Positions 1 through 64,000 of a stretch of 64,000 bases of DNA are shown here, piece by piece (positions within the stretch are counted from its first letter, which is position 1; every line of letters starts with the position of its first letter). This stretch comes from an uncultured virus (IMG/VR IMGVR_UViG_3300025647_000017). Lineage: Duplodnaviria > Heunggongvirae > Uroviricota > Caudoviricetes. Where the stretch lies: the IMG/VR virus record IMGVR_UViG_3300025647_000017. One strand, given 5' to 3'. The notes beneath the pieces were generated by a model. The model was not told where the DNA came from. It saw only the letters and a program-made list of their open reading frames with translations, and ran no database searches. The translations under genes were made by a program, and so were the position numbers.

Positions 1-83
1 TAATTATTTATTGATCTGCTACTTGACATTATATTGTAGTGGAGTAATAATGATTGCAAGATAATTTATAGGAGGGAATAACT

Positions 84-3000
84 ATGTTTTGTAAGCATAA
101 GTGGAAAGTGTTGAGTGAAGTTACAACTGAGAGTATGGCGCAACATATATTAAATACCACTGCAGATGTCCCTCAACCTAGGAATAGTATGCAGGCTGGA
201 CAGTTATACAATAGAAAACATATTCTTGTTGTAACATGTGAAAATTGTGGTAAACTTAAACGCTATGTAGAAACAATCTAATAAGGAGTATACTTATGAG
301 TAAACCTATTGAAGCTGGATGCAAGGCTATTATTGTGAATACAAGACAAGCTAAGAATTATTTCTTAGTAGGTACCTCTTGTAATGTTTTGTTTTATGTG
401 AAGACAGGTGAGTCATTTACTTGCCCTTACTCAAAGCAAGTTATACACTATATCGGTGTTGAGGCTTGGGTTGTGGATATTATTGATACAGAAACATCAA
501 CCTCACGTATGTTAAGATCATCAAACCTACTACGTATAGATGGAGAAGATTTCTCTGAGGAAGCGGAACAAAATGAAGAATTGCTATTTGAAATGGAGTC
601 ACAACAATGATTATCAACACTAACAACCTAACACACTCACTACAATCAATTCTAAGCAACTCTATTGCTGCTTGTAATGAATCATACTCTAAGTATAATA
701 AAGCTCAACACGGAGGCACTAGGGACGCTTTAAAGGTATCCTTCAATACTGGCTATAGTAACATTGTATTATTGATGGATATTATTGTGAAAGAGAACTT
801 ACCTACACTACAACGTTTAGAGTTGGACAAACTTAATGTGCTACACAATAGTATAAATAACTTAAATAAAAGAGTTGACAGTAATGTTACAATCAATCAT
901 TATACTAAGACAGACAATAACACCATAGATAATCTAGCGTGGTGTAATGTAAATACTGGTGAAATAGAGGAGATGGTTTAACATGGGTGTACTGAATTGT
1001 GACAGAGTTGGTTGTGATAACATTATGTGTGATAATATCTCTCCTACATATGGTTACTTGTGCAGTGAGTGTAAGCAGGAGTTAATTGCAGGTGGGCGAC
1101 AAGATATTGACACCTTCATGGGAAGAAGTCCTGTAGAGGATCGTTACAGCTACGTTTGGGAAGAAGAAGTTAAAACTGAGTTTACTTCAAGATATGATGA
1201 GGATGAATAATATGACTGAACAACGCAAACGTATCCAAGAGTTAAACATGTTGATCACTAAACGTGAAGATTACCTTCGATACTTGAGTAGTGAAGTGCG
1301 TAAAACCAATGATGAATTATCCACATTGAAAACAGAATATAATCTATTAAATAAAGGAGAGTAATAACATGCCACATAAAATTACAGTAGAGTTAGAAGT
1401 CACAGAAAAGTTATTGGAATACTTTGAGCGTGTCGCTAAAGCGTATAATAGTACAGTGGAAGAAATCATGGTTGCACGTTTACGCTATAGTGATAACAAA
1501 GACCATGCAGCAGGTGACTTAGATGAATGAATATAATCTAGTATTTGAAAAAGGTATTTACATTTGTGCTGCAACAGTACAATACACACCACCTCAAGGT
1601 AATAAATGGAGTGCTGATAGTGACATAGATTACGAAGGTGATTTCGACATTATTGATATGCTAGTATGGGAAAGTGATGATGAAACACAATATCCAGTTG
1701 ACAAACATTCGATCACATGGGAAGATGTAGTACGTCATTATGAAGTGATGATGGAAACTACACAATTGGAGTATGAGTTGGATTCAGTTGAAGATGATGA
1801 GGATTTCTGGGAGGAATAGATTATGTCCGAGGGTTATATGGTTAGCTGTAAGAAGATGGCTACAATTAAGGCTGAGGAGCTTACAGCTTGGTTTGAAACA
1901 TACTGTACTGAGTATAAAGATAACTCAGATATGCATCAAGTATTTGCTGACAAGCTTCACATTGAACGATATAGGGCTAAACAACTGGCACATAGAATCG
2001 CGTACTCATGTAACAAAGGGTTGCTTAATTTGGGGCATGGTATTGGAGGGATTAGGTGATGTTTACCTTAGACTATCACCTACTTTCAGAGAAGATACCA
2101 GATAATAAATCTAAGATATGCTATTACGTATTGAAAGGTAATTATCAACTAACAAGTAGTCTTGCACAACAATTTGGAGACATTACTTACGAGTGGTTTA
2201 GTGATAATGGTGAGATCAGTAAGTACTACAAACCTGAGTCTGAGTGTAAGTATAAACTATTTGATACAAGACCTTCAGTTGGTTGGCCAGATGAAGATGT
2301 GCGACTGATGTTGTGTATAGCACATCAACCTATTTGGAAACTACATACTGGAGAGGTGAAGGTAGCTTGGAATTATACTCATGATATTATGTATACAGTA
2401 TCAAAGTACCAAGAAGGTAAAAATTACTTTCCTTGTTTTGATATTAACAATCTACTTCGTGAGGGTATTGTTAAAGTGGTATCTTGGGAGAAATGTAAAG
2501 TAGGTAGCTTAGGTAATGAGTATTTTCATGTATATGCAGATGTTGAGTACAAAGGAGATCCCTATCATCTGCGTATGGCACAGGAGGATAAGTGGGATGA
2601 AGATGATTGGACAATACCTGCTAAATTTGGTAAGGTTGAGATATTCGAGTGGTATAAAATTGAATGCGAGGGTTAAGTAATGAAATTTGATAATTTAACA
2701 AATGAACAAATTGAGTGGTTGGAACAGAAAATCTATGAAGCTTATGATGAGGGTTGGACTGACAGTGACAACTATAAAGACCACCTAGATAATAGTTGGA
2801 AAGAAAGTCTAGCCAAGAACCAAACATGTCATATACTTGCAGAACGTTTCATGGTACCAAGTGAGTTTAACTTTGATGATAAGGTTTTGATGACAAGGTT
2901 TTGATGACACACGATGATTATGTACCAGTATTACCAGAATGGTGGTATGCGTACCTAACTAAGGGTAAATTATGAAACTAGACTACCCTAACACTTGTCC

Positions 3001-3256
3001 TATCATAGACAGAGGTATAAGCTCTTGTTCAGATGCTATCTCAAGCCACGTAGAACGACTTGTGGAGAGTTTATTTCCAATGTTGGATACATTGATTAAC
3101 ATGGTGCAGGAGACTTCCTATGACATATTACAGGATGTCGAGAGGGAATTTGAAGTGGTACGGAGTACAAATGAGGGTATGCGTAGTGCTGCTGATTGTC
3201 AGATTAAAGATTTGTGTGATGAATTGAGTGAGTTGGAGAGTAGGTGTGAGGATTGA
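84..3256 (+). CDS. Cluster of about 12 small hypothetical early-type genes (84-281, 296-610, 607-981, 983-1210, 1523-1819, 1823-2059, 2056-2676, 2680-2904, 2972-3256 and short ones between)
   Basis: Tightly packed same-strand ORFs, most with GGAG-type Shine-Dalgarno sites; no recognisable motifs beyond CxxC pairs. Confidence 0.65.
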
Positions 3257-3312
3257 TTATCTTTTTCTAAAGGATAATCAAGTTAGTTATTCTTTTATAA
3301 AATGTAATTAAC

Positions 3313-5346
3313 ATGAGGAGAAGTTTAGTGAGTGAGTATGATAGTGGTTTATTTATAGGAGAACATCATGCCTGTTTATCTACTGAGTTTCCTATTACTA
3401 AATATGGGAAGCCACGTAGATCATGTAACTCTAGTGATGGTTTAGCAGTATATGAACATACAATGACAACAGGAGAGTTATATTACGATGCTGTATGTTT
3501 CTCTTGTAAACAGGGTTTTACCAAGGAAGAAGTACATTCATCAAGTCTGACAGGTAATTTAGGTATTGATCCTTCGGTAGGTAAAGTTACCAAAGTTATG
3601 GAATTTGTCAATAAAGCCTCTAAGAAGTTACCTATTACCAGAGAAGAACGTGATATTCTATGGAATAAGACGGGTTGGGAGGCTAAAGGTTTTCGTGGGT
3701 TTACCGATGAGATATTAAAATTCTATGGGCATAGGACTGAGTTAAATGCTAATGGAGAGGTGATTGCTCAGTACTACCCTGAGACAGAAGATTACAAACT
3801 TACGGGATACAAATCATGTCATGAACCTAAACGGTTCGGTATAGGTAATGTAGGAAAAACAGGACTTAGTAGCCAATTAAGTGGTCAACATAAATTCCCA
3901 GAAGGTGGTAAATATGCCTTGATAGTAGGCGGGGAAAAAGATAAAATTGCAGCACAAATTATGCTCCGTGAATATCAGGTAAAGAAACGACAAGATGGGT
4001 ACAACCATTATAGTGTAGTTAGCCCTACAACAGGAGAACCTTCTGCTGCAAAACAATGTAGACAACAATACGACTGGTTAAACTCGCATGAAGTTATTGT
4101 GATTGGCATGGATGCAGACGAAGTGGGGTTTGAGGCAGCCTTAGAGATAGCATCAGTATTACCAAAAGAAAAGGTGCGTATTGCTACATGGAGTGGTAAA
4201 GACCCTAATAAAATGTTATTAGATGGAAGACAGGCACAATTTTTATCTGATTTCTTTGGAGCTAAACCTTTAATTGAGACAGGTGTGTATGATGCTAATA
4301 TAGACTTCATGCAAGGTGTAATTGAAGTATTAACTACCCCAAGAATACCACTACCCCCTCATATGTATAAGTTACAAGAAATGACAAAAGGCGCAGGTTT
4401 ATTTACTAGATCCATATATTCACTCATAGGTGACACGAGCGTTGGTAAATCAACTCACATTGAGAGTATGATTGATTATTGGATGTTTAATGTACCTGAC
4501 CATAAGGTAGGTATTGTAAGTTTAGAGGCTAACAAGGAAGAGTGGACAGCATCTATGTTATCTACATTTCTAACTAACAACTTGTGGTGGATTCCTGTAG
4601 ATGAAGTTAAGGATTACTTACAGCGTCCAGACATAGTTGAAAAGTGTAAATCTTTCTTCTATAATGAATATGGGGAACCACGATTCGCTATCTTAGATGA
4701 TAGGGAAAATACGGTACATTCTTTAGAAAAGAATATAGAACGCTTAGTTAAACAGTTTGGTTGTACTATTATTGTTAATGATGTACTTACAGATGTATTA
4801 AGAACAGCGTCTAACGAAGACCAAGCTGCACATTTTAATTGGCAGAGTAACTTAGTTAAAGGGGGCACAACAATCTTTAATGTACTGCATACCCGTAAAT
4901 CCCCTTCAGATAGGAAAGGTAAGCCAACTTTTCCAGATGAAATGGACACATATGGTAGTTCGATATTCGTCCAAAAGGCTGCAGGTAACTTTATTATTGC
5001 ACGTAATAAGAATGCACCAGAAGATGATATGATTGAACAAAATACAACGTATATGAAAGTAACTAAACTTCGTAAGGGTGTTACAGGTATGGCTGGTGCA
5101 TTATATTATGATGGAGAGAGTAAAGTTATTGCTGATAGAGACCAATTTTTTGCTGCCAACCCAGATAAACTACCTGTAGGATATGACCTAAGCGTTAGTA
5201 GTTTTGATAAGGCTTATTGGGAAGAAGGTGGTAGAGGTTATAACGGGGAAGGGTCTGAAGGTAGTTTTAGTGGTAATAAACAAAATAAAACTTTCACTAT
5301 CAATACAGACAATGCACCAATAGATGTAGGAGGGTTCACACTTTGA
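3313..5346 (+). CDS. Bifunctional DNA primase-helicase (T7 gp4-like)
   Basis: N-terminal Cys-rich Zn region, Toprim motifs (GGEKD, MDAD, GKDPN), Walker A GDTSVGKS, DnaB-type C-terminal half; probable start GTG at 3328 after AGGAG. Confidence 0.9.
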   Translation: MRRSLVSEYDSGLFIGEHHACLSTEFPITKYGKPRRSCNSSDGLAVYEHTMTTGELYYDAVCFSCKQGFTKEEVHSSSLTGNLGIDPSVGKVTKVMEFVNKASKKLPITREERDILWNKTGWEAKGFRGFTDEILKFYGHRTELNANGEVIAQYYPETEDYKLTGYKSCHEPKRFGIGNVGKTGLSSQLSGQHKFPEGGKYALIVGGEKDKIAAQIMLREYQVKKRQDGYNHYSVVSPTTGEPSAAKQCRQQYDWLNSHEVIVIGMDADEVGFEAALEIASVLPKEKVRIATWSGKDPNKMLLDGRQAQFLSDFFGAKPLIETGVYDANIDFMQGVIEVLTTPRIPLPPHMYKLQEMTKGAGLFTRSIYSLIGDTSVGKSTHIESMIDYWMFNVPDHKVGIVSLEANKEEWTASMLSTFLTNNLWWIPVDEVKDYLQRPDIVEKCKSFFYNEYGEPRFAILDDRENTVHSLEKNIERLVKQFGCTIIVNDVLTDVLRTASNEDQAAHFNWQSNLVKGGTTIFNVLHTRKSPSDRKGKPTFPDEMDTYGSSIFVQKAAGNFIIARNKNAPEDDMIEQNTTYMKVTKLRKGVTGMAGALYYDGESKVIADRDQFFAANPDKLPVGYDLSVSSFDKAYWEEGGRGYNGEGSEGSFSGNKQNKTFTINTDNAPIDVGGFTL

Positions 5347-8096
5347 TTTTAGATTTAGATAAATATTTACCACAACGACATTATGGAGATATTGAAGCTA
5401 AAGGTTTCTATGATGTTGTTAATACAGAAGATGACGTTTGGTGTCTATGTACTATCACAGAAGATGATCAGGTACTATTATTTCATGATTACCCTGAATA
5501 TGATAATGTAGAGGTATATGATGCTGATGATAATAAAACTTATATCATACCACCGCGTGTAGGATCTCTTATAGATGGTGCTAGGTATTGGTATAAAATT
5601 GGCAGAAGTGGTGGCAAACTCTCAGTTCACAATTGTCAGACATACGATAAACCTTTAATTGAGAAGATTTGGCCTAAGTGTATTATACCTGCATCTTGTT
5701 GGGAGGATACTTATATACAATCAAAGGTGCAATGGTTCGACAGACCTTGTCCAAAAGGTGCCAAATCCGCTCATGGCTTAAAAGCCTATGGCATTAAGTT
5801 TGGTAATAAGAAGCCAGACATAGAAGATTGGACAATCATGGATGCGTATAAACTACACCGTATCGTAGAAGACTGTAAAATACAAAAGATGACTGCCTTA
5901 TTTTTAGATAAGGAAGCAGAAACCTTTAAAACTAAGTTTGGTATGGATTTTACAAAAGCTATTAATGAAGTAGAGAAACCTTATGCAACTATTGCGTTTG
6001 AACAAGAGTTACGTGGTGCTAAGGTTGATGTAGAACATATTAATAAATGTGTAGCTTGGTTAGATATTGAAACTGAACGTTTATCTTCTTACATAGAACC
6101 ATCTTTACCACCTACCTTGAAAAATAAGACAGGACGTGTTGGTAGGAATGAGATGGCTCTTTTATTACTAGGGAGGGATGACGTAGCTGATATTATTGAC
6201 ACTTATACAGGTGAGGTAGTTAAACCTTACTACAAACCTAGTACTAATTTCCACCGTATTGAAAAGCAAAAGTATTACTCAGGGTTTCATATATCATATG
6301 GAGATAGCCCTTCTTTCAAAAAGAAGAATGAACTTACAACGTGGATAAAAGATACGCATCCTGACACTAAAAGTAAAGAATGGGATATAGGTTTTGAGGA
6401 AAAAGAGACTCCCCTCTTAAACAAGAACACTTGTGAATATTTTGGTGTAGAGGAAACAGAAACTGATATTATCTCTGGTCCACATACACGTATTGAATGG
6501 AATATAACTAAACTTACCCAACATGAGAAGGTAAAAGGTTACCTGATAAAATCTGGTATTAAGTGGGCTGAAGTATGGAACATTAAAAAGGTAGACGGTT
6601 ACCCAGCTAGAGCAGAGGAAGATACTATTATCTACTACCCACCAAAAGCCCATCCTTCTATGCAGATAACGTATGAAGTTAAAAAGGGTGAGAACTTAGT
6701 ATCATCCCCTAAATTTGGGGATAAAGAATATGAGCAACTTGGTGATGATGCAGAGATGGGTAAGGATATTGCAAAATACAACACCTATATGCATAGACGT
6801 AGGTTTTTCTCTAATGTTAAAGACCCAGAAAACAAGGGTGTATTAGCTTATGTTAGAGAAGATGGTAGGGTTCCCTGTGGTTTAGGAAACTTCCTTACAT
6901 CTACAGGCCGTAGTAACCAACGGGTTATTGTTAATTTACCCTCTGAATCAAGTCTTTATGGTAAGGAGATGCGAGAAGCTATCATTGCAGATGAAGGTAA
7001 AATTCTAGTTGGTTGTGACCAAAAAAGCTCCCAACTTAGTATTGGAGCGTTTATAGCTAACAACCAAGATTACTACAATGCTGTAGCCACAGGGGTTGAG
7101 TTTGAAAATACAGAAGATGGTTCGCAAGTTTACCTTGGGACTTCAGCCCACTGTGTTAATGCCCGTAACTTTGGTTTAGTTTCTCAAGAAGAATGGACTA
7201 AAGCTGTATCTTCTCAAGATGAGGGGTTAATACACAGTATAGCCTTAAGACGTAAGAAGTCAAAAGGTCCAAGTTTTGGCGTTAACTAATATAGCGCATC
7301 CAACCTTAAACGGGGAAAACCTTACCATTAAGTTGAAGGTAACCTGCCGTGCTAAAGTGCCTAATTGTCACTAAAGCCTAACGACTAGATGTGTATGTAG
7401 AGAAGCATCGTAGAGCCAAGTGGTGGTATTTATACCTTAAATCGAAACGGGTTGGCTATTGCTTGCTAAAGTAATAGATGATATAGTCTCAACTTCTATG
7501 GAAACATAGAGATGCAAGTGATGTTGCTGGCTCAGTATAACGAACTGGGTTGAAGATAATGTATATTTGGTTGTAGTGGTAAAAAACTAGGTTTAATGTT
7601 AGATATACCCCCACAAGAAGGTAACGAGAAAAAGAATAACTTCTTAACTCGTATGGGTCTTGATAAAGTAATTGAATATGTTAAAAGGTGTTCTCAGCAA
7701 TTCAGTTACGGAGGGGGGTTCTTTATCCCTGTCTATGGTTACTGGCTATGGTGTCGTGGTGTAAACGTAGGGGTTAACTATTTTTGTCAAGGATTAGAAG
7801 CTATTATCCAGAAAAAGGCAGTTATAGCTTTTGATAAGATAATGGAAGCCAAGGGTTATAAAACTCACACAGGTTCTGTACTTCAGGTCCATGATGAGAT
7901 CCTTATAGAGACTTTACCTGAGTTAGCTGATGAAGTTGGTAGGATAATGTGTAATTGCTACACAGAAGCTGGTTCTGATATGTTAGCTTGGTATAAGGAG
8001 AATAAATGGGCGTACCCTGCAGGTGGTGAACCTAGTATAAGTGTAGATTTTAGTGGAGGTTATGCTAAAGGTCTCAACTATTATGCGTGTCATTAG
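5343..8096 (+). CDS. polA: Family A DNA polymerase, spliced: join(5343..7282,7562..8096), 824 aa
   Basis: Exonuclease DIE motif, TGR motif, motif A (GCDQKSSQL), motif B restored by splicing (RKKSKGPSFGVIFG), motif C (VHDE). Confidence 0.93.
7283..7561 (+). mobile_element. Group I intron in polA (279 nt, no ORF)
   Basis: P1 exon GCGU with GCGC (U-G); P10 AAUAUA with exon TATATT; P3 CCAACCU/GGGUUGG; P7 GACUA/UAGUC; P9 GAAA tetraloop; terminal G at 7561; frame restored. Confidence 0.93.
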
Positions 8097-8120
8097 TAAT
8101 TAAACAAGATTACCTCCCAA

Positions 8121-9287
8121 ATGGGAGGTGTCTTTATTGGGGGTTTTATGAGTTTTAACTTTAAAGTTGGAGACAAAGTTGCAAGTGTCTGTGGTAGTAT
8201 GAATGGTGCGCTGATATCAATAGACCACAGACATAATCGATGTAAGGTTTTATTTGATAACGGAAGGGAGAGGAACTACAGTAAAGCTGCAATAGAATCT
8301 GGAGATATAGATGATAAACCTTATCAAAAAATAAAAGCAGGGGATAAATTTAATACTAATAAATACGGGGTGGTTACAGTTAAAGATTACCTAAGTACTT
8401 ATAAGATTACTATAGAATTTAAAGATGGTGTTACTAGCTCCACAACAGCATCTAGTCTCAGATTAGGTAATGTTGGTCACCCTATGAGCGGCTTGTACAT
8501 TGGCTTTGAGTTTACTAACAGTGATGGTTGTACTGGTAAAGTTATTAGATTTAATTCACCCTACGATGTAGATGTAGAGTGGTTTGATGGTGTGGTAACT
8601 AAAGGGCATGCCGCAGCCCATATAAAGTTTGGAGGTGTTTACTACCCAAATTATAAATCTGTTTGTGGTGTCGGGTACTTTGGGATTGGAGATTATATTT
8701 CCGATAAGAGTGGTAAGACAGGTAATTATAATAAAAGAGTATATGGCTCATGGTGTAGGATGTTAGGTCGGTGCTACGATCCGAAAGAACAAATGAAACC
8801 TAAAGGTAGAGCTTATATTGGCGTTACTGTTTGCGAGGAATGGCACTGTTTTCAAAACTTTGGTAAGTGGGCAAGTGATAAGGAAGACAAATTTATTGTA
8901 GGTTTTGAGTTAGATAAGGATATGTTTGGTGATGGATTATCATATTCACCTGATAATTGCACATTACTCCCCGCCAGTATTAACAGTTTTCTCTCAGAAT
9001 GTGGCGCTACTAAAGTATCAGGACTACCAGATGGTGTAAATATAGTTAAGCCTAAGGGGGGTACAAACGCTACCGTGGGTTATATTGCTAGGTGTCACGT
9101 TGATAATGTAAGGCAATACCTAGGGTTCTATAAGACTCCAGAAGAAGCTGCAGAAGTATATAAGGTTGCCAAGGAAAGCGAAGCTCTTAGGTTAGCTGAC
9201 AAGTTTAAGTCGGTTCTCAGTACAGAAGAATATGATAAACTTGTTAATTTTACTTTATCAGATATACATAGAAAGAAGGATAAGTAA
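8121..9287 (+). CDS. Free-standing HNH-type homing endonuclease with N-terminal repeats and AP2-like C-terminus (probable start 8148)
   Basis: W..ML.RCY, VCEEW..FQNF, LDKD..YSPDNC motifs; YLGFYKTPEEA AP2-like end; directly downstream of polA. Confidence 0.8.
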   Translation: MGGVFIGGFMSFNFKVGDKVASVCGSMNGALISIDHRHNRCKVLFDNGRERNYSKAAIESGDIDDKPYQKIKAGDKFNTNKYGVVTVKDYLSTYKITIEFKDGVTSSTTASSLRLGNVGHPMSGLYIGFEFTNSDGCTGKVIRFNSPYDVDVEWFDGVVTKGHAAAHIKFGGVYYPNYKSVCGVGYFGIGDYISDKSGKTGNYNKRVYGSWCRMLGRCYDPKEQMKPKGRAYIGVTVCEEWHCFQNFGKWASDKEDKFIVGFELDKDMFGDGLSYSPDNCTLLPASINSFLSECGATKVSGLPDGVNIVKPKGGTNATVGYIARCHVDNVRQYLGFYKTPEEAAEVYKVAKESEALRLADKFKSVLSTEEYDKLVNFTLSDIHRKKDK

Positions 9288-9291
9288 CCCC

Positions 9292-9320
9292 TTGACACCT
9301 ACTCTCCCATACCCTATAAT
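9292..9320 (+). promoter_or_regulatory. Consensus sigma70 promoter overlapping a terminator hairpin
   Basis: TTGACA(9292-9297)-17 nt-TATAAT(9315-9320); AATCTCCGTA...TACGGAGATTTTT stem follows. Confidence 0.85.
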
Positions 9321-9353
9321 CTCCGTATCTTAATTGCTACGGAGATTTTTATT

Positions 9354-12300
9354 ATGAAACTATCACCTTCTGAACTCATATTAACTCTTGTAATATTATC
9401 AGTACTATTCTACACTGGAGTTACACGTTACCAATCTTCACTTGTACCTCCGCCTACATTGCCAAGTTGTACTGTGACTGATAACTTAGTCACTCTATAC
9501 AATAAAAATTACACCAATGCTAAATTAAAGTTGACATGTGGTGGTGAAGTGTTTAATATTGACGGATTGAATGTAGGAAGAATTGTGTATAAACAAAACC
9601 GTAGAGTTTTAGGTTTGAAACATGCACCAGATGCTAAATAACTGGAGATAATAATATGAAAATTAAAGATATCATTGCTAACTTGGATAAGTCTGAAGCT
9701 AATAGGGATGAGAATGTTAATTGGGATTTACAGAATATGATCTCTGATTTAAGTTTAGACTGTTGGGTGTATAGCCAAAATCAAGATGACTTACGTATGA
9801 AGTGTTACTGGTTGTCCGTTTGGACTTGTACAGATACCCATGTTGGGACAAGAGCTTACTTCTTGGATGATATGTTGGTTTGTATCTCACAACAAAACTC
9901 ACGTAAAGGTGGTGAAACCTTCGAGTGGGTTGATGAGATGGCTGTTACCGCCACAAGAAACTTCATATTTTCCTTACAGAAAGAAGAAGATGAATCTGAT
10001 GTGACCTATCTAGATTTAGAAGAGGAAGTTGGTGTAGGTTTTAACGTTAATTTTACTGGACAATTACACACAGATAAAGTAATCTACGAAGGAAGTAGGG
10101 CTGTTGTCTTAGAAGATAATGAATACACAGAGCTACCTTGTGGTAAGAAAGAAAATAACTTTCACACCATTAAGGTCACTAATGAATATGGCACTCGCCT
10201 TGTTGACATACAAAAATGTGTTGTCCCTTGGCATACTACAGATGGTTGGAGATAATATGACTAAACTAAAAGACGTACACACTGAACATTGTTGTATCGA
10301 TCATGGTTGTAAATATGGTAATGAAAACTGTACCGTAACTACTGGAAAAATTCAGCAGTCTTACTCTTGTATGGATTGTGAAGAAGAGTTGAAGCTGGAA
10401 TCCAATAATGAATTATTAAAACTAATCCAGCAGCACACTGAGTTGCTTGCAGATTCTGTAGCTCGACGTAGAGAGACTTCTGCTGGTAACAAGGCACTTC
10501 ATACCAAGATGTTAGAACTCTTGTCTGACGAAGACTGGGAAGGTGTGGAGGGTATGTTACGTGACTCTTGGTACCAGAAACCTTTAGATGGTGTTATATG
10601 TTGCCTGAATCCATCTGATATGGATGTTAAGGTTAAATTCTACAATACATGGAGTGGTTATGAAAACTAAAGTACTCTTACTTGGTTCTGGTAGTGAACC
10701 ATCTATGTCCCACAGTAGAATTATTGACACACTACAACATAGCCCTGAACTATTAATTATTTATATTAACCAAGATACTGTTGACACGATTAAAGGTTTA
10801 GATTATGATTGTGTCATCTTAGATGAACTCGTAGACTTAGGGTGTATTGAACAAGCCCGTGGTATTACCATTAAGAGTGATAATGTAAATGTTGGTACCA
10901 TAGGTAATCCTGATTGGTATTATGATCCTGCACAATTAGTTCAGTTTGATGATTGTATGGGTATTGCAAATAAAAATTTATCTGGTAAGATAGTCGACAC
11001 TAAACATAAGAAGCCATTTTATCAGACTGGTAGATGGTAATTTAATTAAGGAGAATATTATGGATATAACATTAACATATAATACAAACTACTTTCCATT
11101 TAGATGGACACTTAATGTGTGTAATGGATTGGGACTCCAAGTGGATTTTTCAGCTAAGCCAACAAAGAAACAAATACGTAATGTGGTTAATGCTGTAATC
11201 AAAGCTGACCATACTAGTTGGGGCAAGAAATACAGTATAGTTAAAGGTAAAATGATTTAAGCTAATAGAGGAGAGCCTTATGCAACATTATGAACAACCT
11301 TGGGCGGGAGGTACAGTATATAACTGTATTCAAAATTGCCTGCGTTATGTACAACAATCAAGCAATAATGCAATGACTACTACTATAAATGAAGTTACCA
11401 TCGTAGTCTACAAAGAGTCTTTCATTAGTGACCTTTGTGATAAGTATGATATGCAACGTAAGATCACTTATAAACAATATTAGGAGAATATTATGCATGA
11501 CAAATTTATCGTTACAGAATGCATGGGTGTTAAACAAGTTGGATTCAACGGTGCAATGGGAGTGTCTGTGTTGGATGTTGAAGAAATTGTCCATATGCTA
11601 AACGGTTTTAGTAACACTTGTATTAAATTGGAAGAACGCATCGCTGGTCAACTTAAGATGATAGATGTTGCTGGTAAAGAAATTGAACGTTTAGAGGATG
11701 ACCTAGATAGGATGTTCTCACAAGCTAACCCATATTAATATTATAAAGGTATTATCGATTAAGGGGTATAATATGTACAAAGATAAAAATGGTAACTACA
11801 TTTCGATCCACTCAGTAGTTAAGTATAATGGATATTACTACGCAGTTATGCAGATGGATAAATCTAATGGTAGGGAATTCTTTGTTGAGTTGAAGAATGG
11901 TTGTGTAATTTGCTGGGCTAAACCAGAATTGTTGGAGGTAATCAATTGATAGCTTATAAATTATTTAGGTTAACAAAAGATAATAAACTTGCACCTTTGT
12001 TCATTAACCGTAAACTACGTATACCTGTTGGAGTTTGGATGGAGGCTGAATTTCACCCAACAAAAGGGTTCTCTGAACGTCAGGGCTTCCACCTTTGCTT
12101 AACACCCTCAGCACCTCACTTGAAAGAAGTGTTAAAATCTGGTGAAGTTCGTGTATGGTGTCAAGTTGAGATTGAAGATTATAAATATCATGAACGTCCT
12201 GAATCTCAAGGTGGTATGTGGGTATTAGCACAGAAGATGAAGGTTATTAAACAATTAGACAAATATGGAGACTATTAAATGAACATTAGATTTTCACTAT

Positions 12301-12772
12301 TAGACTTAGACATTAATACAAACCAACATATCTACGGATTATTCCTAGGTAATTGGTTAATAATTGATGCTACTGGAAAGGCAACTTCTGAGGATAAATC
12401 GGTGTTACGTATTGAATATAGTATTGTGACTGGTTTAGAATTGGAAGTGTTGGGTGTTACTTTACTTTAAAGGAGAAATAAATGGATAGTACGAATAATA
12501 AATCACTTACGTGGTTAAAAGTAGAAGCTTACTTGGAAGATGGTGGTATTAAATCTTGGAATTTAGTTAACATATTTGGTCAAGTAAATTATGCACAACT
12601 AACTGTACTAGCAAGTGATGTGGAGACTATTTGTAAGGATGTATTTGAAGCCTATGAAGGAGATGATTGGGGTTTAGATGAAGGATTCTTTTCATTAACA
12701 CTTTCATTCGATAATCCACCAGATGAACTTACATTTACTTTATCGGATAGTTTCTACTCTCCTTTACTTTAA
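9354..12772 (+). CDS. Cluster of small hypothetical genes (9354-9641 with TM/signal segment, 9656-10255, about 10257-10670, 10660-11040, 11060-11260, 11280-11483, 11493-11738, 11946-12278, 12279-12470, 12482-12772)
   Basis: Packed ORFs with GGAG RBS downstream of the 9292 promoter. Confidence 0.65.
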
Positions 12773-12937
12773 CAAATTCAATTACATCACTTATTCTGAG
12801 ATAACCTTGAGTTGGTATAAAGGTGAGTGTTATAATTGTTGTACCAAATGACCAGTGGATGGATATTCCACAACAAACCTACTTGGTCAGTAGATACCCG
12901 CACATTATGTGCATTATAATTTATAGAAGGATACAAT

Positions 12938-13993
12938 ATGAAATTTACAGTTGTTACAAATGATGCAATCCAGAATACATCAGCAAGTTCTGATAATACC
13001 CCTGATTGGGATAAGATTAATGCTGAGAAACGTGAACGTGAGTTGGCTGCAATTGCATTAATGGAGACTGCTGATGAAGCACAGTCGCTTAGTGGTGTGA
13101 TCTCAGGTTACATTGATCTTGGAATTCAGGAACGTGGTGAGTATGAAGAGGAATACAATGCTGCAGACCCTAAGCATATTGATAAGTTAACTAAAGGTAG
13201 TTTTGTAGAAGACCGTTACAATGGTAAGCTTAAAAAGAAAGTACCTACTATCTGTACTCCAGCTAAACCAGCTAAAGCTTTTGTTTTGTCAGTAGACTTC
13301 CCTGACTATATGCAGGACTTTGGTGGTGAAATTGGGTTACGTCCATACCGTATGTACATGGGTGGTCAATTCTTTGTTAAGAACCCAGACTCTGCTGAAG
13401 GTAAGAAGATGCCTATCATTCAGAATCAAATGTATATGGTCGAGAATACTAATAATACTGCTGAGAAGTGGGCATTACCAGTAAACTCTATTGCAGCTAA
13501 GATGTGTGTTGCAGCAGGTTTAGCTGATGAACATGGTTTAGTTCAGAAGGAGAAGATTACTGAACTTCTAGGTAAGGCTTTACAATTTGAAGTTAGAGTG
13601 TGGGATAAGCCAGCTAAACAAGGGGATAACACATACTTTACTGAGAGTATTAAGTTTGTTGGTAAACTCCCTAAAGGTATGCCAGTTCCAGTGTTAGACG
13701 AAAAGTATATTTTTGGTGTTAATATGACTACTGCAAACAACCCTGACATGGTTAAGCAAGTACGAGCTATTGCTAAGAATACTATGAAACTAGCTACTAA
13801 CTTTAAAGATAGTGTACTTGAGAAAGAGTTACAGGAAGCTAAGGCTAGTTATAGCGTTAAACCTCCTGTATCAACCTCAGACAAGAGTTCTACGCCAACT
13901 AGTACCAATGTAACACCAACTAAAGTTACTCCTCCTAAGACGGTTACAGAGCCTAATTTAGAGCATGAATTTGATGATCAAATACCGTTCTAG
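12938..13993 (+). CDS. Probable ssDNA-binding or annealing protein
   Basis: Low-complexity Thr/Pro/Lys linker and an acidic C-terminal tail ending DDQIPF, typical of SSB-type proteins. Confidence 0.6.
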   Translation: MKFTVVTNDAIQNTSASSDNTPDWDKINAEKRERELAAIALMETADEAQSLSGVISGYIDLGIQERGEYEEEYNAADPKHIDKLTKGSFVEDRYNGKLKKKVPTICTPAKPAKAFVLSVDFPDYMQDFGGEIGLRPYRMYMGGQFFVKNPDSAEGKKMPIIQNQMYMVENTNNTAEKWALPVNSIAAKMCVAAGLADEHGLVQKEKITELLGKALQFEVRVWDKPAKQGDNTYFTESIKFVGKLPKGMPVPVLDEKYIFGVNMTTANNPDMVKQVRAIAKNTMKLATNFKDSVLEKELQEAKASYSVKPPVSTSDKSSTPTSTNVTPTKVTPPKTVTEPNLEHEFDDQIPF

Positions 13994-14141
13994 GTAAGTA
14001 GTTAATTTGTGAGGAGTTTTAGTTATATCTAAAGGAACACTGGCTAGATGTAGAATGGCTTTGTACTACGTGTCACGCTAAGAAGCCCATACAGTTAATA
14101 GCTAATAATATGGAAACAAAAGAACCCCTCTATATAATATG

Positions 14142-14175
14142 AAAAACCCACAACATTCCTGTTGTGGGTTTTTTG
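14142..14175. terminator. Bidirectional intrinsic terminator between convergent operons
   Basis: AAAAACCCCACAAC-ATTCCT-GTTGTGGGTTTTTT inverted repeat with A/T tails. Confidence 0.8.
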
Positions 14176-14232
14176 TCAATATAGTTAGTTGTAGGTACTA
14201 TTATGTGTTATTTCATTCCCAGTTAGATGGGA

Positions 14233-16698
14233 TTAATAGTAAAATATCTCGTCAAAGTAAGCAGCAGCACTGGCACCTGTAACTTTTGCGGTAGATATAA
14301 GCGCTAAGTATCTTGGACTTCCAGATGGAACAGATACCGTGACTAGTCCGCCAGTTCCAGATACAAAACTAGACGCTACCCTGCCATCCGTGGGTGATGT
14401 GGGGGTAGCCTTGTCGTATATTGCTAGGCCTGTCTCAAAATTTGCCGAAGATACTGACACAGGAAGCATTACCCTAGCGCTAACTGTGGTAACTCCTGCA
14501 GGTATTGGAAGGTTTATAATATAAGCTCTAGAAAATACATCCCCAAAACTTGTAGCCCCGTGAGCAATAAGACTTGTTAAGTCTGTTGTTCCAGATCCGC
14601 TACCAACCAATATACTAGCTGTTGCCCCAGTTCTTGCAGCAAGCTTGAAGCCACCGTCCCATACGCCTTTATCTGGAGTTTGTTTATATATTGGGGTGTT
14701 AGTGTCTTTAATTAAATGGATGCCGCTAAACGATATTGAAACGTTTGTTTTACTGTTTAAAATGATATGCAAATAATATGTCCCATTAATCCCAGAAACA
14801 TCAACTACGAAATCACCCGCTTTGTTTGTTGCAGAATAAAATTTTCTACCAGCAACGGGATTTGCCTCGTTTACAGTCTCAGTATCATATAAAGCAATTG
14901 CCACATCTGTACCATCAAATGATAATAACGATAATATGATCTTGTTTACATCCGCAAATGCAATAGTTTGTGTAGTTCTGTAGCTACTACGCCTTGTAGT
15001 TACACCATCAGTTCCAGTAACAGATACTAATGATGTTACTTGAGACATCGATACAGTTCCTTGATTAAATCCTTGGATAAATCCTGTTGGCAATCTTGGG
15101 TTTATGTTTCCCGAACTCAATATGGAGGTAAAAAGTCCTGATGCAGTATCTGGTGACAATAAGCTATCACCTGTTCTAGGGTCAATCACATTACCAGCGG
15201 AGCTATAAGCCGTATCAGGAGTACCAACTAGATAATTTATCTGTGCTGATATTCTTGCGCCAGTATAGTAAAACGCAGTAATTACACCATTTGATGATTT
15301 CTTTGCTCCAACATATCCGCTATCGCCTGTACTTGTTCCCATCTCAGTATACGCAGCAAGTTTTCCGATCCTAACCTGCTTGCTAAAATTATCAGTATAT
15401 GCGTCATCAAATGATGCTGTACTTTGTAATAGGCTAGAAAAGTTATCAGCCTCAGTAAACCGACTATGATGAATAAATTCTATTTGCTTGCTTTCATAGT
15501 TTGGTATCATCTCACCATTAGACAAAGTGAAATTAGTAATAGATGTGCTGTCAACTGGCTCAGTCCATGTTGCTCCGTTATCTGAACTAGTCATAAATTT
15601 AGCTGGTATTACTTGCGATGTGTTGCCAAAGCGAACAGCAGCACGAGCCATACAAACTAGTTTATTATCCCCGATATCGCACCATGCTGGCTCTGTAACA
15701 TCGGTTTGCGTTCCAGCTATTGACGATTGAGACCATGTAGCTCCGTTATCATCAGAATAGAATATTCTTGATAAAAATGTTCCATATTCAACGGCAAACG
15801 TACAAATACGACCGCTTAGCGTCAACAAAAACCCTGATACATCGCCGTTATATGCTATGACATTAGAGCCTCCTGATTGCATTAGCGTGGGTGTAAACGT
15901 CACGCCGTGGTCTGTTGAGCGATATATGTATGTTGCGTCACTATCTCCAGTTGACCATGGGAATCTAGCAACTAAAGCAACATAATCACCGTTTGCTGCA
16001 ATCCCCGCAGCTTGGCATTTATAGCTAAAGTTTCCACTATCACTAGCTACCACCTTAACCGCTGTAAAAGCGTCAGAGTTCGTCTTCTTTTTGCGCATCA
16101 TCACGCTATTAGTGTTGATACTGTGACCAGCATTAGTATTATAAAATACGACAAGATTATCTTCTGATTCATCATAAGCTACAGTTGCGTGGGTCCACGA
16201 TGCAAACGGGTCACCAGCACCATCTGTACTATCGAAAGCCTTTCCCATTTGAGTATAAAAATAATTATCTGTGATTGTCTTGTTTTCCAAAGCTGTCAAA
16301 TCTGCATCAACAGTTGATGCTCCTCTACCAATGTCATTAGCATTATGGGCTGACCCGTCGGCTGGGTTTCTTCCTGATAGGTCTGGGTGTGAGTTTAATT
16401 GAATTTTATAAACAAATCCCAAATCAGGAATAGCGCCAATAGTGTATGGGAGGGACGTCCCTCCCAGAGGTATATAAGCTTCCCCATTGTAAATCATGTA
16501 TCCATTGTAAGATGTGAATGTTTTACCTGAAGCCCAGAAACCATCACCTATTTTTTCATAGTCTGTATATTTATCTAGTGTGAACGCCAACTCAGCAGCT
16601 TTAATTTTCTTATCTTCCCCTCCTTGGCGTATCAATAGTAGATCCCCGTCACCTATATCACCAGCTACTGTTAGGTCGCTTAATTGTTTCACTGCCAT
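14233..16698 (-). CDS. Tail spike or receptor-binding protein with sialidase-like Asp-box beta-propeller
   Basis: Three Asp boxes (YRSTDHGVTF, YSDDNGATWS, TSSDNGATWT); N-terminal tail-anchor-like segment; last gene of the tail operon. Confidence 0.75.
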   Translation of the reverse strand: MAVKQLSDLTVAGDIGDGDLLLIRQGGEDKKIKAAELAFTLDKYTDYEKIGDGFWASGKTFTSYNGYMIYNGEAYIPLGGTSLPYTIGAIPDLGFVYKIQLNSHPDLSGRNPADGSAHNANDIGRGASTVDADLTALENKTITDNYFYTQMGKAFDSTDGAGDPFASWTHATVAYDESEDNLVVFYNTNAGHSINTNSVMMRKKKTNSDAFTAVKVVASDSGNFSYKCQAAGIAANGDYVALVARFPWSTGDSDATYIYRSTDHGVTFTPTLMQSGGSNVIAYNGDVSGFLLTLSGRICTFAVEYGTFLSRIFYSDDNGATWSQSSIAGTQTDVTEPAWCDIGDNKLVCMARAAVRFGNTSQVIPAKFMTSSDNGATWTEPVDSTSITNFTLSNGEMIPNYESKQIEFIHHSRFTEADNFSSLLQSTASFDDAYTDNFSKQVRIGKLAAYTEMGTSTGDSGYVGAKKSSNGVITAFYYTGARISAQINYLVGTPDTAYSSAGNVIDPRTGDSLLSPDTASGLFTSILSSGNINPRLPTGFIQGFNQGTVSMSQVTSLVSVTGTDGVTTRRSSYRTTQTIAFADVNKIILSLLSFDGTDVAIALYDTETVNEANPVAGRKFYSATNKAGDFVVDVSGINGTYYLHIILNSKTNVSISFSGIHLIKDTNTPIYKQTPDKGVWDGGFKLAARTGATASILVGSGSGTTDLTSLIAHGATSFGDVFSRAYIINLPIPAGVTTVSARVMLPVSVSSANFETGLAIYDKATPTSPTDGRVASSFVSGTGGLVTVSVPSGSPRYLALISTAKVTGASAAAYFDEIFYY

Positions 16699-16716
16699 CT
16701 TATCTAATTCCTTCTT

Positions 16717-17190
16717 CTAAAATTGTTTTTCTATTATAAAAAATAATAAAGTGGTTAACCCTAGTAAATTCTCTCTAGTGTTGTGTCTGTTATGTTTAGT
16801 AGAGATATATGCACATAAACTTATTGCAACTATAGTTAATTCTCTATAAAAGTAGTTACTGTACCCTAACAATGAATATCCAAGTAAATTAATGTCATAC
16901 GCTAACGTGTTTAATATTATACTTAGGTCAATCAACCATATACCTATCATCAATACAAAGAACACAACCTTACCTGATAACTTCTGGCATAGTGTTATAC
17001 ATGATAGGTAGCATACTGTGTGTATTAGTAAGAGAGATAACCTAGCTGCATCTAATGACTCTAGGTATGTTGTGATTAATAGTGTCATTAAATATGAATA
17101 CAATACCACCCTAGATATCTTACGAGTAACTTCACAATAACTACCTTCAGCATATAATATTAATACTAATGGAAATAATAATGGGTTCAT
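16717..17190 (-). CDS. Multi-pass membrane protein (lysis region)
   Basis: Several hydrophobic segments. Confidence 0.55.
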   Translation of the reverse strand: MNPLLFPLVLILYAEGSYCEVTRKISRVVLYSYLMTLLITTYLESLDAARLSLLLIHTVCYLSCITLCQKLSGKVVFFVLMIGIWLIDLSIILNTLAYDINLLGYSLLGYSNYFYRELTIVAISLCAYISTKHNRHNTRENLLGLTTLLFFIIEKQF

Positions 17191-17205
17191 TACTCGTAAT
17201 TCCAG

Positions 17206-17478
17206 TTATTTTTTACTGTCTAGTATATACTTGTGTAATAGGTCTTCTAATCTTTTAATTGAATCATCTACTCTTTTAAGTGACAACTCTTGATTCTCAG
17301 ACCTCTCAACTAACACATCAATTTTTGCATTAGTTTTAGAATCATTTTTATGTAATTCTTCTACACGTTGTTCTGTTTGTTCGAACCGTTTATCTACCAT
17401 AGACCACCCCTTAATTATAATTGGTATGAAAGCTGCCCATAGGTATTTAATCAAGGCTAATACGTCTATATTGCCCAT
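17206..17478 (-). CDS. Holin or antiholin-like TM plus coiled-coil protein
   Basis: N-terminal TM (LALIKYLWAAFIPIII) followed by a coiled coil; probable start at MGNID. Confidence 0.5.
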   Translation of the reverse strand: MGNIDVLALIKYLWAAFIPIIIKGWSMVDKRFEQTEQRVEELHKNDSKTNAKIDVLVERSENQELSLKRVDDSIKRLEDLLHKYILDSKK

Positions 17479-17497
17479 ATTAAGGTAGTCCTTATTA

Positions 17498-17683
17498 TTA
17501 TTTTGTTTTACATAATTTTTCATAAGTTTCATCATTCATTAGTATATTCCTTGCCAACTTATTACTAATAACAACCTTATCATTATCTGTTGGTTCCATA
17601 GGAATAGCAATTAAACAGTAATCACTTACCACGCTTGAGCAGCCTGTCCCTAACATCATTATCACTAAGAGAATTGATGTCAT
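17498..17683 (-). CDS. o-spanin (Rz1-like lipoprotein)
   Basis: Signal peptide with lipobox MLGTGC; overlaps the 3' end of the i-spanin. Confidence 0.75.
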   Translation of the reverse strand: MTSILLVIMMLGTGCSSVVSDYCLIAIPMEPTDNDKVVISNKLARNILMNDETYEKLCKTK

Positions 17684-17828
17684 CTGATATTTCTTTAGCA
17701 ACTTGGACATTATCTAGTACCTTCTGTTGTACCTCATTATTAGCAGAATCCTTTCCGCTAGTACTACCTTTAAAGAAGGCATAAATAATAGCTACGATAC
17801 CAAGTCCCATAGCTATTAAATATTCCAT
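17622..17828 (-). CDS. i-spanin (Rz-like)
   Basis: N-terminal TM followed by a coiled coil; overlapped by the lipoprotein ORF. Confidence 0.7.
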   Translation of the reverse strand: MEYLIAMGLGIVAIIYAFFKGSTSGKDSANNEVQQKVLDNVQVAKEISDDINSLSDNDVRDRLLKRGK

Positions 17829-18037
17829 TACTTTTTAGTATTCCACACAGAAGCTTTATCTAAGATAGATGAAATAACACCCAAGTATTGCTTAGCTTTA
17901 GCTACAAACTCATCATCTTTAGTTGTAGGAGTAATCTTTGCAAAAGTATCTAATGCCGCTACTACTGCAGTTGCAAATACCACTAATGCACCAAAGTACA
18001 TTAGACCATCTTGAAAATATTGAATATATAATTCCAT
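17828..18037 (-). CDS. Holin-like membrane protein
   Basis: TM helix followed by the TPTTKDD motif common in small phage holins. Confidence 0.6.
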   Translation of the reverse strand: MELYIQYFQDGLMYFGALVVFATAVVAALDTFAKITPTTKDDEFVAKAKQYLGVISSILDKASVWNTKK

Positions 18038-18062
18038 TTTATTTACCTTTTAAGTTATTAAT

Positions 18063-18887
18063 TTATGCTGTTCTTAACCAACGGTTATAAACTACGTAAG
18101 TTTGTGTGATATTGAATGGATCTCCAGTTCCAGTAGAGTTGTTGGTGGCTAAAGTGAACTGAGATGCTTCTGCAGTCCCAGCCCCACTTGCCATTTTATT
18201 ACTTTCAGTCCCTGATTCATCGTACATATCCCAGTTTGTTGCATGTTGATGAGGTACTAGTTCAGATTGAAGCATAACGTGCTTGTATTCACCACCAGAG
18301 CTTCCAGAAGGAAAGTTTATAGTCTCCCCTCTGCTATCTGTTCCACTACCAGCACCGATAGATACTCTACCTTGTCCATCTGCTACCCACGTACCTCTAC
18401 CTAAATATACACTAGGGTTTCCAGAGTTAGTTTTATTCTCGTATATAGTCCCTACAGGGTATACCTTATCGAAGAAGGTATTAAATAAGGTGTCTGTATT
18501 AAGTCCTAAATTATCTCTTGCTGCTGAAGCACTAGGGATGTCTGATAGATTAAGACTACGTTGGTATACGTCTAAATTAGTTCTTGCAGTAGCTTTACTG
18601 GGTAAGTCAGCTAAGTTAGCAGCTTTAGCTAAAGCACCTAAGTTTGTCAGGGCAGTTGCAGTATTGGTGACATCTGATAGGTTTAAGTCAGGTGTCAATG
18701 TCTCATTTTTTAATGCATCAGTTAATAACTGTAATAGTTTATTTAAATGTTGTGCATTTACTGGATTTAATCTTAACCACCCATTGTTCCAAAGGTCATC
18801 TGATATACTAAGCGTGTTTGGTGTGTTTAGTATAGGGTCAATCACTACTGTATTAGCCCATACCTTTAAATCATCTTTAGCTGCCAT
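18063..18887 (-). CDS. Baseplate or tail-fibre proximal protein
   Basis: NLSD..A..NL repeats, YPVGTIY and GRVSIGAG collar-type motifs. Confidence 0.75.
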   Translation of the reverse strand: MAAKDDLKVWANTVVIDPILNTPNTLSISDDLWNNGWLRLNPVNAQHLNKLLQLLTDALKNETLTPDLNLSDVTNTATALTNLGALAKAANLADLPSKATARTNLDVYQRSLNLSDIPSASAARDNLGLNTDTLFNTFFDKVYPVGTIYENKTNSGNPSVYLGRGTWVADGQGRVSIGAGSGTDSRGETINFPSGSSGGEYKHVMLQSELVPHQHATNWDMYDESGTESNKMASGAGTAEASQFTLATNNSTGTGDPFNITQTYVVYNRWLRTA

Positions 18888-18901
18888 GTTATATGACCTC
18901 C

Positions 18902-19597
18902 TTAGTTTATAATAACTTGTGCAAGAAGTCCTTCAGACTCTGTTACAGAAGTTCCTGTTGATGTTGTAAGGGCTAGTTCATCTCCGTCGAATAAAGTTAG
19001 CGGTGTTAGTTCTCCACCAGAGAATATTACAAATTCATCTACTCCTGCCCAATCAAGGTAGGCATATTGAGTATTAGTCTCATCCCCTGCTTCATTTATC
19101 CAAGAAGGTACAAACCTGTCTCCGTTAATATTATTAACGGTAGTTACACTAACACCTGCTGGTTTTATATTATCTATAAGATTATATAATCCTGTAGTAT
19201 CTACGCCTTCATCTATCTGAATCACATTGAATAAAGAAGCTGGAAAATAGTCTATTATTCTTGAGTTAGTTGAGCCAGTTTGCTGCTTTGTAATATCAAT
19301 AATAATGTTTGGAGTACCATCACTATTATTTGATGCCACTTTAAGTAAGAGAGCTAACCTGTACTGTGCATCAGTTCTAGATTTTCTTGCTTCACCTACT
19401 ATCTTCCCGATGTAATCTAACCACACACCTATTGCTGTATTTATATTCTTCTGGTCTGCTATAGATAATGTAGCTAATTCTATTTCCTGTACTTGTTCTA
19501 GGAATAGTTGTATTAGTTTATTAAAGTTATCTTTATCTAAGAAGTCTATATTCCTAGCAAACCCTTGTTCAATTTGATCTATTAACTTAGGTAACAT
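18902..19597 (-). CDS. Baseplate wedge protein (DUF2612-like)
   Basis: AIGVWLDYIGKIVG..R..D..YR and KPAGV motifs; follows baseplate J. Confidence 0.75.
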   Translation of the reverse strand: MLPKLIDQIEQGFARNIDFLDKDNFNKLIQLFLEQVQEIELATLSIADQKNINTAIGVWLDYIGKIVGEARKSRTDAQYRLALLLKVASNNSDGTPNIIIDITKQQTGSTNSRIIDYFPASLFNVIQIDEGVDTTGLYNLIDNIKPAGVSVTTVNNINGDRFVPSWINEAGDETNTQYAYLDWAGVDEFVIFSGGELTPLTLFDGDELALTTSTGTSVTESEGLLAQVIIN

Positions 19598-19607
19598 ATA
19601 ATCTCCA

Positions 19608-21050
19608 TTATGTTAATAGTGGAACTCTGTCTACAGAAAATATTAGATTAGTTACATTGTTGACAGGTATTCTTGCAGTAGAATAAAAAGGGGTGTCAGT
19701 TGGTAAGTCCGTAATGGCTACTTCAATCTTTGAAATATAGACACCAGTTACTTTAGAGTATATATTGCCATAAAATTTAGTTGGTTCTAAGTCCTCTCCT
19801 CTGTAGAAACCATCACCTGTCTCAACTACAGCCTCTCTTATTTGGTCTGGACCATCAGGTAGGAATTCTTCTTCGGAGTTTATTACGTATGTTATTCTTA
19901 CCCATGCGTACTTGTTATCAAACCTAGAGAACTTAACTAGTTGGGCATCACCATTATGGTCTACAATTACTACTGATGTATCACCCCAAGTCTCAATCCC
20001 TGCTGGTTTAGTTTCCCAGATAACATTTGCAATTGAACTATCTAACCCACCTGCAACATATGTCTCATAACTCTTAGGAGGACGACCATCAGCGTCATTT
20101 GCAAAGGTAGTATTCTCTATCACATACGCAAACGAAACTCCTGTAACGTCACTTATAGACGCTTCTATTGAAGGTTTGGTTGCTGTACCAGTAGATTGTT
20201 CTCTTGCTTCCATTCTCACACGTAGTTCTGCGTCAGACTCCTCATTCCTACCAATGTTAAAATCATTTTCATTAGTTACTGTTGATATACCAATAACTGG
20301 AGATCCTAATAATGTTAATGTATCGGCGTAGAAATCAATTGCACCTGCGGTACCTGCTGTAGCCTCTACTAAGGAAGATACCGATACTAAGTTAATATTT
20401 CCACTATTAGAGGTAAGTAAGTTATTGTTAGAAGTGTTTGAGGATACTACAATATTACCACCAATATAAACTGCAGAGTATAATTCCCCCCCACCTAATG
20501 TAATTGCATCAGCCAAATCTTTAGACACAGAGTTTACTGAATTTCCAGATATTGCAGTTACACTATATAAGTCTCCATTAACTGTTATAGTGTACACACC
20601 ACCAACTAACACGATTGGAATAATTAATCTAGTTTGGTTACAAGATAATCTACTTAATGTAAGCACATTATTTGTCAGTACAATTTCTTTATTTGCGGTA
20701 GATTTAACTGGAGTAAATGCTGGAACTACTGTATTGTTTGTGCCAGTGAATAACAGTATGCCATTACTACTACTTGCTAATAAACGAGTCAACCCAATCA
20801 ACGCTGCTAGATCTGATAAATATTTACCTTCAGCTTTATCTCGGTTACCTTGGTCAGCAACAGAAGCTGATAAATCCCACTGGTCTTTTAATGCAGCACC
20901 AAATAAGCCAGCTAATACACCAAAAACAGAGTCTGGTGTTGTTGGGAATTGTTCTCCGAAGTATTCTGGTGTCTTAGCTCCAGTTGCCAACTCTTCTACT
21001 ATATCTGTGTATTGTTTATTTTCAAAACCTTGTGATGTTACACCACTCAT
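19608..21050 (-). CDS. Baseplate J-like protein
   Basis: AEGKYLSDLA and GRNEESDAELRVR motifs. Confidence 0.85.
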   Translation of the reverse strand: MSGVTSQGFENKQYTDIVEELATGAKTPEYFGEQFPTTPDSVFGVLAGLFGAALKDQWDLSASVADQGNRDKAEGKYLSDLAALIGLTRLLASSSNGILLFTGTNNTVVPAFTPVKSTANKEIVLTNNVLTLSRLSCNQTRLIIPIVLVGGVYTITVNGDLYSVTAISGNSVNSVSKDLADAITLGGGELYSAVYIGGNIVVSSNTSNNNLLTSNSGNINLVSVSSLVEATAGTAGAIDFYADTLTLLGSPVIGISTVTNENDFNIGRNEESDAELRVRMEAREQSTGTATKPSIEASISDVTGVSFAYVIENTTFANDADGRPPKSYETYVAGGLDSSIANVIWETKPAGIETWGDTSVVIVDHNGDAQLVKFSRFDNKYAWVRITYVINSEEEFLPDGPDQIREAVVETGDGFYRGEDLEPTKFYGNIYSKVTGVYISKIEVAITDLPTDTPFYSTARIPVNNVTNLIFSVDRVPLLT

Positions 21051-21062
21051 TTTATTATTCCT

Positions 21063-21473
21063 CTAGATATTTAATGTTATAGAGGGAAAGGTTATTTCTA
21101 CACCATTAGCAATTGCTGAAAATGTGTATGTAAACACTCTAGAACTTTCATTGAATTTATAACTTGATTTTAAACTTGTGATGAAAGGTAACTCTACAAT
21201 ATATTTATCTAAGGCGGAACTAACAAACTGTCCAGCATTAGGAGATTTATCACCTAAGAAATACCTCAAGTTACTCTCTAAACTTTCCTTTTGATTATAA
21301 ATATAAGGGAGTCCTTTTGTAATGTCTGCAAACCATTCAGTTAAATTTAAACTAAGTGCTTGAGCTAACCTTTGTTCTGCTTCTGTTCTGTAGTCTGGTG
21401 TAAGTTGTAACCCGTCTGCATTATCAACTCCGAAGTCTAAGTCACCAGTTAGTGTGCTTAATAAGAAATCCAT
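21063..21473 (-). CDS. Baseplate wedge or sheath initiator (gp25/gp46-like)
   Basis: EWF.D...GLPY motif; position between spike and J. Confidence 0.7.
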   Translation of the reverse strand: MDFLLSTLTGDLDFGVDNADGLQLTPDYRTEAEQRLAQALSLNLTEWFADITKGLPYIYNQKESLESNLRYFLGDKSPNAGQFVSSALDKYIVELPFITSLKSSYKFNESSRVFTYTFSAIANGVEITFPSITLNI

Positions 21474-21488
21474 ATTATTCTATTATCC

Positions 21489-22217
21489 TTATGATAATGG
21501 AGGTACTGTGTTACTATGGTTATGTTGATAGACTTCTGCTCCACCTACAGTTAAGCTATTTCCAGTTATTGTAGCAGTACCCGAAACTTCAATATTTCCA
21601 CCTACTTTTAAATCACCTGTAGTCTCTACTAGAGGCGTATCTAAAGTAGCCTTAGCACACTTACCTATAATCTGTCCTGTAGTCTCTATGGATACGTCAG
21701 AGGTTGTGACAACACTTATATTACCGTCTGGTTTAATAGTGATAGTGGTATTTTTATGTCTGGTGATAAAGTCTGTCTTACTGGGGGATTGGTTATTACT
21801 ACGAGTACCAAAGCCATGTTCAACCCAACAGTCTCTAATATCTGCCACCATATTGATAGGTTCATCTACTGCTACACCAGAATTATCTAAAAAGGTATTT
21901 AGGTTTCTATGCGCCCAGTGTAAGGTAACTAGATCACCAACTTCTATTGGGCGGCACTGAGAGAATCCACCACCTGCTGGTAATTTTACAAATATCTTTC
22001 GTATAAGTACAGATTGTATTATTGCTTCATCTTCATATACATCGTTTATAACACCCCTCACGTCCACACACTGAGTTGTTTCGTAATCATCTACACCTAC
22101 TACTGTTGCAGGAAGTGCTATGTACAAATCTTCTCTAGTGAAGTCTGTGAGTGCCTTCTGGATGATTTCTGGAGTACTTTGGGTACCAATATCAATAGGT
22201 CGTCTTTGTGCTACCAT
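21489..22217 (-). CDS. Baseplate central spike (Gp138/gpV-like)
   Basis: OB-fold-like N-terminus, beta-helix repeats, C-terminal HNH (H-x-H) metal tip. Confidence 0.8.
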   Translation of the reverse strand: MVAQRRPIDIGTQSTPEIIQKALTDFTREDLYIALPATVVGVDDYETTQCVDVRGVINDVYEDEAIIQSVLIRKIFVKLPAGGGFSQCRPIEVGDLVTLHWAHRNLNTFLDNSGVAVDEPINMVADIRDCWVEHGFGTRSNNQSPSKTDFITRHKNTTITIKPDGNISVVTTSDVSIETTGQIIGKCAKATLDTPLVETTGDLKVGGNIEVSGTATITGNSLTVGGAEVYQHNHSNTVPPLS

Positions 22218-23221
22218 TACATTGGTTCTCCTCTTACAGTGACATTCCAGTTAGCTCCAGTAAAATCAGCCTCAACTTTTAATGTAGTTACTTTGTAAGT
22301 ACCAGCTAAAGTTTTAGAAGTTTCAGGAAGTATTGTGAAGAACTGACCTAATTCAATTGGTATTAAGAATGTAGTTAATTGAACACCACGTTTAATATTA
22401 GTGTTGTCATAATACTTAGCACCATTCTGGATAATAGGATCTAATGCTAATACTCCATTAACTGGTATTGTGTAAGTATTTCTTCCTATTAATAAATACT
22501 CAGGAGTTCCGTTTACTAATTGAAATGGTTGTAGGTTATATTTTCCATTGAACCTAAAGTAATTAACACCATAACTCTTACATAAACGATCAAACTCTTT
22601 AAGTAAAATACCTTGTATACTTTTACCACCAGTAACTTTTTCTGTTTCCAAGTATTGAATTGCCATCGTACCAATGGTACCTGATGGGAATGTTTTAATC
22701 ATATCAGTAAGAATATCTTTCACTGACATTGATTCATCATACTGTAAACTTACTCTAGTATTTTTATTATCAACAAAACCATCTTTAGCTGTAATAGCAT
22801 AAACTATATCATCACCGTTACGTTTAGGTTGGATGTCATATATGTCACCAGAATAATATAAATCTAATGAGTTATCTGAATCGTACCCTAACCATACTTG
22901 TATCTGACTGTTCTCAGTATGTAATATACCAAGAGTATCTTCATTTAAATTAGCTAATTCTATTGTAGTTTTTTCATTTGCTGCACCACCTCCCACGCCG
23001 CCACGGGTTGAATCCATCTTAAAATAGAATCCACGTTTACTATTTGGTGGTATATTAGAAAGGTTAATTATCTTCCCTGCTGGTACTGTGGTAGCGTCTA
23101 CTTTAAGATTGGGTGCTGGTAAATTTCCAACCACTTCACCTACTACCGTATATGCTTCTGTGTTTCTTTGTGGAACACCTATGATTATTTTCATGCGGCG
23201 TCCGAATGCTGTTTTAGACAT
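22217..23221 (-). CDS. Baseplate hub protein
   Basis: Synteny and LGY...L.Y.GDI motif. Confidence 0.7.
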   Translation of the reverse strand: MSKTAFGRRMKIIIGVPQRNTEAYTVVGEVVGNLPAPNLKVDATTVPAGKIINLSNIPPNSKRGFYFKMDSTRGGVGGGAANEKTTIELANLNEDTLGILHTENSQIQVWLGYDSDNSLDLYYSGDIYDIQPKRNGDDIVYAITAKDGFVDNKNTRVSLQYDESMSVKDILTDMIKTFPSGTIGTMAIQYLETEKVTGGKSIQGILLKEFDRLCKSYGVNYFRFNGKYNLQPFQLVNGTPEYLLIGRNTYTIPVNGVLALDPIIQNGAKYYDNTNIKRGVQLTTFLIPIELGQFFTILPETSKTLAGTYKVTTLKVEADFTGANWNVTVRGEPM

Positions 23222-23261
23222 TAAATTGGAACACCTTTATCTTGAATTGGAACATACCCTA

Positions 23262-23290
23262 ACTATAACATAAATAAAGATATGAATCAA
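23262..23290 (-). promoter_or_regulatory. sigma70-like promoter for the baseplate genes
   Basis: TTGATT-17 nt-TATAGT on the minus strand. Confidence 0.55.
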
Positions 23291-23325
23291 TTAATGTATG
23301 TAGTATACTCTATTTACAGATAAAT

Positions 23326-23350
23326 AAAAGCCAACCCGAAGGTTGGCTAA
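23326..23350 (-). terminator. Intrinsic terminator
   Basis: AGCCAACC-TTCG-GGTTGGCT followed by TTTATTT on the minus strand. Confidence 0.8.
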
Positions 23351-23352
23351 TG

Positions 23353-23718
23353 TCATCTCTTATTGATACCATACTCAATCATTTCTGATTCTGTGAAGTA
23401 GAATAAACCCCAAGCATTACTTTCACCAAAGTTATCTTTAGTTAAGGTGTTTGTGTAATCCCCAGTCCTATTAAGTACCCATATATCACCAGAGAATAAA
23501 CCAGTATTTAACCTACTGTACCTCCAAGTGATATTCTGCGGTTCACTTATTAGTGTTAAACCTAAAAGTATTGGATTGTCATCTGTATCATAAATAGAGA
23601 CATACCAACCATTACGATTATTATAACCAACATGAATACGGTAGTTTATACTTTCAATCTGGTAATCCCTCACTTCAATAACAAGAGGATCACCAGTACA
23701 GTTGAATTCAATAGCCAT
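23353..23718 (-). CDS. Baseplate component
   Basis: YN.RNGWY.SI.D motif; synteny. Confidence 0.6.
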   Translation of the reverse strand: MAIEFNCTGDPLVIEVRDYQIESINYRIHVGYNNRNGWYVSIYDTDDNPILLGLTLISEPQNITWRYSRLNTGLFSGDIWVLNRTGDYTNTLTKDNFGESNAWGLFYFTESEMIEYGINKR

Positions 23719-24284
23719 TACGTTTTCCCTGTTTCTATAGCAAGTCCAGTAAGTTTGAACCCATCAACAACCGTTTTAGTACCAGTCTTAGGGTCAGTGG
23801 TGCCAGCTAAAGATGAACCTGTACCAGCACTAGGAGATACTGTGACAGTTGTTAATGTGTCAAGGGATGCCTTCATACCAAAATCTAATTGCTGTATTGA
23901 GAGGTTGACTGCAAGGCTATCCTTACCTTCCTTCATATAGGAAAAACTTGTTATAACACAATTATCAAACGAAGGAACCATCCTATCTTCAGTACCATAC
24001 AGAGTAAATACTACCACATCATCAATAACTTGATTGACTAGAGTAATATAATCTTCTGGTGCAGGAGAGTCATTCCTCACTTTAGTTTGGTTAATTGTGC
24101 CAACTAAGTTTATACTAGGTAAATCTGGGTGGTAATGATCACTAACCTTGACACCAGACTGCAGAGTATGTTGAGCCACTGATGCTGAACGTGTAACTTC
24201 CATAGAAGATGTAACGTCCAACACCAATACAGTAGTGCCGTCCTTGGCTAGGAGGAACACTACATTTTTTAATAAACTAGCCAT
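23718..24284 (-). CDS. Tail tube initiator or Dit-like protein
   Basis: H.LQSG..VSDH motif; directly downstream of tape measure. Confidence 0.7.
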   Translation of the reverse strand: MASLLKNVVFLLAKDGTTVLVLDVTSSMEVTRSASVAQHTLQSGVKVSDHYHPDLPSINLVGTINQTKVRNDSPAPEDYITLVNQVIDDVVVFTLYGTEDRMVPSFDNCVITSFSYMKEGKDSLAVNLSIQQLDFGMKASLDTLTTVTVSPSAGTGSSLAGTTDPKTGTKTVVDGFKLTGLAIETGKT

Positions 24285-27200
24285 TAGTTTTGTACCTCCC
24301 TTATTTTAGAGTCAACCATATCTTTCACTGCACCACTATTTGAAATAGTAACACCCATCTTCTCTGCATCTGCACCAATAGTGATGTTAACTGCATTTGA
24401 ACTAGATGAACTTCCAAACCACGATGGTGATTTATTTGTTGCATCAAACCAAGTTGGTAACCCTAATCCTTGGTCTAACTTGTCAGCGAATAAGAATAGG
24501 TTTTTAAAACTATCATAGAATGGTGTGAGTGGTGAATTAGATAATGTTTTATCCATGCCAGACATGTAACCTGATCCTAGAGTAAAACCGCTGTTACCTT
24601 TTTTCTTCTCACGAGGGTCAAATAATACACCAATTTTATCTTGGTTAAATAAGTTGATTAATTCCTCACCCCAGAATGCAGCCATTTTGATACTATCTGC
24701 AATAGCTAAAGCTGCGGCTACAACAGGACTCATTCTGCCTAATAAACCTGTGAACATAGGTAAGAACCTACTCATAGTTTTTAAGCTGATAGCCCAGTAT
24801 CCAGCAAATGCTGCCATTGGTACTAAGAAGCTACTGTCACCCATTAGTTTAGTTAAGTCATCAAGTAGTACACCAACAGCTTTAAGTGTAGGAGTGACGG
24901 CTTTTAGACCTGCAGAGAGGATCTTAAACACTGAACCAATGATACGACCTAGTGATACCCATAAAGGTTTAAGGTCAACCACAGACTTTGCAGTCTCGTT
25001 AAATAGTTCAGTCAAACCTTCGGCAAATCCAGACTTAAATATCAAGTCACCAGCTTCTTGGAATGATAAACCTAAACGGTTCATTGCCACACGGTTAGAT
25101 AACATGGCTTTGTCTAAACCACCATTAGCACGAGCAGCCTCAGACATACGTTTAGCAAAGAATGGTAATACCTTTTCAGATATCAAACCACCAGTTTGCT
25201 GTAGTGCCATCATAGATGCAACTGAACCATCTAAGGTTAAACCTGCGTCTTTTGCTGCCAGAGCCATTTGTAATATGGCATTTGGTAATACTTCCCCCAT
25301 TTGGAGTTTTCATTTATATACCTAAATTTTCACTTAGGATTAGACTATATCTTAACCCTGACGGGTCTGTATTTTCGAGTAAGATTCTACCCTACATCCT
25401 ATCGGATTAGTCTTTTGAGGTTATACCCTTTTTGCGTTGGCTCTTAGATATGTATTTACCTACCCACCAAGTATAGTCTTTGCTAATATTTTCAAAAGAA
25501 CATCTATATTTTATATTATTAACAGACTTCTTGTTTATCAGATCAGGAATGTCATATAAATCACAAATAAATTTACAACCAAAACCATATTCAAGTAGGT
25601 CACATATTTGTTTTGCTATTATAACAGTCATATTATCCGTAGGTTCTGGTTGTAAATTGTAGTCTTTTGTAAACCAAGAATACAAAACTCCAGTACGTAA
25701 TTTACTTATCTTATTTTTACTTACACCAGTAATAGTGTGTATTTCTAAGGTAGATTTACCACCCTCTATAAGTTTACAGATATCTTCCATAACACTAAGG
25801 GCTAGATCCCTTTTATGGTCACTGGCATGTTCAGGCATATTATCTACATAATGTTTTGAATTCTCTTTGTAGGTTATCCATTCAAGATTGTTCACATTGC
25901 AGTTACTTTTGTCCAAGTCTTTATGATTGACTATCAACCCTTTTTGGTAGGTATCTAATAAGAATGCTTTTGCAACTAAAGTATGACAATTTCTGTACAT
26001 ATTCTTGCCGTTTACACCTCTTAAATTAACACCCCAATAACCACCATCATAAATTCTTCTACTTAGATATCTGTTACTTTTATAACTATACACATTCCCA
26101 TTTTTTATCTACTGAATAGTCTGGGAATTCTTCTATCACTTTTAGCATTATAATCTCCTTCAATGGAGATCAGGTATATTCCTAACGGATTACCTAATCT
26201 TGACACATTTTTACTTTACCAAACACATTACTGTTTGCCCTAACCTATATTACTATGGCTAGTTAGTAGTGTCAAGCTCTAAAGGCTTTCCCGTTTTAAC
26301 ACATTTTATTTAGACACATTTCTGTGAATAGAGCCAAAACTTGAGTTAAATCAATAACTTAGCTCTTCTGCTGAAACTACCCCTTTCAATTCTGTTAATA
26401 TTAGTCGTTAATTAATATATACCTTTTAGTATCTCTATATTACTATAGATGTTCAGACTATATCTTCACTATTTTACAGTGCATTACGTTTCGATACCAC
26501 TTAGTACCTACATCCTATCGGATTAGTCGTTGAGGGCCACCTAGATTATTCTAGACTCCCTGCTGATCACCCAAGTTGGGCTTCCCAGCATATATAATGT
26601 TTTACATGAGCTAAGGTTAACTCATCCTATACACCCTGTATTACTACAAGGATTAGACTATATCTTAACCTTCAACTTAATGTTAAGGTTATTTACGCTT
26701 CGAGGACAATTTATTATCACCCCCTACACTCTTACGAGTTAGTCTTTACACGTTCCTCTTATATGAGGCTTCGCTCGGTATTGTCCTACTTCCTTTTAGG
26801 AGTTTCACCGAATTCATAAATTTAATTATTCATCATATTTCTATGAAGCCAAACAATGATTTATTTGTTGCAAAGCGTTTGTCTATGGACTATATCTTAA
26901 TCCTAAAAAAGGATTCCTTATTTTCGATTAAACTGTATAATCTACACCCTAAAGGGTTAGTCTCTGAAGGTTCTTACTTTAGTAAGGTTCCCTGCTGATT
27001 GTCTCTAATGAAATATCCCAGCAATTAAAAAGGTTTTACATTTAATATTACTATTAAAAGGAGCCACAAACCATTTAGCTCTTGTACTTTCTTCTGCACT
27101 TAGCCCTAGAAGGGTTGACATTTCTGAAATTCCTACGAAAGAGGCTTTCACATCTTCCAGACTCATCTTCCCTCGTGCAGATAACATCTTGGCAAAGTTC

Positions 27201-28021
27201 TTACCACTTGATGCTAATCCTAACCCCAGTCTGTATGCTTCGTCCCTGACGAACTTGAAGTTGTCACCTGCTTCCTTGGAGTTTGTACTTACTGCCAACA
27301 TTGTATTACTTACAGATTCGAAATCCTGTCCTACTCTAGTAATACCTACACCCAACCCTGCTACAGCGAACGCTGATAACATGTTACCTGCAAACTGTTT
27401 ACTGGATGCTGACATACGTTGCATAAGGAAGTTCTGCTTGTGCATAGAACGTTCTGATTGCCTCATAACACGGAGTCTTTCCCTCTCCATAGCAATGAGT
27501 AACCTAACTTCTTTTGCAGTCCTAGCCTTAGCTACAGACTCTCTCAATGCAGCTTGAGCTAGACGTTCTTGCTCATTGGTAGCAGCTTTAAGGTTTAACC
27601 CTGATCTTCCAAAAGTTTCTTTGGCTGAACTAAGGTTGGTTACTCGTCTACTTTCCATCCTAGCTTGTCTATTTAACTCTGCTTCTCTAGCTTTAACATG
27701 AGCATTATTACTAGGTAAGCTTGTTGGTATTCCAGCTTTAGCTCTTTCTACTGCAGCTTTTTTCTCAAACTTTATGTTCTGTTTAATTGCTGCAATATGT
27801 GCTGCACTTAAATCCTTTTCTCGTTTAACTTTATTATTGTATTCTTTATTTAAATGCTTCTCACGTTCCTTATGGTGAGCATTCATCATCTTCTGATTAG
27901 AACGAGTAGAGGCTTCTTGTTTCTTACCAAAATTCCCCATCTTCTTCTCGAAGTCTTGTAACTTTTTAAGTGCGGTATCAAACCCTACCTCCACCGTATA
28001 CTTTACAATTTCCTCTGCCAT
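24284..28021 (-). CDS. Tape measure protein, spliced from 5 exons: 28021..27077, 26882..26863, 26626..26620, 26386..26361, 25310..24284 (674 aa)
   Basis: Splicing gives ...EESTRA|TNALQQM|MS|KGVVSAEEL|KLQMGEVLP..., the conserved tape-measure domain motif; total 2025 nt in frame; follows the tail chaperones. Confidence 0.92.
25311..26360 (-). mobile_element. Group I intron TMP-i4 (1050 nt) with HNH ORF in P6
   Basis: P1 GAGCU/GGCUC; P10 AGUUUU/AAAACU; extended P5; P7 GACUA/UAGUC; P9 GAAA; terminal G at 25311. Confidence 0.92.
25407..26148 (-). pseudogene. Intron-encoded NUMOD4-HNH homing endonuclease with a +1 frameshift in an A6 run
   Basis: AAGGAG RBS and ATG at 26148 give MLKVIEEFPDYSVDK; one extra A at 26101-26106 breaks continuity with NGNVYSYKS...H.LVA..F...VNHKD..K.NC..NNLEW. 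Confidence 0.75.
26387..26619 (-). mobile_element. Group I intron TMP-i3 (233 nt, no ORF)
   Basis: P1 AUGAGU/GCUCAU; P10 CCUU/AAGG; UGCUGG..UCAGCA P4; P7; P9 GUAA; begins with in-frame UAA. Confidence 0.92.
26627..26862 (-). mobile_element. Group I intron TMP-i2 (236 nt, no ORF)
   Basis: P1 CAAAU/GUUUG; P10 UCAUU/GAUGA; UUCGGUG..ACCGAG P4; P7; P2 GAAA and P9 GUAA tetraloops. Confidence 0.92.
26883..27076 (-). mobile_element. Group I intron TMP-i1 (194 nt, no ORF, no P9)
   Basis: P1 GAGCU/GGCUC; P10 GUUUGU/ACAAAC; AAUUGCUGGGA and AAUCAGCAGG core; ends AAGAUAUAGUCCAUAG. Confidence 0.88.
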
Positions 28022-28041
28022 TATTATTTCACCTTATGTTG

Positions 28042-28404
28042 TTACATATTCCCTGCTACTTTACTCATCATATTTCTCTTATCTTCAGCATTCTTGTTAT
28101 CCATTTCTGCTGCTTGTCTCAAGTCGTTATAATAATCTACTAATGATGCCAACTCTAAAAACTCTTCCACACTATATTCCCATTTAAGAGTGCTTAATGT
28201 CTCACTGCAATATTCAGAGTTAGCGATCATAAAGAACATACTATCTACTGCGAAGTTTTCTCTTTGCTTACTGGCGTACTCGATGACGTCCCACTGATTT
28301 CTTCGTTTATATCTTTCTTTAAGTTCTCGACTATATCTTTCATTTTTGGACTCAGCAACGCCATTACTTTCTCTATCGAAGTACGAATCATAGCGTTGCC
28401 CCAC
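28042..28404 (-). CDS. Tail assembly chaperone, -1 frame extension (GT/E'-like)
   Basis: The -1 frame opens exactly at the TTTTTTG slippery site; lies between the chaperone and tape measure. Confidence 0.65.
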   Translation of the reverse strand: MGQRYDSYFDRESNGVAESKNERYSRELKERYKRRNQWDVIEYASKQRENFAVDSMFFMIANSEYCSETLSTLKWEYSVEEFLELASLVDYYNDLRQAAEMDNKNAEDKRNMMSKVAGNM

Positions 28405-28823
28405 AAAAAATCCTTAAAGTTTTCCGTGAATAACCAGAACAATACCTCCAAGTAATCCCCATTGTGGTCATCAAAGTGATCCTCAATAGCGTCCATACTC
28501 ATTTCTTCGCCTTTGATCATTAAGCTACCAATCATCTTACGACTTAAATCATCGAAGTGTTCTGGTGTTACATGAGAGGTTAACATGGTGAGCATCTTAC
28601 CGAACAAGTTAGATGAAGGTTCCATATAATTATCATCACGTTCTTGCTTCTCCATGACAGCATCAATACCACTTCCTGCTGCTGGTGATAACACTGTGAT
28701 GAGTTTAAAGCCTTCCTTCATAATATCATATGTTGACATCTTACTAGCCTTGTACAAACGTTCCTCTCCGTCTGTGCCAGTAATAAGTTTACTAATAATT
28801 CTTTTGTTATAACGTGTAGCCAT
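28245..28823 (-). CDS. Tail assembly chaperone
   Basis: Between tail tube and tape measure; ENFKDF motif near the slippery site. Confidence 0.75.
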   Translation of the reverse strand: MATRYNKRIISKLITGTDGEERLYKASKMSTYDIMKEGFKLITVLSPAAGSGIDAVMEKQERDDNYMEPSSNLFGKMLTMLTSHVTPEHFDDLSRKMIGSLMIKGEEMSMDAIEDHFDDHNGDYLEVLFWLFTENFKDFLWGNAMIRTSIEKVMALLSPKMKDIVENLKKDINEEISGTSSSTPVSKEKTSQ

Positions 28824-28898
28824 TTATTTCTCTCCTTAAAAGAATAAAGGAGGCTATGAACAAGCCATATCCTCCTTTAAAGTATTGTTACTATTTAG

Positions 28899-29363
28899 TT
28901 AAATCCATAAACCAATTGTTGCTGTGACCTTGTTGATATCACTTGTAGCAATGAATGATTCACATGTCCAAGTCCAAGTCTTATCACCCATAACACCAGC
29001 GAATGATTGAGTTGGTTGTCCAGTTAGTGTTGCGTTACGTGCTACGAAGTTTGCTGATAAACCAAAAGTATCTACACAATAGAATGTACCAATCTTTGGT
29101 CTAACACCACGCTTAGTTTGTTCTGCTGCAATCTCTGCCAACTTCTGATTCAAGGGTGCTGTTTGTTTAAGTGTTAGAGTAATTACTGCACCTTGTGGGG
29201 ACAATTTACTAATACCCATCTCACCATCAGAACTCCAACTAATTTCTGATAAGTCCCCAACTGGGGTGAACTCTAGGAAAGCACCATCACCAACACGTCC
29301 GTGATCTAGTACGATACCTTCCCAAGCTGCCTCAATTGATTTAGCTTCATATAATAATGACAT
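28899..29363 (-). CDS. Tail tube protein
   Basis: Size, position after the sheath, ITLTLKQT and TWTWTC motifs. Confidence 0.8.
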   Translation of the reverse strand: MSLLYEAKSIEAAWEGIVLDHGRVGDGAFLEFTPVGDLSEISWSSDGEMGISKLSPQGAVITLTLKQTAPLNQKLAEIAAEQTKRGVRPKIGTFYCVDTFGLSANFVARNATLTGQPTQSFAGVMGDKTWTWTCESFIATSDINKVTATIGLWI

Positions 29364-29378
29364 TTATAATCTTCCTCT

Positions 29379-30746
29379 TTATACTAGCTCTGCAGCTTCA
29401 TAAGTTAAGTTACCGTTAACGATAATAGTATTTACTGCACCAGCTAAATAACCTGTCCATTTTACGTTATCTAGGATACGTGCTACTTTCTCTGAGAACG
29501 GAATTTCAGTTAGGTAATCTGGCATTGTTGCACCGATATAACCTGATAAGAAACCTACGTCTACCGCACGATCTAATACTGAGTTAATAGTGCTGATAAC
29601 TGCACCAGCTTCAGTGAATGAAACCTTGCCACCCTTCTGGTTTAATAGTAGGTTTAATAGTGCTACTTCAATTTGGTCGTTTAACCAGTCACTTCCAACG
29701 ACCACATCTAGCCATTCTCCACCAACTGTCTTACCTTCACGATAGAATGCAACTTTACGTTCTTCTCCCATCCAACCACCGTTGCGGTCATCAATGTAAC
29801 CTTGTAGGCGAGTAGGTAATTTCTTGCCAGTAACTAAATCTGCTGCAACTGGAACACCAGTAGTTTGCATGAACTTATAGTTTACTGAACCAGCTTGATA
29901 TGGGGAGTTGTAGCTAAAGTTACCAATCTCTGGGAATACTGTATCTGCTGCATGGTTCCAATCACACACTGTACGGAAGTACTTAAGCGCTTTCAATTCA
30001 CCGATAACGTCAATCGCTGGGTCAACTACTGGTTTAATAGTGTCGGCATCAGTTGTTGATGTCCAATAGATTTTAGGAAAGTTACCACCACTTGTAGCTT
30101 CAATCTCAGCAGCCATAGCTAACTGGAAGGCTTTAGCATGGTCTTCAGAAGATAAACAGTACCAATCATTCTCTTCATCTTGAATTGCTTGTAGTAAGTC
30201 TGCTGCTGTCTCTGTAGTGATATATGAGTCAGAAGTTTTAACAAAATCTTTAACTACTACAGTGAATGTAGCATCAGCTTCAACTTCAACAGTGTCACCT
30301 ACTGCAGTGAATGTAGTGTTAGCTGGAGCTAAACCTTCCCAAATGGCAGCAATAGATGCTTTGGTTGCAACTGCTGCAGTAGCTGTGATTGGTGTAGTAG
30401 AAACTAAAGCACCTGCTGCATCGTATACATTTACATTGAAACTATACACATTACCAATAACCACATCCTCTGATGGAGTCATTACAGCAGTATCAGTTTG
30501 ACGACGACCTAAGTATACTCGACTTGGTGCTGGGTTCTGACTGAATGCTAAACGTGCAGCATTATATGAGTTTGAACCTGATGGGATTGCATCATCATCA
30601 CGAACTTCATCCCATGAACCATATGAGCGAGTACGCTCAAAAAAGTAATTATGTGCTGCTACGAATAATGGGAAGTCTAATGAAATCCCTTCAGCACTAG
30701 TTGTGTTTCGAGTAATAGAACTCGATACCGAATCTTGGTATGGCAT
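29379..30746 (-). CDS. Tail sheath protein (DUF3383-like)
   Basis: FSQNPAP, GEWLDVVVGSDWL and LAGAV motifs. Confidence 0.88.
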   Translation of the reverse strand: MPYQDSVSSSITRNTTSAEGISLDFPLFVAAHNYFFERTRSYGSWDEVRDDDAIPSGSNSYNAARLAFSQNPAPSRVYLGRRQTDTAVMTPSEDVVIGNVYSFNVNVYDAAGALVSTTPITATAAVATKASIAAIWEGLAPANTTFTAVGDTVEVEADATFTVVVKDFVKTSDSYITTETAADLLQAIQDEENDWYCLSSEDHAKAFQLAMAAEIEATSGGNFPKIYWTSTTDADTIKPVVDPAIDVIGELKALKYFRTVCDWNHAADTVFPEIGNFSYNSPYQAGSVNYKFMQTTGVPVAADLVTGKKLPTRLQGYIDDRNGGWMGEERKVAFYREGKTVGGEWLDVVVGSDWLNDQIEVALLNLLLNQKGGKVSFTEAGAVISTINSVLDRAVDVGFLSGYIGATMPDYLTEIPFSEKVARILDNVKWTGYLAGAVNTIIVNGNLTYEAAELV

Positions 30747-30762
30747 TATGGCCTCTTATTTA

Positions 30763-31434
30763 TTATGGTATGATTGATGTTGCGGAACCCTGTAAAACTA
30801 GAGGATCTAAATCTTCATCGTCAAGCTTCACATCTCCTGTCCAATTGATAGTGTCAAAACTAAGTGCGTCATAATCAATTAATCTATCAACACTACTAAG
30901 TTTTAGTTGCATTGTGCAGATATCATGATATGATGTTGATATTAAATCAGGGGTTGAACGTATAGGGTTCATAAACTCTAATACAGTAAACACCTCATCC
31001 CTTAATCGCTTTCTATGTTTATCTAGCATTAAACCTTTACGTATCTCTCTAAGTAATCTATGAGCGTTACCTTTATCATCATAAGTTGATGCTGGCATAC
31101 TCTCAGTACGTAAAGTAATATTAAAGTTGGTGAGTTTATCTTCGTATTGTGTGGTGACTGTGATAAGATTAGGTGGATCAGAAGGATCTTCTATTTCTAC
31201 ATCAATCAATCCAGCGTCAATAGTAATACCGTCATTATCAATACTACCTTGATAGTTTAATGTGACGTAAGGTAATGGTGGTGTGTTACCAGAAAAGTTT
31301 GCAATGATGATTGATTTAGCACCACCACTATTAGGCAGTTCAGATAAATTAGCACCAACAATATCTTCTATGATATTAGATAAAGTTTGCATTACTGCAA
31401 AGTGATCAAATTGCCAAGCATCGTTTAGACTCAT
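30763..31434 (-). CDS. Tail terminator or completion protein
   Basis: Immediately upstream of the sheath; P.PY.T motif. Confidence 0.6.
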   Translation of the reverse strand: MSLNDAWQFDHFAVMQTLSNIIEDIVGANLSELPNSGGAKSIIIANFSGNTPPLPYVTLNYQGSIDNDGITIDAGLIDVEIEDPSDPPNLITVTTQYEDKLTNFNITLRTESMPASTYDDKGNAHRLLREIRKGLMLDKHRKRLRDEVFTVLEFMNPIRSTPDLISTSYHDICTMQLKLSSVDRLIDYDALSFDTINWTGDVKLDDEDLDPLVLQGSATSIIP

Positions 31435-31820
31435 TTTTGTTCCACCCTAACTGCCAAGTAAACTTGATGTGATGGTATTAATGAGAAAGAACTATTAGCA
31501 TCCCACTGTTCCTTATCCATCACCATGTACTTAAAAGTAGTTGGATTTAAATCTGGATCTTTCAGTGTGATTAAATCAGCATCTGATAAATTACCTTCAA
31601 TATTATTATACACCTTCAAGTCATATTCAGTATAAATAATTACTGACTCTGCAGATGAAGTACCTTGTGGTAATATAAGTGAAGTCTCCTCCCTATTATA
31701 CGGTTCAACTAGTCCAGACTTCTTACTAACAACTGGAACACCTTCAACCCACACACGATTAATATACTGACCTGTCCTACTGATAACCCACATATTGCTA
31801 TCTTGAATTAAAGTAAACAC
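31431..31820 (-). CDS. Head closure or neck protein
   Basis: G.Y...WV.G motif; probable GTG start at 31820 after AGGA. Confidence 0.55.
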   Translation of the reverse strand: MFTLIQDSNMWVISRTGQYINRVWVEGVPVVSKKSGLVEPYNREETSLILPQGTSSAESVIIYTEYDLKVYNNIEGNLSDADLITLKDPDLNPTTFKYMVMDKEQWDANSSFSLIPSHQVYLAVRVEQK

Positions 31821-31906
31821 TTTACTAATCCTATGTTGATGTGGTATATGTTCATGGTAGCACAAAAACTGATAGTATGCAATAATATAGGGGCAGGTAG
31901 ATGTAA

Positions 31907-32410
31907 TTATGGAATGATAATTGCTGCTCCATTTATAGAGTATGCTAGGTGGCTGACCAAACCCCCTGTCCAGATAAGTGGATTATTTGGACGGACTCCA
32001 GCTTTAGCTTTAAGGTATTGGGTGAAATCTGAGTTCTCATGCAATTTTGAAATGTCGCCAAAAGAGTTCCTTGTTACATCTACATAAGATTTTGCTGTCA
32101 TACTTAAAACTTTATCTACACTTATAGGACTCTTTGATTTAATATTAGAAAAGTATAATTTTAAATTATTCTTAAACTCTAAGTTGTTTCTTATAGGAGA
32201 AAATGTGGAAAACTCTAAGTTTAAAACTGGCCTTGCTGGTAAATTTATTTTGGTACTCCCATATGATAGTATTGCAAAAATATTAGGGTAAGATAATCCA
32301 GAGTTGTGTTTACCTTGGGAGTCCCAGTACCCTACCTCAAACTTCTTCTTATGTAACTCTTTGAATCTTTTGACTAAATTAGGGATATTATTCTTTTTAA
32401 GTACCAACAT
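31907..32410 (-). CDS. Neck or tail completion protein
   Basis: YG....LPARP and PLIWTG.L motifs. Confidence 0.65.
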   Translation of the reverse strand: MLVLKKNNIPNLVKRFKELHKKKFEVGYWDSQGKHNSGLSYPNIFAILSYGSTKINLPARPVLNLEFSTFSPIRNNLEFKNNLKLYFSNIKSKSPISVDKVLSMTAKSYVDVTRNSFGDISKLHENSDFTQYLKAKAGVRPNNPLIWTGGLVSHLAYSINGAAIIIP

Positions 32411-33758
32411 TGATTGCTCCTTGTTTAATTGAAGTTAAAGGCACTTCTTCTAGTCCACTGATAGCTACCAACTCATTCAATATATGTAAACAATCTGTGT
32501 CAAAGGTTTCTATTGTCCATTTTGATAGGTAATGGTAGAAGCCCCTTTCAGTGAGTTCTCTATGTATTTCTTGTTCTACCTCATAGATATTTTTATGGGT
32601 ACTTGTCATGACACGTAGTATCTCTATCTCATCTATTTTATGTTTTGATTTTATAAGTAAACCATTTTTATGTTGCAATCTATCTTTTATATCAAAACTC
32701 CTACCTACCTTTATATACCTACCCTTTTTAAACAATATACAATAAAGGTAATCTTTCTCTTCTGACCTGTGCGGGTAGTAACCATTCATATACCCCTCAA
32801 CCTTCTGTCGTATTTTGTGGCATGTAGTGCAACGACTTCTACTATGAATAAAACTATTTATGCAGGTAACGCAGGTATGTCCTTTATTACATTTCCACTT
32901 AAATTTTGAATTATTCGTAATACTACTTACATTTTTTCCAATCCACCCAATAAATGTTAATTCTTCTTCATCACATGTCTTTTTGATCAGGTATTCTCTT
33001 TGTTTTAATGTATATCTTGTTGAGTTACTACATCTACAAGATTTTAACCCACATTTTAGGCTACCAACAAAAGATTCAAATATTCCTGTACAAAGCCCAT
33101 TTTTAACATACTCGTCATTAGAACATATAGTACAGGTGTAGTTCCAATAAGCGGATAATCCTCTTTTATCTACTTTACTGCTACGCCAAAACTTATACTG
33201 GTCTCCAAAACCAGCCTTACGGAAATCATCTATGTGTATATTATCGTCTAATAGATTTAATTTCCTAATTTTTTCAGTCTTTATTGCAGGGTCTTCATTT
33301 CCAGAAAAGAAATTATCTATAGATGTGGAGTTCCATGTGTTTTGTGTTGCAGTATTAAACAGGGATAAGTGCGTCTTAACACCTTTCCACTCTCCATGAA
33401 AACCTAAGAATTCATACCCTCTTTTATTACATTCTCGCTTAATTCTAATTTCATATTGATATTTACTCCATCTTGTATTATACCCGCAACCACAAGTAAC
33501 TCTACCACTAATAATATGGCCTTTGGTATCTAATATAGTCCCTACAGGCCATAACTCAGTATCTTGTGAACATACACTGCAGATTGTTTCAAAATATATA
33601 CTTCTGCCCTTTCGTCCCCATACACCTACTACAGTAATCACACCACCTTTAGGTGTAGGAAACTGACTACCTATAAACTCCTGTTGATTCTTTGTCAACT
33701 CCACACTATTATCCTTTATCCTGATTCTATACTTCATTATACCAGCTTTACCTTCCAT
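32397..33758 (-). CDS. Free-standing homing endonuclease: Zn-ribbon repeats plus a C-terminal GIY-YIG/T5orf172-like domain
   Basis: Two C..CS.D...CGC/CRC repeats; YLYCILF..YIKVGRS....RL and ETF motifs; probable start 33737. Confidence 0.75.
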   Translation of the reverse strand: MEGKAGIMKYRIRIKDNSVELTKNQQEFIGSQFPTPKGGVITVVGVWGRKGRSIYFETICSVCSQDTELWPVGTILDTKGHIISGRVTCGCGYNTRWSKYQYEIRIKRECNKRGYEFLGFHGEWKGVKTHLSLFNTATQNTWNSTSIDNFFSGNEDPAIKTEKIRKLNLLDDNIHIDDFRKAGFGDQYKFWRSSKVDKRGLSAYWNYTCTICSNDEYVKNGLCTGIFESFVGSLKCGLKSCRCSNSTRYTLKQREYLIKKTCDEEELTFIGWIGKNVSSITNNSKFKWKCNKGHTCVTCINSFIHSRSRCTTCHKIRQKVEGYMNGYYPHRSEEKDYLYCILFKKGRYIKVGRSFDIKDRLQHKNGLLIKSKHKIDEIEILRVMTSTHKNIYEVEQEIHRELTERGFYHYLSKWTIETFDTDCLHILNELVAISGLEEVPLTSIKQGAINVGT

Positions 33759-33770
33759 ACAAAATAGTTG

Positions 33771-33799
33771 TTGACAGTGTAGTATTGGTAGTTTATAGT
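33771..33799 (+). promoter_or_regulatory. sigma70 promoter starting the plus-strand island
   Basis: TTGACA-17 nt-TATAGT. Confidence 0.75.
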
Positions 33800-33835
33800 T
33801 CAGTTCTTGAAACTAATAACAGTGAGGGTGTAAGT

Positions 33836-34659
33836 ATGGAACGTGAAACTGGATACTATTTAGCGATGGAAGACGGTACATTACAGGTGTTATGGTATTC
33901 TGCGCTGCTGAAGAAATTTTACTTTGCTGGAGATCCATCTTCTTGTAGAGACTATAACTTAGAGTGGGTTGCTCCAGAACCCTTAAATTTAAACTTACTT
34001 AAGGAGAGTTACAATGACTAATGTACTTGATCTATACTACAACCACCCTAAGAAATCTTCTACGTATGAAGTTGATCACTTAGATTGGAACAAAGCTGTA
34101 CTTGCAAATGATAAACGTAAACTTCGTAATATATTACGCAATGTTGGGGTGGTTGGTAAAATTGAGGAAGTTGTCAAATGAAACTAAATCAATGGGAAGT
34201 AGTTAAACATACACAAGGTACCATTGTTTGGTATACAGTAGAGAAAGTGGTTAAAACTTGGTTTGGTTTATGTAATAAAACTATTCACAGTAAAGATATG
34301 TTTGGTGATGTAGCGATATTCCACATGTACATAAGTGCTTTTTCTGCTAAAGTTAATGAAGAATTAAATGACTTACCAGTTAATAAGGAGATTGTAAAGT
34401 GATCAGCAAATTAGATAAAGTTAAATGTTTCTTCGGCATCCACCAGATGCAACCTGTTAAATACTTAGACTCCATCATTAAACGTAAGTCTAGTTTTCTA
34501 AGATATACACGTAGGTGTAATTGTTGCAATAGGGATGAGTTATACAATACCTTTAATTCTCACTGGGACGGGCGTCAGAGTGAAGTTGAGAAGGTTTGGT
34601 ACATTGGTGACTATAATATTATAACGTTGCTTAAACGTGGATTACGGAGGTTTAAATGA
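33836..34659 (+). CDS. Small hypothetical genes (33836-34021, 34178-34402, 34399-34659)
   Basis: Packed ORFs with RBS. Confidence 0.55.
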
Positions 34660-34822
34660 AGATTGTGATGGTAGATGAAAGCAATGTAGAGACATCTCTA
34701 ACAGTTACACCAAATGTTGGTGATGCGTTTACTAGAAAAGATACTAACAACCTAGAGAAATGGTGTACTAAATTAAGTAAGATGGAGGGCATTTTAAGTT
34801 GTACTCTTGTCTATAATAACTG

Positions 34823-34851
34823 TTGACACCAATACTAACTTGGATTATAGT
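34823..34851 (+). promoter_or_regulatory. sigma70 promoter
   Basis: TTGACA-17 nt-TATAGT. Confidence 0.75.
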
Positions 34852-34882
34852 TATAACACTTATTAAATAGGAGATACAACCA

Positions 34883-35290
34883 ATGAACACACTACTATTA
34901 AAATTAGAACCAATGACACAAATGATGCTCCGTCAGCAGATTAAAGATTCACAACCTAATACTTTTGTAGCTTACTTAATCTGGTTACTGCTAGGTTGGC
35001 TTGGTGGTCACCATTACTACCTTGCTATTAGGAGTTCTGGTGATACTAGGACTGTATTTTTGTGTCTTGGCCTATTATATACATTCACCCTTGGGCTAAG
35101 TTTCGTTGGTTGGATGTTTGATTTATTTGGGACAGGTTTTTATTCACAACTTGTTAAGAAGAATAATGAAGATACTATTGTAAATGATTATCTAAAAACC
35201 AATGGTTTAGGTGGTAAGGTTACCCCAAGTGAAGTGGCTAAGGATGTTAGTAGTTATAGTCTACCTGTTAATAAAGGAGGGAAAGTATGA
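34883..35290 (+). CDS. TM2-domain membrane protein
   Basis: AYLIWLLLGWLGGHHYYL...LYTFTLG...W..DL matches the TM2 pattern. Confidence 0.8.
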   Translation: MNTLLLKLEPMTQMMLRQQIKDSQPNTFVAYLIWLLLGWLGGHHYYLAIRSSGDTRTVFLCLGLLYTFTLGLSFVGWMFDLFGTGFYSQLVKKNNEDTIVNDYLKTNGLGGKVTPSEVAKDVSSYSLPVNKGGKV

Positions 35291-35535
35291 AATTTTTTGA
35301 ACATTTAGTCTTAGATCATACAAACCGTTGTAATGACCTAGACAGATTCAATGAATATTGGTTAAGTGGTAAAGTTGTGTACTCCAAGGAAACACTACAC
35401 ACTGCAGAAAAAGATATAATCAGTATCAGTCATGACTTAGCATATGGTAAATTAGATTTGGATATTGGTCTAACAATGATCACAACTTTAGATGGTATTC
35501 GTAATTTAGTTAAAGAATACCTATCAGAAGTATAG
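35287..35535 (+). CDS. Hypothetical protein
   Basis: ORF with GGAGG RBS. Confidence 0.6.
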   Translation: MKFFEHLVLDHTNRCNDLDRFNEYWLSGKVVYSKETLHTAEKDIISISHDLAYGKLDLDIGLTMITTLDGIRNLVKEYLSEV

Positions 35536-35577
35536 TAACTTATCGTACTTTGTCGGCAGTATGAGGTGTAGTTTTAG

Positions 35578-35713
35578 TGTGTTAAATATATGTTAAAATA
35601 TAGTGTTAAAAAGCACGTGTTTTTAGTATAAAATAGCCATGTAAGTATATGTTAGTATTACATTTTATTGATATGTTAAATATAAAAATCTCTTATATAT
35701 GGTGGAACCATAT
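35578..35713. repeat. AT-rich tract with TGTTAAA direct repeats and a small hairpin
   Basis: TGTTAAA at 35580, 35591, 35604 and 35674, TGTTAG at 35650; ATATGG-TGGAA-CCATAT at 35697-35713. Confidence 0.55.
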
Positions 35714-35774
35714 CCAAACGGAGGCTTTAGTCTAGGCTCTTGCTGTTGTTTAACAATCTAATTAAGGAGGAGTA

Positions 35775-37055
35775 ATGTATGTAATCGATCATAAGGTTAA
35801 TAAGTGTTTATATGGTATAAGAGATCACTTACTCTCATTATACTTAGTCCACTTAGGTAAGAGTTTTGTTAATATTACAGCAAATAAAAAGGCTTTAGCT
35901 ACTAAAGCTATATCTTGTATACTATTAAACATAAACTATACTGGTGTTAATGCGAAGGTACCTATCTCATTGGATCAATCTGTCTACTCAAACCATGTAC
36001 TATTGTGTAACGGTAGAAAGGTTAATAGATCTGTTAGTTATACTTATGTAAGATCAGTGTTAGACTTCTTAGTGTCACATGATTATATCAAATTAACTAC
36101 TGGTGGTTTTACTGGAGATAATACTGATTATGGTTTTGTAAAAGGTAAATGGGTACCTGTTTCATTTGGTAGGTCATACTTTGAAGTACTGCCTAAACTA
36201 AAAGATATATATCCAGAGATAGTGGTACCATTAAAAATATCTAATGTTATGAGGTTGAAGGGTCTGGATAAGAAACCAATCCCATATGCTAGATTACCAC
36301 CACACATGAAACCTGTATTTGAATATCAAGACAACTATAATACCTTCTCATTTAAGTTTGAGATAACTGTAGATAAAAAGGTATACTATGTACAGGCACA
36401 TAAAACTTATAACACGAGTTTTAATTTAGGAGGGAGGAGTTATATGGAAGGTTCAGATACTATACAATCATTAAGTAAAGAAAAAAGAAGTAGGGTACGT
36501 ATAGATGGTATGTCATGCCATTGCTTAGACTACAAGGCATTCGAACCATCACTATTATACACTATGAGGCAAGAAGTTGTTGGCTTTGATGATCACTATA
36601 TGATTAACTTACCAGAGTATGATAGTGTGTTACTTCGTAAGATATGCAAAGGAGTACTACTTCGTATGTTGAACTGTGAGTCAAAAGAGTCAGCATACAA
36701 AGCTTGTAGATCGTATATTAAAGATGAGTATGGAGTCCAATCTCTATATGAAAATGGATTGATACCAGAAGCTCGTATTGACGTTATGACTATTATTGAT
36801 ATGTTAGAGCAAAAGCACTACTTAATAAAGTCAGACTTTTATAAAGGTATTGGGTCTGAGTTACAATATGCTGGTAGTTTGATCAATGACTATCTTCTTG
36901 ACTACTTTATGCAAAGAGGTATATTGGTTGTTCAAGTCCATGATGCATTCATTGTTGAGAAGGAACACGAAGATGCTCTTGAACAATGTATGAAGCGAGC
37001 ATTTGTGGATGTATTTGGGTTTGATGATAATGTTAAGATTACTAAGGAGTTTTAA
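35775..37055 (+). CDS. PolA-fold (family A palm/fingers) protein without an exonuclease domain
   Basis: GGRSY, motif A LDYKAFEPSLL, motif B RKICK, LQ..GS, motif C VQVHDAF in the expected order. Confidence 0.65.
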   Translation: MYVIDHKVNKCLYGIRDHLLSLYLVHLGKSFVNITANKKALATKAISCILLNINYTGVNAKVPISLDQSVYSNHVLLCNGRKVNRSVSYTYVRSVLDFLVSHDYIKLTTGGFTGDNTDYGFVKGKWVPVSFGRSYFEVLPKLKDIYPEIVVPLKISNVMRLKGLDKKPIPYARLPPHMKPVFEYQDNYNTFSFKFEITVDKKVYYVQAHKTYNTSFNLGGRSYMEGSDTIQSLSKEKRSRVRIDGMSCHCLDYKAFEPSLLYTMRQEVVGFDDHYMINLPEYDSVLLRKICKGVLLRMLNCESKESAYKACRSYIKDEYGVQSLYENGLIPEARIDVMTIIDMLEQKHYLIKSDFYKGIGSELQYAGSLINDYLLDYFMQRGILVVQVHDAFIVEKEHEDALEQCMKRAFVDVFGFDDNVKITKEF

Positions 37056-37059
37056 ATAG

Positions 37060-37431
37060 ATGTATACAATTATAAAACAAGGTGTGTATGTACAAGGTGT
37101 ATGGGTTGTTGATTCTATAGATAAAGCTGAATCATTAAGACAGTCTTTGGTGGAAAAAGATATAGATGACTACCACAATTATGTTATATACAACCAACGA
37201 TTAGGTGAGGATGTGTTAGATGGGTCTGAACTATCGAGTATTTCTAAAACTATGCATGGGTACTTCACAGTAAATATAGGTAATCTCACGTATTATGCAA
37301 CTACAGAAGATCCAGATATGACAGCCATAAGTTTAGATGAAAATATAAAATTTGTACACAAATTATCAGGTAATAGTAAGTACAAGACTAAATCCAAGGA
37401 AGGTAATTTTTATCTTAAGAAGTATAAATAA
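37060..37431 (+). CDS. Hypothetical protein
   Basis: ORF with GGAG RBS. Confidence 0.55.
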   Translation: MYTIIKQGVYVQGVWVVDSIDKAESLRQSLVEKDIDDYHNYVIYNQRLGEDVLDGSELSSISKTMHGYFTVNIGNLTYYATTEDPDMTAISLDENIKFVHKLSGNSKYKTKSKEGNFYLKKYK

Positions 37432-37435
37432 ATTA

Positions 37436-37464
37436 TTGACAAACAAAATACCCTCTACCATAAT
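37436..37464 (+). promoter_or_regulatory. sigma70 promoter
   Basis: TTGACA-17 nt-CATAAT. Confidence 0.7.
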
Positions 37465-38016
37465 CTATCTTAGAAATTGGTGAGGGTATTTTTAATTTAA
37501 GGGGTGGGTATGAATATTGAAATGTTAGAAGTAGTAAAGTTATTAGAAAAGCAGCATGAACTAACCATGTTGCGTATCAAACATAAAATTGACGCATGTA
37601 TGAATAATAGTATAGACTGTTCAACAGAGGATCGTATTGCATACATGACGGCAGCAATGGCACTAAAAGATTTACGTGGGAGTTGATTGAGGACTTCATT
37701 GGTACACTAAAACTAATTAATCGTTAAAACTCGTAGGACACTCTACAAGACACTTTAATATAAACTTGGATACATTGTATACCTAACACATTAAAGTGTC
37801 TTATAGTTGTATTTAGACACACTCACGTTGATATTGGAGGATAAGAATGAATGAAACATTAGATTACTTTGAATGTCCAGAATGCGGAGACTATTCACCT
37901 GATGGAGGTTGGTGTGAAGTATGTCTTGACAAGATTGACATTGAGGAACACGAAGAACGTAAACGTGAGTGGTTAGCACAGCAACAGGAGTATTAATATG
38001 TTAAATAAGGAGAAAG

Positions 38017-38739
38017 ATGATGATTGATAAAGTAAATAAGTTTGACCATGTATTATTTGGTGTGTTGGATGTGGTGATGTATGAAGATACTCCACATTTT
38101 GTAGGTAAACAAGTAGCATTGACATTAGGGTATACCGACACTGACCAAGCTATCAGAAAGAATTGTAAGTCCTTGATTCTACTAAAAGGCGTCTCAGCGA
38201 CGGGTTTGACTGAGAGTCCTCGTGGTATCAATATCATACCAGAAAAGGATGTGTATAGATTAATCATGCGTAGTAAGTTACCAAATGCTGAAGTGTTTCA
38301 AGATTGGGTTATGGATGAAGTGTTACCAACTATCCGTAAGACTGGTGGTTATGTTTCCGATGTTGACCAAATCATTAATACTTTCTATAAGAATGAAGCA
38401 CCGCATATTAAGGAAGTTATACGTGCTGGTTTGAACTTCCAAAAGAATAATCAACATAAGATTGATTTCTGTGATGATGTGAGTGAAGTAGTTAACTTAA
38501 AAACAATTACTGAGGTTGCCAAGGCTTTCGGATTAGGTCGTAATAAGATGTACTCTATGTTACGTGAGATGAAAATACTTGACCAATACAATGCACCTTA
38601 TCAACGATTCATTGCCACAGGGTACTTCCAAGTTAAACAAACCACCAAGAATAAATTACTATTCAACATGACAATGGTAACTGGTAAAGGCGAAGTTTGG
38701 TTACATAAGCAATTATTGGGTGATCAGGTGGCTGCATAA
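38017..38739 (+). CDS. Bro-N plus antirepressor (ANT/KilAC) domain protein
   Basis: FVGKQVA..LGY, IPEKDVYRLIMRSKLP.A..FQDWV..EVLPTIRKTGGY; C-terminal PYQ.FI..GYF..VTGKG..WL. Confidence 0.88.
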   Translation: MMIDKVNKFDHVLFGVLDVVMYEDTPHFVGKQVALTLGYTDTDQAIRKNCKSLILLKGVSATGLTESPRGINIIPEKDVYRLIMRSKLPNAEVFQDWVMDEVLPTIRKTGGYVSDVDQIINTFYKNEAPHIKEVIRAGLNFQKNNQHKIDFCDDVSEVVNLKTITEVAKAFGLGRNKMYSMLREMKILDQYNAPYQRFIATGYFQVKQTTKNKLLFNMTMVTGKGEVWLHKQLLGDQVAA

Positions 38740-38901
38740 TGTCTAAGCAAAAACGAACATTTTACTCCACATATGCAATGGGTGGTAAACGTTATGAATT
38801 GATTGCATCTATGTTGGAACAAGGTTATGTTATGAAGTATAAGTGGATGCCACAAATTATGGGTGAGAAAATGACAATTATTTGGGAGAAGGAGGTTTAG
38901 G

Positions 38902-40818
38902 ATGGGTTTTGTATTCACAGTAGACACAACAAGTACCGACACTACAGAGGATAATAGTGGTTTTGATCAGGACTGCGATGTCTCTGTGAAGAAGCAGTTT
39001 ATCCCTACAGAAGAACAAGAGGCAGCTAAAGATTTAGCATTAAATAATAACACTATTAAAATACAAGCAGTAAGTGGTAGTGGTAAAACTTCTGAACTAG
39101 TATATATATCCACATTCTTACCTGAACCTAGTTTATATATGACGTTCAACGTAACAATGGCAAAAGAAGCTGGTAATAAATTTGGTAATCATGTTGAGTG
39201 TATGACCACTCACAGCCTTGCTTATAGAAAGATAGGTAAAGGTTACCAACACAAATTATCTCGCCCTCAAGGTCGTTATGTCAATGTAGCATTAACTGGA
39301 TCAGAGGTTGCAAGGTTCTTCAGGTTACCAGACTTTGAGATTAGTGAAAAAGAAGATATAAGTAAAAACTTTCTTGGTTTAATTATCAAAGAGACAGTTG
39401 AACGTTATGAGATGAGTGATCAGCAAGAATTGGATGCTACTAATATACCATACCATCACATAAAAGCACTTGAAGATAAGCATGGTAAACTATTCCCAAA
39501 GAAGAAGTTTAAAAGTTTTATATTACGACAAGCAATTAAATTATGGGAAGAACGTACAGATAAATATAGTGAAGTTTGTTGTAAGCATAACACTTACTTA
39601 AAGCTTTACCAATTATCTAAACCTGACTTATCATCTGAGTACTCTGTTATCTATATGGATGAAGCACAAGATTTAAATCCAGTAACCAGATCTATAATTT
39701 TAATGCAGAAAGATAAGTGTAAATTGATTGTTGTTGGGGACAAATTCCAGCAGATCTACAGTTGGAATGGGTCTGTGAATGCAATTCAAAGTATAGATGC
39801 ACCAGAAACAAGTTTAAGTAAAAGTTTTAGGTTCGGAGAGGAATCAGCAAAACTTGCTAGTCTTATTTTAGGTAATGCTGCAGACGTAAAAGGTAATGAG
39901 GATGTTGACACTAAATTAGGTATTGATGTAGTAGATTACACTAAACCTCATACGTTCTTATTTAGAACTAATATGGAATTAATATTTACTGCTGTAAAAC
40001 TTATCAAAGAAGGAAACAGTGTTAATGTTAATATCGACATGAAAGATTTTGTAGGAATGCTTAAGTCTGCTGATGCTCTGTACCAAGGTGATAATAAGGC
40101 AGTTAAACATGAAAATATTATACCTTTTTCTACGTGGGACGATTTGGTAGAGGAAGGTAAGAATGACAGGGAATTAGGACGTATTGTTAGTATTGTAGAT
40201 GATGGCGATGCAGATAAAATGATCTCTATCCTGCATTCACATAAGAATACTAATGATGCACTGATTACTCTAACTACAGCTCATAAAGCGAAGGGTCTTG
40301 AGTATCAGCAAGTTTGTTTAGCTTCTGATTTCCCAAGTAATTATAACCGTAAAGGAGAGTTTGTTGGTTTATCAGAAGAAGAACGTAACCTGTTATACGT
40401 TGCTACAACAAGAGCTATAAATAAACTTAATATAAATACCACTTGTCAAGAGTTCTATGATATGGAGGATAAAAAGTCTGGGATTACTAAAAATAGTAAT
40501 ATACTCAACTTAAGTGTAAATGTAACTTCTATACAAACCATAGACCAAGCAGATTTTAGTTTAGCTTTGAGTGGTGGATTTTTAAAACCAAAAGGAGATA
40601 TGGCACAGTTAGCTTTAGAAGATGTAATGGTTATGGAGGGACTGCGGGATGATTACGCAAATAGTGATATGTCTGATGAGGATGCATTTGAACACGGATT
40701 CTTGAATAGTTCGGGAGGTACAACAGACTTTGCAGACTTGAAAAGTAGTAGGTGTGAAATATATACCACTGAAGATATTAATGATAAACTTACTTATTAC
40801 TCTAACCTACTAAATTAA
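38902..40818 (+). CDS. UvrD/REP-like SF1 helicase
   Basis: AVSGSGKT, DEAQD, VGD..QQIY, SFRFG, TAHKAKGLEY, LLYVATTRA. Confidence 0.9.
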   Translation: MGFVFTVDTTSTDTTEDNSGFDQDCDVSVKKQFIPTEEQEAAKDLALNNNTIKIQAVSGSGKTSELVYISTFLPEPSLYMTFNVTMAKEAGNKFGNHVECMTTHSLAYRKIGKGYQHKLSRPQGRYVNVALTGSEVARFFRLPDFEISEKEDISKNFLGLIIKETVERYEMSDQQELDATNIPYHHIKALEDKHGKLFPKKKFKSFILRQAIKLWEERTDKYSEVCCKHNTYLKLYQLSKPDLSSEYSVIYMDEAQDLNPVTRSIILMQKDKCKLIVVGDKFQQIYSWNGSVNAIQSIDAPETSLSKSFRFGEESAKLASLILGNAADVKGNEDVDTKLGIDVVDYTKPHTFLFRTNMELIFTAVKLIKEGNSVNVNIDMKDFVGMLKSADALYQGDNKAVKHENIIPFSTWDDLVEEGKNDRELGRIVSIVDDGDADKMISILHSHKNTNDALITLTTAHKAKGLEYQQVCLASDFPSNYNRKGEFVGLSEEERNLLYVATTRAINKLNINTTCQEFYDMEDKKSGITKNSNILNLSVNVTSIQTIDQADFSLALSGGFLKPKGDMAQLALEDVMVMEGLRDDYANSDMSDEDAFEHGFLNSSGGTTDFADLKSSRCEIYTTEDINDKLTYYSNLLN

Positions 40819-41032
40819 GGAGAGAAATTATCAATTACTTAACCAACAATAATGAAAACCCAGAGGATTGGAAAGTTTTAGGTTATACAATAAAAGATAA
40901 CAAAACTCTACAACTTCACATTGATAATGATGATGGACATATTTCTGGTCACGACATCACTTGTTTGACAGTAGAGTTAGATAAGGGGTTATTAACTAGT
41001 ATGTTATCGTACCTTAAATAAATTATGCAAAC

Positions 41033-41065
41033 TAAAAACCCCTCAGACATCATCTGAGGGGTTTA
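41033..41065. terminator. Bidirectional terminator
   Basis: AAAAACCCCTCAGA-CATCA-TCTGAGGGGTTT. Confidence 0.8.
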
Positions 41066-41244
41066 ATATTAAACTAACAAGGTATTATTTGTTCACAGTT
41101 ATTTATTATGGTGTTACATAGTATTACGTTACTAACCGACCACCATGTGGTTATTGGATTAACTAGTATAGGGCTTTTAGCTCTAGTAGCGTTCATTGTC
41201 AGTATAATAGTACTTTTTGCAGATTTACTATTCATTATATAATC

Positions 41245-41550
41245 CTATTCTTTATCAGTCTGGTATTGCCAAGGACGTAGTTCTCTATCCCTATCACTTT
41301 GAAGTTGTGTGGTTAAATCTTTCTGACCCTCTTTCAAGTCTTCTACATCATCGCGTAAATACTTTAAGTCACGTTCCATTCTGATCATCCCATCACGCAT
41401 CTCAACTAGTAACCTATCCTTCTGTTCTGCTGAAACTCTAGCACTAGTATTAGCTTGTACATCATTGTATATGGATAATACACCAATTAATATTGCAATA
41501 GAAATACCTACTGCTACAGGTTTGAAGAAAGACTCTGCAATATTAGCCAT
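41245..41550 (-). CDS. TM plus coiled-coil protein
   Basis: N-terminal TM followed by heptad repeats. Confidence 0.55.
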   Translation of the reverse strand: MANIAESFFKPVAVGISIAILIGVLSIYNDVQANTSARVSAEQKDRLLVEMRDGMIRMERDLKYLRDDVEDLKEGQKDLTTQLQSDRDRELRPWQYQTDKE

Positions 41551-42074
41551 TAGTTTCTACTCCTAAATCCATCACGTCTTCCACACTTAGGTATCATACT
41601 CCAACCATTACGAGAATCTGTGTTAGTTTTAACGCGATCAAACTCTTTCTGTGAAACACCACCAATTAACACTATAGATTTATCTTTTGTATTATCTACC
41701 AAGGATTCGCATATATACTGTGGATTTTGAAGAAAATCATCATAAAGTGTGGCCCAAGATGCTGCTGTACCACCATCACCTCCAGTTTCATACTCCTTCT
41801 TAATAACACGTTGACCAATGCGTTCCTCTATCCTCTTAAGATCACCAGAGGCACCAGTAGCTGCTGAACCTTGCATAGCACGTCTATCTAAATACTGTAA
41901 TGCTTCTAGAAGAGACTGATACGTAACAATACATAGATTCTCATCAAGATCTCCATACTTGGTTATATTGTTACCTATAATAAAGTCTAGGATCTCATCA
42001 CTCAGTATTGATGTTGATAATCCCCCTAAGTAGTAACGCACACTACTATTGATCTCACTAACCACTAATGCCAC
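41550..42074 (-). CDS. Head-tail adaptor-like virion protein
   Basis: VR..LG....LSDE.L motif; position in the structural operon. Confidence 0.6.
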   Translation of the reverse strand: MALVVSEINSSVRYYLGGLSTSILSDEILDFIIGNNITKYGDLDENLCIVTYQSLLEALQYLDRRAMQGSAATGASGDLKRIEERIGQRVIKKEYETGGDGGTAASWATLYDDFLQNPQYICESLVDNTKDKSIVLIGGVSQKEFDRVKTNTDSRNGWSMIPKCGRRDGFRSRN

Positions 42075-42176
42075 AAAACACCTCCAAATTTATTTAAATA
42101 TTGTTTGACTTGTTCAATAACACAGTATACCATGTTTACACTTTAGACAAAAGATGCACTTAATAGGAGAATTAAT

Positions 42177-42840
42177 ATGACAGAAACTGAATTGGTTGAG
42201 AAACTTTCAAGCGTGGTTAGTAGAGGTATTATTGTACACGGTTTTGGTATGGTAGATTTATTTGTACCAGTTAAGTCTGTAGGTAAGATTAAACTGTGGG
42301 TAGTTGATGTAATTCCTGCGGAAGTGTGGGTGGAAGTTAAGCCGTTAAAATTATCAATGAAGAAAGGTGTCAAAGTTTATAAAGTTAAAGACCTGCACAA
42401 GGATGTATCAAATAAACTATATAGCAGAAAGTGGGAGGTTTAATATGACAATGGTAAATGAGTTAGGTGATAGAATTATTGCTGCAACACAACGTGAGAC
42501 ATTAAATATTCTTGCTACAATAGAAGTTGGAAAAGGTGAAGTATTCTTCCCACTATTATCCATTGTAGCTAAGGATGGTGGTAATGTATATTGCGTGCAG
42601 TATAAGAAGTTTGGATTACCTTCACCACACCAACTACAAGGTGAGGATTGTGGTGGTCAATACTCAAAGTTCTCCTACATTAAACTTGACCAGAAAGATT
42701 CACTTATGATGATTGATGTTATTGCATGTTGGAGTAAGTGTATTAACAAAGATCACTTGAATCCATTCACATTTATGTATGCAACAATGTTAGCACGATA
42801 CCATGTGGATTTATTTGAAATTGGAGTGTTTGAAGTATAA
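42177..42840 (+). CDS. Two hypothetical genes (42177-42443, about 42445-42840) in a promoter-terminator cassette
   Basis: TTGACT-17-TACCAT at 42105-42133; terminator AAAGCCCTC..GAGGGCTTT at 42853-42878. Confidence 0.6.
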
Positions 42841-42894
42841 TAGGTATACAATAAAAAGCCCTCAATTAAGAGGGCTTTACTTTATAAACGAGTA

Positions 42895-43732
42895 TTACCT
42901 ACCTTTATGATCTCTAACAATATGAAATTCTTTATCATATACAGTTGTAGTACCACTAAGACTGGTAAGTTTAGGTAGTCCACCATTAGCCATAAAAGTG
43001 GCTCCAGAGTAACCTTCCATTTTAATGTTAAATATCTGCTCTACTCCAGCCCCTCTGACACACAAGTGACTTGATGTGAAGATGGTATTAAAAGTACCAC
43101 CAATATCTATACCAACGTTAAAGTAACCACCGTTAGCTACAGTACTCTTAGCTTTAAACCTAACAATCCATGTATAGTAATCATTAAGTTTAATAGGTCT
43201 GAATTTACTAGCAGCAGAATCCCACATAGGTACAGTAGCATCATCAGGACGCTGACTATCAATAACTAAGTTTGAATTGTTAGTAAGTATAGCAGTGGCA
43301 CCCTCTGCTATAGTCTGAGGGCTTGCTAAGGTGTGTACACTGTCCACATGAACCGACCAACCAGTTTGTTTGCTGATCAATAGATCAACCTCTGAAGATG
43401 TAAGTCCTTCAACCAAAGGCGCACCAGAGTATATAGGCATATTACACTACCCCTTGTACATTAATAAACCCTTTAACTCCAGATACCGTAGACTTTGCCC
43501 ACACTTTTAGAGAACCAACCCTAACTGTGCATTTTCCATCTGGTCTATCTAAATTAGTAAGATATACACCCGCAGTTGAGGTTGATAAAGGAGCGTCAGT
43601 TCCCTCATATAATAGTATCCAAGTTGTTTTCTTATTCTGAATTATAAACTCAGAACCAACAGCAACACCAGAGGTAGTATTTAAGTCCACCCAAGAATCA
43701 CCAATTTCAATATCTGGTATAGTTTGTGACAT
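42895..43732 (-). CDS. Two probable virion proteins (43442-43732, 42895-43440)
   Basis: Beta-rich ORFs inside the structural operon. Confidence 0.5.
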
Positions 43733-43818
43733 TTTATGTATTTCCTATTTTAATAATTATTATTTGGTGTTTATTCACCAACATTTGTAGTAAACTATAT
43801 TCCCTCATATAAACCTTC

Positions 43819-46254
43819 CTAGAGTAATGGTAGATCCTGCCAAGAACCACCACCTCCGTTATCAACTAAAGAGAAACTGGTACTTAAATCACCACTGACG
43901 CAAGGTTGCAGTGCACTCGTATTATCATCAAATAGGTAGGTACCTCTTGGTAAAGTTAGTAATCTAACGGCACCTTTATATTGTGAATAGGTTGAGTTCT
44001 TTTTCATTACTTTAGTAACAGCATCTGCAACCCTGACAGTACCCCTCACATAGGCAGACCACTCGCCTTCTAATATCCCATCTTTATAAAGATATATACC
44101 TATTGGTTGTATTACAAGAGTCCATGTAGAATTATCAAGAGGCTTACCTACTCCACCACTAAAAATAACACCTCCAACATTAATCCTATAATTATATTGA
44201 CCAATCAAGCTAAATTCAAACTCAGTTTCATTTAAATCATTACTCTGGGTAATGATAGATTGCACACTAGAGTTTAAATCAATGCGGTCTGATACTGTAA
44301 ATATAATCTTAATTATAGATTCATCTAAATCTATAAGCTTAGAATTAGATTTAAAGTATTTAGATTCTGATGCACTTGTATTAACAAAGACTTGAGTGGT
44401 ATTTACTACAACATAAGAAGGCTTACTTACAATTACATATCCAGTACCTAATTTAGATACTGGAGTAACTACTAAATCGTAAGAAGTACCGCTAGTAAGC
44501 CCAGTAATAATAAGGGGAAATTTAATATCCAACCACTTAGTACTTATTACAGTACCACCTGTTACCTTATATGAAACCATATAATCTGTAACCTTGTGTC
44601 CATACTCCTCTATTTGCGTGGCATAGATCCTGATACTAGTGGAGGAATTAGGCTTAACATATACAGTAGCCCCAGTAGGTTTACGAGGGTCATTCATAAG
44701 TTCGTAATCAACTGATAGTAATGGACTTGGTATACCTCCCCCACCTATACAGGAGTGAGTGTACTGTGACTGAGGGTATGTATTGATATTACCAGTATTT
44801 CCTACACACTCGTTATGGATATAAACAGCGTAATCTCCATTATAAGACTTACCATACAGGTCACTATAGTTTAATGTTAATCCCGGACTTACATAACAGT
44901 TTATAAAGTGATTTCCTTTGGCAATGTTTTGATTCCAACCACCCTTACCTTTAGCTAAATGAAAACCAGCACATACTGTTGGCAATGTAGATTGACTACC
45001 TATTGTAGTTCTATGGTTATCTTGACCTAGGCAAGCAGTAAAAGTACACATACCTGCAGTAATATACCATCCACTTCCATGAGACTCTTGAGCCTCACAA
45101 CTTGTATAAAAACCCTGCCCACCAATCCAACTGTCAGACAATACAGCCCAGTTTGCTGATTTTTCCTCGTCAGTACCACCATCAACACCATTATAATAGG
45201 ATTTACAGTTTACAAACTTACAAGAGGTAGCTTTGTAAGATCTGATACCTGTAAACCTATTACCACCTGCGTTACAGTTCTCAAAATAACTGTCAACATA
45301 AGTGTCTATATCCCACCCACGTTGATTATTATTAGATTGACAGTTTTTAACTAAACCCTCACCACGCCCACTAATAAAGATACCTGTACCTTTCATGAAC
45401 GCTACTTGTATATCTTCCATCCTCAGATAATTATCTACATCAAGGTACCCACCCATTGCCATGTTTAGATGTATACCATTTTCAGCACTAGACCCATCCC
45501 ATCTACGACCCCAAATAGAAAACCCTTTTATTGTTAGATTACCGTCGGAACCTTTTGTTGCCCATCTCTCATTAGCAAGTACATGTACACCCTCAATAAA
45601 TCCATCAAGGCAAACAAATGTAGTTGAGTTTCTCCCTTTACCAACAAAACCACAACTTTCTGGTATAAGTATCGCTGCAGTGACTCCAGCATCTTTCTCT
45701 GTTTGACTTACATGTAGTCCGTAGGAAAGTGCCCCAAAAACTACATGCCAACCTCTATTAGGAGACCCGCGCCAAGTATCACTTCCCCTAACTAACGAGA
45801 ATTTCTTTGCTTGTGTCATTGCTGCAACAATACTAAGCCTATCATTAGTTCCTAAACTATTTACCACATCACCTTTAGCTCCGTACTGATGTACATCAAT
45901 CTCACCAGTTACTTTGTGTCTAAGAACTGCAGCTAATCCTTGCCCTAGGTTAAAGTTACCTAATCCATCTAATATAACAGTTGAAGGTATATTTACAATT
46001 GGAGTTACTAAATAGTTACCACCACCATAATCACCTATAGAGTGATATCCCCTAGTGATAACTTCCATATCACCATCTGCCATACTAGACCAATCAAAAG
46101 CTAACATATCAATAACAGTGTTAAATACCTTTTCTGAGTTGCTAGATCCTATGATATCTACCACTTTGTTGATGGTGGTCACTAAGTCAGTAGTAGTACT
46201 CTTACCACACTCAATTTTAGTTAAACTCACTATCAAAACCTCCTGCAAATTCAA
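43819..46254 (-). CDS. Beta-helix (pectate-lyase-like) depolymerase or fibre with FN3-like and lectin-like C-terminal parts
   Basis: GYH..GD.GGG.Y and QYGAKGD motifs, many N-C-x repeats, ITGLTSGTSYDL FN3-like motif; probable GTG start 46230. Confidence 0.75.
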   Translation of the reverse strand: MNLQEVLIVSLTKIECGKSTTTDLVTTINKVVDIIGSSNSEKVFNTVIDMLAFDWSSMADGDMEVITRGYHSIGDYGGGNYLVTPIVNIPSTVILDGLGNFNLGQGLAAVLRHKVTGEIDVHQYGAKGDVVNSLGTNDRLSIVAAMTQAKKFSLVRGSDTWRGSPNRGWHVVFGALSYGLHVSQTEKDAGVTAAILIPESCGFVGKGRNSTTFVCLDGFIEGVHVLANERWATKGSDGNLTIKGFSIWGRRWDGSSAENGIHLNMAMGGYLDVDNYLRMEDIQVAFMKGTGIFISGRGEGLVKNCQSNNNQRGWDIDTYVDSYFENCNAGGNRFTGIRSYKATSCKFVNCKSYYNGVDGGTDEEKSANWAVLSDSWIGGQGFYTSCEAQESHGSGWYITAGMCTFTACLGQDNHRTTIGSQSTLPTVCAGFHLAKGKGGWNQNIAKGNHFINCYVSPGLTLNYSDLYGKSYNGDYAVYIHNECVGNTGNINTYPQSQYTHSCIGGGGIPSPLLSVDYELMNDPRKPTGATVYVKPNSSTSIRIYATQIEEYGHKVTDYMVSYKVTGGTVISTKWLDIKFPLIITGLTSGTSYDLVVTPVSKLGTGYVIVSKPSYVVVNTTQVFVNTSASESKYFKSNSKLIDLDESIIKIIFTVSDRIDLNSSVQSIITQSNDLNETEFEFSLIGQYNYRINVGGVIFSGGVGKPLDNSTWTLVIQPIGIYLYKDGILEGEWSAYVRGTVRVADAVTKVMKKNSTYSQYKGAVRLLTLPRGTYLFDDNTSALQPCVSGDLSTSFSLVDNGGGGSWQDLPLL

Positions 46255-46516
46255 GTGCTTCTTCCCACGTTAATAGCATGGGTGTTTTGTCGCTAATTCC
46301 GAAATTTGGCTCTAATCCAATTCCAGATAAGTACTCTAAAAAGTATTGCGCACTATCTTTGTGAAAGTTAACTAATCGATAGTCTCCGTACACGACTGCA
46401 TCAGGCCAAGATTCATGTGCAATATTATTATCTTGGTAACCTTGCTCAGATAGAACTACGAACACGTACATGCCAGAGTTAAGCCAAATTTCTAATTTTG
46501 TCATTTGACTAACCAC
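46217..46516 (-). CDS. Hypothetical protein
   Basis: ORF coupled to its neighbours. Confidence 0.5.
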   Translation of the reverse strand: MVSQMTKLEIWLNSGMYVFVVLSEQGYQDNNIAHESWPDAVVYGDYRLVNFHKDSAQYFLEYLSGIGLEPNFGISDKTPMLLTWEEALEFAGGFDSEFN

Positions 46517-47313
46517 CCTGCTGGATTGTAATTAATAATGTTAGCTATTCTAGAACCAATAGTTGCAAGCTGTGAGGAACCTTGGGATTTATTGTTTAAA
46601 GGTATAGTGATATTACCTGCCGCTCTAATAAACCTTAGATCAAAAAATGACTGATTACTAAAGGCGCTAGGAACAGGAGTTGCTCCAATTATTTTTATAT
46701 TACCATTGTTTAGGTGCGTAAATTCAATTTCATGTATATTCCCATCGGTAGGCATTACATGATTGTTAGATATAGTTACCCCATCTAGTTTAGTTGTATG
46801 TAGACCATTAATACCTTGAATATTAGTTCCTCCTAATAGATAAACCTTATAGATATCAGTATTTTCAGCATTGCAAAATAACACCCTTGTAGCGCCATTA
46901 CTTGCAGCTGCTTTAAATTTAAATATTGTTTTATCTCCTACTGCTAAATTTATAGGTGTATCCATAGAAAAGTATTGCGATAAGCCATCAAGTTTAAATG
47001 CATAGCTAGTTACACCTAAAATTGCTGCGCTAGAAGTAACTACAGTACCAACGCTATCAGTAACCGTAACCGTAATAGATGCGTTTTTATCCGCATCTGC
47101 GGCTGTAAATGATAATGCTGCGCTATTGGTTCCAGTATTTACACCGTTCTTTTTCCATTGGTAAGTGTAAGGGGCAATGCCGCCGATAATTTCACAACTG
47201 AATGTTGCAAGTGAATATTCGTCAACAGTTTTACTTTGTGGTTGAGAAGAGAATAATAATATGCTTATATTATACCCTCCTAATATTATTCCACCATCGA
47301 AGCTAATAGGCAT
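46501..47313 (-). CDS. Ig-like domain virion (decoration) protein
   Basis: GG.APYTYQWKKNG...VTVTDS.G Ig-like motif. Confidence 0.75.
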   Translation of the reverse strand: MPISFDGGIILGGYNISILLFSSQPQSKTVDEYSLATFSCEIIGGIAPYTYQWKKNGVNTGTNSAALSFTAADADKNASITVTVTDSVGTVVTSSAAILGVTSYAFKLDGLSQYFSMDTPINLAVGDKTIFKFKAAASNGATRVLFCNAENTDIYKVYLLGGTNIQGINGLHTTKLDGVTISNNHVMPTDGNIHEIEFTHLNNGNIKIIGATPVPSAFSNQSFFDLRFIRAAGNITIPLNNKSQGSSQLATIGSRIANIINYNPAGWLVK

Positions 47314-47327
47314 AACTTAATACCTCT

Positions 47328-47888
47328 CTATTCAACGCCAGCAGCTTCTTTAAAGTCAGCCAGCATATTTGAAATTGATTTATTCTTCTTTAATGACACA
47401 CCAAACTTAGCTGCATATAGGTCTAACTCTGATTTATCACTCTTCGTGTTCTTGAGAGCTTCTACACGAGGCCAATCTACTTCATCGAAGGAAATATACT
47501 CATGTTCAATTAAAATCTCACCAGCAGCTTCCTGTTCACCCTCAGTAGCAACAATGCCTTTATCTGACTCTACAATACCCTCTTCATCCATAGCAATTAA
47601 AGAAATTTTAGTTTCTTCTACGACAATGGTAGGTGGGTTATCATCAAAGGTTACTACCCAACGATTACGTCTAGTAGTGGATTTATCTGGATCAATAAAA
47701 TATCCAAACCGTTCATTCAATGCAATGAAATAATCTTTAGCACAACGAGTGGTAGTTAATACTCCATGAATATCTACAAAGTAAAACTGTGGTAACCCGT
47801 TAGTAGCTTTAGCATCAAACTCTGGTTTAAGGTTAGCTACATACCCTGTGAACTGAGGTTTACGTAAAAACACTTTACATTCTGTCAT
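47328..47888 (-). CDS. Hypothetical head-associated protein
   Basis: Follows the major capsid gene; K.EL..YA..FGV.L motif. Confidence 0.55.
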   Translation of the reverse strand: MTECKVFLRKPQFTGYVANLKPEFDAKATNGLPQFYFVDIHGVLTTTRCAKDYFIALNERFGYFIDPDKSTTRRNRWVVTFDDNPPTIVVEETKISLIAMDEEGIVESDKGIVATEGEQEAAGEILIEHEYISFDEVDWPRVEALKNTKSDKSELDLYAAKFGVSLKKNKSISNMLADFKEAAGVE

Positions 47889-47914
47889 GTATTAATTCTC
47901 CTAAAATTTAAAAC

Positions 47915-47943
47915 AAAAAGGGAGCCATAAGAGGCTCCCTTTG
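47915..47943 (-). terminator. Terminator after the major capsid gene
   Basis: AAAGGGAGCC-loop-GGCTCCCTTT with T tail on the minus strand. Confidence 0.8.
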
Positions 47944-47960
47944 TATATACAAATTAACGG

Positions 47961-48971
47961 TTATACACGCAGGGTGTTACCAGTAGCTTTAACTACTAAC
48001 TCTGGACGAGTGTTAACGATAATGAAACTTGATTCAGTCTCAACTTTAGAAGCACGATGACTTGTATCATCTAAGAATACATACATCTCTTGTGCAACTT
48101 GGTTTGCATACAACACTGAGTCTGCAGGAGCATACTGTGCCATAAACATTGTGCTGATACCCATTGGTAAGAAGTAAGCATCACCAGTAGCGATTTCACC
48201 AGAGATATCTTCAATGTAAGTAACACCAGAAGTATCAAATGAACGGTTGATTAACTCACCACCTAAACGACGACGTAGAGGCTCACTTTCACTTGGGTAG
48301 CTATCATATGCAGCTTGAACCAATGGATGAGTGATTAACGAGTTGAAGAAACCTGAACCAACGATTGCAATAACTTTGTAGCTATCACCATTGTCAGCAG
48401 CATTAGTGATAATACTTTGACGGGCTTCAGCTTCTACAGTAATACGTGGGTCAACAGCATCATCAGTAAAGTCGATTGGGAAAGTTACTGGAGTAACACC
48501 GAACTCTGTGAAGTAGTTGTACTGACCTTGTAGCCACTCTGGAGAGTAAGAACTACCTTTCAATGCTGCGTATAAAGCTTTCTCGAAAGTGTTAGTGTGA
48601 GACTTAGCAATACGATTCATAGAACGCATTACACGGTCTTGTAAAGTAGCTGGAGTATCAGAAGTACCATACAAACGTAAGTCTTGAATTTCCTGTGCTG
48701 TCCAACGTGTATCTAGTGGGAACAAAGGAATATTAAAGTTACGAGAGATTGCTGATTCACGACCAGCGAAGTTACGATCACCACCACGGGCACGAGCAGC
48801 AATCACATCTAAACTTTCAGTAACACGTTCAACTTGTGCTACAGTAGTCTCACCCATTACAGTGTTCTGAATTAAACCTAAGCTAGATAATAGTTTAGGT
48901 ACGCGAGGGACTAGTTCAACAAGTGGAGTGAAATCTAGTACACCAAAATCGCCATTACGAGCAGTTGCCAT
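47961..48971 (-). CDS. Major capsid protein (lambda E-like HK97 fold)
   Basis: Size, position after protease and decoration genes, AQYAPAD and RPELVVK motifs. Confidence 0.85.
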   Translation of the reverse strand: MATARNGDFGVLDFTPLVELVPRVPKLLSSLGLIQNTVMGETTVAQVERVTESLDVIAARARGGDRNFAGRESAISRNFNIPLFPLDTRWTAQEIQDLRLYGTSDTPATLQDRVMRSMNRIAKSHTNTFEKALYAALKGSSYSPEWLQGQYNYFTEFGVTPVTFPIDFTDDAVDPRITVEAEARQSIITNAADNGDSYKVIAIVGSGFFNSLITHPLVQAAYDSYPSESEPLRRRLGGELINRSFDTSGVTYIEDISGEIATGDAYFLPMGISTMFMAQYAPADSVLYANQVAQEMYVFLDDTSHRASKVETESSFIIVNTRPELVVKATGNTLRV

Positions 48972-48996
48972 TATTTATTTTCCTTCTAAATTCTTA

Positions 48997-49353
48997 TTAT
49001 GCGAAAGTGTTAAGTTGTGCTGCAAGAGCAGTTTTACCAGCGGCATTAATTGCACCGTCTGTAAACACAACGTTAGCTTCTTTAAATGTGCAACCACGTT
49101 TAGCAACTGACACAGTAAGTGTATCACCTACTACTAAGTCATCACCGTAATCACGGACTGTTAGGTCATCAATCACACCAGCAGATGTTGCAGCGCCAGC
49201 AATGGCAACCTCAACACCAGCAGCAGTAACTACTGAACCATTCTTCATAGTAGCAGTCCAAACAACGTCTACGTCATCATGTGTGAAACCAGCTAAGTCA
49301 GTAACAATTGCATTAAGTACAATCTGTTCTGCGCCAAGGTTTAAATCAGGCAT
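48997..49353 (-). CDS. Head decoration protein
   Basis: Between protease/scaffold and capsid. Confidence 0.65.
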   Translation of the reverse strand: MPDLNLGAEQIVLNAIVTDLAGFTHDDVDVVWTATMKNGSVVTAAGVEVAIAGAATSAGVIDDLTVRDYGDDLVVGDTLTVSVAKRGCTFKEANVVFTDGAINAAGKTALAAQLNTFA

Positions 49354-49377
49354 CGGGTATATCTCCTAGTTTTATAA

Positions 49378-50793
49378 TTATTTAGTTTTAACTTGAGCGG
49401 CTTTAAGTGCTGCAATTTTACCTTGCAATACGCTGTTACCTTGGGCTTCTTCTTTGAGTTCAGCACTAGTCGATGTGACAGTAGTAGCAAACTCAGTTTT
49501 AACTTGTTCTACTTCAAGTGCAGCAGCTTCAACCTTAGATTGAGCTTCAGTGACTTGAGATGCAGCTTCCATTAATACAGATTCATTTGATGCATTAGCA
49601 GCAGCAATAACAGAATTCATTAAACTCTTATGGTCTTCTTTCACATCAGCAGACATGAAGAAAGTTAATAGAGACTCTTTACACTCAGCTAAGAAAGGAG
49701 TAGTATCAAGTTGTGCTGATAACTTCTCTGTAGCCATTTGTGCTTCTTTAGCCTGATAAGCAGCTAACATAGATGCTTGTTGTTCCATTTGTGCTTGCAT
49801 TTTAGCAAACTCAGCAGGATCTACTTGGAATTCAGCAGACATTGATTTTTTATCCTTTTGTTTAGAATTTGGGTTGATATCAATAGTTTGATCTTTTGGA
49901 GGAGTAGTAACATCTTCGTTTATTTCAGATTCAGGTACTTCAGATAAGTAGGTGTAGAATTCTTCCCCTTCCATAATCTTATCAACTAAACCTAATCTCA
50001 AACAATCATCAGATGAAAACATCTTAGCATCCGTACCTCTAACTACATCAGCAGAGATACCACGCATATTAGCTACATGGTCAACAAACTGCCCGTATAG
50101 AGAATCTACTTTAACTTGTAAGTCACTAATGAAATCGTTACGGTATTCACCATTCTCATCAAATGGGACTTTAGATGCACCAGCAGTAATATACTTAACA
50201 GTGATACCATCTTCTTCTAACTTTTTATTATTGTTAGCTAGACGAATAACTACACCGATAGAGCCACACTGTGCGTCAGGGTTCATGATAACTTCGTGTG
50301 CAGCACTTGCTAAAGCAAATCCAGCAGAAGCAGCCATACCATCTACATAGGCATAAATCTTAATACCAGCAGCGTCAGCTTTCTTACGTAATTCGCGAGA
50401 TGTAGAGAACGCTCTGTACGCCTCACCCCCAGAACTATCAACTAACATCAGTACTTTAGTCACTTCACGGTTAGAAACAATCTCATCCATTTGCTCAAGC
50501 AAACCTTGATAAGAACATCCACCACAGTAAGCTTCCCAACCTGTTTTCTTATAAGTTGTGGGACCTTCCACTCTCAAGATCCCTACGGAACCTTCTACCA
50601 AATCACCTGAGTTATACTCCATATGATCACTGGACAACTGGGCAGCATGAGATGCAGCTTCATAGATACCACTATTGCGGTCTTCTAGGACAGAAGCAAT
50701 TTCTTCAAACTTAGTTGCTGTGATTAACTGGGGTAGGTCGAGGATTGATTTGGAGAGTCTTGGCAATTTATGTGCCATCATATCTCCTTTCAA
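49378..50793 (-). CDS. S49 prohead protease with C-terminal scaffold
   Basis: DSSGG, MAASAGF and GSIGV S49 motifs; Ala/Gln-rich helical C-terminus. Confidence 0.9.
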   Translation of the reverse strand: MKGDMMAHKLPRLSKSILDLPQLITATKFEEIASVLEDRNSGIYEAASHAAQLSSDHMEYNSGDLVEGSVGILRVEGPTTYKKTGWEAYCGGCSYQGLLEQMDEIVSNREVTKVLMLVDSSGGEAYRAFSTSRELRKKADAAGIKIYAYVDGMAASAGFALASAAHEVIMNPDAQCGSIGVVIRLANNNKKLEEDGITVKYITAGASKVPFDENGEYRNDFISDLQVKVDSLYGQFVDHVANMRGISADVVRGTDAKMFSSDDCLRLGLVDKIMEGEEFYTYLSEVPESEINEDVTTPPKDQTIDINPNSKQKDKKSMSAEFQVDPAEFAKMQAQMEQQASMLAAYQAKEAQMATEKLSAQLDTTPFLAECKESLLTFFMSADVKEDHKSLMNSVIAAANASNESVLMEAASQVTEAQSKVEAAALEVEQVKTEFATTVTSTSAELKEEAQGNSVLQGKIAALKAAQVKTK

Positions 50794-50884
50794 GGATTGA
50801 TTAATACCTTATGAGGTATATTACCATTTAATAAGTGACTAATCAACCCTTTATTGTATTGTGATTAAAATGTCAAGGAATTAT

Positions 50885-52399
50885 TTAATTATTTTCCTTG
50901 TTGGCAACAGAACGGTCACCACCAGTAGCTGTAGATGTGCCAGTCCCATTATTTAAACCTGAGTTCATAGCTGAGCCACTCTTACTGGTAGATTCTGCTA
51001 ATAAGGGTGCAATACTTTCTGGTGTGGCATCATCAGCAAACCGATAAGTAATACCAAGTTTACCATAGATTTCATTAAGGAATTTAGGATCTCTACTTGG
51101 AGTTAACCCTGTAGCAGTTACACGTTGAAGCATCTTACCAAATTCATCAATACTTAATGGTTCAATTGCACCAGCCTTGATAACAGGTACATCTTCTGGA
51201 AGTAATTCCCACCCGTTGAGTCTAAACAGTTGTTGGTTGATGTCAGTATTTAATGCTTCTTCAATGACAGCGATATCTCGTTCAATATAGAATGAATGGA
51301 TACTGTTCTGACCTTCAAGCATGTTATACGAGCCACCTGCACCATCACCAGCAATTAAGTTACCAGCACCGAATGCATTGTAGATAGCACGTTTACGCTG
51401 CTCAACTAGAGCAACAGTGTCAAAATTACGTCCGCCACCATCTATTCCCATGAACTTAAGGTCGAAACTACGCATACCATTACCACTTTCACTTTGAGTG
51501 TCAGACGGTAATATAGTATAATTCTGTTCACCAGTATGCATGTTAGCCATATTGGTTTTAAGTTGCTCAACCATCAATCCTTCTGGACTAGAAGCATCTG
51601 CAGCAGCCTTAGAGAGGATATCTTCTGGTAGGTATAGGATAGGTGTACCAGAGAAATCTTTAGTCACACCGACTAACGTACACTCTTGTAGGAGTATCTT
51701 CTCACGCCATGCTGTGTAACATGTATCAAATGCTGACACACCAAACGGTTGAGCATCTGTACCACTATATGTGATCAATGCTAACTTGTTACGAGGTACA
51801 CTTACATAACCTCTAGCAACATGCATTTCATAGTCGAACACATCTGATGTATTTCTAAAGGCATTAAGGTTCTGCCTCATCTCAATAATATCACGACCAC
51901 CATTACCAATAGTAAATGGCGTTGTTTGTTGCAATGATAGTGGATGAATGTAGAGTAATTTATCAATAGTCCAATAGTCTGCCCACTTACCCATACCTTT
52001 ACGATAGGTCTTCTCGAATGGAGCTAAACCGTCACGTTTAAATTCTGATGCACTTCTAGCAAAACTACGTAACGTTTGACCTCTCATATTAGAGTAACAG
52101 TATTTGAGGAAGTCAGCAGCCTCTTTAGACTGTGTAGAATGTTGGTTATAGGTTATCTCATAATTAGAGAAAGCCTTCTCAACTAGGATACAGTTCGCTG
52201 CAAAGGCATTACCAACAGCATCATCAAGCAACATACATTGATATGTTCGAAGTCGTTGACTTTGTGATAGTTCATAAGGTCGGAGGATGTTTACTATTTG
52301 TTTAATAGTTTCAATTGCAGGAGTTGCAACACTTTTCTTGGACTGACGAGTCTCTCTGGTATCTGTTTTAATTCGTGCCGACTTCGGCTGTTTAGCCAT
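50885..52399 (-). CDS. Portal protein
   Basis: About 500 aa upstream of the protease; G.A.FEK.Y and LF.LNGW motifs. Confidence 0.85.
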   Translation of the reverse strand: MAKQPKSARIKTDTRETRQSKKSVATPAIETIKQIVNILRPYELSQSQRLRTYQCMLLDDAVGNAFAANCILVEKAFSNYEITYNQHSTQSKEAADFLKYCYSNMRGQTLRSFARSASEFKRDGLAPFEKTYRKGMGKWADYWTIDKLLYIHPLSLQQTTPFTIGNGGRDIIEMRQNLNAFRNTSDVFDYEMHVARGYVSVPRNKLALITYSGTDAQPFGVSAFDTCYTAWREKILLQECTLVGVTKDFSGTPILYLPEDILSKAAADASSPEGLMVEQLKTNMANMHTGEQNYTILPSDTQSESGNGMRSFDLKFMGIDGGGRNFDTVALVEQRKRAIYNAFGAGNLIAGDGAGGSYNMLEGQNSIHSFYIERDIAVIEEALNTDINQQLFRLNGWELLPEDVPVIKAGAIEPLSIDEFGKMLQRVTATGLTPSRDPKFLNEIYGKLGITYRFADDATPESIAPLLAESTSKSGSAMNSGLNNGTGTSTATGGDRSVANKENN

Positions 52400-52757
52400 G
52401 TTAATTCCCCTTCATTAAATACATAGCTTTATATGCTTATGTTATAATAGGATTATAGCAGATTTGGAAAAGTCAAGCAAACTTGGAGGTATGTTGGTGA
52501 TATGATGAGATTAGTATGAATTGAAGATAATATAAAGCCAACCTTCTGGGTTGGCTTATGTTTTAATAATCACTCCTTATTTAACAATTGCAAACAATGG
52601 TGATTTAGTGTCAGCACCTAGCTCAGCCAATACATCAACTTTACTAGTAGAGATCGCCTCAGATAAATCAACTCCATCTTATAGTGATAATTGTGCAGTA
52701 CGTGGTACACCATCTTTACGGTAAACGAATGTATATGTCATATTTAAATCTCCTTAA

Positions 52758-53448
52758 TTAAATTACTGCAGCAGCTGTTGCAAATACTACCACGCCAGCG
52801 TAAATTGCACATAGTTTTCTATACCCAACATCCCAATTAACTGGGTTTAATAGTGTAGCATCCATATAGATAAATGAATATGCTAAAGTAATTAGTATAA
52901 TAGGTACGAATGTTAGGCATAATACAGTTAATAAAATATATTTCCACATAGTGTTCTCCTTATCTATGATATCCAAGTGAAATTAAATATTCCGCTAATG
53001 AACAACCTTTTAATGTACAACTACTATAAACCTCAAGGTAAGTCTGTAATTCACCTAGCTCTGAGCCTACAGGGTGCTTGACAGTGGCATCCTTCAACTT
53101 ACCATGTGGGGTATCCATCTCATTGTTAGGGTCAGGTACTTTAACTTTTGATAACATATTATTAATTCCCTTTAGTCTAGAGTTTACACCTTCTTCTAAG
53201 AATAATACCACCTTCTTATTTTTGTCATTCATACTACACTCCTTTAATTATGGTATCATAATCTCATATAGAAATGAGAATAAATCTGCACTTGTAACTC
53301 TAATAATGTCTTCAGATGAACCCCATAACACATGTACTTCATAGTAGTAAGTGTTATAGTCCGTCTTACCCTCACAAGACTTAACATCCCAACCTGCACA
53401 ATGATGTCCAGTATGATTAAGGTAGTGTGCAATCATTTTTGTATTCAT
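52758..53448 (-). CDS. Small hypothetical genes (53248-53448, 52960-53232, about 52758-52949)
   Basis: ORFs with RBS downstream of TTGACA-17-CATAAT (53511-53483). Confidence 0.55.
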
Positions 53449-53514
53449 AAATAAAAATCTCCTTACCGTTTAAGATAAGGAGATTATGTCAGGGTTTATC
53501 TGTGTTGTCAAACT

Positions 53515-55098
53515 TTATTTAAAATAGTTTTCCTTGATGTCCCAAATAGACTGCTCCTTGAGGAACACACCATCTTTGTATAAGGTAGTCAGAAGTCCAG
53601 TCTGTTCTTCTTCCTCCGAACAACTCTGGTGTAGATTAAAGTCCTTGTCTACCATCAACAAACCTCGTGCAGACTTCTTGAATACATCACCCATAGGTGT
53701 CTTCTGTTGTTCTAGGTTAACAATATTATCATCAATTTCTGCTACAGAGAAAGTTTGCTTATAACTCATAGAGAATAAATCTCGTGTGTTGTTTTGAAGG
53801 TTGGCATAACTACCTTTACCAATCACTAAGTTTATTGCAGAGAATCCTGTCTCAATCATACGCTCATAGATCTCCTTTTGGTGTTGTTGAGATATTGCCT
53901 CCCCATAGATAATTCCAACTTTAGGGTTTAAGAATTTCATCTTGCCTGAGGGTGTATTTAACTCTTCACCACCAAATACCTCCCATAAGATTTGTAGACT
54001 ACCTTTACGTTCTAATTCACAATCAGACTCACTATCACCACAAATCACTTCTAGTGGGCGTTTCTTAGAGCTATCTGGACGCCACACCCACTTAGCAGGT
54101 AATCCATTTGCACCATCTTGTCGAGATAGGATTTTATCCTTATTAGCTAAAGCATATTCACTAATTGAACGGAAGTAATTCTCTGTGTCGGCAACATAAG
54201 AAAACATACCCGTTGTGTTATCCGCTAACAACCCAATTAGGGTTTTCTCAGTATCCTCTGTAATACCACGATATCGTAGTTCAGACAATAAACGACTAAT
54301 ATCTGCATGTTCAGACGCACGTATACTAACAGCAATTGGTGCATCTGTCTTAGGGTTGTAATCGTAGTATTGCGTTAGGAAATCAATAACAGCAACAGTA
54401 TCACTGCCAATAAATGGAATAGAAGATGCACTACCTACACGCATACCATGTTCTGGTCCCATCATCCCACGAAATTCGAAGTTGTGGACACAGAATGGTA
54501 GCCACCCAGCAACAACTTCCACGGGTGCAGAGATGTTACCGTAATATTTTGACTGCTGATAAAACTGGTCAATAATAGTAGCAGTATTAATCATAGGGTA
54601 GATTAAATTACTTGATAAAGTTTCAAGATTATTTACCAACCACCCATAACCCTCGAGGGTGTTCTTACTTGTGAAGATTGGTAATCCAATAGGGTAGCGA
54701 ACACCCTCATCAATAGAACGAATCTCTAATGGTAAATAACCTAGTGTATGTAACCCCATAATATCTTCAATATAATCTTTATGATCAATCACTACGTCAC
54801 CACCAAAGTGAGAAGTTAATCTTACAATAATACGAGATAATACCTCATCTACAGGAGTTTTAAAGAACACTTCAAACAAATTATGGATATATTTGAATGT
54901 ATGACGTGTACCATAGATTACCAAATTACCATCACTGTGATCAGAGAAAGTGAAGTATGCGTTCTTACGTGCAGTAAAGTTACTGTAGGAAGATAACACC
55001 TTAGTAGGGCTACCTTTAAACATCTCATGGTTGTGTAACACATTCATGCCAATCTTATAACTATCCACTAGTGCTTCGATTTGTAAATTAATACTCAT
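53515..55098 (-). CDS. Nicotinamide phosphoribosyltransferase-family protein (Nampt/Namat-like)
   Basis: DSYK, HNFEFRG, ASEH, RPDS, IIYGEAI, TRD and KKSARGL motifs. Confidence 0.9.
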   Translation of the reverse strand: MSINLQIEALVDSYKIGMNVLHNHEMFKGSPTKVLSSYSNFTARKNAYFTFSDHSDGNLVIYGTRHTFKYIHNLFEVFFKTPVDEVLSRIIVRLTSHFGGDVVIDHKDYIEDIMGLHTLGYLPLEIRSIDEGVRYPIGLPIFTSKNTLEGYGWLVNNLETLSSNLIYPMINTATIIDQFYQQSKYYGNISAPVEVVAGWLPFCVHNFEFRGMMGPEHGMRVGSASSIPFIGSDTVAVIDFLTQYYDYNPKTDAPIAVSIRASEHADISRLLSELRYRGITEDTEKTLIGLLADNTTGMFSYVADTENYFRSISEYALANKDKILSRQDGANGLPAKWVWRPDSSKKRPLEVICGDSESDCELERKGSLQILWEVFGGEELNTPSGKMKFLNPKVGIIYGEAISQQHQKEIYERMIETGFSAINLVIGKGSYANLQNNTRDLFSMSYKQTFSVAEIDDNIVNLEQQKTPMGDVFKKSARGLLMVDKDFNLHQSCSEEEEQTGLLTTLYKDGVFLKEQSIWDIKENYFK

Positions 55099-55109
55099 AT
55101 TTGTTCTCC

Positions 55110-55967
55110 TTATTTATTCAAATTAAAATTAGTAATATCTTGTTTGTTGAGATACTTACCAACTGTATGGTAACAGTACACATTATCAATCAAACCTTTT
55201 AAACTGTCAAGACCTTTTGCACCAATCATATGGGTAATGTAAAGATCTACTTGTTTTGCACCAACCTCTTTTAATGCTTTGGCTAAGGTAATGAACGTAC
55301 CACCGTAATCTAGTAAATCATCTGGGATTAACACTACCTTCCCTGTAAAATCTACATCAGAGGGTAATAGGGTCTTGATAATCTTACCTGTACTAATATC
55401 ACGTTCCTTTCCACAGTTGTATACATCAACCCTTAAGTGATCAGCAATACTAGCAGCCTTATCAATTGCACCTTTATCTGGTGCTAGGATGATATCATAT
55501 TTAGTATTAAAGTCATGAGGTAAGGATTGCTTAAAGCATTCAAGTTGAGACTTTTCTACAATGTTTAAACCAAGGCGATACTTATCACAAATACCATACA
55601 CAGCCTTCTTATTGTGCATATCACAAACATGGACCTCATCAAAACCTTCAATATCTGCCAAAGACCATAGAAACATTTTAAGTGGTAATGGATTACCATC
55701 CTCAAACACTCTATCAGCACGTCCATAGATCATGTATGGTATATGTAAATATAGTGGAACATTACATTGTAACTTCATTTCATCAATACAACTCATAAGC
55801 ATACGTAGCTCCTCAATAACTCGATACGCTGGTGTTGTTGGGCAAACGTTGATGCTGATATACTTGGGTTCTTTAGGTAGATTATCTAATTTAAATGTTA
55901 TCGCCCCATCACTAAATTCAACCATATTAACTGGTATTTCTTTATTATCTGCAAATACTGTAATCAT
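55110..55967 (-). CDS. Ribose-phosphate pyrophosphokinase-family protein (Prs/Adps-like)
   Basis: FSDG, PYMIYGRADR, APDKGA, KERD, DDLLDYGGTF, LYITH. Confidence 0.9.
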   Translation of the reverse strand: MITVFADNKEIPVNMVEFSDGAITFKLDNLPKEPKYISINVCPTTPAYRVIEELRMLMSCIDEMKLQCNVPLYLHIPYMIYGRADRVFEDGNPLPLKMFLWSLADIEGFDEVHVCDMHNKKAVYGICDKYRLGLNIVEKSQLECFKQSLPHDFNTKYDIILAPDKGAIDKAASIADHLRVDVYNCGKERDISTGKIIKTLLPSDVDFTGKVVLIPDDLLDYGGTFITLAKALKEVGAKQVDLYITHMIGAKGLDSLKGLIDNVYCYHTVGKYLNKQDITNFNLNK

Positions 55968-56032
55968 ATTATTTCTCCTTATTTTAAAATTAACTCTAAT
56001 TGTTCACTACTCATATCATTTGGGTCTAATCC

Positions 56033-56482
56033 TTATGGTAACAACTTCAAATTAGAACGTAAATTATTATTCTGTCTCTGCAGCACTTCTTCTGGTACTT
56101 CGTGTACATTACCACTGTCATGTCTGTTTTCTACGATAAGACTAATAACATCATAGTTGTATTGTTCTGCCAATTCAATATAAGGTTTGATTTCCTTTTC
56201 AGTGGTAGAAGTGTTATGGACAATGATGACACCAATACCCAACTCCATAAAGTCATCAACTATACCTTTACACCACTTATGAGCTGCAGCTAAATTCTCT
56301 ACTTTGAAATTGTAATTACCTTCCTCGTCATAATGAAAGTCATCTGCTGCCACAGCGTAACAACCTTTACTTCCAATATCATTGTCAATAAGATCTTGCA
56401 GCCAATCAGCCAAAGTTGTCTTACCTGCGCCACTACAACCTCTAAGTATAATAAGTTTATTTTTCATTAAAATAGTCCTCAA
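56033..56482 (-). CDS. P-loop kinase (polynucleotide kinase-like, AAA_33)
   Basis: LRGCSGAGKTT, ADD, HNT and HEVP motifs. Confidence 0.8.
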   Translation of the reverse strand: MRTILMKNKLIILRGCSGAGKTTLADWLQDLIDNDIGSKGCYAVAADDFHYDEEGNYNFKVENLAAAHKWCKGIVDDFMELGIGVIIVHNTSTTEKEIKPYIELAEQYNYDVISLIVENRHDSGNVHEVPEEVLQRQNNNLRSNLKLLP

Positions 56483-57347
56483 TTAATTGTCTACGTTCAT
56501 TCTCACTAAAAGAATAATAAACTTCTTTAGTGTAACCGTCAAGTAAATACTGGTGGAAATCATAAAATTCTTCATCGATTTGTTTCTTGAATTCAGTAGG
56601 ATTATCAAATGCTAAATCAATACGTTTACGTCCCATGCGGAGGAAAGCTTTCTTACTCAAATAATGAGGTGACTTTAGTTTACATAACACAACTCCAGTT
56701 TTGGCACACAATATCATATAACCTTCTTTATTAGTTTCAGGTATATCTTTGAATTTCATTAACCCAACAGAAGGTCTATGACAATGTAATAAACGTGCCA
56801 TATGATCTAACACCCATTCACTGGACAATTCTCCAGAGTTGGTAGATCTAATACCAATTAAATAAGCTCCCTCATCTTCATATACAATATGTGGGTCTGA
56901 GTTATCACAAATTTCAAACATATGTGTATACCCAGTAAGCATCATATCTGTTGCTAAAGGTTCAATCCACTTACGGGCTAAGTCTGCATATTCAGAGTCA
57001 ATTGTACCAGTGGTAGAGATAATCAATCCATACTTACGTGTCATAGTAGCACACCCTAGGAAACCATTAATTTTGGTAGGTATTTCTACCATACGTTCAG
57101 GATCAATAGTAACTCCATTCTCACCAAGGTTAAATACTTTCTTAAATGGGTGTACAATAATATTATCATCTTCATCTACGACTAAGCCACGGCACTCTAG
57201 TAGACGTTCATCTAAGTGCCACAGGTTATCCCAGAATACTTTCTTAGTGTATTTTAGGATCGACAAACCTTTATATTTACCTTCAGTATAAGTTTTCTTC
57301 TTAACCAAACCTTGTTCAATTAAATCATCCACATTAAATTTAGCCAT
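56457..57347 (-). CDS. RNA ligase, T4 Rnl1-like
   Basis: ECRGL, KKVFN, KINGF (motif I), FE, EGY and KLKS..Y motifs. Confidence 0.8.
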   Translation of the reverse strand: MAKFNVDDLIEQGLVKKKTYTEGKYKGLSILKYTKKVFWDNLWHLDERLLECRGLVVDEDDNIIVHPFKKVFNLGENGVTIDPERMVEIPTKINGFLGCATMTRKYGLIISTTGTIDSEYADLARKWIEPLATDMMLTGYTHMFEICDNSDPHIVYEDEGAYLIGIRSTNSGELSSEWVLDHMARLLHCHRPSVGLMKFKDIPETNKEGYMILCAKTGVVLCKLKSPHYLSKKAFLRMGRKRIDLAFDNPTEFKKQIDEEFYDFHQYLLDGYTKEVYYSFSENERRQLIEDYFNEK

Positions 57348-57909
57348 TATTTCTTCTCCCTACAACTTCAATTTGTTTCAACTCAGATACCACATCTTCA
57401 AGGTTTAATATTTTACCGTGAGCATCCCAACCTACATCCATAGTACGACCTTCAATACCAGAAGGAGAATCATGCAAGTGTCCGTGAAGCGCTATGCTAC
57501 CATGATCACACTCGTTCCAATGCTTGATTGGGTAGTGCATCATACAAAGTTTAACACCATTAAATCTAAATTCCAAATAATCATAGAAAGGTACTCCCAT
57601 AGCTCCTAGAACCTTCCTACAATGGTTTCCAGCAACCCAAGTTATATTGCCATTAAGTTGAGATATGATTGCCTCAGTAGCTTCTCTACCTTTAAATGAG
57701 AAGTCACCTAAGCTAATAACCTCATCATCAACACCAACTATAGAGTTCCAATGCTCAATCAATGCTGCATTCATATCATCAACATTAGACCAAGGTCGAG
57801 TATCAGGACAGAATCGTAAGACCCCTGTATGGTAGAAATGTAAATCGCTGGTGATAAAGTATCTGGTGTCAGTGTTAGATGTATTAATTTTCTGTCCAAA
57901 TTTAATCAC
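57340..57909 (-). CDS. Calcineurin-like metallophosphoesterase
   Basis: SDLH, LGD, GNH, HGHLH and DVG motifs. Confidence 0.88.
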   Translation of the reverse strand: MIKFGQKINTSNTDTRYFITSDLHFYHTGVLRFCPDTRPWSNVDDMNAALIEHWNSIVGVDDEVISLGDFSFKGREATEAIISQLNGNITWVAGNHCRKVLGAMGVPFYDYLEFRFNGVKLCMMHYPIKHWNECDHGSIALHGHLHDSPSGIEGRTMDVGWDAHGKILNLEDVVSELKQIEVVGRRNNG

Positions 57910-57941
57910 TTTGTAAAGCCTCCTATTTAAATTAGACGATA

Positions 57942-57970
57942 AATATACAATACTTAAATCTACCTGTCAA
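57942..57970 (-). promoter_or_regulatory. sigma70 promoter
   Basis: TTGACA-17 nt-TATATT on the minus strand. Confidence 0.65.
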
Positions 57971-58020
57971 CCTATAAAATAAAACCCACACAAATTAATA
58001 CATGGGCTTGATGGTTTAGT

Positions 58021-59127
58021 CTACTTATTCAGTTCAGTAATATACCATGTACGTGCTTTAGTTGATAGGTATTTTCCCACTTCCTTCATTGTAAGGTTAT
58101 TACTTTCAAGGACATCACCTTCTTCTTTATTAATGTCTTTACTTACCCAACTAAGGAATGCACCAATTAACTTCTGGTCTTTACCTACCTCAGCTAAGCC
58201 TTGTTGTAGTCTATTCTCTGTGGCGGAATACTCTACAAACTCTTGAATTGAATTTAACTTTTCTACATTGACTGAAGCTACAGATTTAACTTTAGACACA
58301 GAATGTTTTTCACCTTTAGTTTTAAACCAATTACCACTGTCCCAGCAATGTTCATCACTAACTGGAGTCCATACTAACCCCTCTCCAAGGACTTGTGGTT
58401 TACCTGCGGCGCTCATTAGGTTAAGTTGTTTTGACACAGGACACTCAGCCTCACAAGCTTCAGTGTAACCTACTAGAGTGTTCTGGACAAACATAGGATT
58501 CTGGAAATCAATAGTGACCTTCTTTGTAGGAAAATCTATGATAGCGTAGAAACCGTCAGCTTGGGTATCATTATTAGTAAGCCCATAAGTTAGTTCTACT
58601 GGCAACCAACCTTGTTTCAGTGTTTGGTCAGTATCCCCAGCCTTGATACCAAAAATAAATAAAGACTTCTTAGGCAAGAACGAGATACCAACCGAACTCT
58701 GAATACCACTTCCACACCATTCACCTGAAATCTTAAGAGGGTATAACTCAACACCATTGTAAGCTTTGGCAAAAGTCTTTGCTCTTTCTATAATAGTGTA
58801 CAGAGAATCTAACCTACGAACCATTGTTTGAGCGAACTCAGCATTATCTGAAAGTAAAGTAAATCCTCCATTTTTAATATAACCTAGTAAATTATTCTTA
58901 CTATGGAACGAAATAACCCCGTCTTCATCAACTACAATACTAGCATTAGTCCCATGTAACTTCACAGTACCAATGTATTCAATAGTAGGTGCAATAGCAA
59001 GTTCATTTAAGATAACATTACCATCTGCATCAAACCCATTAAATTTAGCTTGTTGTTGAATATTCTTAACCACATTACGGAATTGACCAGTAGAGTGGAA
59101 TGAGTAGTTTGTTGGTTGTTGTGACAT
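58021..59127 (-). CDS. RNA ligase, Rnl2-like
   Basis: KLHGTN (motif I), GEW.G, EGLVW and FKTK motifs. Confidence 0.82.
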   Translation of the reverse strand: MSQQPTNYSFHSTGQFRNVVKNIQQQAKFNGFDADGNVILNELAIAPTIEYIGTVKLHGTNASIVVDEDGVISFHSKNNLLGYIKNGGFTLLSDNAEFAQTMVRRLDSLYTIIERAKTFAKAYNGVELYPLKISGEWCGSGIQSSVGISFLPKKSLFIFGIKAGDTDQTLKQGWLPVELTYGLTNNDTQADGFYAIIDFPTKKVTIDFQNPMFVQNTLVGYTEACEAECPVSKQLNLMSAAGKPQVLGEGLVWTPVSDEHCWDSGNWFKTKGEKHSVSKVKSVASVNVEKLNSIQEFVEYSATENRLQQGLAEVGKDQKLIGAFLSWVSKDINKEEGDVLESNNLTMKEVGKYLSTKARTWYITELNK

Positions 59128-59350
59128 AATTTCCTCCTTATTTAATAAAATTAATCATTCGTGTTAGTGAGATAACTATATACTATATAAGAACAACGTC
59201 AACAACTATTTTTAATTTATTTAATATAAAGAAGAACACCCCACTCACATAAAGTAAGTGGGGTGTGTTAGGTGTGGAGGGAAAGTAGAAGATGATGAGG
59301 AAGTGGGTGTCACGTTGCGTGACAGGGGTATTAGAGATGAAGTAACTAGG

Positions 59351-61947
59351 TTACTTGATGCGGCTTCTGTGGGCAGCCAATGCCGTGGGGGAGGAGATTG
59401 TTGGTAGTGGGTAGGCTTTATGCAATTTAGTCTTTTGCAGAAAAGCCATACAATCGCCAGCGCAGTCAACCCAGTCATCCTTGATCGATGCTGTAGATGG
59501 ACTTCCATCAAAAGCTTCTAACTCTTTGTAGAAAGCCTCTAAAGTGGCTTTATTTTCAAAAGAACTTTCAACTATATGTACTAACCCATTCTGACATGCA
59601 GAAGAGAATATAGAGAAACGCTTTACTTTGCCACCTTTTACGTTACCAACTTCAGAACCTCTTACATGAAAACCTTCATTTGTAAGCATCTTAGCTAAGT
59701 CTTCAAACTGCGCCTTACCAGCGCCACTCTCTTTAGGCAGTAATATATAAGTATCTTCTCCATCCCATTGAGCTTGTTGCAACATCCATGTATTTCTCTC
59801 GCCAAAGCGTTTCCTAAACCTACCAACTACATCAGTTTTAGGGTCTTTTATCTCTGGGTGATAATTAGCAACTATAAAATATAGGCCGTCCTTTCTAATC
59901 ATACGTACTGATGCAGAATAATCTGGATATCTATTTTTGTCACTAGGTTCAGAATGAGCTAAATCCCATGCTCTACATGCTAAACCTCCAACTGGCTCAT
60001 TATCTACTTTGTGTAACCACTCCCTCTGGAATAGGTTACTCCCTTCTGGTCTTGCTAGCCAATTCGATTTGTTACAAAATTGTTAAATCTTGCACCTTAC
60101 GGTCTCTATGTCACCATAGAAGTTCAGACTATATCTTTACCTATTAAGGTATCTAACATTTCCACCTACTAGAAGTAAGCGTACACCATTTCTGGTTAGT
60201 CGTTGCACTACACAATTATATATTTTGCATAGCTCAGTATTGTCTCAGAGAGATATCCACTGAATTAAATAGATTTATAAAGACGGCAATTGTTCACCGT
60301 CTAGTAGTCTTGCCCTGTTAATCTTAGTCTGTGCCTTAAGTGCAGACAGATACTTCGGATTTTGTTTGATTAGGGCTGGATTCTTAACTCCTTGTTTTAT
60401 AACAAGGAGTTTGGACTATATCTTCACCTCTAAAGGTGTTCTATTTTCGAGTATAAGCACCCTACACCCTAACGGGTTAGTCTCTGAAGGTGTTAACCTA
60501 TGGTTAACGTCCCTGCTGATTGTCTTTAGTTTATAAAGAGTTCCCAGCAATTAAAAGAATTTTCACCATGAAATTACTAACATGGGCGACAATCATCTAT
60601 CGAATATATTTCCCCCAATAAAACAAAACGTCATTGGAGGGACGTACACTGTCTTATCTTCAATTGGATTATACACATAACATAGGTCTGGGTATTGCTC
60701 TGCCAATGTTTCAGGATCATCTGCGAACACTGGGGTATCATCAACTACCAAGAAATATCTTATATGCCCTAATTTACTCTCATCAAACACTCCAGTTTCA
60801 TCTAAATAATACTCTACCCATTGAAAAACCCAACTATCTGCATCTGGGTTGGTAGTGGCTAACATAAATGAATCACTGTCTGCAGCAGAACGCATACGTC
60901 CCATTAAATATAAAAACTGCGAACAAGTGAAGTGAGTTAGTTCATCGAATCCGACAAAAGAATATTGTAAACCTTGCTTGTAACCTATTGATTACTATGG
61001 ACTATATCACTGTCTACTTAGTAGACACTCTATTTTCGAGATTGTATTAATCCCTACACCCTAACGGGTTAGTCTCTGAAGGTGTTAACCTAGGGTTAAC
61101 GTCCCTGCTGATTGGTCACTACGTGACTATCCCAGCAATTAAAAGAGTTATTCGAAACACATTACTGTATTAAGCCACCAAATTTTAATGGTTACCTTCC
61201 GCGTCACTTTCATGCTCAAGGTGTGTAAATTTAAGGTTGCCTCCTTTATTACCCTCTGCACCACTGAACATGATTTCCATGTCCTTTTCTCTCACCCTTG
61301 TTCCTAGGGGTTGGTATAATTTCTTTGCCTCACTAAACAGACCACCTGCTGCTTTCAATGGAGGGGAAGTCCTACGGAACATTACCCCCTCAAAGTTGGG
61401 GTCGTTGTGAGCGTAATACCCTGCCTTCAATAAGAGTAACCTACTTTTGCCAGATCCTGCCAAACTGGACTATTATTCTTTATGTCACCATAAAGCTTAG
61501 ATCATATCTTCCACATATAAGTGGCTTTCCATTTCGAGTATAAATACCCTACACCTCTTCAGGTTGATCGTTGCACACAGTATAATTAAATACCTTCGCT
61601 CAGTATTGTCTCGTAGAGATATCCACTGAATTAGAAAAGTTGATTATCGAGGTGCCACAGGATTTACTAGCACCTCCGTAGATCATTACATCTACCTTCA
61701 TTTGCGCTGCTAACGCTTGTTTCACTACCTTACGTGGATCGTTACACCACTCTATGCATTACTGCACAAGTTGAGACTATATCTTATTACTCTATTGTTT
61801 CGAGTTCACTTGAACTCTACATCCTTTCGGATTAGTCGTTACACGTTTTTAATTCGCTAGGTATTATCCTATAAGGGACCTTCACCTAATTAAATAGATT
61901 TATAGTAGGCAAACATTACCTACTTGCGGGGATAATTCATTACTCAT
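59351..61947 (-). CDS. terL: Terminase large subunit, spliced from 6 exons: 61947..61918, 61722..61669, 61460..61188, 60976..60599, 60382..60296, 60064..59351 (511 aa)
   Basis: Splicing restores SPQVG|KQ, Walker A YGGA|AGSGKS, H|QGLQYSFVGFDELTHF Walker B, TTNP, D|NPAL, RLLDG|NW, RAWDLA, PDYSA and DDWVD; 1536 nt in frame. Confidence 0.93.
60065..60295 (-). mobile_element. Group I intron terL-i5 (231 nt, no ORF)
   Basis: P1 GACGGU/GCCGUC; P10 CAAUU/AAUUG; P7 GACUA/UAGUC; P9 GUGA; terminal G at 60065. Confidence 0.92.
60383..60598 (-). mobile_element. Group I intron terL-i4 (216 nt, no ORF)
   Basis: P1 CGAU/GUCG; P10 GAUU/AAUC; UUGCUGG..UCAGCAG core; P7; terminal G at 60383. Confidence 0.92.
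60977..61187 (-). mobile_element. Group I intron terL-i3 (211 nt, no ORF)
   Basis: P1 CCAU/GUGG; P10 UUG/CAA; begins with UAA; core nearly identical to i4; terminal G at 60977. Confidence 0.92.
61461..61668 (-). mobile_element. Group I intron terL-i2 (208 nt, no ORF), inside Walker A
   Basis: P1 GAGGUGCU/GGCACCUC; P10 UCCUGU/GCAGGA; variant P7 GAUCA/UGAUC; P9 GUGA. Confidence 0.92.
61723..61917 (-). mobile_element. Group I intron terL-i1 (195 nt, no ORF, no P2 or P8)
   Basis: P1 GUAGGU/GCCUAC; P10 UGUUU/AAACA; P3 UCUAUU/AAUAGA; P7; P9 GUAA; terminal G at 61723. Confidence 0.9.
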
Positions 61948-63409
61948 AACTGTACCTCTCTTTGTATAAATCTTCTATAAAAGATATATCTATATTATTG
62001 GAGAAGATGTCAGAGATATTAGGTAATATTACATCATCATTACTCCCGTCTATAATATCATTAACCATCTCGTATAGAGTACTATCTAGGTTGAATATTT
62101 CCGTATACCCTCCGAATTTTATATTTGATTTTACCTGTAGTGGCTTGAAGAACATTTTTAAACTACTTTCAATCCTAGCACAATCTAGATATGACATCCT
62201 TCTGTAATTGAGGAATGTAAAAACAGAGTCTAGTGGTAGGTCTTTCTTGTATGTATACTCCCTACTAGATAGGCTACTAGTAATACCTATTTTATAAACA
62301 TTATCATCTAAGGAATCCACATATCCTAGGTAAAAATACCCATACTTCTTATGGATATTAGGTATTTTCAATATAGAGGCTATAGACCACCTATTCATAC
62401 CTAACTTACCACACGTAGGGCAACCAGAGTTTTTATTCTTATCCCTGTGCATTAGAGGGGTAACATTAAACCATTCATCGTGCTGATTACACTTAAGTTT
62501 AACCTTAGTGGTATTATTTACATACTGCACTAAGGAGTAATCTAGCGCACCATTCCCATATTCCACAATAGAATCAGAGATAAATTGGTCTTTACCTAAA
62601 AACATACCTTCCCTAGAACATTTCTGACAACCTTGCCCATTTACATGGTTATTGGCTATAACAGAAAATTCACCATGCCCTTGTTCCTTGCAAAACACTT
62701 TAACATTTTCAACAGCATTGATATATTCAGTATTGGTGTAGTCGTATAAGTTATTATGTACCTCCATTGCCTCTTTAATAAAAGCTTCGTTGGTTTTTGT
62801 CATGGATATTTTACGATCTTCTTCTCCGCATGTAGGGCAACCTTGCCCTTGTATATGTGCAGACGGTCTCTGTTTAAAAGGGATGTTGTGTTTTGTACAT
62901 AAGATCTCCATCATAGTGCGACTACAAACATAGTCCTCTACGTTATACACATATTTATCTCCGTGCAATGCTTTTGCTTTAGTGATGAAGACCTCACCTT
63001 CTTTTAAAATTTTACAATTACCACACCCACCATAGGGAGTATCTCTAACAGAAGATAAAGTAGATACATAGTGTCCATGTAACATACAGAACATATCTTG
63101 TTTAGAGTGTATGGTTTGGTACTCAGGGTTATCTAATACCTCATATTTATCACCGTGAGCCTTTTCAATTAAACCCTTCTGTATTTCAAAGTTCTCTCGT
63201 CTTCGTATAGCCAATGCACAATCACCGCACCTTTGTCTTGCGTGAATATGAGAGGAAGGCATCATAGTAAACTCACCATGTATTGGGCATATAATCCTAA
63301 TACTAGTCAACATAGCTATATATGGGTCTGGGTATTCATAATAGTCACCGTGGATAGCCTTCGCTTTTTCTATGAAAGTTTTAGTATTAAATTTTTCAGC
63401 CAATAGCAA
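61940..63409 (-). CDS. Free-standing homing endonuclease: about 5 Zn-ribbon (DUF723-like) repeats plus a GIY-YIG/T5orf172-like domain
   Basis: Repeated F..KA..HG..Y.Y..Y......I.C..HG.F..P..H..G.GC..C; YFYL..YKIGIT...R and GGYTE.F; its 3' end overlaps the terL start codon. Confidence 0.8.
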   Translation of the reverse strand: MLLAEKFNTKTFIEKAKAIHGDYYEYPDPYIAMLTSIRIICPIHGEFTMMPSSHIHARQRCGDCALAIRRRENFEIQKGLIEKAHGDKYEVLDNPEYQTIHSKQDMFCMLHGHYVSTLSSVRDTPYGGCGNCKILKEGEVFITKAKALHGDKYVYNVEDYVCSRTMMEILCTKHNIPFKQRPSAHIQGQGCPTCGEEDRKISMTKTNEAFIKEAMEVHNNLYDYTNTEYINAVENVKVFCKEQGHGEFSVIANNHVNGQGCQKCSREGMFLGKDQFISDSIVEYGNGALDYSLVQYVNNTTKVKLKCNQHDEWFNVTPLMHRDKNKNSGCPTCGKLGMNRWSIASILKIPNIHKKYGYFYLGYVDSLDDNVYKIGITSSLSSREYTYKKDLPLDSVFTFLNYRRMSYLDCARIESSLKMFFKPLQVKSNIKFGGYTEIFNLDSTLYEMVNDIIDGSNDDVILPNISDIFSNNIDISFIEDLYKERYSYE

Positions 63410-63954
63410 CCTCCACCTTATCTACATACCACTCAACATAGTTCCCTATATAAAAGTTTGGTATACCGTCTAACACTTCTTCCCCAAACTTATCAAACAA
63501 AGTCTTAACTTCTTTCCACTTATCTTCTTGGAATTCAGAAGCTATATAGATTTCATTATCATAATCAGAAAGGTCATGTGATGTACCACCATACGTATAA
63601 TCTATATAATCTTCCTGAATAGACGGATCTAACCCTGCAATCAACATTGAAGTTCCATGACCTACGTGCTTCATAGAGCATTCGTCTTGATCACCACATC
63701 TATCAATCTGCCATAACAATTGATTAACCTTCAAATTAGCTTGTTTCTTATTCATATCCTCTCCTTTAGTGTAGTTTATCTTTAGTACCCATATCAATCA
63801 TAATACTATTAATATGAGGTATCTTATTTAATAATTCAATCAGCTTATCCAATTCTACGTACCCGTAGAGGTCGCTGACACGTTCTTTCTCTCCTCCCTC
63901 CATCATCATATCATACTCCATAATTAACTCTGCTACGCCACTCTCAGGAGTCAC
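63396..63954 (-). CDS. Two hypothetical proteins (about 63396-63755, 63766-63954)
   Basis: ORFs coupled to the endonuclease gene. Confidence 0.5.
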
Positions 63955-64000
63955 AGTACCATGAAATGTATCTTGATAGTGTGTGAATGAGAATCCTACT

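Follow-up and report, generated by a model that had tools for sequence, protein, structure and literature searches.

There is ample precedent for introns in the tape-measure and terminase genes of phages, in the accounts given by PMC2504315 and PMC10448857. One described case is the related cholera phage ICP1, whose tape-measure gene (TMP; four exons, three introns, with tiny exons) and large terminase gene (terL; two exons, one intron) are spliced, as established by RNA-seq and RT-PCR in the part of PMC10448857 that deals with these genes. Given these precedents, above all the three-intron ICP1 gene, the first-pass annotation of the DNA analysed here overstated the novelty of introns in TMP and terminase genes (PMC2504315, PMC10448857, in their sections on such introns). 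The DNA, a window of 64,000 nucleotides, was assembled from a freshwater metagenome and belongs to a myophage similar to ICP1 and Shewanella phage 1/40. In this uncultured phage the essential genes for DNA polymerase, tail tape measure and large terminase are interrupted ten times, a record density and an extreme case of a habit already proven by experiment in the related ICP1.

The ten group I introns had been predicted from the sequence, with sizes of 279 (polA), 194, 236, 233 and 1050 (TMP) and 195, 208, 211, 216 and 231 nt (terL), and all of these sizes and borders proved exact when the borders were derived anew by hand. Our Rfam scan found matches to RF00028 (Intron_gpI) at all ten sites. 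First, six introns reach the gathering score of 50 bits, namely, TMP-i2 (82.6), terL-i4 (74.9), terL-i5 (69.4), TMP-i1 (58.9), TMP-i3 (58.4) and terL-i3 (53.1). Second, the remaining four fall below this score, with E values of at most 0.025: terL-i1 (48.8 bits), the polA intron (45.6 bits, E 4.7e-10), terL-i2 (43.5 bits) and the 3′ part of TMP-i4 (25.3 bits; E 0.0014 in a 3.5-kb scan and 0.025 over the whole window). No eleventh intron was found in the whole-window Rfam scan, whose 11 matches at E ≤ 1 consist of the ten introns and one weak, unrelated sRNA. The ten interruptions are genuine group I introns, dense to an unusual degree; they belong to the type seen in phages, resembling subgroup IA and having additional hairpins between P7 and P3′.

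At the RNA level, each intron would leave by a two-step reaction started by guanosine, in which a guide near the intron 5′ end pairs with the last 4–8 bases of the exon, closed by a U·G pair (P1), and also with the first 4–7 bases of the exon that follows (P10), while the 3′ site would be set by the terminal G. The signals listed by the first-pass annotation, including the P7 variant of terL-i2, were all recovered: each of the ten introns ends in G, has a P1 of 4–8 bp and a P10 of 4–7 bp, and is preceded at its 5′ splice site by a U that pairs with a G. Introns pair specifically with their own junctions, P1 and P10 there summing to 8–15 bp (mean 10.8, n = 10) and to a mean of 4.94 and a maximum of 9 for mismatched pairs of intron and junction (n = 90), seven of which reach at least 8. 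The P7 helix is GAUCA/UGAUC in terL-i2 and GACUA/UAGUC in the other introns, a compensatory change, and RNAalifold recovered 25 consensus pairs from the nine ORF-less introns, 17 of them with compensatory changes. P9 is nearly missing from TMP-i1 and terL-i3, P1 is only 4 bp long in the polA intron, terL-i3 and terL-i4, and P10 is 4 bp in the latter two; because of these features, some introns may be inefficient in splicing or depend on a helper protein.

Removal of the introns yields proteins of 824 (polymerase), 674 (TMP) and 511 (TerL) residues, which align without gaps and colinearly with uninterrupted homologues over all ten junctions, bearing out the three long frames and restored motifs of the earlier prediction. 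In polA, on the plus strand, exon 1 (5343..7282) encodes a family A DNA polymerase and ends within a Val codon, split gt/t, as read from the ORF list and the sequence. It is followed by the ORF-less intron (7283..7561), with a 50-nt tail beyond P9, a P10 of 6 bp and a 3′ site fixed by the TAA at 7557-7559, and by exon 2 (7562..8096; Pfam DNA_pol_A, 30.9 bits). The uninterrupted polymerase of phage H101 reads KKSKGPSFGVIFGCSGKKLGLML across the intron site; the spliced protein is colinear with it at 74% identity (613/824), and the full-length H101 protein matches DNA_pol_A with 65.2 bits over the junction.

The terL gene lies on the minus strand. Its exon 1 (61918..61947; ten codons, MSNELSPQVG) is separated by terL-i1 (61723..61917; P1 7 bp, P10 5 bp) from exon 2 (61669..61722; 18 codons), and phage 1/40, which lacks this intron, has PQVGKQSLAA contiguous. 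Exon 2 ends within Walker A (..MIYGGA), which terL-i2 (61461..61668; P1 8 bp, P10 7 bp) interrupts between GGA and AGSGKS; at this point the spliced TerL has the same length as Vibrio phage TerL proteins flanking their intein-like insert. Exon 3 (61188..61460; 91 codons), terL-i3 (60977..61187), exon 4 (60599..60976; 126 codons, with Walker B, VGFDEL), terL-i4 (60383..60598), exon 5 (60296..60382; 29 codons) and terL-i5 (60065..60295; P1 7 bp, P10 5 bp) follow. Exon 6 (59354..60064) encodes the nuclease domain (Pfam Terminase_6C) and is 79% identical to that of 1/40 and 46–55% identical to those of other phages. All five introns are ORF-less.

The TMP gene, also on the minus strand, concentrates four introns in about 80 coding bases. 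Exon 1 (27077..28021; 315 codons) and the ORF-less TMP-i1 (26883..27076; P1 5 bp, P10 6 bp) precede the 20-nt exon 2 (26863..26882), which was placed by spliced alignment and has its counterpart, the same exon of 20 nt, in phages 1/40 and 1/4. TMP-i2 (26627..26862; ORF-less, P1 and P10 5 bp each) leads to the 7-nt exon 3, GATGAGT (26620..26626), which serves as P10 partner for TMP-i2 and as P1 partner for TMP-i3; its left border is confirmed by a joint in contigs from another metagenome, and its right border by GATGAGTAAAGG, contiguous in 1/40. TMP-i3 (26387..26619; ORF-less, P1 6 bp, P10 4 bp, the latter offset by 1 nt), missing from 1/40, 1/4, ICP1 and H101, is followed by the 26-nt exon 4 (26361..26386) and by TMP-i4 (25311..26360; P1 and P10 6 bp each). 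The latter occupies the same site as the HNH-bearing middle intron of ICP1, after GAAGAGCT, and like it opens with AAGTTATTG; 1/40 carries a 1043-nt intron there. Exon 5 (24284..25310), defined by sequence and spliced homologue alignment, is 48% identical (tblastn) to the 'hypothetical protein' of 1/40 after its HNH gene. The separate TMP exons gave no family match in Pfam or NCBIfam, and in the intron-less homologue the domains TMP_3 and TIGR02675 (Pfam, NCBIfam) fall exactly on the intron cluster, at residues 382-436.

As the DNA reads, nine splicing events would be needed for TMP and TerL and one further for the polymerase; the nine for these two morphogenesis proteins had been claimed before, and their borders are now backed by homologues, relatives and metagenome alleles. 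For this phage, splicing in vivo is expected by analogy with the homologous ICP1 introns, those for which it has been demonstrated. Since no RNA run was found to contain this phage and splicing is thus deduced from DNA, and since public annotations of relatives give the pieces as separate genes, one could suppose that the interruptions stay, the phage being defective or decaying or making its proteins piecewise. We regard this as very improbable. Exons of 7, 20 and 26 nt are unable to serve as separate proteins, conserved motifs are restored in frame at all ten junctions, and the intron RNA structure has been kept through compensatory changes. Moreover, interruptions of this kind occur in isolated, plaque-forming phages (1/4, 1/40, H101 and ICP1), and ICP1 splices its own, according to the relevant part of PMC10448857.

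Published relatives contain two to seven RF00028 matches each, and over the clade eight sites are occupied in TMP, within about 100 nt, and seven in terL. Phage 1/40 has terL-i2, terL-i5, TMP-i1, TMP-i2 and TMP-i4 but lacks terL-i1, terL-i3, terL-i4 and TMP-i3, and bears an additional HNH intron at Walker B of terL. The relative L013, 95% identical in terL exon 6, lacks terL-i3 and terL-i4 and has a different Walker-B intron, with the terL-i5 site occupied; the TMP gene of H101 has five introns by our reading of its sequence. Contigs from the other metagenome (X8), short, aligned at an 85% likeness threshold and with joints supported by 30-nt sides, skip exactly the 194-nt TMP-i1 or exactly TMP-i2 (26627-26862).

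An assembly artefact would arise if repeated intron cores had led the assembler to stitch copies into the wrong genes. Contigs of a second sample (X3) do show joints (26469 to 26655 and 25258 to 26433) that lie off the intron borders and resemble repeat-driven contig joins. However, X3 contigs are also identical to the window over 25193-27706, the IMG/VR contig L015, from another sample, contains all five of the terL introns at unchanged scores, cultured relatives share intron sites, and the guide of every intron fits its own flanks; an assembly artefact is thus extremely improbable.

Our favoured explanation, which we consider likely, is that the ten introns, removed by splicing, accumulated as selfish homing elements exchanged between co-infecting relatives. 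At the DNA level, they would have settled where the nucleotide sequence of essential genes is most conserved, namely, at Walker A, the stretch preceding Walker B, IFDNPAL and LLDGNW in terL, the TIGR02675 tape-measure motif in TMP, and motif B in the polymerase. The putative drivers are the HNH gene of TMP-i4, whose reading frame is now broken in this phage, and the free-standing T5orf172 genes, of which one abuts terL. The ORF-less introns may descend from introns whose endonuclease gene was lost, or may have been copied as hitch-hikers through co-conversion. Since the inner TMP exons are only 7–26 nt long, repair of one cut would usually carry several introns; the X8 alleles, with only one of TMP-i1 and TMP-i2, indicate that neighbours 20 nt apart sometimes separate, which weakens the co-conversion idea.

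The same conserved locations, which resemble protospacers or nuclease targets, could be read as adaptive, as the first-pass annotation suggested, the introns shielding these stretches from competitors' homing endonucleases or the host's DNA-targeting defences, or gating late-gene expression and coupling assembly to splicing. An inserted intron necessarily abolishes the recognition site of an endonuclease that cuts the empty site, and eight TMP sites in about 100 nt would resemble repeated attack and escape. Nevertheless, uninterrupted homologues are common, and close relatives thrive with other subsets of introns, or none, at each site. As near relatives differ in occupancy at most sites, selfish homing elements fit better than an adaptive device, which we judge unlikely.

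The pairwise identity of the introns is 48–76%, with terL-i3 and terL-i4 at 76% and TMP-i1 at 69–70% to those two. The earlier proposal that an ORF-less family spread within this genome thus stands as regards common architecture and subfamilies that cross genes, but such identities exclude a recent burst. Multiplication in this genome at the RNA level, by reverse splicing of an excised intron into a further mRNA site that fits an altered guide, then reverse transcription and recombination, would dispense with a homing endonuclease. It could account for cores of terL-i3, terL-i4 and TMP-i1 that are 69–76% identical in spite of different genes and guides, and for the 82.6% match of a TMP intron of phage 1/4 to the terL introns of the window; 4–8 bases would suffice for target recognition. 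Yet a scan of the whole window found no reverse transcriptase, recent copies are missing, endonuclease genes lie within or adjoin the affected genes, and homing-type introns of Bacillus prophages also change site through P1 adaptation, as the pertinent part of PMC2504315 reports. We therefore hold this route to be quite improbable. Related phages have the same sites and intron types in scattered distribution, a sign of a common pool passed from phage to phage.

The HNH gene (25407..26148, minus strand; Pfam HNH_3, 33 bits) is the sole intron ORF. Nine introns are indeed ORF-less, as first described; the correction concerns the tenth, TMP-i4, whose gene is split by a single additional A, located in the run 26101-26106, into a 20-codon N-terminal frame and a 228-codon frame, so that, as the DNA reads, no intron encodes an intact endonuclease. 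The X3 contigs have the sequence of the window, and one further contig (X7) has one letter fewer at 26101, which rejoins the frames. A free-standing gene with a T5orf172 domain (61940..63409, minus strand; Pfam, 30.8 bits) overlaps the terL start codon with its end, and ICP1 has the same layout, a T5orf172 gene beside terL exon 1, in the portion of PMC10448857 describing this region. T5orf172 is a homing-endonuclease family. A second free-standing gene (32397..33758, minus strand), with CapR repeats (Pfam, 168.8 bits) and T5orf172 (21.1 bits), encodes a putative homing endonuclease and lies upstream of neck and tail genes.

Searching the whole 64-kb window with the Rfam group I intron covariance model (RF00028) returned six matches at curated thresholds, and permissive scans around the polymerase (polA), tape measure (TMP) and large terminase (terL) genes returned ten, one for each intron predicted in the first-pass annotation. 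Six of the ten introns, numbered here 5' to 3' within each gene, score at or above the gathering value of 50 bits, namely, TMP-i2 (82.6), terL-i4 (74.9), terL-i5 (69.4), TMP-i1 (58.9), TMP-i3 (58.4) and terL-i3 (53.1). The remaining four, terL-i1 (48.8), the polA intron (45.6), terL-i2 (43.5) and TMP-i4 (25.3), fall below it, with E-values from 1.1e-10 to 0.0014 in the local scans. The lowest score belongs to the intron that bears an ORF, TMP-i4, of which the 3' part alone aligns to the model. No eleventh intron was found, the permissive scan of all 64 kb giving the ten introns and one weak, unrelated sRNA match (14143-14239).

Since the Rfam matches end at P9, before the true 3' ends, intron borders were derived separately, from sequence reading, three-frame translation and comparison with relatives. 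The polA intron spans 7283-7561 (279 nt). Those of the tape measure gene are TMP-i1 at 27076-26883 (194 nt), TMP-i2 at 26862-26627 (236 nt), TMP-i3 at 26619-26387 (233 nt) and TMP-i4 at 26360-25311 (1050 nt), and those of the terminase gene are terL-i1 at 61917-61723 (195 nt), terL-i2 at 61668-61461 (208 nt), terL-i3 at 61187-60977 (211 nt), terL-i4 at 60598-60383 (216 nt) and terL-i5 at 60295-60065 (231 nt). These independently derived borders reproduce all ten sizes proposed before and, together with an RF00028 match at every one of the ten places, bear out the predicted set. Other borders were discarded. First, ending TMP-i1 to TMP-i3 where the Rfam matches end (introns of 201, 229 and 187 nt; exons of 13 and 14 nt) yields the peptide LCNKLYRMS and then a stop, instead of TNALQQMMS, equal to the homologue, which the borders listed here give (spliced reading TNALQQMMSKGVVSAEELKLQMGEVLPNA). 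Second, a terL-i2 of 199 nt would insert three residues (SSL), and is ruled out by colinearity with the Vibrio phage TerL. The polA intron recurs in the nearest record, a 24.5-kb fragment (G001) that holds no other intron of the window.

The splice signals are present throughout. P1 forms in all ten introns, the final U of the 5' exon pairing with a G of a guide that lies no more than 26 bases into the intron, over 4-8 bp; the guide bases directly upstream pair with the start of the next exon (P10) over 4-7 bp, again in all ten, with an offset of 1 nt in TMP-i3; and every intron ends in G (omega-G), so that the U-G-closed P1, the P10 and the terminal G described earlier hold without exception. 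Summed over both helices, each guide pairs with its own junction over 8-15 bp (mean 10.8), against a mean of 4.94 and a maximum of 9 for the 90 mismatched pairs with the other nine junctions, seven of which reach 8. Elements P3-P8 are visible in the Rfam alignment of every intron, and RNAalifold recovered 25 core pairs from the nine ORF-less introns, 17 of them with compensatory (both-sided) changes, P7 included. P7 reads GACUA/UAGUC in eight of these nine and GAUCA/UGAUC in terL-i2, as had been noticed before. An insert of two hairpins, 30-50 nt, follows P7 in every Rfam alignment, and RNAalifold recovered the first hairpin with covariation. This insert is like that of phage IA-type introns, and the subgroup may be IA2 (P7.1/P7.2 helices). 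Five bases separate P7 from the terminal G in TMP-i1, which therefore has practically no P9. The td, nrdB and nrdD (sunY) introns of phage T4 (IA2) presumably carry the same core signature as the window introns, with the J8/7-P7 sequence AAGAUAUAGUC, and extra hairpins of the P7.1/P7.2 type are, we assume, common to both.

Alignment with intron-less relatives, which the first-pass annotation had proposed as a check, shows that their contiguous proteins match the predicted spliced sequences; the claim that intron removal restores three frames (824, 674 and 511 aa) holds, with all ten junctions colinear with uninterrupted homologues. First, scripted exon joining gives a TerL of 511 aa with junctions after residues 10, 28, 119, 245 and 274. 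Residues 28-511 run unbroken against the TerL of the Vibrio phages vB_CoeS_P1 (312/490, 64%) and PWH3a-P1 (302/487, 62%), and the N-terminal 26 residues are 81-85% identical to these proteins. Second, the spliced TMP of 674 aa matches that of Vibrio phage 424E50-1 (223/429, 52%), and NALQQMMSKGVVSAEELKLQMGEVLPNAI, which spans all four junctions, is identical in both. Third, the spliced polymerase of 824 aa matches that of Pseudoalteromonas phage H101 (613/824, 74%), whose polA is uninterrupted and with which it shares an identical KKSKGPSFGVIFGCSGKKLGLML across the junction. The DNA_pol_A family matches H101 residues 633-778 (65.2 bits), atop the polA junction, and the TIGR02675 'tape measure' domain covers residues 382-436 of the 424E50-1 TMP, atop the TMP junctions; the same protein matches TMP_3 with 73.5 bits. 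Searched singly against the family models, the TMP exons of the window matched no family. An example of a junction peptide predicted from the spliced exons is ..TRATNALQQMMSKGVV...

As a separate observation, the Walker A loop of both Vibrio TerL proteins (L006 1235-3205 in PWH3a-P1 and L007 1241-3214 in vB_CoeS_P1) is extended by an insert of ~145 aa, two codons from the terL-i2 site. The borders of the insert, a Cys start at GGSAG/CLDRDTE.. and an end at ..ITGN/SGKS, are mini-intein-like; this label comes from the borders alone, and a Pfam search of the PWH3a-P1 insert returned no intein family.

The tape measure introns are tightly clustered, all four falling within ~80 coding bases, with intervening exons of 20, 7 and 26 nt. 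The 7-nt exon, GATGAGT, is both the P10 partner of TMP-i2 (GAUGA) and the P1 partner of TMP-i3 (AUGAGU). Its borders can be compared with natural alleles: a contig of metagenome run X8 joins 26863 to 26626 and lacks exactly TMP-i2, a second X8 contig lacks exactly the 194 nt of TMP-i1, and in Shewanella phage 1/40 GATGAGTAAAGG is contiguous, without TMP-i3. Both borders of the 7-nt exon are thereby confirmed, although the X8 joints, defined by 30-nt sides in short contigs at a likeness threshold of 85%, are good rather than perfect evidence. Joints in another run, X3 (26469 to 26655 and 25258 to 26433), lie off the intron borders and were disregarded as contig joins caused by repeats. A related contig of 126.6 kb from a third run, X7, has 274 other letters in place of 39 bases (26343-26381) around TMP exon 4, which may represent a fifth TMP intron at another site.

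It is tempting to speculate, even if we hold it to be unlikely, that the group I introns of this lineage have grown too dense to act independently, with a TMP cassette and interdependent splicing. As part of this speculation, the four TMP introns would home together as a composite cassette, with one endonuclease gene as its driver, and splicing would follow a fixed order or involve co-operation, because GATGAGT is common to the P10 of TMP-i2 and the P1 of TMP-i3. If true, this would be a natural system of interdependent ribozymes with a built-in check on tail-protein output, and the introns of 194 and 195 nt, one of which has hardly any P9, would rank with the smallest self-splicing group I ribozymes in nature.

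The cluster itself is a compact natural test bed for neighbouring ribozymes on a 7-nt exon, in which splicing order and exon skipping are testable on a transcript of ~900 nt. The mechanism that we propose at the RNA level is group I splicing of the usual kind at each of the ten introns. That all ten splice, perhaps less efficiently where P1 has 4 bp or P9 is lacking, is suggested by their anatomy and by Vibrio phage ICP1, splicing having been shown only for the homologous introns of that phage (PMC10448857). A search for sequencing runs that contain the phage listed no RNA run.

By DNA, the nearest cultured relatives are the Shewanella phages 1/40 and 1/4 from Baltic Sea ice (host Shewanella glacialimarina; 82-83% over parts); for the polymerase the nearest is H101, and ICP1 stands further off within the group, 42% identical in the TMP exon 5 region (tblastn). 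The genome is a mosaic, its polymerase being closest to H101 (74% aa), and its terL and TMP to 1/40, with which the last exons are 79% and 48% identical in amino acids, respectively. DNA matching the window was found in freshwater, aquifer, sediment and runoff metagenomes. At E <= 0.001, RF00028 matches number seven in H101, six each in 1/40 and 1/4, four in ICP1 and two in PWH3a-P1.

Site occupancy varies among these relatives. The terL gene of 1/40 has three introns: the i2 and i5 sites are occupied, i1, i3 and i4 are lacking, and an HNH-bearing intron follows ..GFDEL (Walker B), where the window is empty. An IMG/VR contig with a 95% identical exon 6 (L013) lacks terL-i3 and terL-i4; its i5 site is occupied, and an ORF-less intron interrupts the Phe codon of VGFDEL. 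A contig of another sample (L015) carries the full terL set of five at unchanged scores. Thus, terL-i3 and terL-i4 are absent in both sampled relatives with DNA there (1/40 and L013), and terL-i1 is absent in 1/40, the sole relative with DNA at that site. In the tape measure gene, the TMP-i1, TMP-i2 and TMP-i4 sites are also occupied in 1/40, and those of TMP-i1 and TMP-i2 in 1/4; the two Shewanella phages differ from each other at several TMP and terL sites. Intron-less states are accordingly seen for terL-i1, terL-i3, terL-i4 and TMP-i3 in relatives, and for TMP-i1 and TMP-i2 as the exact DNA alleles of X8.

Across the clade, the occupied sites number eight in TMP and seven in terL. The spliced-alignment script invented micro-exons at a low intron penalty and merged introns at a high one, so the TMP loci of ICP1, 1/4 and H101 were read by hand, and are less certain than the rest. 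The TMP sites are s1, after AGAGCT (window, 1/40 and 1/4); s2, after CAA(C)AAAT / CAGAT (window, 1/40, 1/4 and H101); s3, after GATGAGT (window only); s4, after the Ala codon GCT before EEL (1/4, ICP1 and H101); s5, after GAAGAGCT (TMP-i4 of the window, 1/40, the middle intron of ICP1, and H101); s6, after ATGGGT (1/4 and ICP1); and s5b and s7, both in H101. The H101 locus (L012 2400-5100, record 7900-10600) shows five RF00028 matches in a row, and its hand reading gives five introns, more than the four of the window, with exons of 25, 8, 11 and 32 nt; that of ICP1 (L010) gives exons of 8 and 16 nt. For the third TMP intron of 1/4 (L003 3440-3160), sites with U before and G last yield SAELKLQMG, one residue short of SAEELKLQMG, which is either a real deletion or an unusual splice site.

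Three endonuclease genes are encoded in the window, namely, an HNH_3 gene in TMP-i4 and two free-standing genes with a T5orf172 domain, the other nine introns having no ORF. First, the HNH_3 gene (minus strand) is split into two frames, 26086-26148 and 25407-26111, by an extra A in the A6 run at 26101-26106; in the related X7 contig the run is one letter shorter and the frames are rejoined, and X3 is as the window. This gene is probably a decaying homing-endonuclease gene, in keeping with the usual life cycle of these elements once the intron is fixed. Second, a T5orf172 gene (61940-63409, minus strand) reaches 8 nt into terL exon 1, with an overlap between its stop and the terL start. Third, a gene with four CapR repeats and a T5orf172 domain lies at 32397-33758 (minus strand). 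In ICP1, the T5orf172 family is treated as homing endonucleases (PMC10448857).

At the DNA level, the introns are most likely explained by selfish homing into conserved stretches, and occupancy is polymorphic at identical sites both among close relatives and in the X8 alleles. The ORF-less introns have one architecture and pairwise identities of 48-76%, the best pair being terL-i3 and terL-i4 (76%), to both of which TMP-i1 is 69-70% identical; a TMP intron of 1/4 is 82.6% identical to terL introns of the window. The earlier suggestion that an ORF-less family has spread within the genome is, therefore, upheld in part: one architecture and cores common to several genes agree with it, but identities of 48-76% do not have the look of a recent burst. 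Instead, we read the introns as a related pool exchanged among co-infecting relatives and re-targeted via guide sequences. Co-conversion could move neighbouring introns together, but the X8 alleles with TMP-i1 and without TMP-i2, and the reverse, show that joint carriage is not obligatory.

Introns of phage T4 likewise occupy conserved parts of essential genes and home by means of intron-borne or free-standing endonucleases, as proposed here. They differ from those of the window in that they occur one per gene in nucleotide-metabolism genes, are larger and carry ORFs. Another parallel is orf142 of Staphylococcus phage Twort, for which Landthaler and Shub reportedly described, in 1999, three group I introns with exon skipping and self-splicing in vitro; like the present case, it is said to combine several ORF-less introns and a short exon between two of them within a single structural gene, in a large virulent myophage. 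Twort differs in phage family, host and gene, and in having three introns rather than five and four, the smallest exon here being 7 nt.

Prophages of the Bacillus cereus group carry the introns TMP-IVS1/2/3 and term-IVS1/2 (Tourasse & Kolsto 2008, PMC2504315). They resemble the window in having several TMP and large-terminase sites, introns that mostly lack an endonuclease gene, homologous cores fitted to different sites via P1, and a terminase intron homologous to a TMP intron (PMC2504315). Unlike the window, they belong to temperate phages of Gram-positive hosts, with at most three TMP sites that are not packed within ~80 nt, and their IA1 and IA2 subclasses come from drawn structures (PMC2504315). 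For 1/4 and 1/40, terL introns are reported (PMC8541194).

A closely similar system is that of ICP1, of the same clade, where several group I introns also interrupt the conserved motif of TMP and leave the tiny exons given above. Its TMP transcript has four exons and three introns, established by RNA-seq, RT-PCR and Sanger sequencing, the middle intron usually with an HNH-3 gene (Barth, Dunham & Seed 2023, PMC10448857). This HNH_3 intron lies at the TMP-i4 site, after GAAGA(G/A)CT, and the opening AAGTTATTG is common to both. The same study showed that terL of ICP1 is split as well, its exons numbering two, and discussed collaborative homing; a T5orf172 endonuclease gene adjoins terL exon 1 there (PMC10448857). 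However, ICP1 has three TMP introns and one in terL, with four RF00028 matches genome-wide, whereas the window has four, five and one in polA in 64 kb; s1, s2 and s3 are empty in ICP1, whereas its s4 and s6 are empty in the window, where the HNH gene is frameshifted.

Taken together, RF00028 matches, restored frames and splice signals show that the core interpretation of the first-pass annotation was right, with ten group I introns within ~55 kb (7283-61917), five of them in terL. This is the densest load among the examples seen here of a documented phenomenon, so that the novelty is one of degree, not a new kind of element. Within the literature searched, which left out most subscription journals, no phage gene reported to contain more than three group I introns was found, and the published genome of H101, with five TMP introns by hand reading, sets a limit on the claim of density for the window. 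The presence/absence map of eight TMP and seven terL sites is well suited to measuring homing, co-conversion and endonuclease turnover. For annotation there is a practical warning: single exons fail family searches, and pipelines list them as separate 'hypothetical proteins' or as several 'terminase' genes, as in the public annotations of 1/4, 1/40 and H101, where exons appear as separate genes.

Other features of the window were also recorded. First, three genes at 56033-59127 (minus strand), just downstream of terL, encode an AAA_33 kinase-like protein, a T4 Rnl1-type RNA ligase and a second RNA ligase, and look like an RNA-repair set. Second, two overlapping frames upstream of TMP (28042-28823, minus strand), of 192 aa with a Phage_TAC_15 match and of 120 aa, look like the usual tail-assembly-chaperone frameshift pair. 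Third, the sRNA match at 14143-14239 (minus strand), to the 3' part of the Rhizobiales model Atu_C9 with 29.1 bits against a cut-off of 40, directly follows an 821-aa BNR-repeat gene and is probably only a terminator hairpin.

What the first reader, a model, noticed from the sequence alone, without database searches (positions are those of the whole stretch)
25311..27076. Tape-measure gene broken by four back-to-back introns separated by 20-, 7- and 26-nt micro-exons
Seen: exon 2 is ACAAACGCTTTGCAACAAAT (26882-26863), exon 3 is GATGAGT (26626-26620) and exon 4 is AAAGGGGTAGTTTCAGCAGAAGAGCT (26386-26361). Joined, they read STRA|TNALQQM|MS|KGVVSAEEL|KLQMGEVLP, the conserved tape-measure domain signature. 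All four insertion sites fall within 53 nt of mature mRNA. The ORF track shows only two fragments and about 900 nt of apparent junk. Inference: this motif is an extreme insertion hotspot, and such dense micro-exon structure is unusual for a phage gene.
Basis: partly seen in the sequence, partly recalled or inferred. Interest (0 to 1): 0.9.

Follow-up and report, generated by a model that had tools for sequence, protein, structure and literature searches.

The report
Tape-measure gene with four self-splicing introns
A phage tail tape-measure gene is interrupted at its most conserved motif by four back-to-back group I introns that leave exons of only 20, 7 and 26 bases, a denser version of an arrangement already shown to splice in the cholera phage ICP1.

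Summary
On the minus strand, the tape-measure (TMP) gene 28021..24284 carries four group I introns: A 27076-26883, B 26862-26627, C 26619-26387 and D 26360-25311. Intron D holds an HNH_3 endonuclease ORF. The exons between them are 20, 7 and 26 nt, and the joined frame is 674 aa with no stop.

Support:
- Rfam hits (3 of 4 above gathering score).
- Seven uninterrupted homologues with a 54-nt gap.
- Relatives whose DNA lacks individual introns at exactly the predicted joints.
- P1/P10 guide pairings that co-vary with synonymous exon changes.

The hotspot reading also holds. In 19 related genomes or contigs, 12 are interrupted by 37 introns at seven sites within 89 nt. Two relatives carry five introns, with exons down to 7-8 nt. 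This stretch is the most conserved 30-aa window of the aligned core.

The kind is not new. Barth et al. 2023 (PMC10448857) showed by RNA-seq and RT-PCR that the homologous ICP1 TMP gene has three introns. By my mapping these lie in the same motif.

Splicing in this phage is untested, because the window comes from a metagenome. I rate it a new variant of a known kind, of moderate interest.

The parts
27077..28021 (-). TMP exon 1 (315 codons, ends ..STRA with GCT)
   Evidence: ORF list. tblastn with intact homologues ends here. DP exon.
26883..27076 (-). Group I intron A (194 nt, no ORF, no P9)
   Evidence: Rfam 58.9 bits. P1 GAGCU/GGCUC 5 bp. P10 6 bp. The site is empty in L025. A metagenome contig skips exactly this stretch (side 30, likeness 85).
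26863..26882 (-). Micro-exon 2 (20 nt; T N A L Q Q + AT)
   Evidence: DP. Contiguous with exons 1 and 3 in L025.
26627..26862 (-). Group I intron B (236 nt, no ORF)
   Evidence: Rfam 82.6 bits. P1 CAAAU/GUUUG. P10 5 bp on exon 3. A metagenome contig skips exactly 26627-26862.
26620..26626 (-). Micro-exon 3 (7 nt, GATGAGT)
   Evidence: DP. It lies in the 4-nt gap between the Rfam hits for B and C. Its bases serve both the P10 of intron B and the P1 of intron C.
26387..26619 (-). Group I intron C (233 nt, no ORF; 46-nt tail after P9)
   Evidence: Rfam 58.4 bits for 26433-26629. P1 AUGAGU/GCUCAU 6 bp. No adjacent P10. The site is empty in Shewanella phage 1/40.
26361..26386 (-). Micro-exon 4 (26 nt; K G V V S A E E + CT)
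   Evidence: tblastn hit on KGVVSAEEL. DP.
25311..26360 (-). Group I intron D (1050 nt) carrying the HNH gene
   Evidence: Rfam 3' half 25.3 bits, E 0.0017. No Rfam hit on the 5' half alone. The 5' half aligns with five other D-site introns including ICP1's; 16 of 41 predicted pairs have compensatory changes. P1 AGAGCU/GGCUCU. P10 6 bp.
25407..26148 (-). HNH_3 homing-endonuclease gene inside intron D, broken by a +1 frameshift in the A-run 26101-26106 (ATG 26148-26146 with AAGGAG upstream; main ORF 26093-25407)
   Evidence: Pfam PF13392, E 4.4e-08, 33.1 bits. Three-frame translation. The 97%-relative L026 and a 126-kb metagenome contig lack the extra A and read through.
24284..25310 (-). TMP exon 5 (last base of the Leu codon, then KLQMGEVLP.. 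to the stop)
   Evidence: tblastn, DP, ORF list.

Best explanation
The gene at 28021..24284 (minus strand) is the tail tape-measure gene of a myovirus related to Shewanella phages 1/4 and 1/40 and, more distantly, to Vibrio phage ICP1. Four independent group I introns (A-D) have inserted at four different positions within 53 nt of coding sequence. This places them in the centre of the TMP signature domain.

Each intron recognises its own 5' exon end through a 5-6 bp P1 helix with a U.G pair at the splice site, and each ends in G. Three of the four also pair their guide sequence with the start of the following exon (P10). Self-splicing of all four should join exons of 945, 20, 7, 26 and 1027 nt into an mRNA for a 674-aa TMP.

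The 7-nt exon is used both as the P10 partner of intron B and as the P1 partner of intron C. These two pairings therefore cannot exist at the same time.

The motif is a hotspot for two reasons:
- It is the most conserved DNA in the gene, so homing sites persist across phages and imprecise intron loss would be lethal.
- One intron per array carries an HNH endonuclease. Repair after its cut is likely to co-convert neighbours only tens of bases away, so ORF-less introns would hitch-hike.

Shown here: anatomy, boundaries, guide pairings with covariation, presence/absence polymorphism, and site-specific intron lineages. Inferred: actual splicing in this phage, splicing order, endonuclease activity and the co-conversion mechanism.
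For: Rfam:
- 4 hits in the region.
- In relatives, 34 of the 37 mapped introns have an RF00028 hit at E<=0.1.

Exon structure:
- 7 of 19 related genomes or contigs are uninterrupted, each with exactly 54 nt between the flanking blocks. They read TNAIQQMMS/KGVVSAEEL or INALQQMMS/KGVVSAEEL there.

Empty sites in natural DNA:
- A and B are empty in L025.
- C is empty in phage 1/40.
- D is empty in phage 1/4 and L012.
- Metagenome contigs skip exactly 26627-26862 and 26883-27076.

The array is not an assembly artefact:
- A contig from a different study spans 26435-26998 with 0 differences.
- Another contig spans 25512-26456.

Guide pairings:
- P1 of 4-8 bp in 37 of 37 introns, with compensatory exon/guide changes. 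At site B: CAAAU/GUUUG versus CAGAU/GUCUG. At site D: AGAGCU/GGCUCU, GGAAUU/GGUUCC, GGAAUU/GAUUCC, AGAGUU/GAUUCU, GAACU/GGUUC.
- P10 of 4 bp or more in 18 of 25 introns tested, against 8.4% for random 8-mers from the same loci. Window introns A, B and D have 6, 5 and 6 bp.

Lineages and endonuclease:
- Each window intron's best BLAST partners are introns at the same site in other phages.
- Exactly one long intron (777-1138 nt) occurs per array in 12 of 12 arrays. It is annotated or scored as HNH in the window, 1/40, 1/4, K470, 1.193.O and ICP1.

Conservation and gene identity:
- The hotspot is the top-ranked 30-aa window of a 246-aa core in 17 genomes. Amino-acid conservation is 0.896 against a mean of 0.751; nucleotide conservation is 0.80 against 0.739.
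- TIGR02675 tape_meas_nterm matches intact homologues at residues 338-386 and 382-436, straddling the site. PF20155 TMP_3 matches at 261-453.

Precedent:
- The homologous ICP1 TMP gene splices three introns in vivo (PMC10448857, section 21 read).
- ICP1's D-site intron shares its 5' end and structure with window intron D.
Against: - No RNA data exist for this phage. The window is from a freshwater metagenome and no RNA run holds it, so splicing is inferred.
- Intron D is below the Rfam gathering score (25.3 bits). Its 5' half alone gave no Rfam hit.
- Intron C shows no P10 directly adjacent to P1. It also has a 46-nt tail beyond the Rfam model, so its 3' splice site rests on homology alone.
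- Intron A lacks P9 (alignment).
- The HNH gene in the window is frameshifted, so this copy may be immobile, or the extra A may be an assembly error.
- The two metagenome joints were found at likeness 85 with only 30 letters on the short side. The tool warns this is borderline.
- U at -1 and G at the intron end were built into the DP, so they are not independent evidence for the relatives' introns.
- The co-conversion (hitch-hiking) idea has no direct test here.
Confidence: 0.85

Rival explanations
1. The TMP is really made as two separate polypeptides (the two 338-aa ORFs). The 1.8 kb between them is unspliced mobile DNA.
For: The ORF scan shows two ORFs of 338 aa. Public records of relatives annotate separate 'tape measure' and 'hypothetical' proteins.
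Against: The last 23 residues of the first ORF are intron read-through. The 18 missing residues are encoded precisely by three micro-exons flanked by group I splice signals. They form the most conserved part of the protein. The second ORF's ATG lies inside the conserved KLQMGEV motif, with no upstream Shine-Dalgarno-like sequence evident in the bases shown. ICP1 cDNA shows the joined form.
Confidence: 0.03
2. One or more of the four introns no longer splices. The metagenomic genome is then a defective or decaying variant, or needs a host or phage factor.
For: Intron A lacks P9, intron C lacks an adjacent P10, and intron D scores only 25.3 bits. The HNH gene is frameshifted. There is no RNA evidence. 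In Bastillevirinae, four of eight spliced genes spliced only in infected cells (PMC11878797 abstract).
Against: The same A-B(-C)-D array is present in isolated, plaque-forming phages (1/40: A, B, D; 1/4: A, B, C', E) and in at least two further contigs. The DNA recurs in runs of several studies. Exons are under clear purifying selection and the guide sequences track exon changes.
Confidence: 0.08
3. The tandem array is an assembly chimera created by the shared intron core sequences.
For: The window is a metagenome assembly. The introns share core words such as the P7 3' strand.
Against: Contigs from another study bridge exons 2 and 3 with 0 differences, and another contig bridges exon 4. An IMG/VR contig is identical over the region. 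Isolate genomes show the same architecture.
Confidence: 0.02
4. The array is used for regulated or alternative splicing (exon skipping) to make TMP isoforms, not only tolerated as parasites.
For: Skipping exons 2+3 (27 nt) would stay in frame. The 5' exon ends at sites A and D are the same 7-mer, and their guides are nearly the same, so distal splice-site use is conceivable. Exon skipping is documented in Twort orf142 across a 23-nt exon (PMC10136302 passage) and in phage SIOphi (PMC11878797 passages).
Against: The skipped residues are among the most conserved in the protein. Skipping exons 2-4 (53 nt) would shift the frame. No RNA data exist.
Confidence: 0.1

Closest known systems
Vibrio phage ICP1 tape-measure gene (Barth, Nguyen & Seed 2023, PMC10448857)
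   Same: It is a homologous TMP: 58% identity over the 140 aa before the site. Three introns and four exons were shown by RNA-seq, RT-PCR and Sanger sequencing, with an HNH-3 gene in the middle intron. By my mapping its introns sit in the same motif at sites C', D and E, with 8- and 16-nt exons. Its D-site intron shares its 5' end and helices with window intron D. ICP1 also has a spliced TerL next to a T5orf172 gene, as this window does.
   Different: The window has four introns, three of them at sites (A, B, C) that are empty in ICP1, and a 7-nt exon. Relatives reach five introns. The paper's text (section 21 and term searches) does not describe group I structure, exon sizes or a multi-site hotspot. 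I could not see its Figure 3 or its supplements.
Staphylococcus phage Twort orf142 (Landthaler & Shub 1999)
   Same: A phage tail gene with three group I introns, a short internal exon (23 nt) and exon skipping. I saw this only as cited in passages of PMC10136302 and PMC11878797.
   Different: It is a different gene (tail tube, per PMC11878797). It has fewer introns and a longer shortest exon. The original paper was not held.
Multi-intron DNA polymerase / TerL genes of Bastillevirinae (PMC11878797)
   Same: Two or three group I introns per essential gene, a small exon found between two introns, and exon skipping (abstract and passages).
   Different: Those authors found introns only in nucleotide and DNA metabolism and terminase genes (four gene families) and none in tape-measure genes ('tape measure' occurs 0 times in the text).
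Phage subgroup IA2-type introns with HNH endonucleases (SPO1/SP82 I-HmuI type; T4 td)
   Same: An ORF sits in a peripheral loop and runs into the P7 strand. There is an insertion after the GACUA strand where P7.1/P7.2 lie (alignments). The endonuclease is HNH_3.
   Different: The subgroup assignment and the I-HmuI properties are recalled from memory, not tested here.

Membership tests
Group I intron (Rfam RF00028) | Covariance-model score at or above the gathering score (50 bits) | tested here: met
   A 58.9, B 82.6 and C 58.4 bits. D scores only 25.3 bits (E 0.0017) because the ORF and a large P5 extension interrupt the model.
Group I intron (Rfam RF00028) | P1 helix between the 5' exon end and an internal guide, with U.G at the splice site | tested here: met
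   4 of 4 window introns have 5-6 bp. The guide co-varies with exon changes at sites B and D across phages.
Group I intron (Rfam RF00028) | Terminal G at the 3' splice site and P10 pairing with the 3' exon | tested here: met
   G is last in 4 of 4. P10 is 6, 5, 0 and 6 bp for A, B, C and D. Intron C is not met for P10.
Group I intron (Rfam RF00028) | Conserved catalytic core (P3-P8, P7 strands) | tested here: met
   Rfam alignments cover model positions 1-253 for A-C. The P7 3' strand word is present in all four. The 5' half of D has P2, P4 and P5 helices with 16 of 41 pairs compensatory.
Group I intron (Rfam RF00028) | Self-splicing demonstrated | not testable with these tools
   No RNA run holds the sequence. 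The only evidence is by homology to ICP1.
HNH_3 intron homing endonuclease (PF13392) | HNH_3 domain above the Pfam cut-off, and an intact ORF | tested here: inconclusive
   The domain scores 33.1 bits against a cut-off of 24.8. The ORF is broken by a +1 frameshift at 26101-26106. It is intact in L026 and in a metagenome contig. Cleavage was not tested.
Phage tape-measure protein (TIGR02675 / PF20155 TMP_3) | Domain match, and position after the tail chaperone genes | tested here: met
   Intact homologues match TIGR02675 (E 6e-09 and 9e-12) and PF20155 (E 6e-15 and 2e-20) across the site. The window halves alone match nothing but align to those homologues at E 2e-67 and 3e-50. The gene order is sheath-like (DUF3383), tube, TAC (PF21822), TMP, Dit-like.

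The most novel reading that the evidence does not exclude
This 89-nt stretch of the tape-measure gene is a multi-lineage landing pad for at least seven site-specific group I intron lineages. They coexist in arrays of up to five, with exons down to 7 nt. Such short exons force neighbouring ribozymes to share exon bases (the P10 of one against the P1 of the next), and therefore to splice in a fixed order or cooperatively. A single HNH endonuclease per array would mobilise the ORF-less neighbours by co-conversion. Arrays would then behave as composite selfish units, and as armour against rival endonucleases in phage-phage competition. If so, this would be among the densest natural group I intron arrays known to me and a tractable system for ribozyme interplay.
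Probability: 0.3. Interest if true: 0.75.

Novelty: new variant of a known kind. Interest (0 to 1): 0.55.

Why it matters
- Annotation. It shows that split 'tape measure / hypothetical protein' annotations in Shewanella phages 1/4 and 1/40 and several Vibrio phages are unannotated multi-intron genes.
- Extent. It extends the ICP1 precedent from three introns to four or five, and from three sites to seven within 89 nt.
- Test case. Exons of 7-8 nt ask how little exon a group I ribozyme needs, and how adjacent ribozymes that compete for the same exon bases splice correctly.
- Population view. Presence/absence polymorphism between near-identical phages (97% identical exon 1, entirely different intron sets) shows fast intron turnover and possible hitch-hiking on one endonuclease.

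Tried and rejected
- RNA evidence: no RNA holder was listed for the stretch, so expression and splicing could not be examined.
- An Rfam scan of the 5' half of intron D alone found nothing. It was replaced by a comparative alignment.
- The window's own assembly is not held. The nearest held record, G001, is a 24.5-kb fragment that does not cover the gene.
- The Twort paper (PMC22036) is not held. Twort facts come from passages in two citing papers.
- Earlier scan findings: none.
- Viral and metagenome scans with a single protein or a 10-sequence alignment returned only 5, 10 and 6 loci, several of them duplicates. The survey therefore covers 19 distinct genomes or contigs, not the 282 phage records that hold a homologue.
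- An alternative 3' splice site for intron B at the end of the Rfam hit (26634) was rejected because it gives an in-frame stop (sequence). The same applies to ending intron C at 26434.
- My first manual reading of a 22-nt ICP1 exon 3 was rejected in favour of 16 nt, because the guide pairs with the earlier site.
- Literature searches found no paper describing four or more group I introns in a phage TMP gene, or micro-exons of this size in phages. The library lacks most subscription journals. Figures, and the supplements of PMC10448857, were not seen.
Full report
**What is there.** ORFs on the minus strand of the window give the usual myovirus tail order:
- a DUF3383 sheath-like protein (30746..29379);
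- a tube-like protein;
- a tail assembly chaperone (PF21822, 28823..28245);
- two 338-aa ORFs (28021..27005 and 25300..24284), separated by about 900 nt without ORFs and an HNH_3 ORF (26093..25407);
- a Dit-like protein.

Neither 338-aa ORF matches a Pfam or NCBIfam family on its own.

**The introns.** An Rfam scan of 24000-28200 gives four group I intron matches on the minus strand:

| Match | Bits | E-value | Note |
|---|---|---|---|
| 26876-27087 | 58.9 | 1.5e-13 | |
| 26634-26868 | 82.6 | 1.1e-20 | |
| 26433-26629 | 58.4 | 2e-13 | |
| 25321-25530 | 25.3 | 0.0017 | 3' half of an intron interrupted by the HNH ORF |

Three further group I introns lie at 60104-61197.

**Exon boundaries.** Intact TMPs of Vibrio phages 1.063.O and 424E50-1 align to the window up to 27077 (..ESTRA) and again from 25309 (KLQMGEVLP..).

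Its constraints were T before each intron, G as the last intron base and introns of 120 nt or more. The exons are 27077 (end of exon 1), 26882-26863, 26626-26620, 26386-26361 and 25310 (start of exon 5).

The introns are therefore:
- A, 27076-26883 (194 nt);
- B, 26862-26627 (236 nt);
- C, 26619-26387 (233 nt);
- D, 26360-25311 (1050 nt).

The joined CDS is 2025 nt, giving 674 aa with no internal stop. Other candidate 3' sites, at the ends of the Rfam hits for B and C, run into in-frame stops (sequence).

**Guide-sequence evidence.** Each window intron has a 5-6 bp P1 between the last exon bases and a guide 8-30 nt into the intron, with U.G at the splice site:
- A: GAGCU/GGCUC
- B: CAAAU/GUUUG
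- C: AUGAGU/GCUCAU
- D: AGAGCU/GGCUCU

Across relatives the guide tracks synonymous exon changes:
- Site B has CAAAU/GUUUG or CAGAU/GUCUG.
- Site D has AGAGCU/GGCUCU, GGAAUU/GGUUCC, GGAAUU/GAUUCC, AGAGUU/GAUUCU, GGAACU/GGUUCC or GAACU/GGUUC.

Bases just 5' of the P1 guide pair with the start of the next exon (P10). In the window this is 6, 5, 0 and 6 bp for A, B, C and D. Over 25 introns tested, 18 have 4 bp or more, against 8.4% for random 8-mers from the same loci.

The 7-nt exon is at once the P10 partner of intron B (its bases 1-5) and the P1 partner of intron C (its bases 2-7). The two helices are therefore mutually exclusive. This follows directly. Its consequence for splicing order is inference.

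**Intron D.** Its 5' half alone gave no Rfam hit. It aligns with the 5' halves of five other D-site introns, including ICP1's. RNAalifold predicts P1, P2, P4 and a long P5 extension, and 16 of 41 pairs keep pairing through changes on both sides.

The HNH gene starts at ATG 26148-26146 behind an AAGGAG. It is broken after about 15 codons by an extra A in the run 26101-26106. The 97%-identical relative L026 and a 126-kb metagenome contig lack that A and read through. The window copy is therefore either a pseudogene or carries a homopolymer assembly error.

**Relatives.** The closest deposited genomes are Shewanella phages 1/40 and 1/4 from Baltic Sea ice, followed by Vibrio phages. I examined 19 distinct genomes or contigs with the whole region.

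Seven are uninterrupted, each with exactly 54 nt between the flanking blocks (L003, L004, L009, L020, L022, L023, L024). Twelve are interrupted. Mapping by DP, Rfam and reading gives seven sites:

| Site | Position |
|---|---|
| A | after ..RA |
| B | inside the first Met codon of QQMM |
| C | after MMS |
| C' | after VSA |
| D | inside the Leu codon of EEL |
| E | after QMG |
| F | inside the Ile codon of NAI |

All seven lie within 89 nt. Occupancy:

| Genome or contig | Sites occupied | Notes |
|---|---|---|
| Window | A, B, C, D | |
| L026 (129.7-kb contig, 97% identical) | A, B, C, C', D | five introns; exons 20, 7, 18 and 8 nt |
| L012 | A, B, C', E, F | five introns |
| Phage 1/4 | A, B, C', E | |
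| Phage 1/40 | A, B, D | |
| L025 | C, D, E | |
| HNL01 | B, D, E | |
| ICP1_2006_E | C', D, E | |
| K470 | B, D | |
| 1.193.O | B, D | |
| 11895-B1 | B, E | |
| L021 | D | |

That is 37 introns, of which 34 have an RF00028 hit at E<=0.1. The misses are L012-A, L012-E and L021-D; the last scores 18.7 bits, E 0.44.

None of the named GenBank phage records annotates an intron. They list split 'tape measure' and 'hypothetical' proteins.

**Empty sites confirm the joints.**
- L025 has an exon 1 that is 97% identical to the window's, yet carries a different intron set. It reads straight through sites A and B.
- Phage 1/40 reads through site C.
- Phage 1/4 and L012 read through site D.
- Contigs of a sediment metagenome from another study skip exactly 26627-26862, and 194 nt at 26882/3-27075/6. 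These were found at likeness 85 with 30-letter sides, which the tool flags as borderline.
- Contigs from other runs bridge exons 2-3 and exon 4 without differences, so the array is not an assembly chimera.

**Why here.**
- In a 246-aa core alignment of 17 genomes, built from spliced or intact sequences, the 30-aa window over the sites is the most conserved in both protein (0.896 against a mean of 0.751) and DNA (0.80 against 0.739).
- TIGR02675 (tape_meas_nterm) matches intact homologues at 338-386 and 382-436, centred on the sites. PF20155 spans 261-453.
- Each window intron's best BLAST partners are introns at the same site in other phages. They are therefore site-specific lineages, not local duplicates.
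- Every one of the 12 arrays has exactly one long intron (777-1138 nt). It sits at site C, D or E. The rest are 181-330 nt.
- A occurs only together with B (5 of 5 genomes with A).

From these facts I infer, without having tested it, that conserved DNA keeps homing sites available. I also infer that ORF-less introns within tens of bases of the endonuclease cut are carried along by co-conversion. The idea that flanking markers are co-converted by intron HNH enzymes is recalled from the SPO1/SP82 literature and was not checked here.

**What is already known.** Barth, Nguyen & Seed 2023 (PMC10448857; section 21 read in full and terms searched) report that TMP genes are often interrupted by homing endonuclease genes. 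They also report that the ICP1 TMP transcript has four exons and three introns. This was confirmed by RNA-seq, RT-PCR and Sanger sequencing, with an HNH-3 gene usually in the middle intron. Isolate M4 carries the endonuclease genes in the other two introns.

ICP1's TMP is 58% identical to the window's over the 140 aa before the site. My mapping puts its introns at C', D and E, with 8- and 16-nt exons. The paper's text gives no exon sizes or ribozyme analysis. I could not see its figure or supplements.

Other precedents:
- Twort orf142 has three introns, a 23-nt exon and exon skipping (passages in PMC10136302 and PMC11878797).
- Bastillevirinae genes have up to three introns, none of them in TMP genes.
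- Group I introns in TerL of phages 1/4 and 1/40 are mentioned in PMC8541194.
- Six literature searches found nothing on four or more introns in a phage TMP gene.

**Verdict.** The observation and the hotspot reading are right. The arrangement is a denser variant of a published kind: four introns here, five in relatives, seven sites, and exons down to 7 nt. Splicing in this phage remains to be shown.

**Unresolved.** In phages 1/4 and L012, the C' intron is followed by ..CTAG then AGGAATTA. Either the last intron base is the second G, so that one Glu is lost, or the base before the conserved GAGGAA exon is an A. P10 favours the second reading.

Noticed in passing
window 59351-61463 (minus), introns at 60104-60305, 60390-60609, 60979-61197: The large terminase gene is also split by three group I introns (69.4, 74.9 and 53.1 bits). 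The last piece matches Terminase_6C. A T5orf172/MUG113 endonuclease-like ORF (63409..61940) sits just upstream. This is the same layout reported for ICP1 TerL (one intron there), and introns are reported in TerL of Shewanella phages 1/4 and 1/40.
   Followed up: partly
window 26101-26106 (A-run) within 25407-26148: The intron-encoded HNH gene has a +1 frameshift relative to the 97%-identical relative L026 and to a 126-kb metagenome contig. It is either a pseudogene or a homopolymer assembly error.
   Followed up: yes
L002 5225-5262 and L012 6575-6615: The C' intron of Shewanella phage 1/4 and of contig L012 has no G directly before the conserved GAGGAA exon start. Either one Glu is lost or the terminal base is non-canonical. 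In L026 the same intron ends in G.
   Followed up: partly
L001 3940-3975, L002 4940-4975, 5225-5257 and 6030-6068; L025 2670-2701: Several introns (site B in 1/4, 1/40 and L012; C' and E in 1/4; E in L025) have 3' tails containing GTAAGT(C/T)ATTGA. This resembles the first bases of D-site introns (AAGTTATTGA..). It may be a recombination scar or a shared 3' element.
   Followed up: no
L025 versus window (exon 1 97%, exon 5 92% identical): Two near-identical phages carry entirely different intron sets (A, B, C, D versus C, D, E). The HNH gene is in intron D in one and in intron C in the other, which implies rapid turnover.
   Followed up: partly
window 58021-59127 (minus): An RNA ligase family ORF (PF09414, E 1.6e-09) lies directly downstream of the intron-rich terminase gene.
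   Followed up: no
window 28042-28823 (minus): Overlapping ORFs 28823..28245 (PF21822 tail assembly chaperone) and 28404..28042 look like the usual chaperone frameshift pair. Relatives annotate a joined CDS there.
   Followed up: no
L001, L002, L005, L006, L007, L008 (public phage records): The TMP genes of Shewanella phages 1/40 and 1/4 and of Vibrio phages K470, 11895-B1, HNL01 and 1.193.O are annotated as separate proteins or 'hypothetical'. No intron features are given.
   Followed up: yes

Follow-up and report, generated by a model that had tools for sequence, protein, structure and literature searches.

A seven-nucleotide exon complementary to the guides of two neighbouring group I introns in a phage tape-measure gene

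The stretch of uncultured-virus DNA analysed here (64,000 nt, hereafter the window) carries on its minus strand a tape-measure gene (28021..24284) which is interrupted by four group I introns. Exon 1 (27077..28021), taken from the ORF list, comprises 315 codons and ends in ...AGAGCU at a codon boundary. Among tape-measure families, its product has phrog_30206 as best PHROG match (E 2.2e-122). Exon 5 (24284..25310), also from the ORF list, consists of 1 nt, 341 codons and a stop, and is matched by 362 phage records. The identification as a tape-measure gene is based on the PHROG similarity of the exon products and on the location between tail chaperone and baseplate genes, the neighbours being assigned by PHROGs to a tail assembly chaperone, a tail sheath and a baseplate hub. 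Pfam and NCBIfam searches of the exon products returned no family. Both terminal exon products match phrog_28779, exon 1 up to profile position 304 and exon 5 from position 324. Uninterrupted tape-measure profiles feature here a gap of 19 positions, to be compared with the 18 residues coded by the small exons.

Group I ribozymes set both splice sites by guide pairing with few exon bases, and such pairings are recognizable along the gene. Intron 1 (26883..27076) is 194 nt long, lacks ORFs, and has its omega-G at G26883; its P1 (GAGCU/GGCUC) was read by eye, and a P10 helix, ACAAA(C)/(G)UUUGU, is in register. Exon 2 (26863..26882) is 20 nt long; the alternative interval 26875..26856 was ruled out, as it includes an in-frame stop. 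Intron 2 (26627..26862, 236 nt, omega-G at G26627) and intron 3 (26387..26619, 233 nt, omega-G at G26387) are similarly devoid of ORFs, and are separated by exon 3 (26620..26626), which is the heptanucleotide GAUGAGU. Intron 3 begins at U26619 with an in-frame UAA, and its 3' border was set by the reading frame and by intron-less alleles. Exon 4 (26361..26386, 26 nt) ends in ...AGAGCU. Intron 4 (25311..26360) is 1050 nt long, and both its P1 (AGAGCU/GGCUCU) and its P10 (AAAACU/AGUUUU) were read by eye. It hosts an HNH homing-endonuclease ORF (ATG at 26148, stop by 25407; PF13392 HNH_3, E 4.5e-08; phrog_59). In the window, an additional A within the run 26106..26101 disrupts the frame of this ORF. 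The ORF is intact in the related locus L008 and in metagenome run X6, a contig of which left out 1 letter at 26101. Either the ORF of the window is a pseudogene, or its frame was broken by an error of sequencing.

This frameshift, together with the origin of the sequence from a metagenome assembly, might suggest that the gene is dead or misassembled, and that the 7-nt exon is an accident of decaying or chimeric DNA. Such a reading is extremely improbable. The same arrangement is found in L008, a 129.7-kb contig with 96% exon-1 protein identity to the window, as well as in L017 and a 126.6-kb contig of run X6, which comes from another study; where copies differ, the helices are preserved. In addition, the computed spliced mRNA is a single open frame of 674 codons plus stop.

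Introns 1, 2 and 3 all match the Rfam group I model RF00028 above its gathering score of 50, with 58.9 bits for intron 1, 82.6 bits for intron 2 (26868..26634) and 58.4 bits for intron 3 (26629..26433). The matches to introns 2 and 3 span the full model (1-253) and are not cut off, and introns 2 and 3 of L008 match RF00028 too. The 3' ends drawn by Rfam, 26634 for intron 2 and 26433 for intron 3, were rejected as splice sites because they would break the frame and conflict with intron-less alleles. All 25 introns modelled in seven genomes follow the U|...G rule. In the RNAalifold consensus of five copies of intron 2, 70 pairs are drawn, six of which with compensatory changes, and P1 is recovered. 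Only three copies of intron 3 could be compared; changes fall in hairpins, as read by eye, and support is weaker than for intron 2. Introns 2 and 3 may belong to subgroup IA2, a label current in the phage-intron literature. Introns of this subgroup are distinguished by two additional hairpins, P7.1 and P7.2, located between P7 and P3', and lack a P5abc extension. After the 5' strand of P7, the Rfam alignments have 33-40 inserted nt, and RNAalifold draws two hairpins there. At the DNA level, precise removal of introns 2 and 3 restores the frame, and intron-less alleles exist at each site. No RNA run is listed among the 24 runs containing the stretch.

The exon junctions were fixed by comparison with Shewanella phages 1/4 and 1/40 and with loci L006, L007 and L009. 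Four further records (L003, L004, L011, L014) are identical in sequence to the window, and are not independent. In phages 1/40 and 1/4, exon 3 runs into exon 4 without interruption. In L009, exon 2 directly adjoins exons 1 and 3, and L007 is uninterrupted through the sites of introns 1, 2 and 3; intron 1 is accordingly absent from both loci. Intron 2 is found at the same site in 1/40, 1/4, L006, L008 and L017, and occurs without intron 3 in 1/4, 1/40 and L006. Conversely, L009 has intron 3 without intron 2, and this orthologue of intron 3 hosts its own HNH gene. Both introns are present in the window, in L008, in L017 and in run X6. Intron 2 lacks the last ~31 nt of its 3' tail in the window, L008 and L017, and keeps the tail in 1/4, 1/40 and L006. 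In contigs of run X7, one joint skips exactly 26627..26862, and another skips 194 nt corresponding to intron 1; in both cases the shorter side measures 30 letters at 85% likeness, which makes the two joints borderline. Overall, seven insertion sites were counted within 89 nt across eight related phage genomes. The peptides obtained by splicing have the same 35 residues in four genomes.

A few observations on these sites and joints can be added. At site +45 of L002 and L006 the modelled 3' border is uncertain, and the product has one Glu fewer than in the other genomes. An X6 joint skipping 39 letters, with 274 letters between, fits the extra intron found at site +45 in L008. Joints which go back 177 letters in X7 and 1200 letters in X6 look like matches between related introns. 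Homologues of intron 3 were sought in 50,697 phage records. Fifteen match, in the conserved core only, and none of the 15 over 80% of the length. In an exact-word scan of viral contigs, the exon 3/intron 3 junction and the intron 3 guide retrieved only the twin record of the window. The start of intron 2 retrieved six loci, four of which (L012, L013, L014, L016) duplicate records already included; L015 was discarded as a chance match. In G001, the nearest record, a single intron match was obtained, below the threshold.

The guide of intron 2 is made of UCAUU (26859..26855), the P10 strand, followed by GUUUG (26854..26850), the P1 strand. GUUUG pairs with CAAAU at the end of exon 2, and UCAUU pairs in register with GAUGA, bases 1-5 of exon 3 (G.U, A-U, U-A, G-C, A-U). 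The guide of intron 3, GCUCAU (26611..26606), forms P1 with AUGAGU, bases 2-7 of exon 3, the splice-site pair being U.G. Four exon bases, AUGA (26625..26622), belong both to the 6-bp P1 of intron 3 and to the 5-bp P10 of intron 2, which makes the two helices mutually exclusive. The initial annotation had already proposed these borders of the exon, the two helices and the four bases in common, all of which are borne out by the minus-strand reading and by the intron-less relatives. GAUGAGU is hence a genuine 7-nt exon; its anatomy, its junctions at the DNA level and the mutual exclusivity of the two helices are established. As an exon of this size cannot serve at once the P10 of the upstream intron and the P1 of the downstream one, the question arises of how neighbouring ribozymes share a substrate.

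The overlap would have no consequence if the P10 of intron 2 were irrelevant or did not form, in which case the two introns would splice independently, in either order and at unchanged rates. This hypothesis looks unlikely. The P10 of intron 2 shows no covariation, both strands being invariant in five copies, and its fifth pair is broken in L006; the site-4 intron of L007 has no P10, as read by eye. P10 is an accessory helix; in tandem Tetrahymena constructs, its disruption reduced but did not abolish splicing, as described in the accessible part of PMC10136302. In the mitochondrial cox1 gene of Placozoa, RNA-seq revealed both half-spliced intermediates around a 1-nt micro-exon, hence no strict order, in the available account (PMC5436844). 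In the window, in contrast, three of the four introns have an in-register P10, which comprises 6 uninterrupted pairs in intron 1, 5 in intron 2 and 6 in intron 4; in intron 3 the pairs are four, and start from +2. Chance would account for each such helix at a rate of about 0.5-0.9%. Full pairing with GAUGA is possible for nine of the 1762 five-mers present in the intron region (0.5%), the random expectation being 0.9%. Moreover, intron 1 shows covariation in P10 when the window is compared with L006, where the helix reads GUAAA/UUUAU, a compensatory change. The 3' splice site of intron 2 sits in a GG pair (26627/26626), and the register of P10 would plausibly help in choosing the correct G.

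The two systems just mentioned resemble the window in different ways. The placozoan micro-exon is similarly shorter than a P1 helix and located between two separate group I introns, and a second intron was inserted there beside a resident one; the differences are the mitochondrial setting, the IB type of the introns and the size of the exon (PMC5436844, as far as available). In the Tetrahymena tandem, an experimental model, two group I ribozymes flank a short exon as in the window, and P1, P10 and P9 elements decide between inclusion and skipping. The construct is artificial, made of identical or engineered IC1 introns, and its 24-nt exon has no P10/P1 overlap, according to the sections of PMC10136302 at hand.

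The two helices are predicted to differ greatly in stability. Nearest-neighbour folding assigns -7.7 to -8.2 kcal/mol to the P1 hairpin of intron 3 and -1.8 to -3.4 kcal/mol to the P10 of intron 2, a gap of about 4-6 kcal/mol; these are secondary-structure energies, which omit the tertiary stabilisation of P10 in the core, and the P1/P10 pseudoknot lies outside the model. Within the precursor of 563 nt, the intron 3 guide is predicted to pair with bases 2-7 of exon 3 at probabilities of 0.90-1.00. When intron 3 is removed, bases 1-5 are paired with a total probability of only 0.08-0.42. The P1 of intron 3 is a local 8-bp hairpin, far stabler than a long-range 5-bp P10, so exon 3 would be held by intron 3 in the precursor.

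Both the stability gap and the release of exon 3, largely free after removal of intron 3, could be read as signs of a strict order, in which intron 3 must go before intron 2 can ligate its exons. A single base separates the end of intron 2 from the beginning of the intron 3 P1, and two docked cores would probably clash. A strict order is nonetheless quite unlikely. Interleaved steps leave no logical dead end, P10 is dispensable in other introns in the available Tetrahymena data (PMC10136302), and the placozoan intermediates found in both forms (PMC5436844, in the part accessible) tell against it too. The predicted energies would support a kinetic bias, not a forced splicing order. The occupancy of the helices, the order of splicing and splicing itself in this phage are inferred.

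The arrangement is probably best explained by insertion of a mobile intron beside a resident one. Mobile group I introns would use the most conserved stretch of the tape-measure gene as a landing site, and the 7-nt exon would exist for this reason. Intron 3, the L009 orthologue of which still has an HNH endonuclease gene, is regarded as mobile, and may have inserted 7 nt downstream of intron 2, already in place. Since introns 2 and 3 each occur alone in relatives, neither needs the other, and each would be an autonomous ribozyme. Exon 3 would play a double role, as the 3'-exon partner of intron 2 in P10 and as the 5'-exon partner of intron 3 in P1. The first step of intron 2 would proceed freely. 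Because folding favours the P1 of intron 3 over the P10 of intron 2, ligation by intron 2 would probably take place either after intron 3 has joined exons 3 and 4 and been released, or without P10, by means of omega-G and the core. The expected outcome is a kinetic bias in the order of the reactions, possibly with some loss of efficiency or fidelity, and not an obligatory order. The early suggestion that the two introns must splice sequentially, or compete, was reasonable given two mutually exclusive helices, but probably goes too far, as the introns also occur singly. It can be envisaged in alternative that introns 2 and 3 form a co-adapted pair, the P1 hairpin of intron 3 replacing the lost tail of intron 2, and intron 3 gating or assisting the ligation by intron 2. 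We consider this improbable; if true, production of an essential tail protein would be timed by the obligatory order of two self-splicing reactions.

Exon skipping had also been suggested, on the grounds that loss of exons 2 and 3 (27 nt) or of exons 3 and 4 (33 nt) would keep the frame. The arithmetic is correct, both lengths being multiples of three, but the P1/P10 pairing which should accompany either event is absent. Contiguous P10 pairs, read by eye, number only one between the intron 1 guide and exon 4, and two between the intron 2 guide and exon 5. Regulated skipping producing shorter in-frame tape-measure isoforms is therefore very improbable. It has a precedent in orf142 of Staphylococcus phage Twort, a tail gene in which adjacent ORF-less introns of IA2 type, I2 and I3, flank an exon of only 23 nt (PMC10136302, PMC3073962, from the portions available), and in a Bastillevirinae phage (PMC11878797, likewise in part). 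For the Twort gene, as for the window, it has to be asked how one exon can serve two adjacent ribozymes; 23 nt, however, leave room for P10 and P1 without overlap, and 7 nt do not. The Twort introns are highly similar, and skipping has been observed. The guides of introns 2 and 3 of the window differ (UCAUUGUUUG vs CCUUAGCUCAU), and in the engineered system it was similar splice-site elements that favoured skipping, as the accessible text of PMC10136302 reports. Introns 1 and 4 have in common the 5'-exon end AAGAGCU and the GGCUC guide. The sole well-paired cross join, between the intron 4 guide and the end of exon 1, skips 53 nt and is out of frame. Skipping would also delete the most conserved residues of the protein.

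A relative with a published, correctly spliced transcript is Vibrio phage ICP1, a related myovirus whose homologous tape-measure gene shares 42% protein identity with exon 5. RT-PCR and Sanger sequencing are reported to have confirmed a transcript of four exons (Barth et al. 2023, PMC10448857, in the text available). Three group I-type introns are found in the same conserved stretch, the middle one with an HNH-3 gene, according to the same portion of that report. Reading by eye of the ICP1 sequence (L018) places the introns at sites +45, +53 and +69 of the site map, and gives an exon 2 of 8 nt (L018 1746-1753) and an exon 3 of 16 nt. Two helices compete for the 8-nt exon as they do in the window, and overlap by three bases, again read by eye. 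L008 and L017 have in turn an 8-nt exon with comparable P10/P1 overlap, also read by eye. Sites 0, +20 and +27 are empty in ICP1, which hence has no 7-nt exon; unlike in the window, its splicing is confirmed experimentally (PMC10448857, in the part seen). Correct splicing in ICP1 across an 8-nt exon would indicate, on our reading of the sequence, that the overlap is tolerated. Exon sizes, P1/P10 overlap and splicing order are not discussed in the accessible text of PMC10448857, and no splice-junction table was found in the accessible part of its supplement.

Tape-measure genes of Bacillus cereus-group prophages are similarly rich in group I introns, denominated TMP-IVS1, 2, 3a and 3b (Tourasse & Kolsto 2008, PMC2504315, here in its available sections). 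As in the window, these IA2/IA1 introns occupy several tape-measure sites, vary in presence among relatives, have guides fitted to the sites, and have lost endonuclease genes. The prophages differ in having Gram-positive hosts and three sites, and micro-exons shorter than 10 nt are not described in the same sections of PMC2504315.

No new principle is involved, as mitochondrial micro-exons between group I introns are known and multi-intron tape-measure genes have been published. Substrate sharing by neighbouring group I ribozymes has been little studied, and the phages described here offer a natural set of alleles for testing it, in which intron 2 or intron 3 occurs singly, the two occur together, or a second pair of introns flanks an exon of 8 nt. 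ICP1 is cultivable, and RNA-seq of infected cells has been published (PMC10448857, accessible in part). The locus is of interest also for annotation, since gene callers do not see exons as short as 7-26 nt. In the public records of Shewanella phages 1/4 and 1/40, the two halves of the tape-measure gene are listed as separate proteins.

The stretch comes from a large myovirus and includes its tail module, where genes for the tail sheath, a tail assembly chaperone, the tape-measure protein and the baseplate hub are recognised by their PHROG matches. Among cultured phages, Shewanella phages 1/4 and 1/40 come closest, being about 83% identical at the DNA level over parts of the tape-measure gene. 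In this gene, located on the minus strand, Rfam identifies three full-length group I introns (27087..26876, 26868..26634 and 26629..26433). Reading of the minus-strand sequence and computation from coordinates give a model of five exons. Exon 1 (28021..27077, 315 codons) is followed by intron 1 (27076..26883, 194 nt), exon 2 (26882..26863, 20 nt), intron 2 (26862..26627, 236 nt), exon 3 (26626..26620, 7 nt), intron 3 (26619..26387, 233 nt), exon 4 (26386..26361, 26 nt), intron 4 (26360..25311, 1050 nt), which hosts an HNH endonuclease ORF, and exon 5 (25310..24284; 1 nt, 341 codons and stop). Once joined, the exons form a single computed open frame of 674 codons. The exon 1 frame continues into intron 1 for 23 codons up to a stop (27005..27076, minus strand), across P1 and P2 into the core; translation into introns 2, 3 and 4 ends after 7, 0 and 3 codons, respectively. 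For the two Shewanella phages, the public records (loci L001 and L002; GenBank KJ018211 and KJ018209) annotate no introns in the gene and split it into a "tape measure protein" and a "hypothetical protein", one per large exon.

At the DNA level, every exon/intron border is fixed by comparison with relatives. In phages 1/40 and 1/4, introns 1 and 2 sit where they do in the window; intron 3 is missing, and exon 3 directly abuts exon 4. In the related viral locus L009, exons 1, 2 and 3 are joined in the DNA, intron 3 comes next at the position it has in the window, and an ORF reads across the three exons up to the UAA of the intron. Locus L007 is interrupted at none of the three sites, and its translation is identical at 15 of the 18 residues encoded by the small exons of the window. 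Shifting either border by one base creates a mismatch with the intron-less sequence. In phrog_28779, an uninterrupted tape-measure profile, the match of exon 1 reaches position 304 and that of exon 5 begins at 324; the gap of 19 positions is consistent with the 18 residues of the model. Contigs from a sediment metagenome (run X7) feature joints omitting intron 2 to the base (26627..26862) and a 194-nt segment that corresponds to intron 1; with a shorter side of 30 letters at 85% likeness, these joints rate as borderline and are taken as supporting evidence only. Loci L003, L004, L011 and L014 duplicate the window sequence exactly, and were excluded as independent evidence.

The guide of intron 2 is UCAUU followed by GUUUG. 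The latter forms P1, the guide/5'-exon helix, with the exon 2 end CAAAU, as also recovered by RNAalifold from five copies; UCAUU is in register to form P10, the guide/3'-exon helix, with bases 1-5 of exon 3, contiguous with P1. In intron 3, P1 results from the pairing of the guide GCUCAU to bases 2-7 of exon 3, where it is also placed by the cmscan alignment, and two intronic pairs extend it to an 8-bp hairpin with a 4-nt loop. The initial annotation held that both helices need the same four exon bases, and reading of the sequence bears this out, the overlap being AUGA. Of the two helices, P10 of intron 2 is the weaker claim. Its probability by chance is 0.5-0.9%, and the pairing is invariant across five copies; in locus L006 the fifth pair is broken. 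In-register P10 helices of 6 pairs also occur in introns 1 and 4, that of intron 1 having changed in a compensatory manner between the window and L006; in intron 3, 4 pairs start at +2.

Nearest-neighbour calculation assigns -7.7 to -8.2 kcal/mol to the P1 hairpin of intron 3 and -1.8 to -3.4 kcal/mol to the intron 2 P10. When the 563-nt precursor is folded by partition function, bases 2-7 of exon 3 pair with the intron 3 guide (p 0.90-1.00); with intron 3 removed, the total pairing probability of bases 1-5 is 0.08-0.42. Within the limits of such secondary-structure models, which leave out tertiary structure and pseudoknots, exon 3 would stay bound by intron 3 until the latter finishes.

Introns 2 and 3 had been proposed to splice sequentially or to compete. 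The helices are indeed mutually exclusive, but an obligatory order is not supported. Intron 2 is found without intron 3 in phages 1/4 and 1/40 and in L006, and intron 3 without intron 2 in L009; judging from these genomes, both introns would be autonomous. The four chemical steps can be interleaved with no dead end, and only the two ligations exclude simultaneous use of the exon. A comparable overlap recurs within the family. L008, a 129.7-kb contig with an exon 1 96% identical to that of the window, and L017 have five introns in the tape-measure gene, separated by exons of 20, 7, 18 and 8 nt. At the 8-nt exon (L008, region of about 5635..5914), located between the introns at +45 and +53 (nt from the end of exon 1), P10 of the upstream and P1 of the downstream intron share 3 bases, as read from the sequence. 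By sequence reading, Vibrio phage ICP1 hosts introns at +45, +53 and +69, with intervening exons of 8 (L018, 1746..1753) and 16 nt; RNA-seq, RT-PCR and Sanger sequencing are reported to have confirmed four exons and three introns in this gene (Barth et al., PMC10448857). In placozoan cox1, two group IB introns flank a 1-nt exon, and both half-spliced intermediates are described as detected (PMC5436844). In tandem Tetrahymena constructs, disruption of P10 is reported to reduce splicing, not to abolish it (PMC10136302). On these grounds, the likely outcome is a bias in the kinetics, in which either intron 3 is spliced first or intron 2 ligates its exons with no help from P10, rather than a forced order.

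Skipping of 27 or 33 nt, previously suggested to yield in-frame isoforms, does keep the frame, but contiguous P10 pairing at the cross joins would amount to just 1 and 2 pairs, the two guides differ and the residues removed are those of the conserved core. The ends of exons 1 and 4 (27077..27083 and 26361..26367, minus strand) share the sequence AAGAGCU, and the guides of introns 1 and 4 are nearly identical (GGCUCC and GGCUCU), so that the exon 1 end could serve intron 4 as a distal 5' splice site. This sole well-paired cross join would skip 53 nt and break the frame.

The finding belongs to a known kind, since both multi-intron tape-measure genes (PMC2504315, PMC10448857) and, in mitochondria, micro-exons flanked by group I introns (PMC5436844; PMC2987802 for one of 3 nt) have been described. 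Among the short exons reported in phages and bacteria are those of 23 nt in Twort and 34 nt in Coxiella (PMC10136302); a "small exon", its size not given, is mentioned for phiNIT1 (PMC11878797). In the limited literature collection searched, no paper was found on a P10/P1 overlap on one exon, or on a group I splicing order imposed by overlap. To these known genes the 7-nt exon adds a testable mechanistic question.

Seven intron sites (0, +20, +27, +45, +53, +69 and +89) fall within 89 nt in the window, L008, 1/40, 1/4, L006, L007, L009 and, by sequence reading, ICP1, and are used in many combinations, with one to five introns per gene. No part of the protein is more conserved than the intron-dense stretch, and homing endonucleases favour conserved targets of this kind. 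The intron 3 orthologue of L009 (1123..2125, 1003 nt) encodes its own HNH_3 endonuclease of 226 residues, a gene lost from intron 3 of the window. L009 lacks introns 1 and 2, and its introns at +53 and +69 flank a 16-nt exon. In intron 4 of the window, one extra A in an A-run (26101..26106, minus strand) breaks the HNH ORF; in L008 and metagenome run X6 the run is one base shorter and the ORF, of 258 residues, is unbroken. The broken ORF is either a decaying gene or a homopolymer sequencing error. The 3' end of intron 2 (26627..26640, minus strand, compared with L001, 3828..3858, and with L002 and L006) is about 31 nt shorter in every genome that also hosts intron 3, the intron measuring 236 nt versus 267 nt in both Shewanella phages and 255 nt in L006. 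With two lineages only, ancestry and adaptation are inseparable for the short tail.

A motif of the form AAGTYATTGATTTAAC, mostly drawn as a small hairpin, recurs where intron 4 begins and within the 3' tails of several other introns of the family (window 26330..26360 and 60085..60100, minus strand; L001, 3823..3858; L002, 4110..4150 and 4920..4955), and several tails terminate in TTAACAATTTTG. The motif may represent a peripheral element of the ribozyme, a site for an endonuclease or a remnant of recombination among introns. Three further group I introns (60104..61197, minus strand; Rfam, 53-75 bits) split the large terminase gene, in which the exons between the three introns, about 370 and 85 nt long, include no micro-exon. 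PMC8541194 mentions introns in the terminase gene of both Shewanella phages.

Follow-up and report, generated by a model that had tools for sequence, protein, structure and literature searches.

Five short group I introns in a predicted six-exon terminase large subunit gene of an uncultured tailed phage

How can a tailed phage obtain an intact terminase large subunit (TerL) from a locus whose coding sequence is interrupted five times within a single domain? This question is raised by an uncultured virus of the Caudoviricetes (IMG/VR record IMGVR_UViG_3300025647_000017), of which we analyzed a stretch of 64,000 nt, hereafter called the window. Our main reading, to which we assign a probability of about 0.9, is that the locus encodes a TerL of the Terminase_6 type, that the phage is related to Shewanella phage 1/40, and that the gene is split by five short, putatively self-splicing group I introns without ORFs. 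A sequence-only reading of the same DNA had proposed a TerL gene in six exons, which was borne out by the joined reading frame, a match to a TerL profile, Rfam matches of the introns, and covariation within them.

Structure of the split gene

The TerL gene occupies the minus strand from position 61947 to 59351, and its six exons join into a frame of 1536 nt, including the stop codon, that encodes 511 aa without an internal stop. The exon sizes noted earlier (30, 54, 273, 378, 87, and 714 nt) all fit this single 511-codon frame, and the placement of all five junctions between codons (phase 0) was confirmed, as were the junction peptides PQVG|KQ, YGGA|AGSGKS, H|QGLQYSFVGFDE, IFD|NP, and LLDG|NW. 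Counted in TerL residues, the introns are located at 10|11, 28|29, 119|120, 245|246, and 274|275, all within the ATPase half of the protein (residues 1-274). The ORF list also agreed with the statement that exons 1, 2, and 5 (10, 18, and 29 codons) are too short to form meaningful ORFs.

All features of the locus lie on the minus strand. Exon 1 (61918..61947; 30 nt) encodes MSNELSPQVG, an N-terminus that can be aligned to those of relatives; a ribosome-binding-like word, GAGAGG, is located a few bases upstream of the ATG start codon (61947-61945). The preceding gene (61940..63409) encodes a 489-aa protein with T5orf172 and MUG113 domains (Pfam E-values of 4.3e-07 and 1.7e-06, respectively) of a GIY-YIG-like nuclease family and overlaps the first 8 nt of TerL at its stop. 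Intron 1 (61723..61917; 195 nt, no ORF) separates exon 1 from exon 2 (61669..61722; 54 nt), which encodes KQALAAQMKVDVMIYGGA. Intron 2 (61461..61668; 208 nt) is inserted inside the Walker A motif, and exon 3 (61188..61460; 273 nt) extends from AGSGKS of that motif to EGNH. Intron 3 (60977..61187; 211 nt) opens with an in-frame TAA and lies seven codons ahead of the Walker B core VGFDE; exon 4 (60599..60976; 378 nt), running from the Walker B segment QGLQYSFVGFDE to GNIFD, matched Pfam Terminase_6N (E 1.1e-07). Intron 4 (60383..60598; 216 nt, at IFD|NP) is followed by exon 5 (60296..60382; 87 nt), which encodes NPALIKQNPKYLSALKAQTKINRARLLDG, and intron 5 (60065..60295; 231 nt, at LLDG|NW) by exon 6 (59351..60064; 714 nt including the stop), which carries the nuclease domain and matched Pfam Terminase_6C (E 9.2e-07). 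The ORF list contained no ORF of homing endonuclease size in any of the five introns (195-231 nt). In the entire 64-kb window, nine group I introns were found.

The joined product as a terminase large subunit

The Pfam hits come from separate exons, and the full-length product was tested against a local profile of 43 full-length TerL homologues. The joined product matched this profile end to end with a score of 759.5 bits, one unbroken alignment joining residues 3-508 to profile positions 5-504 of 507. Compared with TerL of Pseudaeromonas phage KLEP7, which is uninterrupted, it was identical at 313 of 505 aligned residues; the counts were 324 of 504 for TerL of Vibrio phage PWH3a-P1 and 214 of 502 for TerL of Pseudoalteromonas phage H101, and all three alignments were gap-free at the five junctions. 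Both GAAGSGKS and FVGFDE were present in the joined product, in which an ATPase with Walker A and Walker B motifs is followed by an RNase H-like nuclease, as in proteins of the Terminase_6 type (Pfam PF03237 and PF17289). Exon 3 alone gave no match to Pfam at E<=0.01. The TerL exons showed 76-87% DNA identity to those of Shewanella phage 1/40, and the identity between exon 6 and the final TerL piece of that phage was 78.9%.

The inserts as group I introns

Judged from their sequences, all five inserts (195-231 nt) are group I introns. The Rfam model RF00028 matched all five gaps over its full length (model positions 1-253). The scores of introns 4, 5, and 3 (74.9, 69.4, and 53.1 bits, respectively) were above the gathering score of 50 bits, and those of intron 1 (48.8 bits, E 9.7e-11) and intron 2 (43.5 bits, E 3.8e-09) fell just short of it; the E-values, which ranged from 1.5e-18 to 3.8e-09, were computed for the 2.7-kb region. 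The 5' exon ended with T and the intron with G in 5/5 cases.

An alignment of the five window introns with eight introns from relatives revealed strong covariation. Pairing in the core helices was found in 93.8% of 448 cells, compared with 35-46% once the partners were slid by 1-3 columns; double-sided changes occurred in 29 of the 35 core pairs, and none of 500 shuffles reached any of the five measures. The guanosine-binding helix P7 was 100% paired, and P7 of intron 2 (GAUCA/UGAUC) represents a double compensatory change. Immediately after the 5' strand of P7, a 4-bp hairpin, P7.1 (ACCA/UGGU, ACCU/AGGU, ACCC/GGGU, or AUCC/GGAU), covaries among the five window introns and their close relatives. 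The extra helices P7.1/P7.2 between P7 and P3' are a criterion of subgroup IA (IA2-like), and the P7.1 hairpin of the window introns appears to be of the kind seen in subgroup IA.

All five introns showed cognate guide pairing with a U.G pair at the splice site, and this pairing was strong in introns 1, 2, and 5. The mean P1 energy was -8.6 kcal/mol for the cognate pairs and -2.9 kcal/mol for 20 non-cognate exon/guide pairs. P1 of intron 1 (GUAGGU/GCCUAC, with the U.G pair at the splice site) had an energy of -9.6 kcal/mol, and equal pairing was found in only 0.5% of CDS 8-mers; the 8-bp P1 of intron 2 and the 7-bp P1 of intron 5 reached -14.9 and -10.5 kcal/mol, respectively. P1 of intron 3 was moderate (-5.6 kcal/mol; 9% of CDS 8-mers as good), and the exon part of P1 of intron 4 was weak (4 bp, -2.3 kcal/mol), 54% of CDS 8-mers being as good, which is not better than chance. 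P10 pairing was dropped as a check on the junctions, as cognate pairs were indistinguishable from non-cognate pairs except for intron 2.

Each intron contains an in-frame stop codon 1-23 codons past its 5' splice site, and TerL is therefore impossible without splicing. We infer splicing itself, its efficiency, and its order from the DNA. A single pre-mRNA of approximately 2.6 kb would cover the whole TerL gene, and each intron would fold its own ribozyme core, comprising P3-P9 with the P7.1 hairpin; the internal guide would then pair with the end of the preceding exon to form P1, with U.G at the splice site. Removal of the introns by the usual guanosine-initiated two-step transesterification, with ligation of the exons, would yield the 1536-nt frame and, from it, the 511-aa ATPase-nuclease. 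In the accessible part of a report on Bastillevirinae phages, some introns that spliced in vivo failed to do so in vitro (PMC11878797), so helper-free self-splicing should not be assumed for all five window introns.

Occupancy of the intron sites in relatives

We surveyed the five sites in relatives on the basis of HSP break structure, junction inspection, and Rfam; an automated occupancy classifier was discarded, as it scored sites 1 and 3 of the window-identical locus as empty. Each site was filled in one or more relatives and vacant in others, and no relative had more than three TerL introns, compared with five in the window gene. Intron 2 was 91% identical to the same-site intron of Shewanella phage 1/40, intron 5 was 93-94% identical to the same-site introns of phage 1/40 and relative L006, and site 4 was filled by a related intron in relatives L016 and L020. 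Sites 1, 3, and 4 of phage 1/40 were empty at the nucleotide level, as were sites 3 and 4 of L006 (approximately 93% DNA identity), which read straight across; L006 is without these two of the window's five TerL introns and carries another nine codons away. Sequencing runs X1 and X2 contained an allele without intron 1, where 30 letters of a contig directly adjoin base 61722 and, read by hand, encode exon 1 (MSNELSPQIG). The empty sites in L006, phage 1/40, and X1/X2 confirm the same junctions at the nucleotide level.

The idea of one fixed intron per site was rejected, because the site 1 intron of relative L031 was only 62% like intron 1, which is within the shuffled range. HNH genes were found only in introns of the relatives, namely at 132|133 in phage 1/40 and at codon 243 in L023 and L024. 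The clade also contains an in-frame intein-like insert of approximately 143 aa at G30|S31, two codons off intron site 2. A Pfam search of the insert in PWH3a-P1 detected no intein domain; that the insert is an intein is suggested by its placement in frame and by the C...N|S residues at its borders. The T5orf172 nuclease gene upstream of TerL was considered as a source of the mobilizing enzyme and was rejected: by tblastn, a homologue was located upstream of TerL only in L015 among 8 loci, and the T5orf172 protein showed at best weak similarity to the "endonuclease" genes that precede TerL in H101 and Aeromonas phage 2L372X (best E 1e-05 over 40 residues). In G001, the nearest genome record and a fragment of 24.5 kb, a single intron match scored below the threshold.

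Among the introns of the window, introns 3 and 4 and the first tape-measure intron (A) were 74-77% alike, introns 3 and 4 being 77% identical with a common 41-nt exact word, and introns 1, 2, and 5 were 67-73% alike. Across 34 relatives, the TerL ATPase domain of the clade contained at least 10 intron sites and one intein-like site. The most plausible view is that the ORF-less introns are remnants or passengers of a population of mobile introns that is quickly gained and lost within the clade. A more elaborate scenario, which we put forward as tentative, is that two intron lineages (introns 3 and 4 with the tape-measure intron, and introns 1, 2, and 5) were copied within one genome, with the guides re-tuned for each exon, either by reverse splicing or by a trans-acting free-standing nuclease. 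In that case, introns might still be entering and leaving the TerL ATPase domain of the clade, a natural arena for such turnover, and the pre-mRNA might be alternatively spliced in frame.

Conservation of the insertion sites and intron phase

The sequence-only reading had held that the introns target the most conserved sites, where imprecise loss would be lethal. We ranked conservation in the alignment with the 43 homologues. The junction windows of ±3 residues were at percentiles 56, 92, 82, 94, and 88 for sites 1-5, respectively; thus four of the five sites were in the top 18% of windows and agreed with the claim, but site 1 (PQVG|KQ) was average. Tested jointly against 20,000 random sets of five sites, the conservation was significant (P=0.008). 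That homing elements sit in conserved functional motifs is an established idea, described for TerL inteins in the accessible part of an earlier study (PMC5050341).

The uniform phase 0 proved to be real and nominally improbable (P=0.012 if only a preceding T is needed, 41% of the T's in the CDS being at third codon positions), but it does not extend to the same gene in relatives. Phase 1 introns were found at codon 122 (Aeromonas phage 2L372X, L022), and phase 2 introns at codon 129 (L006, L020) and codon 243 (L023, L024). Overall, 7 of 10 distinct intron sites were phase 0 (P=0.065); with other phases present in relatives, phase 0 is thus a tendency that does not hold throughout. This bias probably arises because the splice site needs a U, for which the third codon position leaves the most freedom within conserved motifs. 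The corollary that any exon skipping stays in frame is arithmetically true, but skipping of exons 2-4 would remove parts of Walker A or Walker B.

Assembly check and alternative explanations

Sixteen sequencing runs from 8 studies were listed as containing the region, none of them an RNA run, and the contigs listed from four of these runs, representing four studies, together bridge all ten exon-intron boundaries; run X5 contains a strain with tens of differences. The contig joints skip 164-1679 nt with sides of 24-44 letters. These were rejected as deletions or spliced DNA; because they are located in sequence common to several introns, we regard them as repeat artifacts of short contigs. The same shared repeats, including the 41-nt exact word of introns 3 and 4, and the tendency of short Logan contigs to break inside introns and to give spurious joints could be taken to mean that the split gene is a chimeric metagenome assembly of repeated introns, or that inteins were misread as introns. 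We consider this extremely improbable. In addition to the bridged boundaries, an IMG/VR contig was 100% identical over 2583 nt, although it possibly has the same source, and introns orthologous to those of sites 2 and 5 are present in phage 1/40, whose genome comes from an isolate. As for inteins, the stops in the exon frame within 1-23 codons of every insert mean that no insert can be one.

If the inserts are real introns, at least one might have lost its ribozyme activity, leaving a decaying TerL gene in a lineage that is either defective or dependent on helper factors or another TerL. The scores of introns 1 and 2 under the Rfam cut-off, the weak exon-guide pairing of intron 4, and the failure of some phage introns in vitro (in the accessible part of PMC11878797) are in line with such decay. 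However, all exons are free of frameshifts and stops and retain the motifs of Walker A, Walker B, and the nuclease in conserved form, the core helices of all five introns are held by compensatory changes, and the same architecture recurs in two or more diverged strains from four studies, which would be unexpected if the gene were dead in a population of lytic phages; we therefore judge decay to be quite unlikely. Somewhat less unlikely, though still doubtful, is the view that the introns act as a gate that regulates the production of TerL, for example by requiring GTP or translation or by giving rise to in-frame exon-skipped isoforms, with phase 0 being selected. Exon skipping by group I introns is reportedly documented in Twort orf142, and the shared phase (P about 0.012) would keep exon-skipped products of the window gene in frame. 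Exon skipping was also the dominant in vitro variant of the SIOphi TerL, and a "molecular switch" is discussed in the accessible part of that report (PMC11878797). Against a gate, phase 1 and phase 2 introns occur in TerL of relatives, and the phase bias has the simpler probable cause given above. The guides of introns 1, 2, 3, and 5 fit their own exons far better than others, which disfavors cross-splicing, and skipping of exons 2-4 would cut away parts of the ATPase motifs. Moreover, the 93%-identical relative is without introns 3 and 4 and a co-occurring allele is without intron 1, indicating that no intron is required. We thus retain the reading of a functional TerL gene with five introns that probably self-splice.

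Comparison with known systems

The group I introns of the T4 genes td, nrdB, and nrdD belong to subgroup IA2 and occur once per gene, and at least two of the three carry a homing endonuclease ORF. The window gene resembles these T4 genes in the ribozyme class of its introns and in the setting of a putative self-splicing intron in a conserved gene of nucleotide or DNA metabolism of a virulent phage; unlike at least two of the T4 introns, the five window introns are without an endonuclease ORF.

Shewanella phage 1/40 (NC_025470) is the closest sequenced relative and shares with the window gene the group I introns of exactly two sites, 2 and 5. It has three TerL introns compared with the window's five, and one of these, a 983-nt HNH-encoding intron at L132|T133, is absent from the window. 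Its TerL is annotated as three separate proteins plus an HNH gene. Gene callers likewise fragment the window TerL and overlook three of its six exons, which is a warning for annotation. The TerL introns of Shewanella phages 1/4 and 1/40 were already mentioned in the accessible part of a previous report (PMC8541194).

TerL is also a target of other intervening elements. In mycobacteriophages, TerL inteins occupy seven independent insertion points, all in the ATPase domain and including the P-loop/Walker A and Walker B, according to the available portion of PMC5050341. These inteins follow the same target logic as the window introns, but they are protein-splicing elements and not RNA introns. 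The clade studied here, with its intron-by-intron differences, offers a natural series for the speed of group I intron gain and loss. It may also serve as a test bed for whether ORF-less introns move by reverse splicing and for how several ribozymes per transcript fold and splice without cross-reaction.

Genes with several group I introns have precedents in phages. Landthaler and Shub are said to have described the multi-intron orf142 of Twort in 1999. In the Herelleviridae, the accessible part of PMC11878797 describes multi-intron TerL and DNA polymerase genes of Bastillevirinae and skipping between neighboring group I introns. Herelleviridae are phages of Gram-positive hosts, and their TerL clade is unrelated to that of the window. 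As far as that part of the report goes, their introns have a mean length of 802 nt, often with endonuclease genes, and number two or three per gene, whereas the window gene has five introns of 195-231 nt without an ORF. Multi-intron phage TerL, exon skipping, and the TerL introns of the closest relative had thus already been published, and the window gene is a larger example of an arrangement already known. Within the literature searched, parts of which were accessible, at most three group I introns are reported per phage gene, and five in one phage gene, together with nine in 64 kb, is unusually dense.

Gene model of the interrupted terminase gene

The terminase large subunit gene (TerL) runs on the minus strand from an ATG at 61947 to 59351, and an uncut reading of this interval gives only short frames. 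Joining exons E1 (61947-61918, 30 nt), E2 (61722-61669, 54 nt), E3 (61460-61188, 273 nt), E4 (60976-60599, 378 nt), E5 (60382-60296, 87 nt) and E6 (60064-59351, 714 nt) at the five points proposed by the sequence-only reading yielded 1536 nt with a single open frame of 511 aa, and the exon borders agreed both with the P1 pairing and with the rule that exons end in U and introns in G. Taken by themselves, E4 matched Terminase_6N (E 1.1e-07) and E6 matched Terminase_6C (E 9.2e-07) in Pfam, and E3 had no Pfam match at E<=0.01. The joined product aligned without gaps at the junctions to the uninterrupted TerL of Pseudaeromonas phage KLEP7 (313/505 identical), the TerL of Vibrio phage PWH3a-P1 (324/504) and the uninterrupted TerL of Pseudoalteromonas phage H101 (214/502). 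A profile of 43 full-length homologues (34-71% identical) covered residues 3-508 of the 511 as a single stretch with 759.5 bits, the end-to-end match expected of a spliced terminase. The original observation holds, as does the gene model. Since the ATPase and nuclease domains of the KLEP7 protein span residues 27-292 and 320-481, respectively, all five interruptions lie in the ATPase half (chance P=0.044).

Identity and folding of the introns

The five gaps each matched the Rfam group I intron family RF00028 over the whole model: I1 (61917-61723, 195 nt, 48.8 bits), I2 (61668-61461, 208 nt, 43.5 bits), I3 (61187-60977, 211 nt, 53.1 bits), I4 (60598-60383, 216 nt, 74.9 bits) and I5 (60295-60065, 231 nt, 69.4 bits), all on the minus strand. 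Three of them exceeded the 50-bit gathering score; I1 and I2 were slightly under it, with regional E-values of 9.7e-11 and 3.8e-09. The 5' exon ended in T and the intron in G in all five cases, and an ORF scan detected no endonuclease-sized ORF in I1-I5. Translation in the exon frame reaches a stop 1 to 23 codons into every intron, which rules out inteins and makes TerL impossible to produce from unspliced RNA.

To an alignment of I1-I5 with eight introns of relatives, which was not fitted to structure, RNAalifold assigned P3, P4, P5, P6, P8 and P9; P7 was added as a pseudoknot. Paired cells made up 93.8% of 448, compared with 35-46% when partners were slid by 1-3 columns, and 29 of 35 pairs had changes on both sides. 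None of 500 shuffles matched any of five covariation measures, a significance overstated by the relatedness of the sequences; because the aligned introns are akin, the slid-column control is the fairer one. P7 of I2, the lowest Rfam scorer, was kept by a double compensatory change (GACUA/UAGUC to GAUCA/UGAUC) common to I2 and its phage 1/40 orthologue. A short hairpin directly 3' of P7, at the place of P7.1 in subgroup IA introns, covaried in the window's introns.

The first bases of every TerL intron can pair with the last bases of the exon directly upstream, forming a U.G pair at the splice site. The cognate P1 energies of I1-I5 were -9.6, -14.9, -5.6, -2.3 and -10.5 kcal/mol (mean, -8.6, versus -2.9 kcal/mol in 20 non-cognate pairs), and the cognate sites ranked within the best 0.5%, 0.07%, 9%, 54% and 0.5% of the 1528 8-mers of the coding sequence. 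I1, I2 and I5 have a convincing P1 and I3 an acceptable one; that of I4, with only four exon base pairs, is uninformative. Cognate and non-cognate P10 pairings were not separable, except for I2. Judged from these sequence features, it is well supported that five independent group I splicing events would restore TerL.

Independent contigs and empty sites

All ten exon-intron boundaries were bridged jointly by the listed contigs from four runs of four studies, and the strain in one run differed at tens of positions and kept the introns. These observations rule out an assembly artefact; an IMG/VR contig identical over 2583 nt (100%) possibly has the same source and was not counted as independent.

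Among the genomes of the phage collection, that of Shewanella sp. phage 1/40, whose TerL is annotated as three proteins and an HNH endonuclease, was the nearest. Its DNA is continuous over sites 1, 3 and 4 and broken exactly at sites 2 and 5, as well as at L132|T133, where a 983-nt intron carries the HNH gene. Its introns at sites 2 and 5 were 91% and 94% identical to those of the window, and the flanking exons were less so (76-87%). A 4.3-kb viral contig (L006) with ~93% DNA identity to the window is continuous over sites 3 and 4, shares the site 5 intron (93%) and has a different intron within codon 129 (phase 2). In contigs of two metagenome runs, 30 letters abut base 61722, the first of E2; a manual minus-strand reading of these letters gives M-S-N-E-L-S-P-Q-I-G, which is E1 without I1. 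Near relatives thus have sites 1, 3 and 4 empty with exactly the predicted junction.

Site occupancy among relatives

We surveyed 34 distinct TerL loci from 42 fetched (L001-L043), leaving out duplicates of phage 1/40 (L007 and L029), L015 (L030) and L006 (L035), window-identical copies (L008, L014 and L028) and uninformative fragments (L009 and L027). Twelve were full-length and uninterrupted, 7 were uninterrupted over the aligned part and 15 were interrupted. Each of the window's sites was occupied in at least one of the 34 loci: site 1 (G10|K11) in L031 only; site 2 (A28|A29) in phage 1/40, L015, L026, L032 and L033; site 3 (H119|Q120) in L023, where the contig covers just the intron's 3' part; site 4 (D245|N246) in L016 and L020, both truncated at a contig edge; and site 5 (G274|N275) in phage 1/40, L006 and L023. 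Additional sites were G27|A28 (phase 0; L025), codon 122 (phase 1; Aeromonas phage 2L372X and L022), codon 129 (phase 2; L006 and L020), L132|T133 (phase 0; phage 1/40, L032 and L033) and codon 243 (phase 2, with an HNH gene; L023 and L024). The L031 intron at site 1 (267 nt, 96 bits in Rfam) was only 62% alike to I1, inside the shuffled range, so that different introns fill this site. L023 has three introns on a partial contig, and none of the 34 loci has more than three; the window's TerL is the richest in introns among those examined here. Introns in this clade are gained and lost quickly.

The ORF-less codon 129 intron (L006 194-434; also in L020) and the HNH intron of phage 1/40 (L001 3581-4563) are inserted 10 nt apart, at coding positions 386 and 396. 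Each is preceded by ...GCTT and has a GAGCC guide, and the similarity of their 3' portions is 75% across 110 nt; the pair may represent a slip to an adjacent look-alike site. An in-frame insert of ~143 aa in Walker A, at G30|S31 (GGSAG|C...N|SGKS) and two codons from intron site 2, occurs in PWH3a-P1 (L003 1735-3705), L016, L020 and L031, the last of which carries it together with the site 1 intron. Pfam detected no intein domain in the insert, which from its borders looks like a mini-intein.

Conservation and phase of the insertion sites

The sequence-only reading placed the introns at the most conserved sites. Windows of +-3 residues around sites 1-5 fell at percentiles 56, 92, 82, 94 and 88 of all positions (joint P=0.008); sites 2-5 are conserved, and site 1 is ordinary. 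Phase 0 is uniform in the window (5/5; P=0.012 given that 41% of all coding-sequence T's are at third codon positions, or 0.004 with a flat 1/3), but relatives also use phases 1 and 2, and 7 of the clade's 10 distinct sites are in phase 0 (P=0.065 or 0.020, respectively). A group I splice site requires U. Because the third codon base is the freest to supply this U in a conserved motif, we infer that between-codon insertion is favoured without being obligatory. With every intron in phase 0, exon skipping would by simple arithmetic preserve the frame; this does not imply that skipping occurs.

Other introns and neighbouring genes

Nine group I introns were found in the 64-kb window. TerL has five of them and the tape-measure gene three, and the ninth (7219-7511, plus strand; 45.6 bits, under the cut-off) splits a DNA-polymerase-like gene with ORFs 5343-7289 and 7596-8096. 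The tape-measure introns lie back to back at 26433-27087 on the minus strand (58.4, 82.6 and 58.9 bits). Their Rfam matches are separated by only 4-7 nt, and the exons between them are necessarily tiny. The ORFs at these introns are 27005-28021, 24284-25300 and 25407-26093 (minus strand), and an HNH_3 endonuclease ORF follows the introns. Shewanella phages 1/4 and 1/40 match this intron part at ~83%, and the gene there bears only the annotation tape measure protein. By global identity, one group comprises I3, I4 and the first tape-measure intron (74-77%), with a 41-nt exact word common to I3 and I4, and a looser one comprises I1, I2 and I5 (67-73%); shuffled introns had a mean identity of 58% and a maximum of 68%. 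These ORF-less paralogous introns occupy different sites with guides fitted to their own exons, which suggests, as a lead, that introns invaded new sites in this genome or that the copies underwent gene conversion.

Upstream of TerL, a 489-aa protein (61940-63409, minus strand) has repeated Cys-pair motifs and, at its C-terminus, a T5orf172/MUG113 (GIY-YIG-like) domain; the end of its reading frame and the start of TerL share 8 nt. L015 has a homologue at the position upstream of TerL, and phage 1/40, KLEP7 and four other loci have none there. Directly 3' of TerL is an RNA ligase family protein (58021-59127, minus strand; Pfam RNA_ligase, 1.6e-09), followed downstream by an ORF (57340-57909, minus strand) read by eye as a candidate metallophosphoesterase; the gene after TerL in phage 1/40 encodes a tRNA nucleotidyltransferase. 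In phage H101 (L004), a group I intron (4820-5118, 77.1 bits) separates the annotations 'hypothetical protein' and 'portal protein', the latter short; the portal gene is probably split and mis-annotated.

Comparison with known systems

The five-intron TerL is a member of an already known kind. In the literature searched, with most subscription journals outside its scope, no description of a five-intron phage gene was found, and 'five introns' appeared only as per-genome counts. PMC11878797 describes TerL genes of Bastillevirinae that contain two or three group I introns, compared with five in the window's TerL; it describes an exon-skipped form as dominant in vitro for the SIOphi TerL and cites the three introns of Twort orf142. 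PMC8541194 describes TerL group I introns for Shewanella phages 1/4 and 1/40; the phage 1/40 gene has three, those at sites 2 and 5 being common to the window, whereas its L132|T133 HNH intron is at none of sites 1-5. TerL inteins are described as clustering in the ATPase motifs (PMC5050341), and the window's TerL introns likewise lie in the ATPase half.
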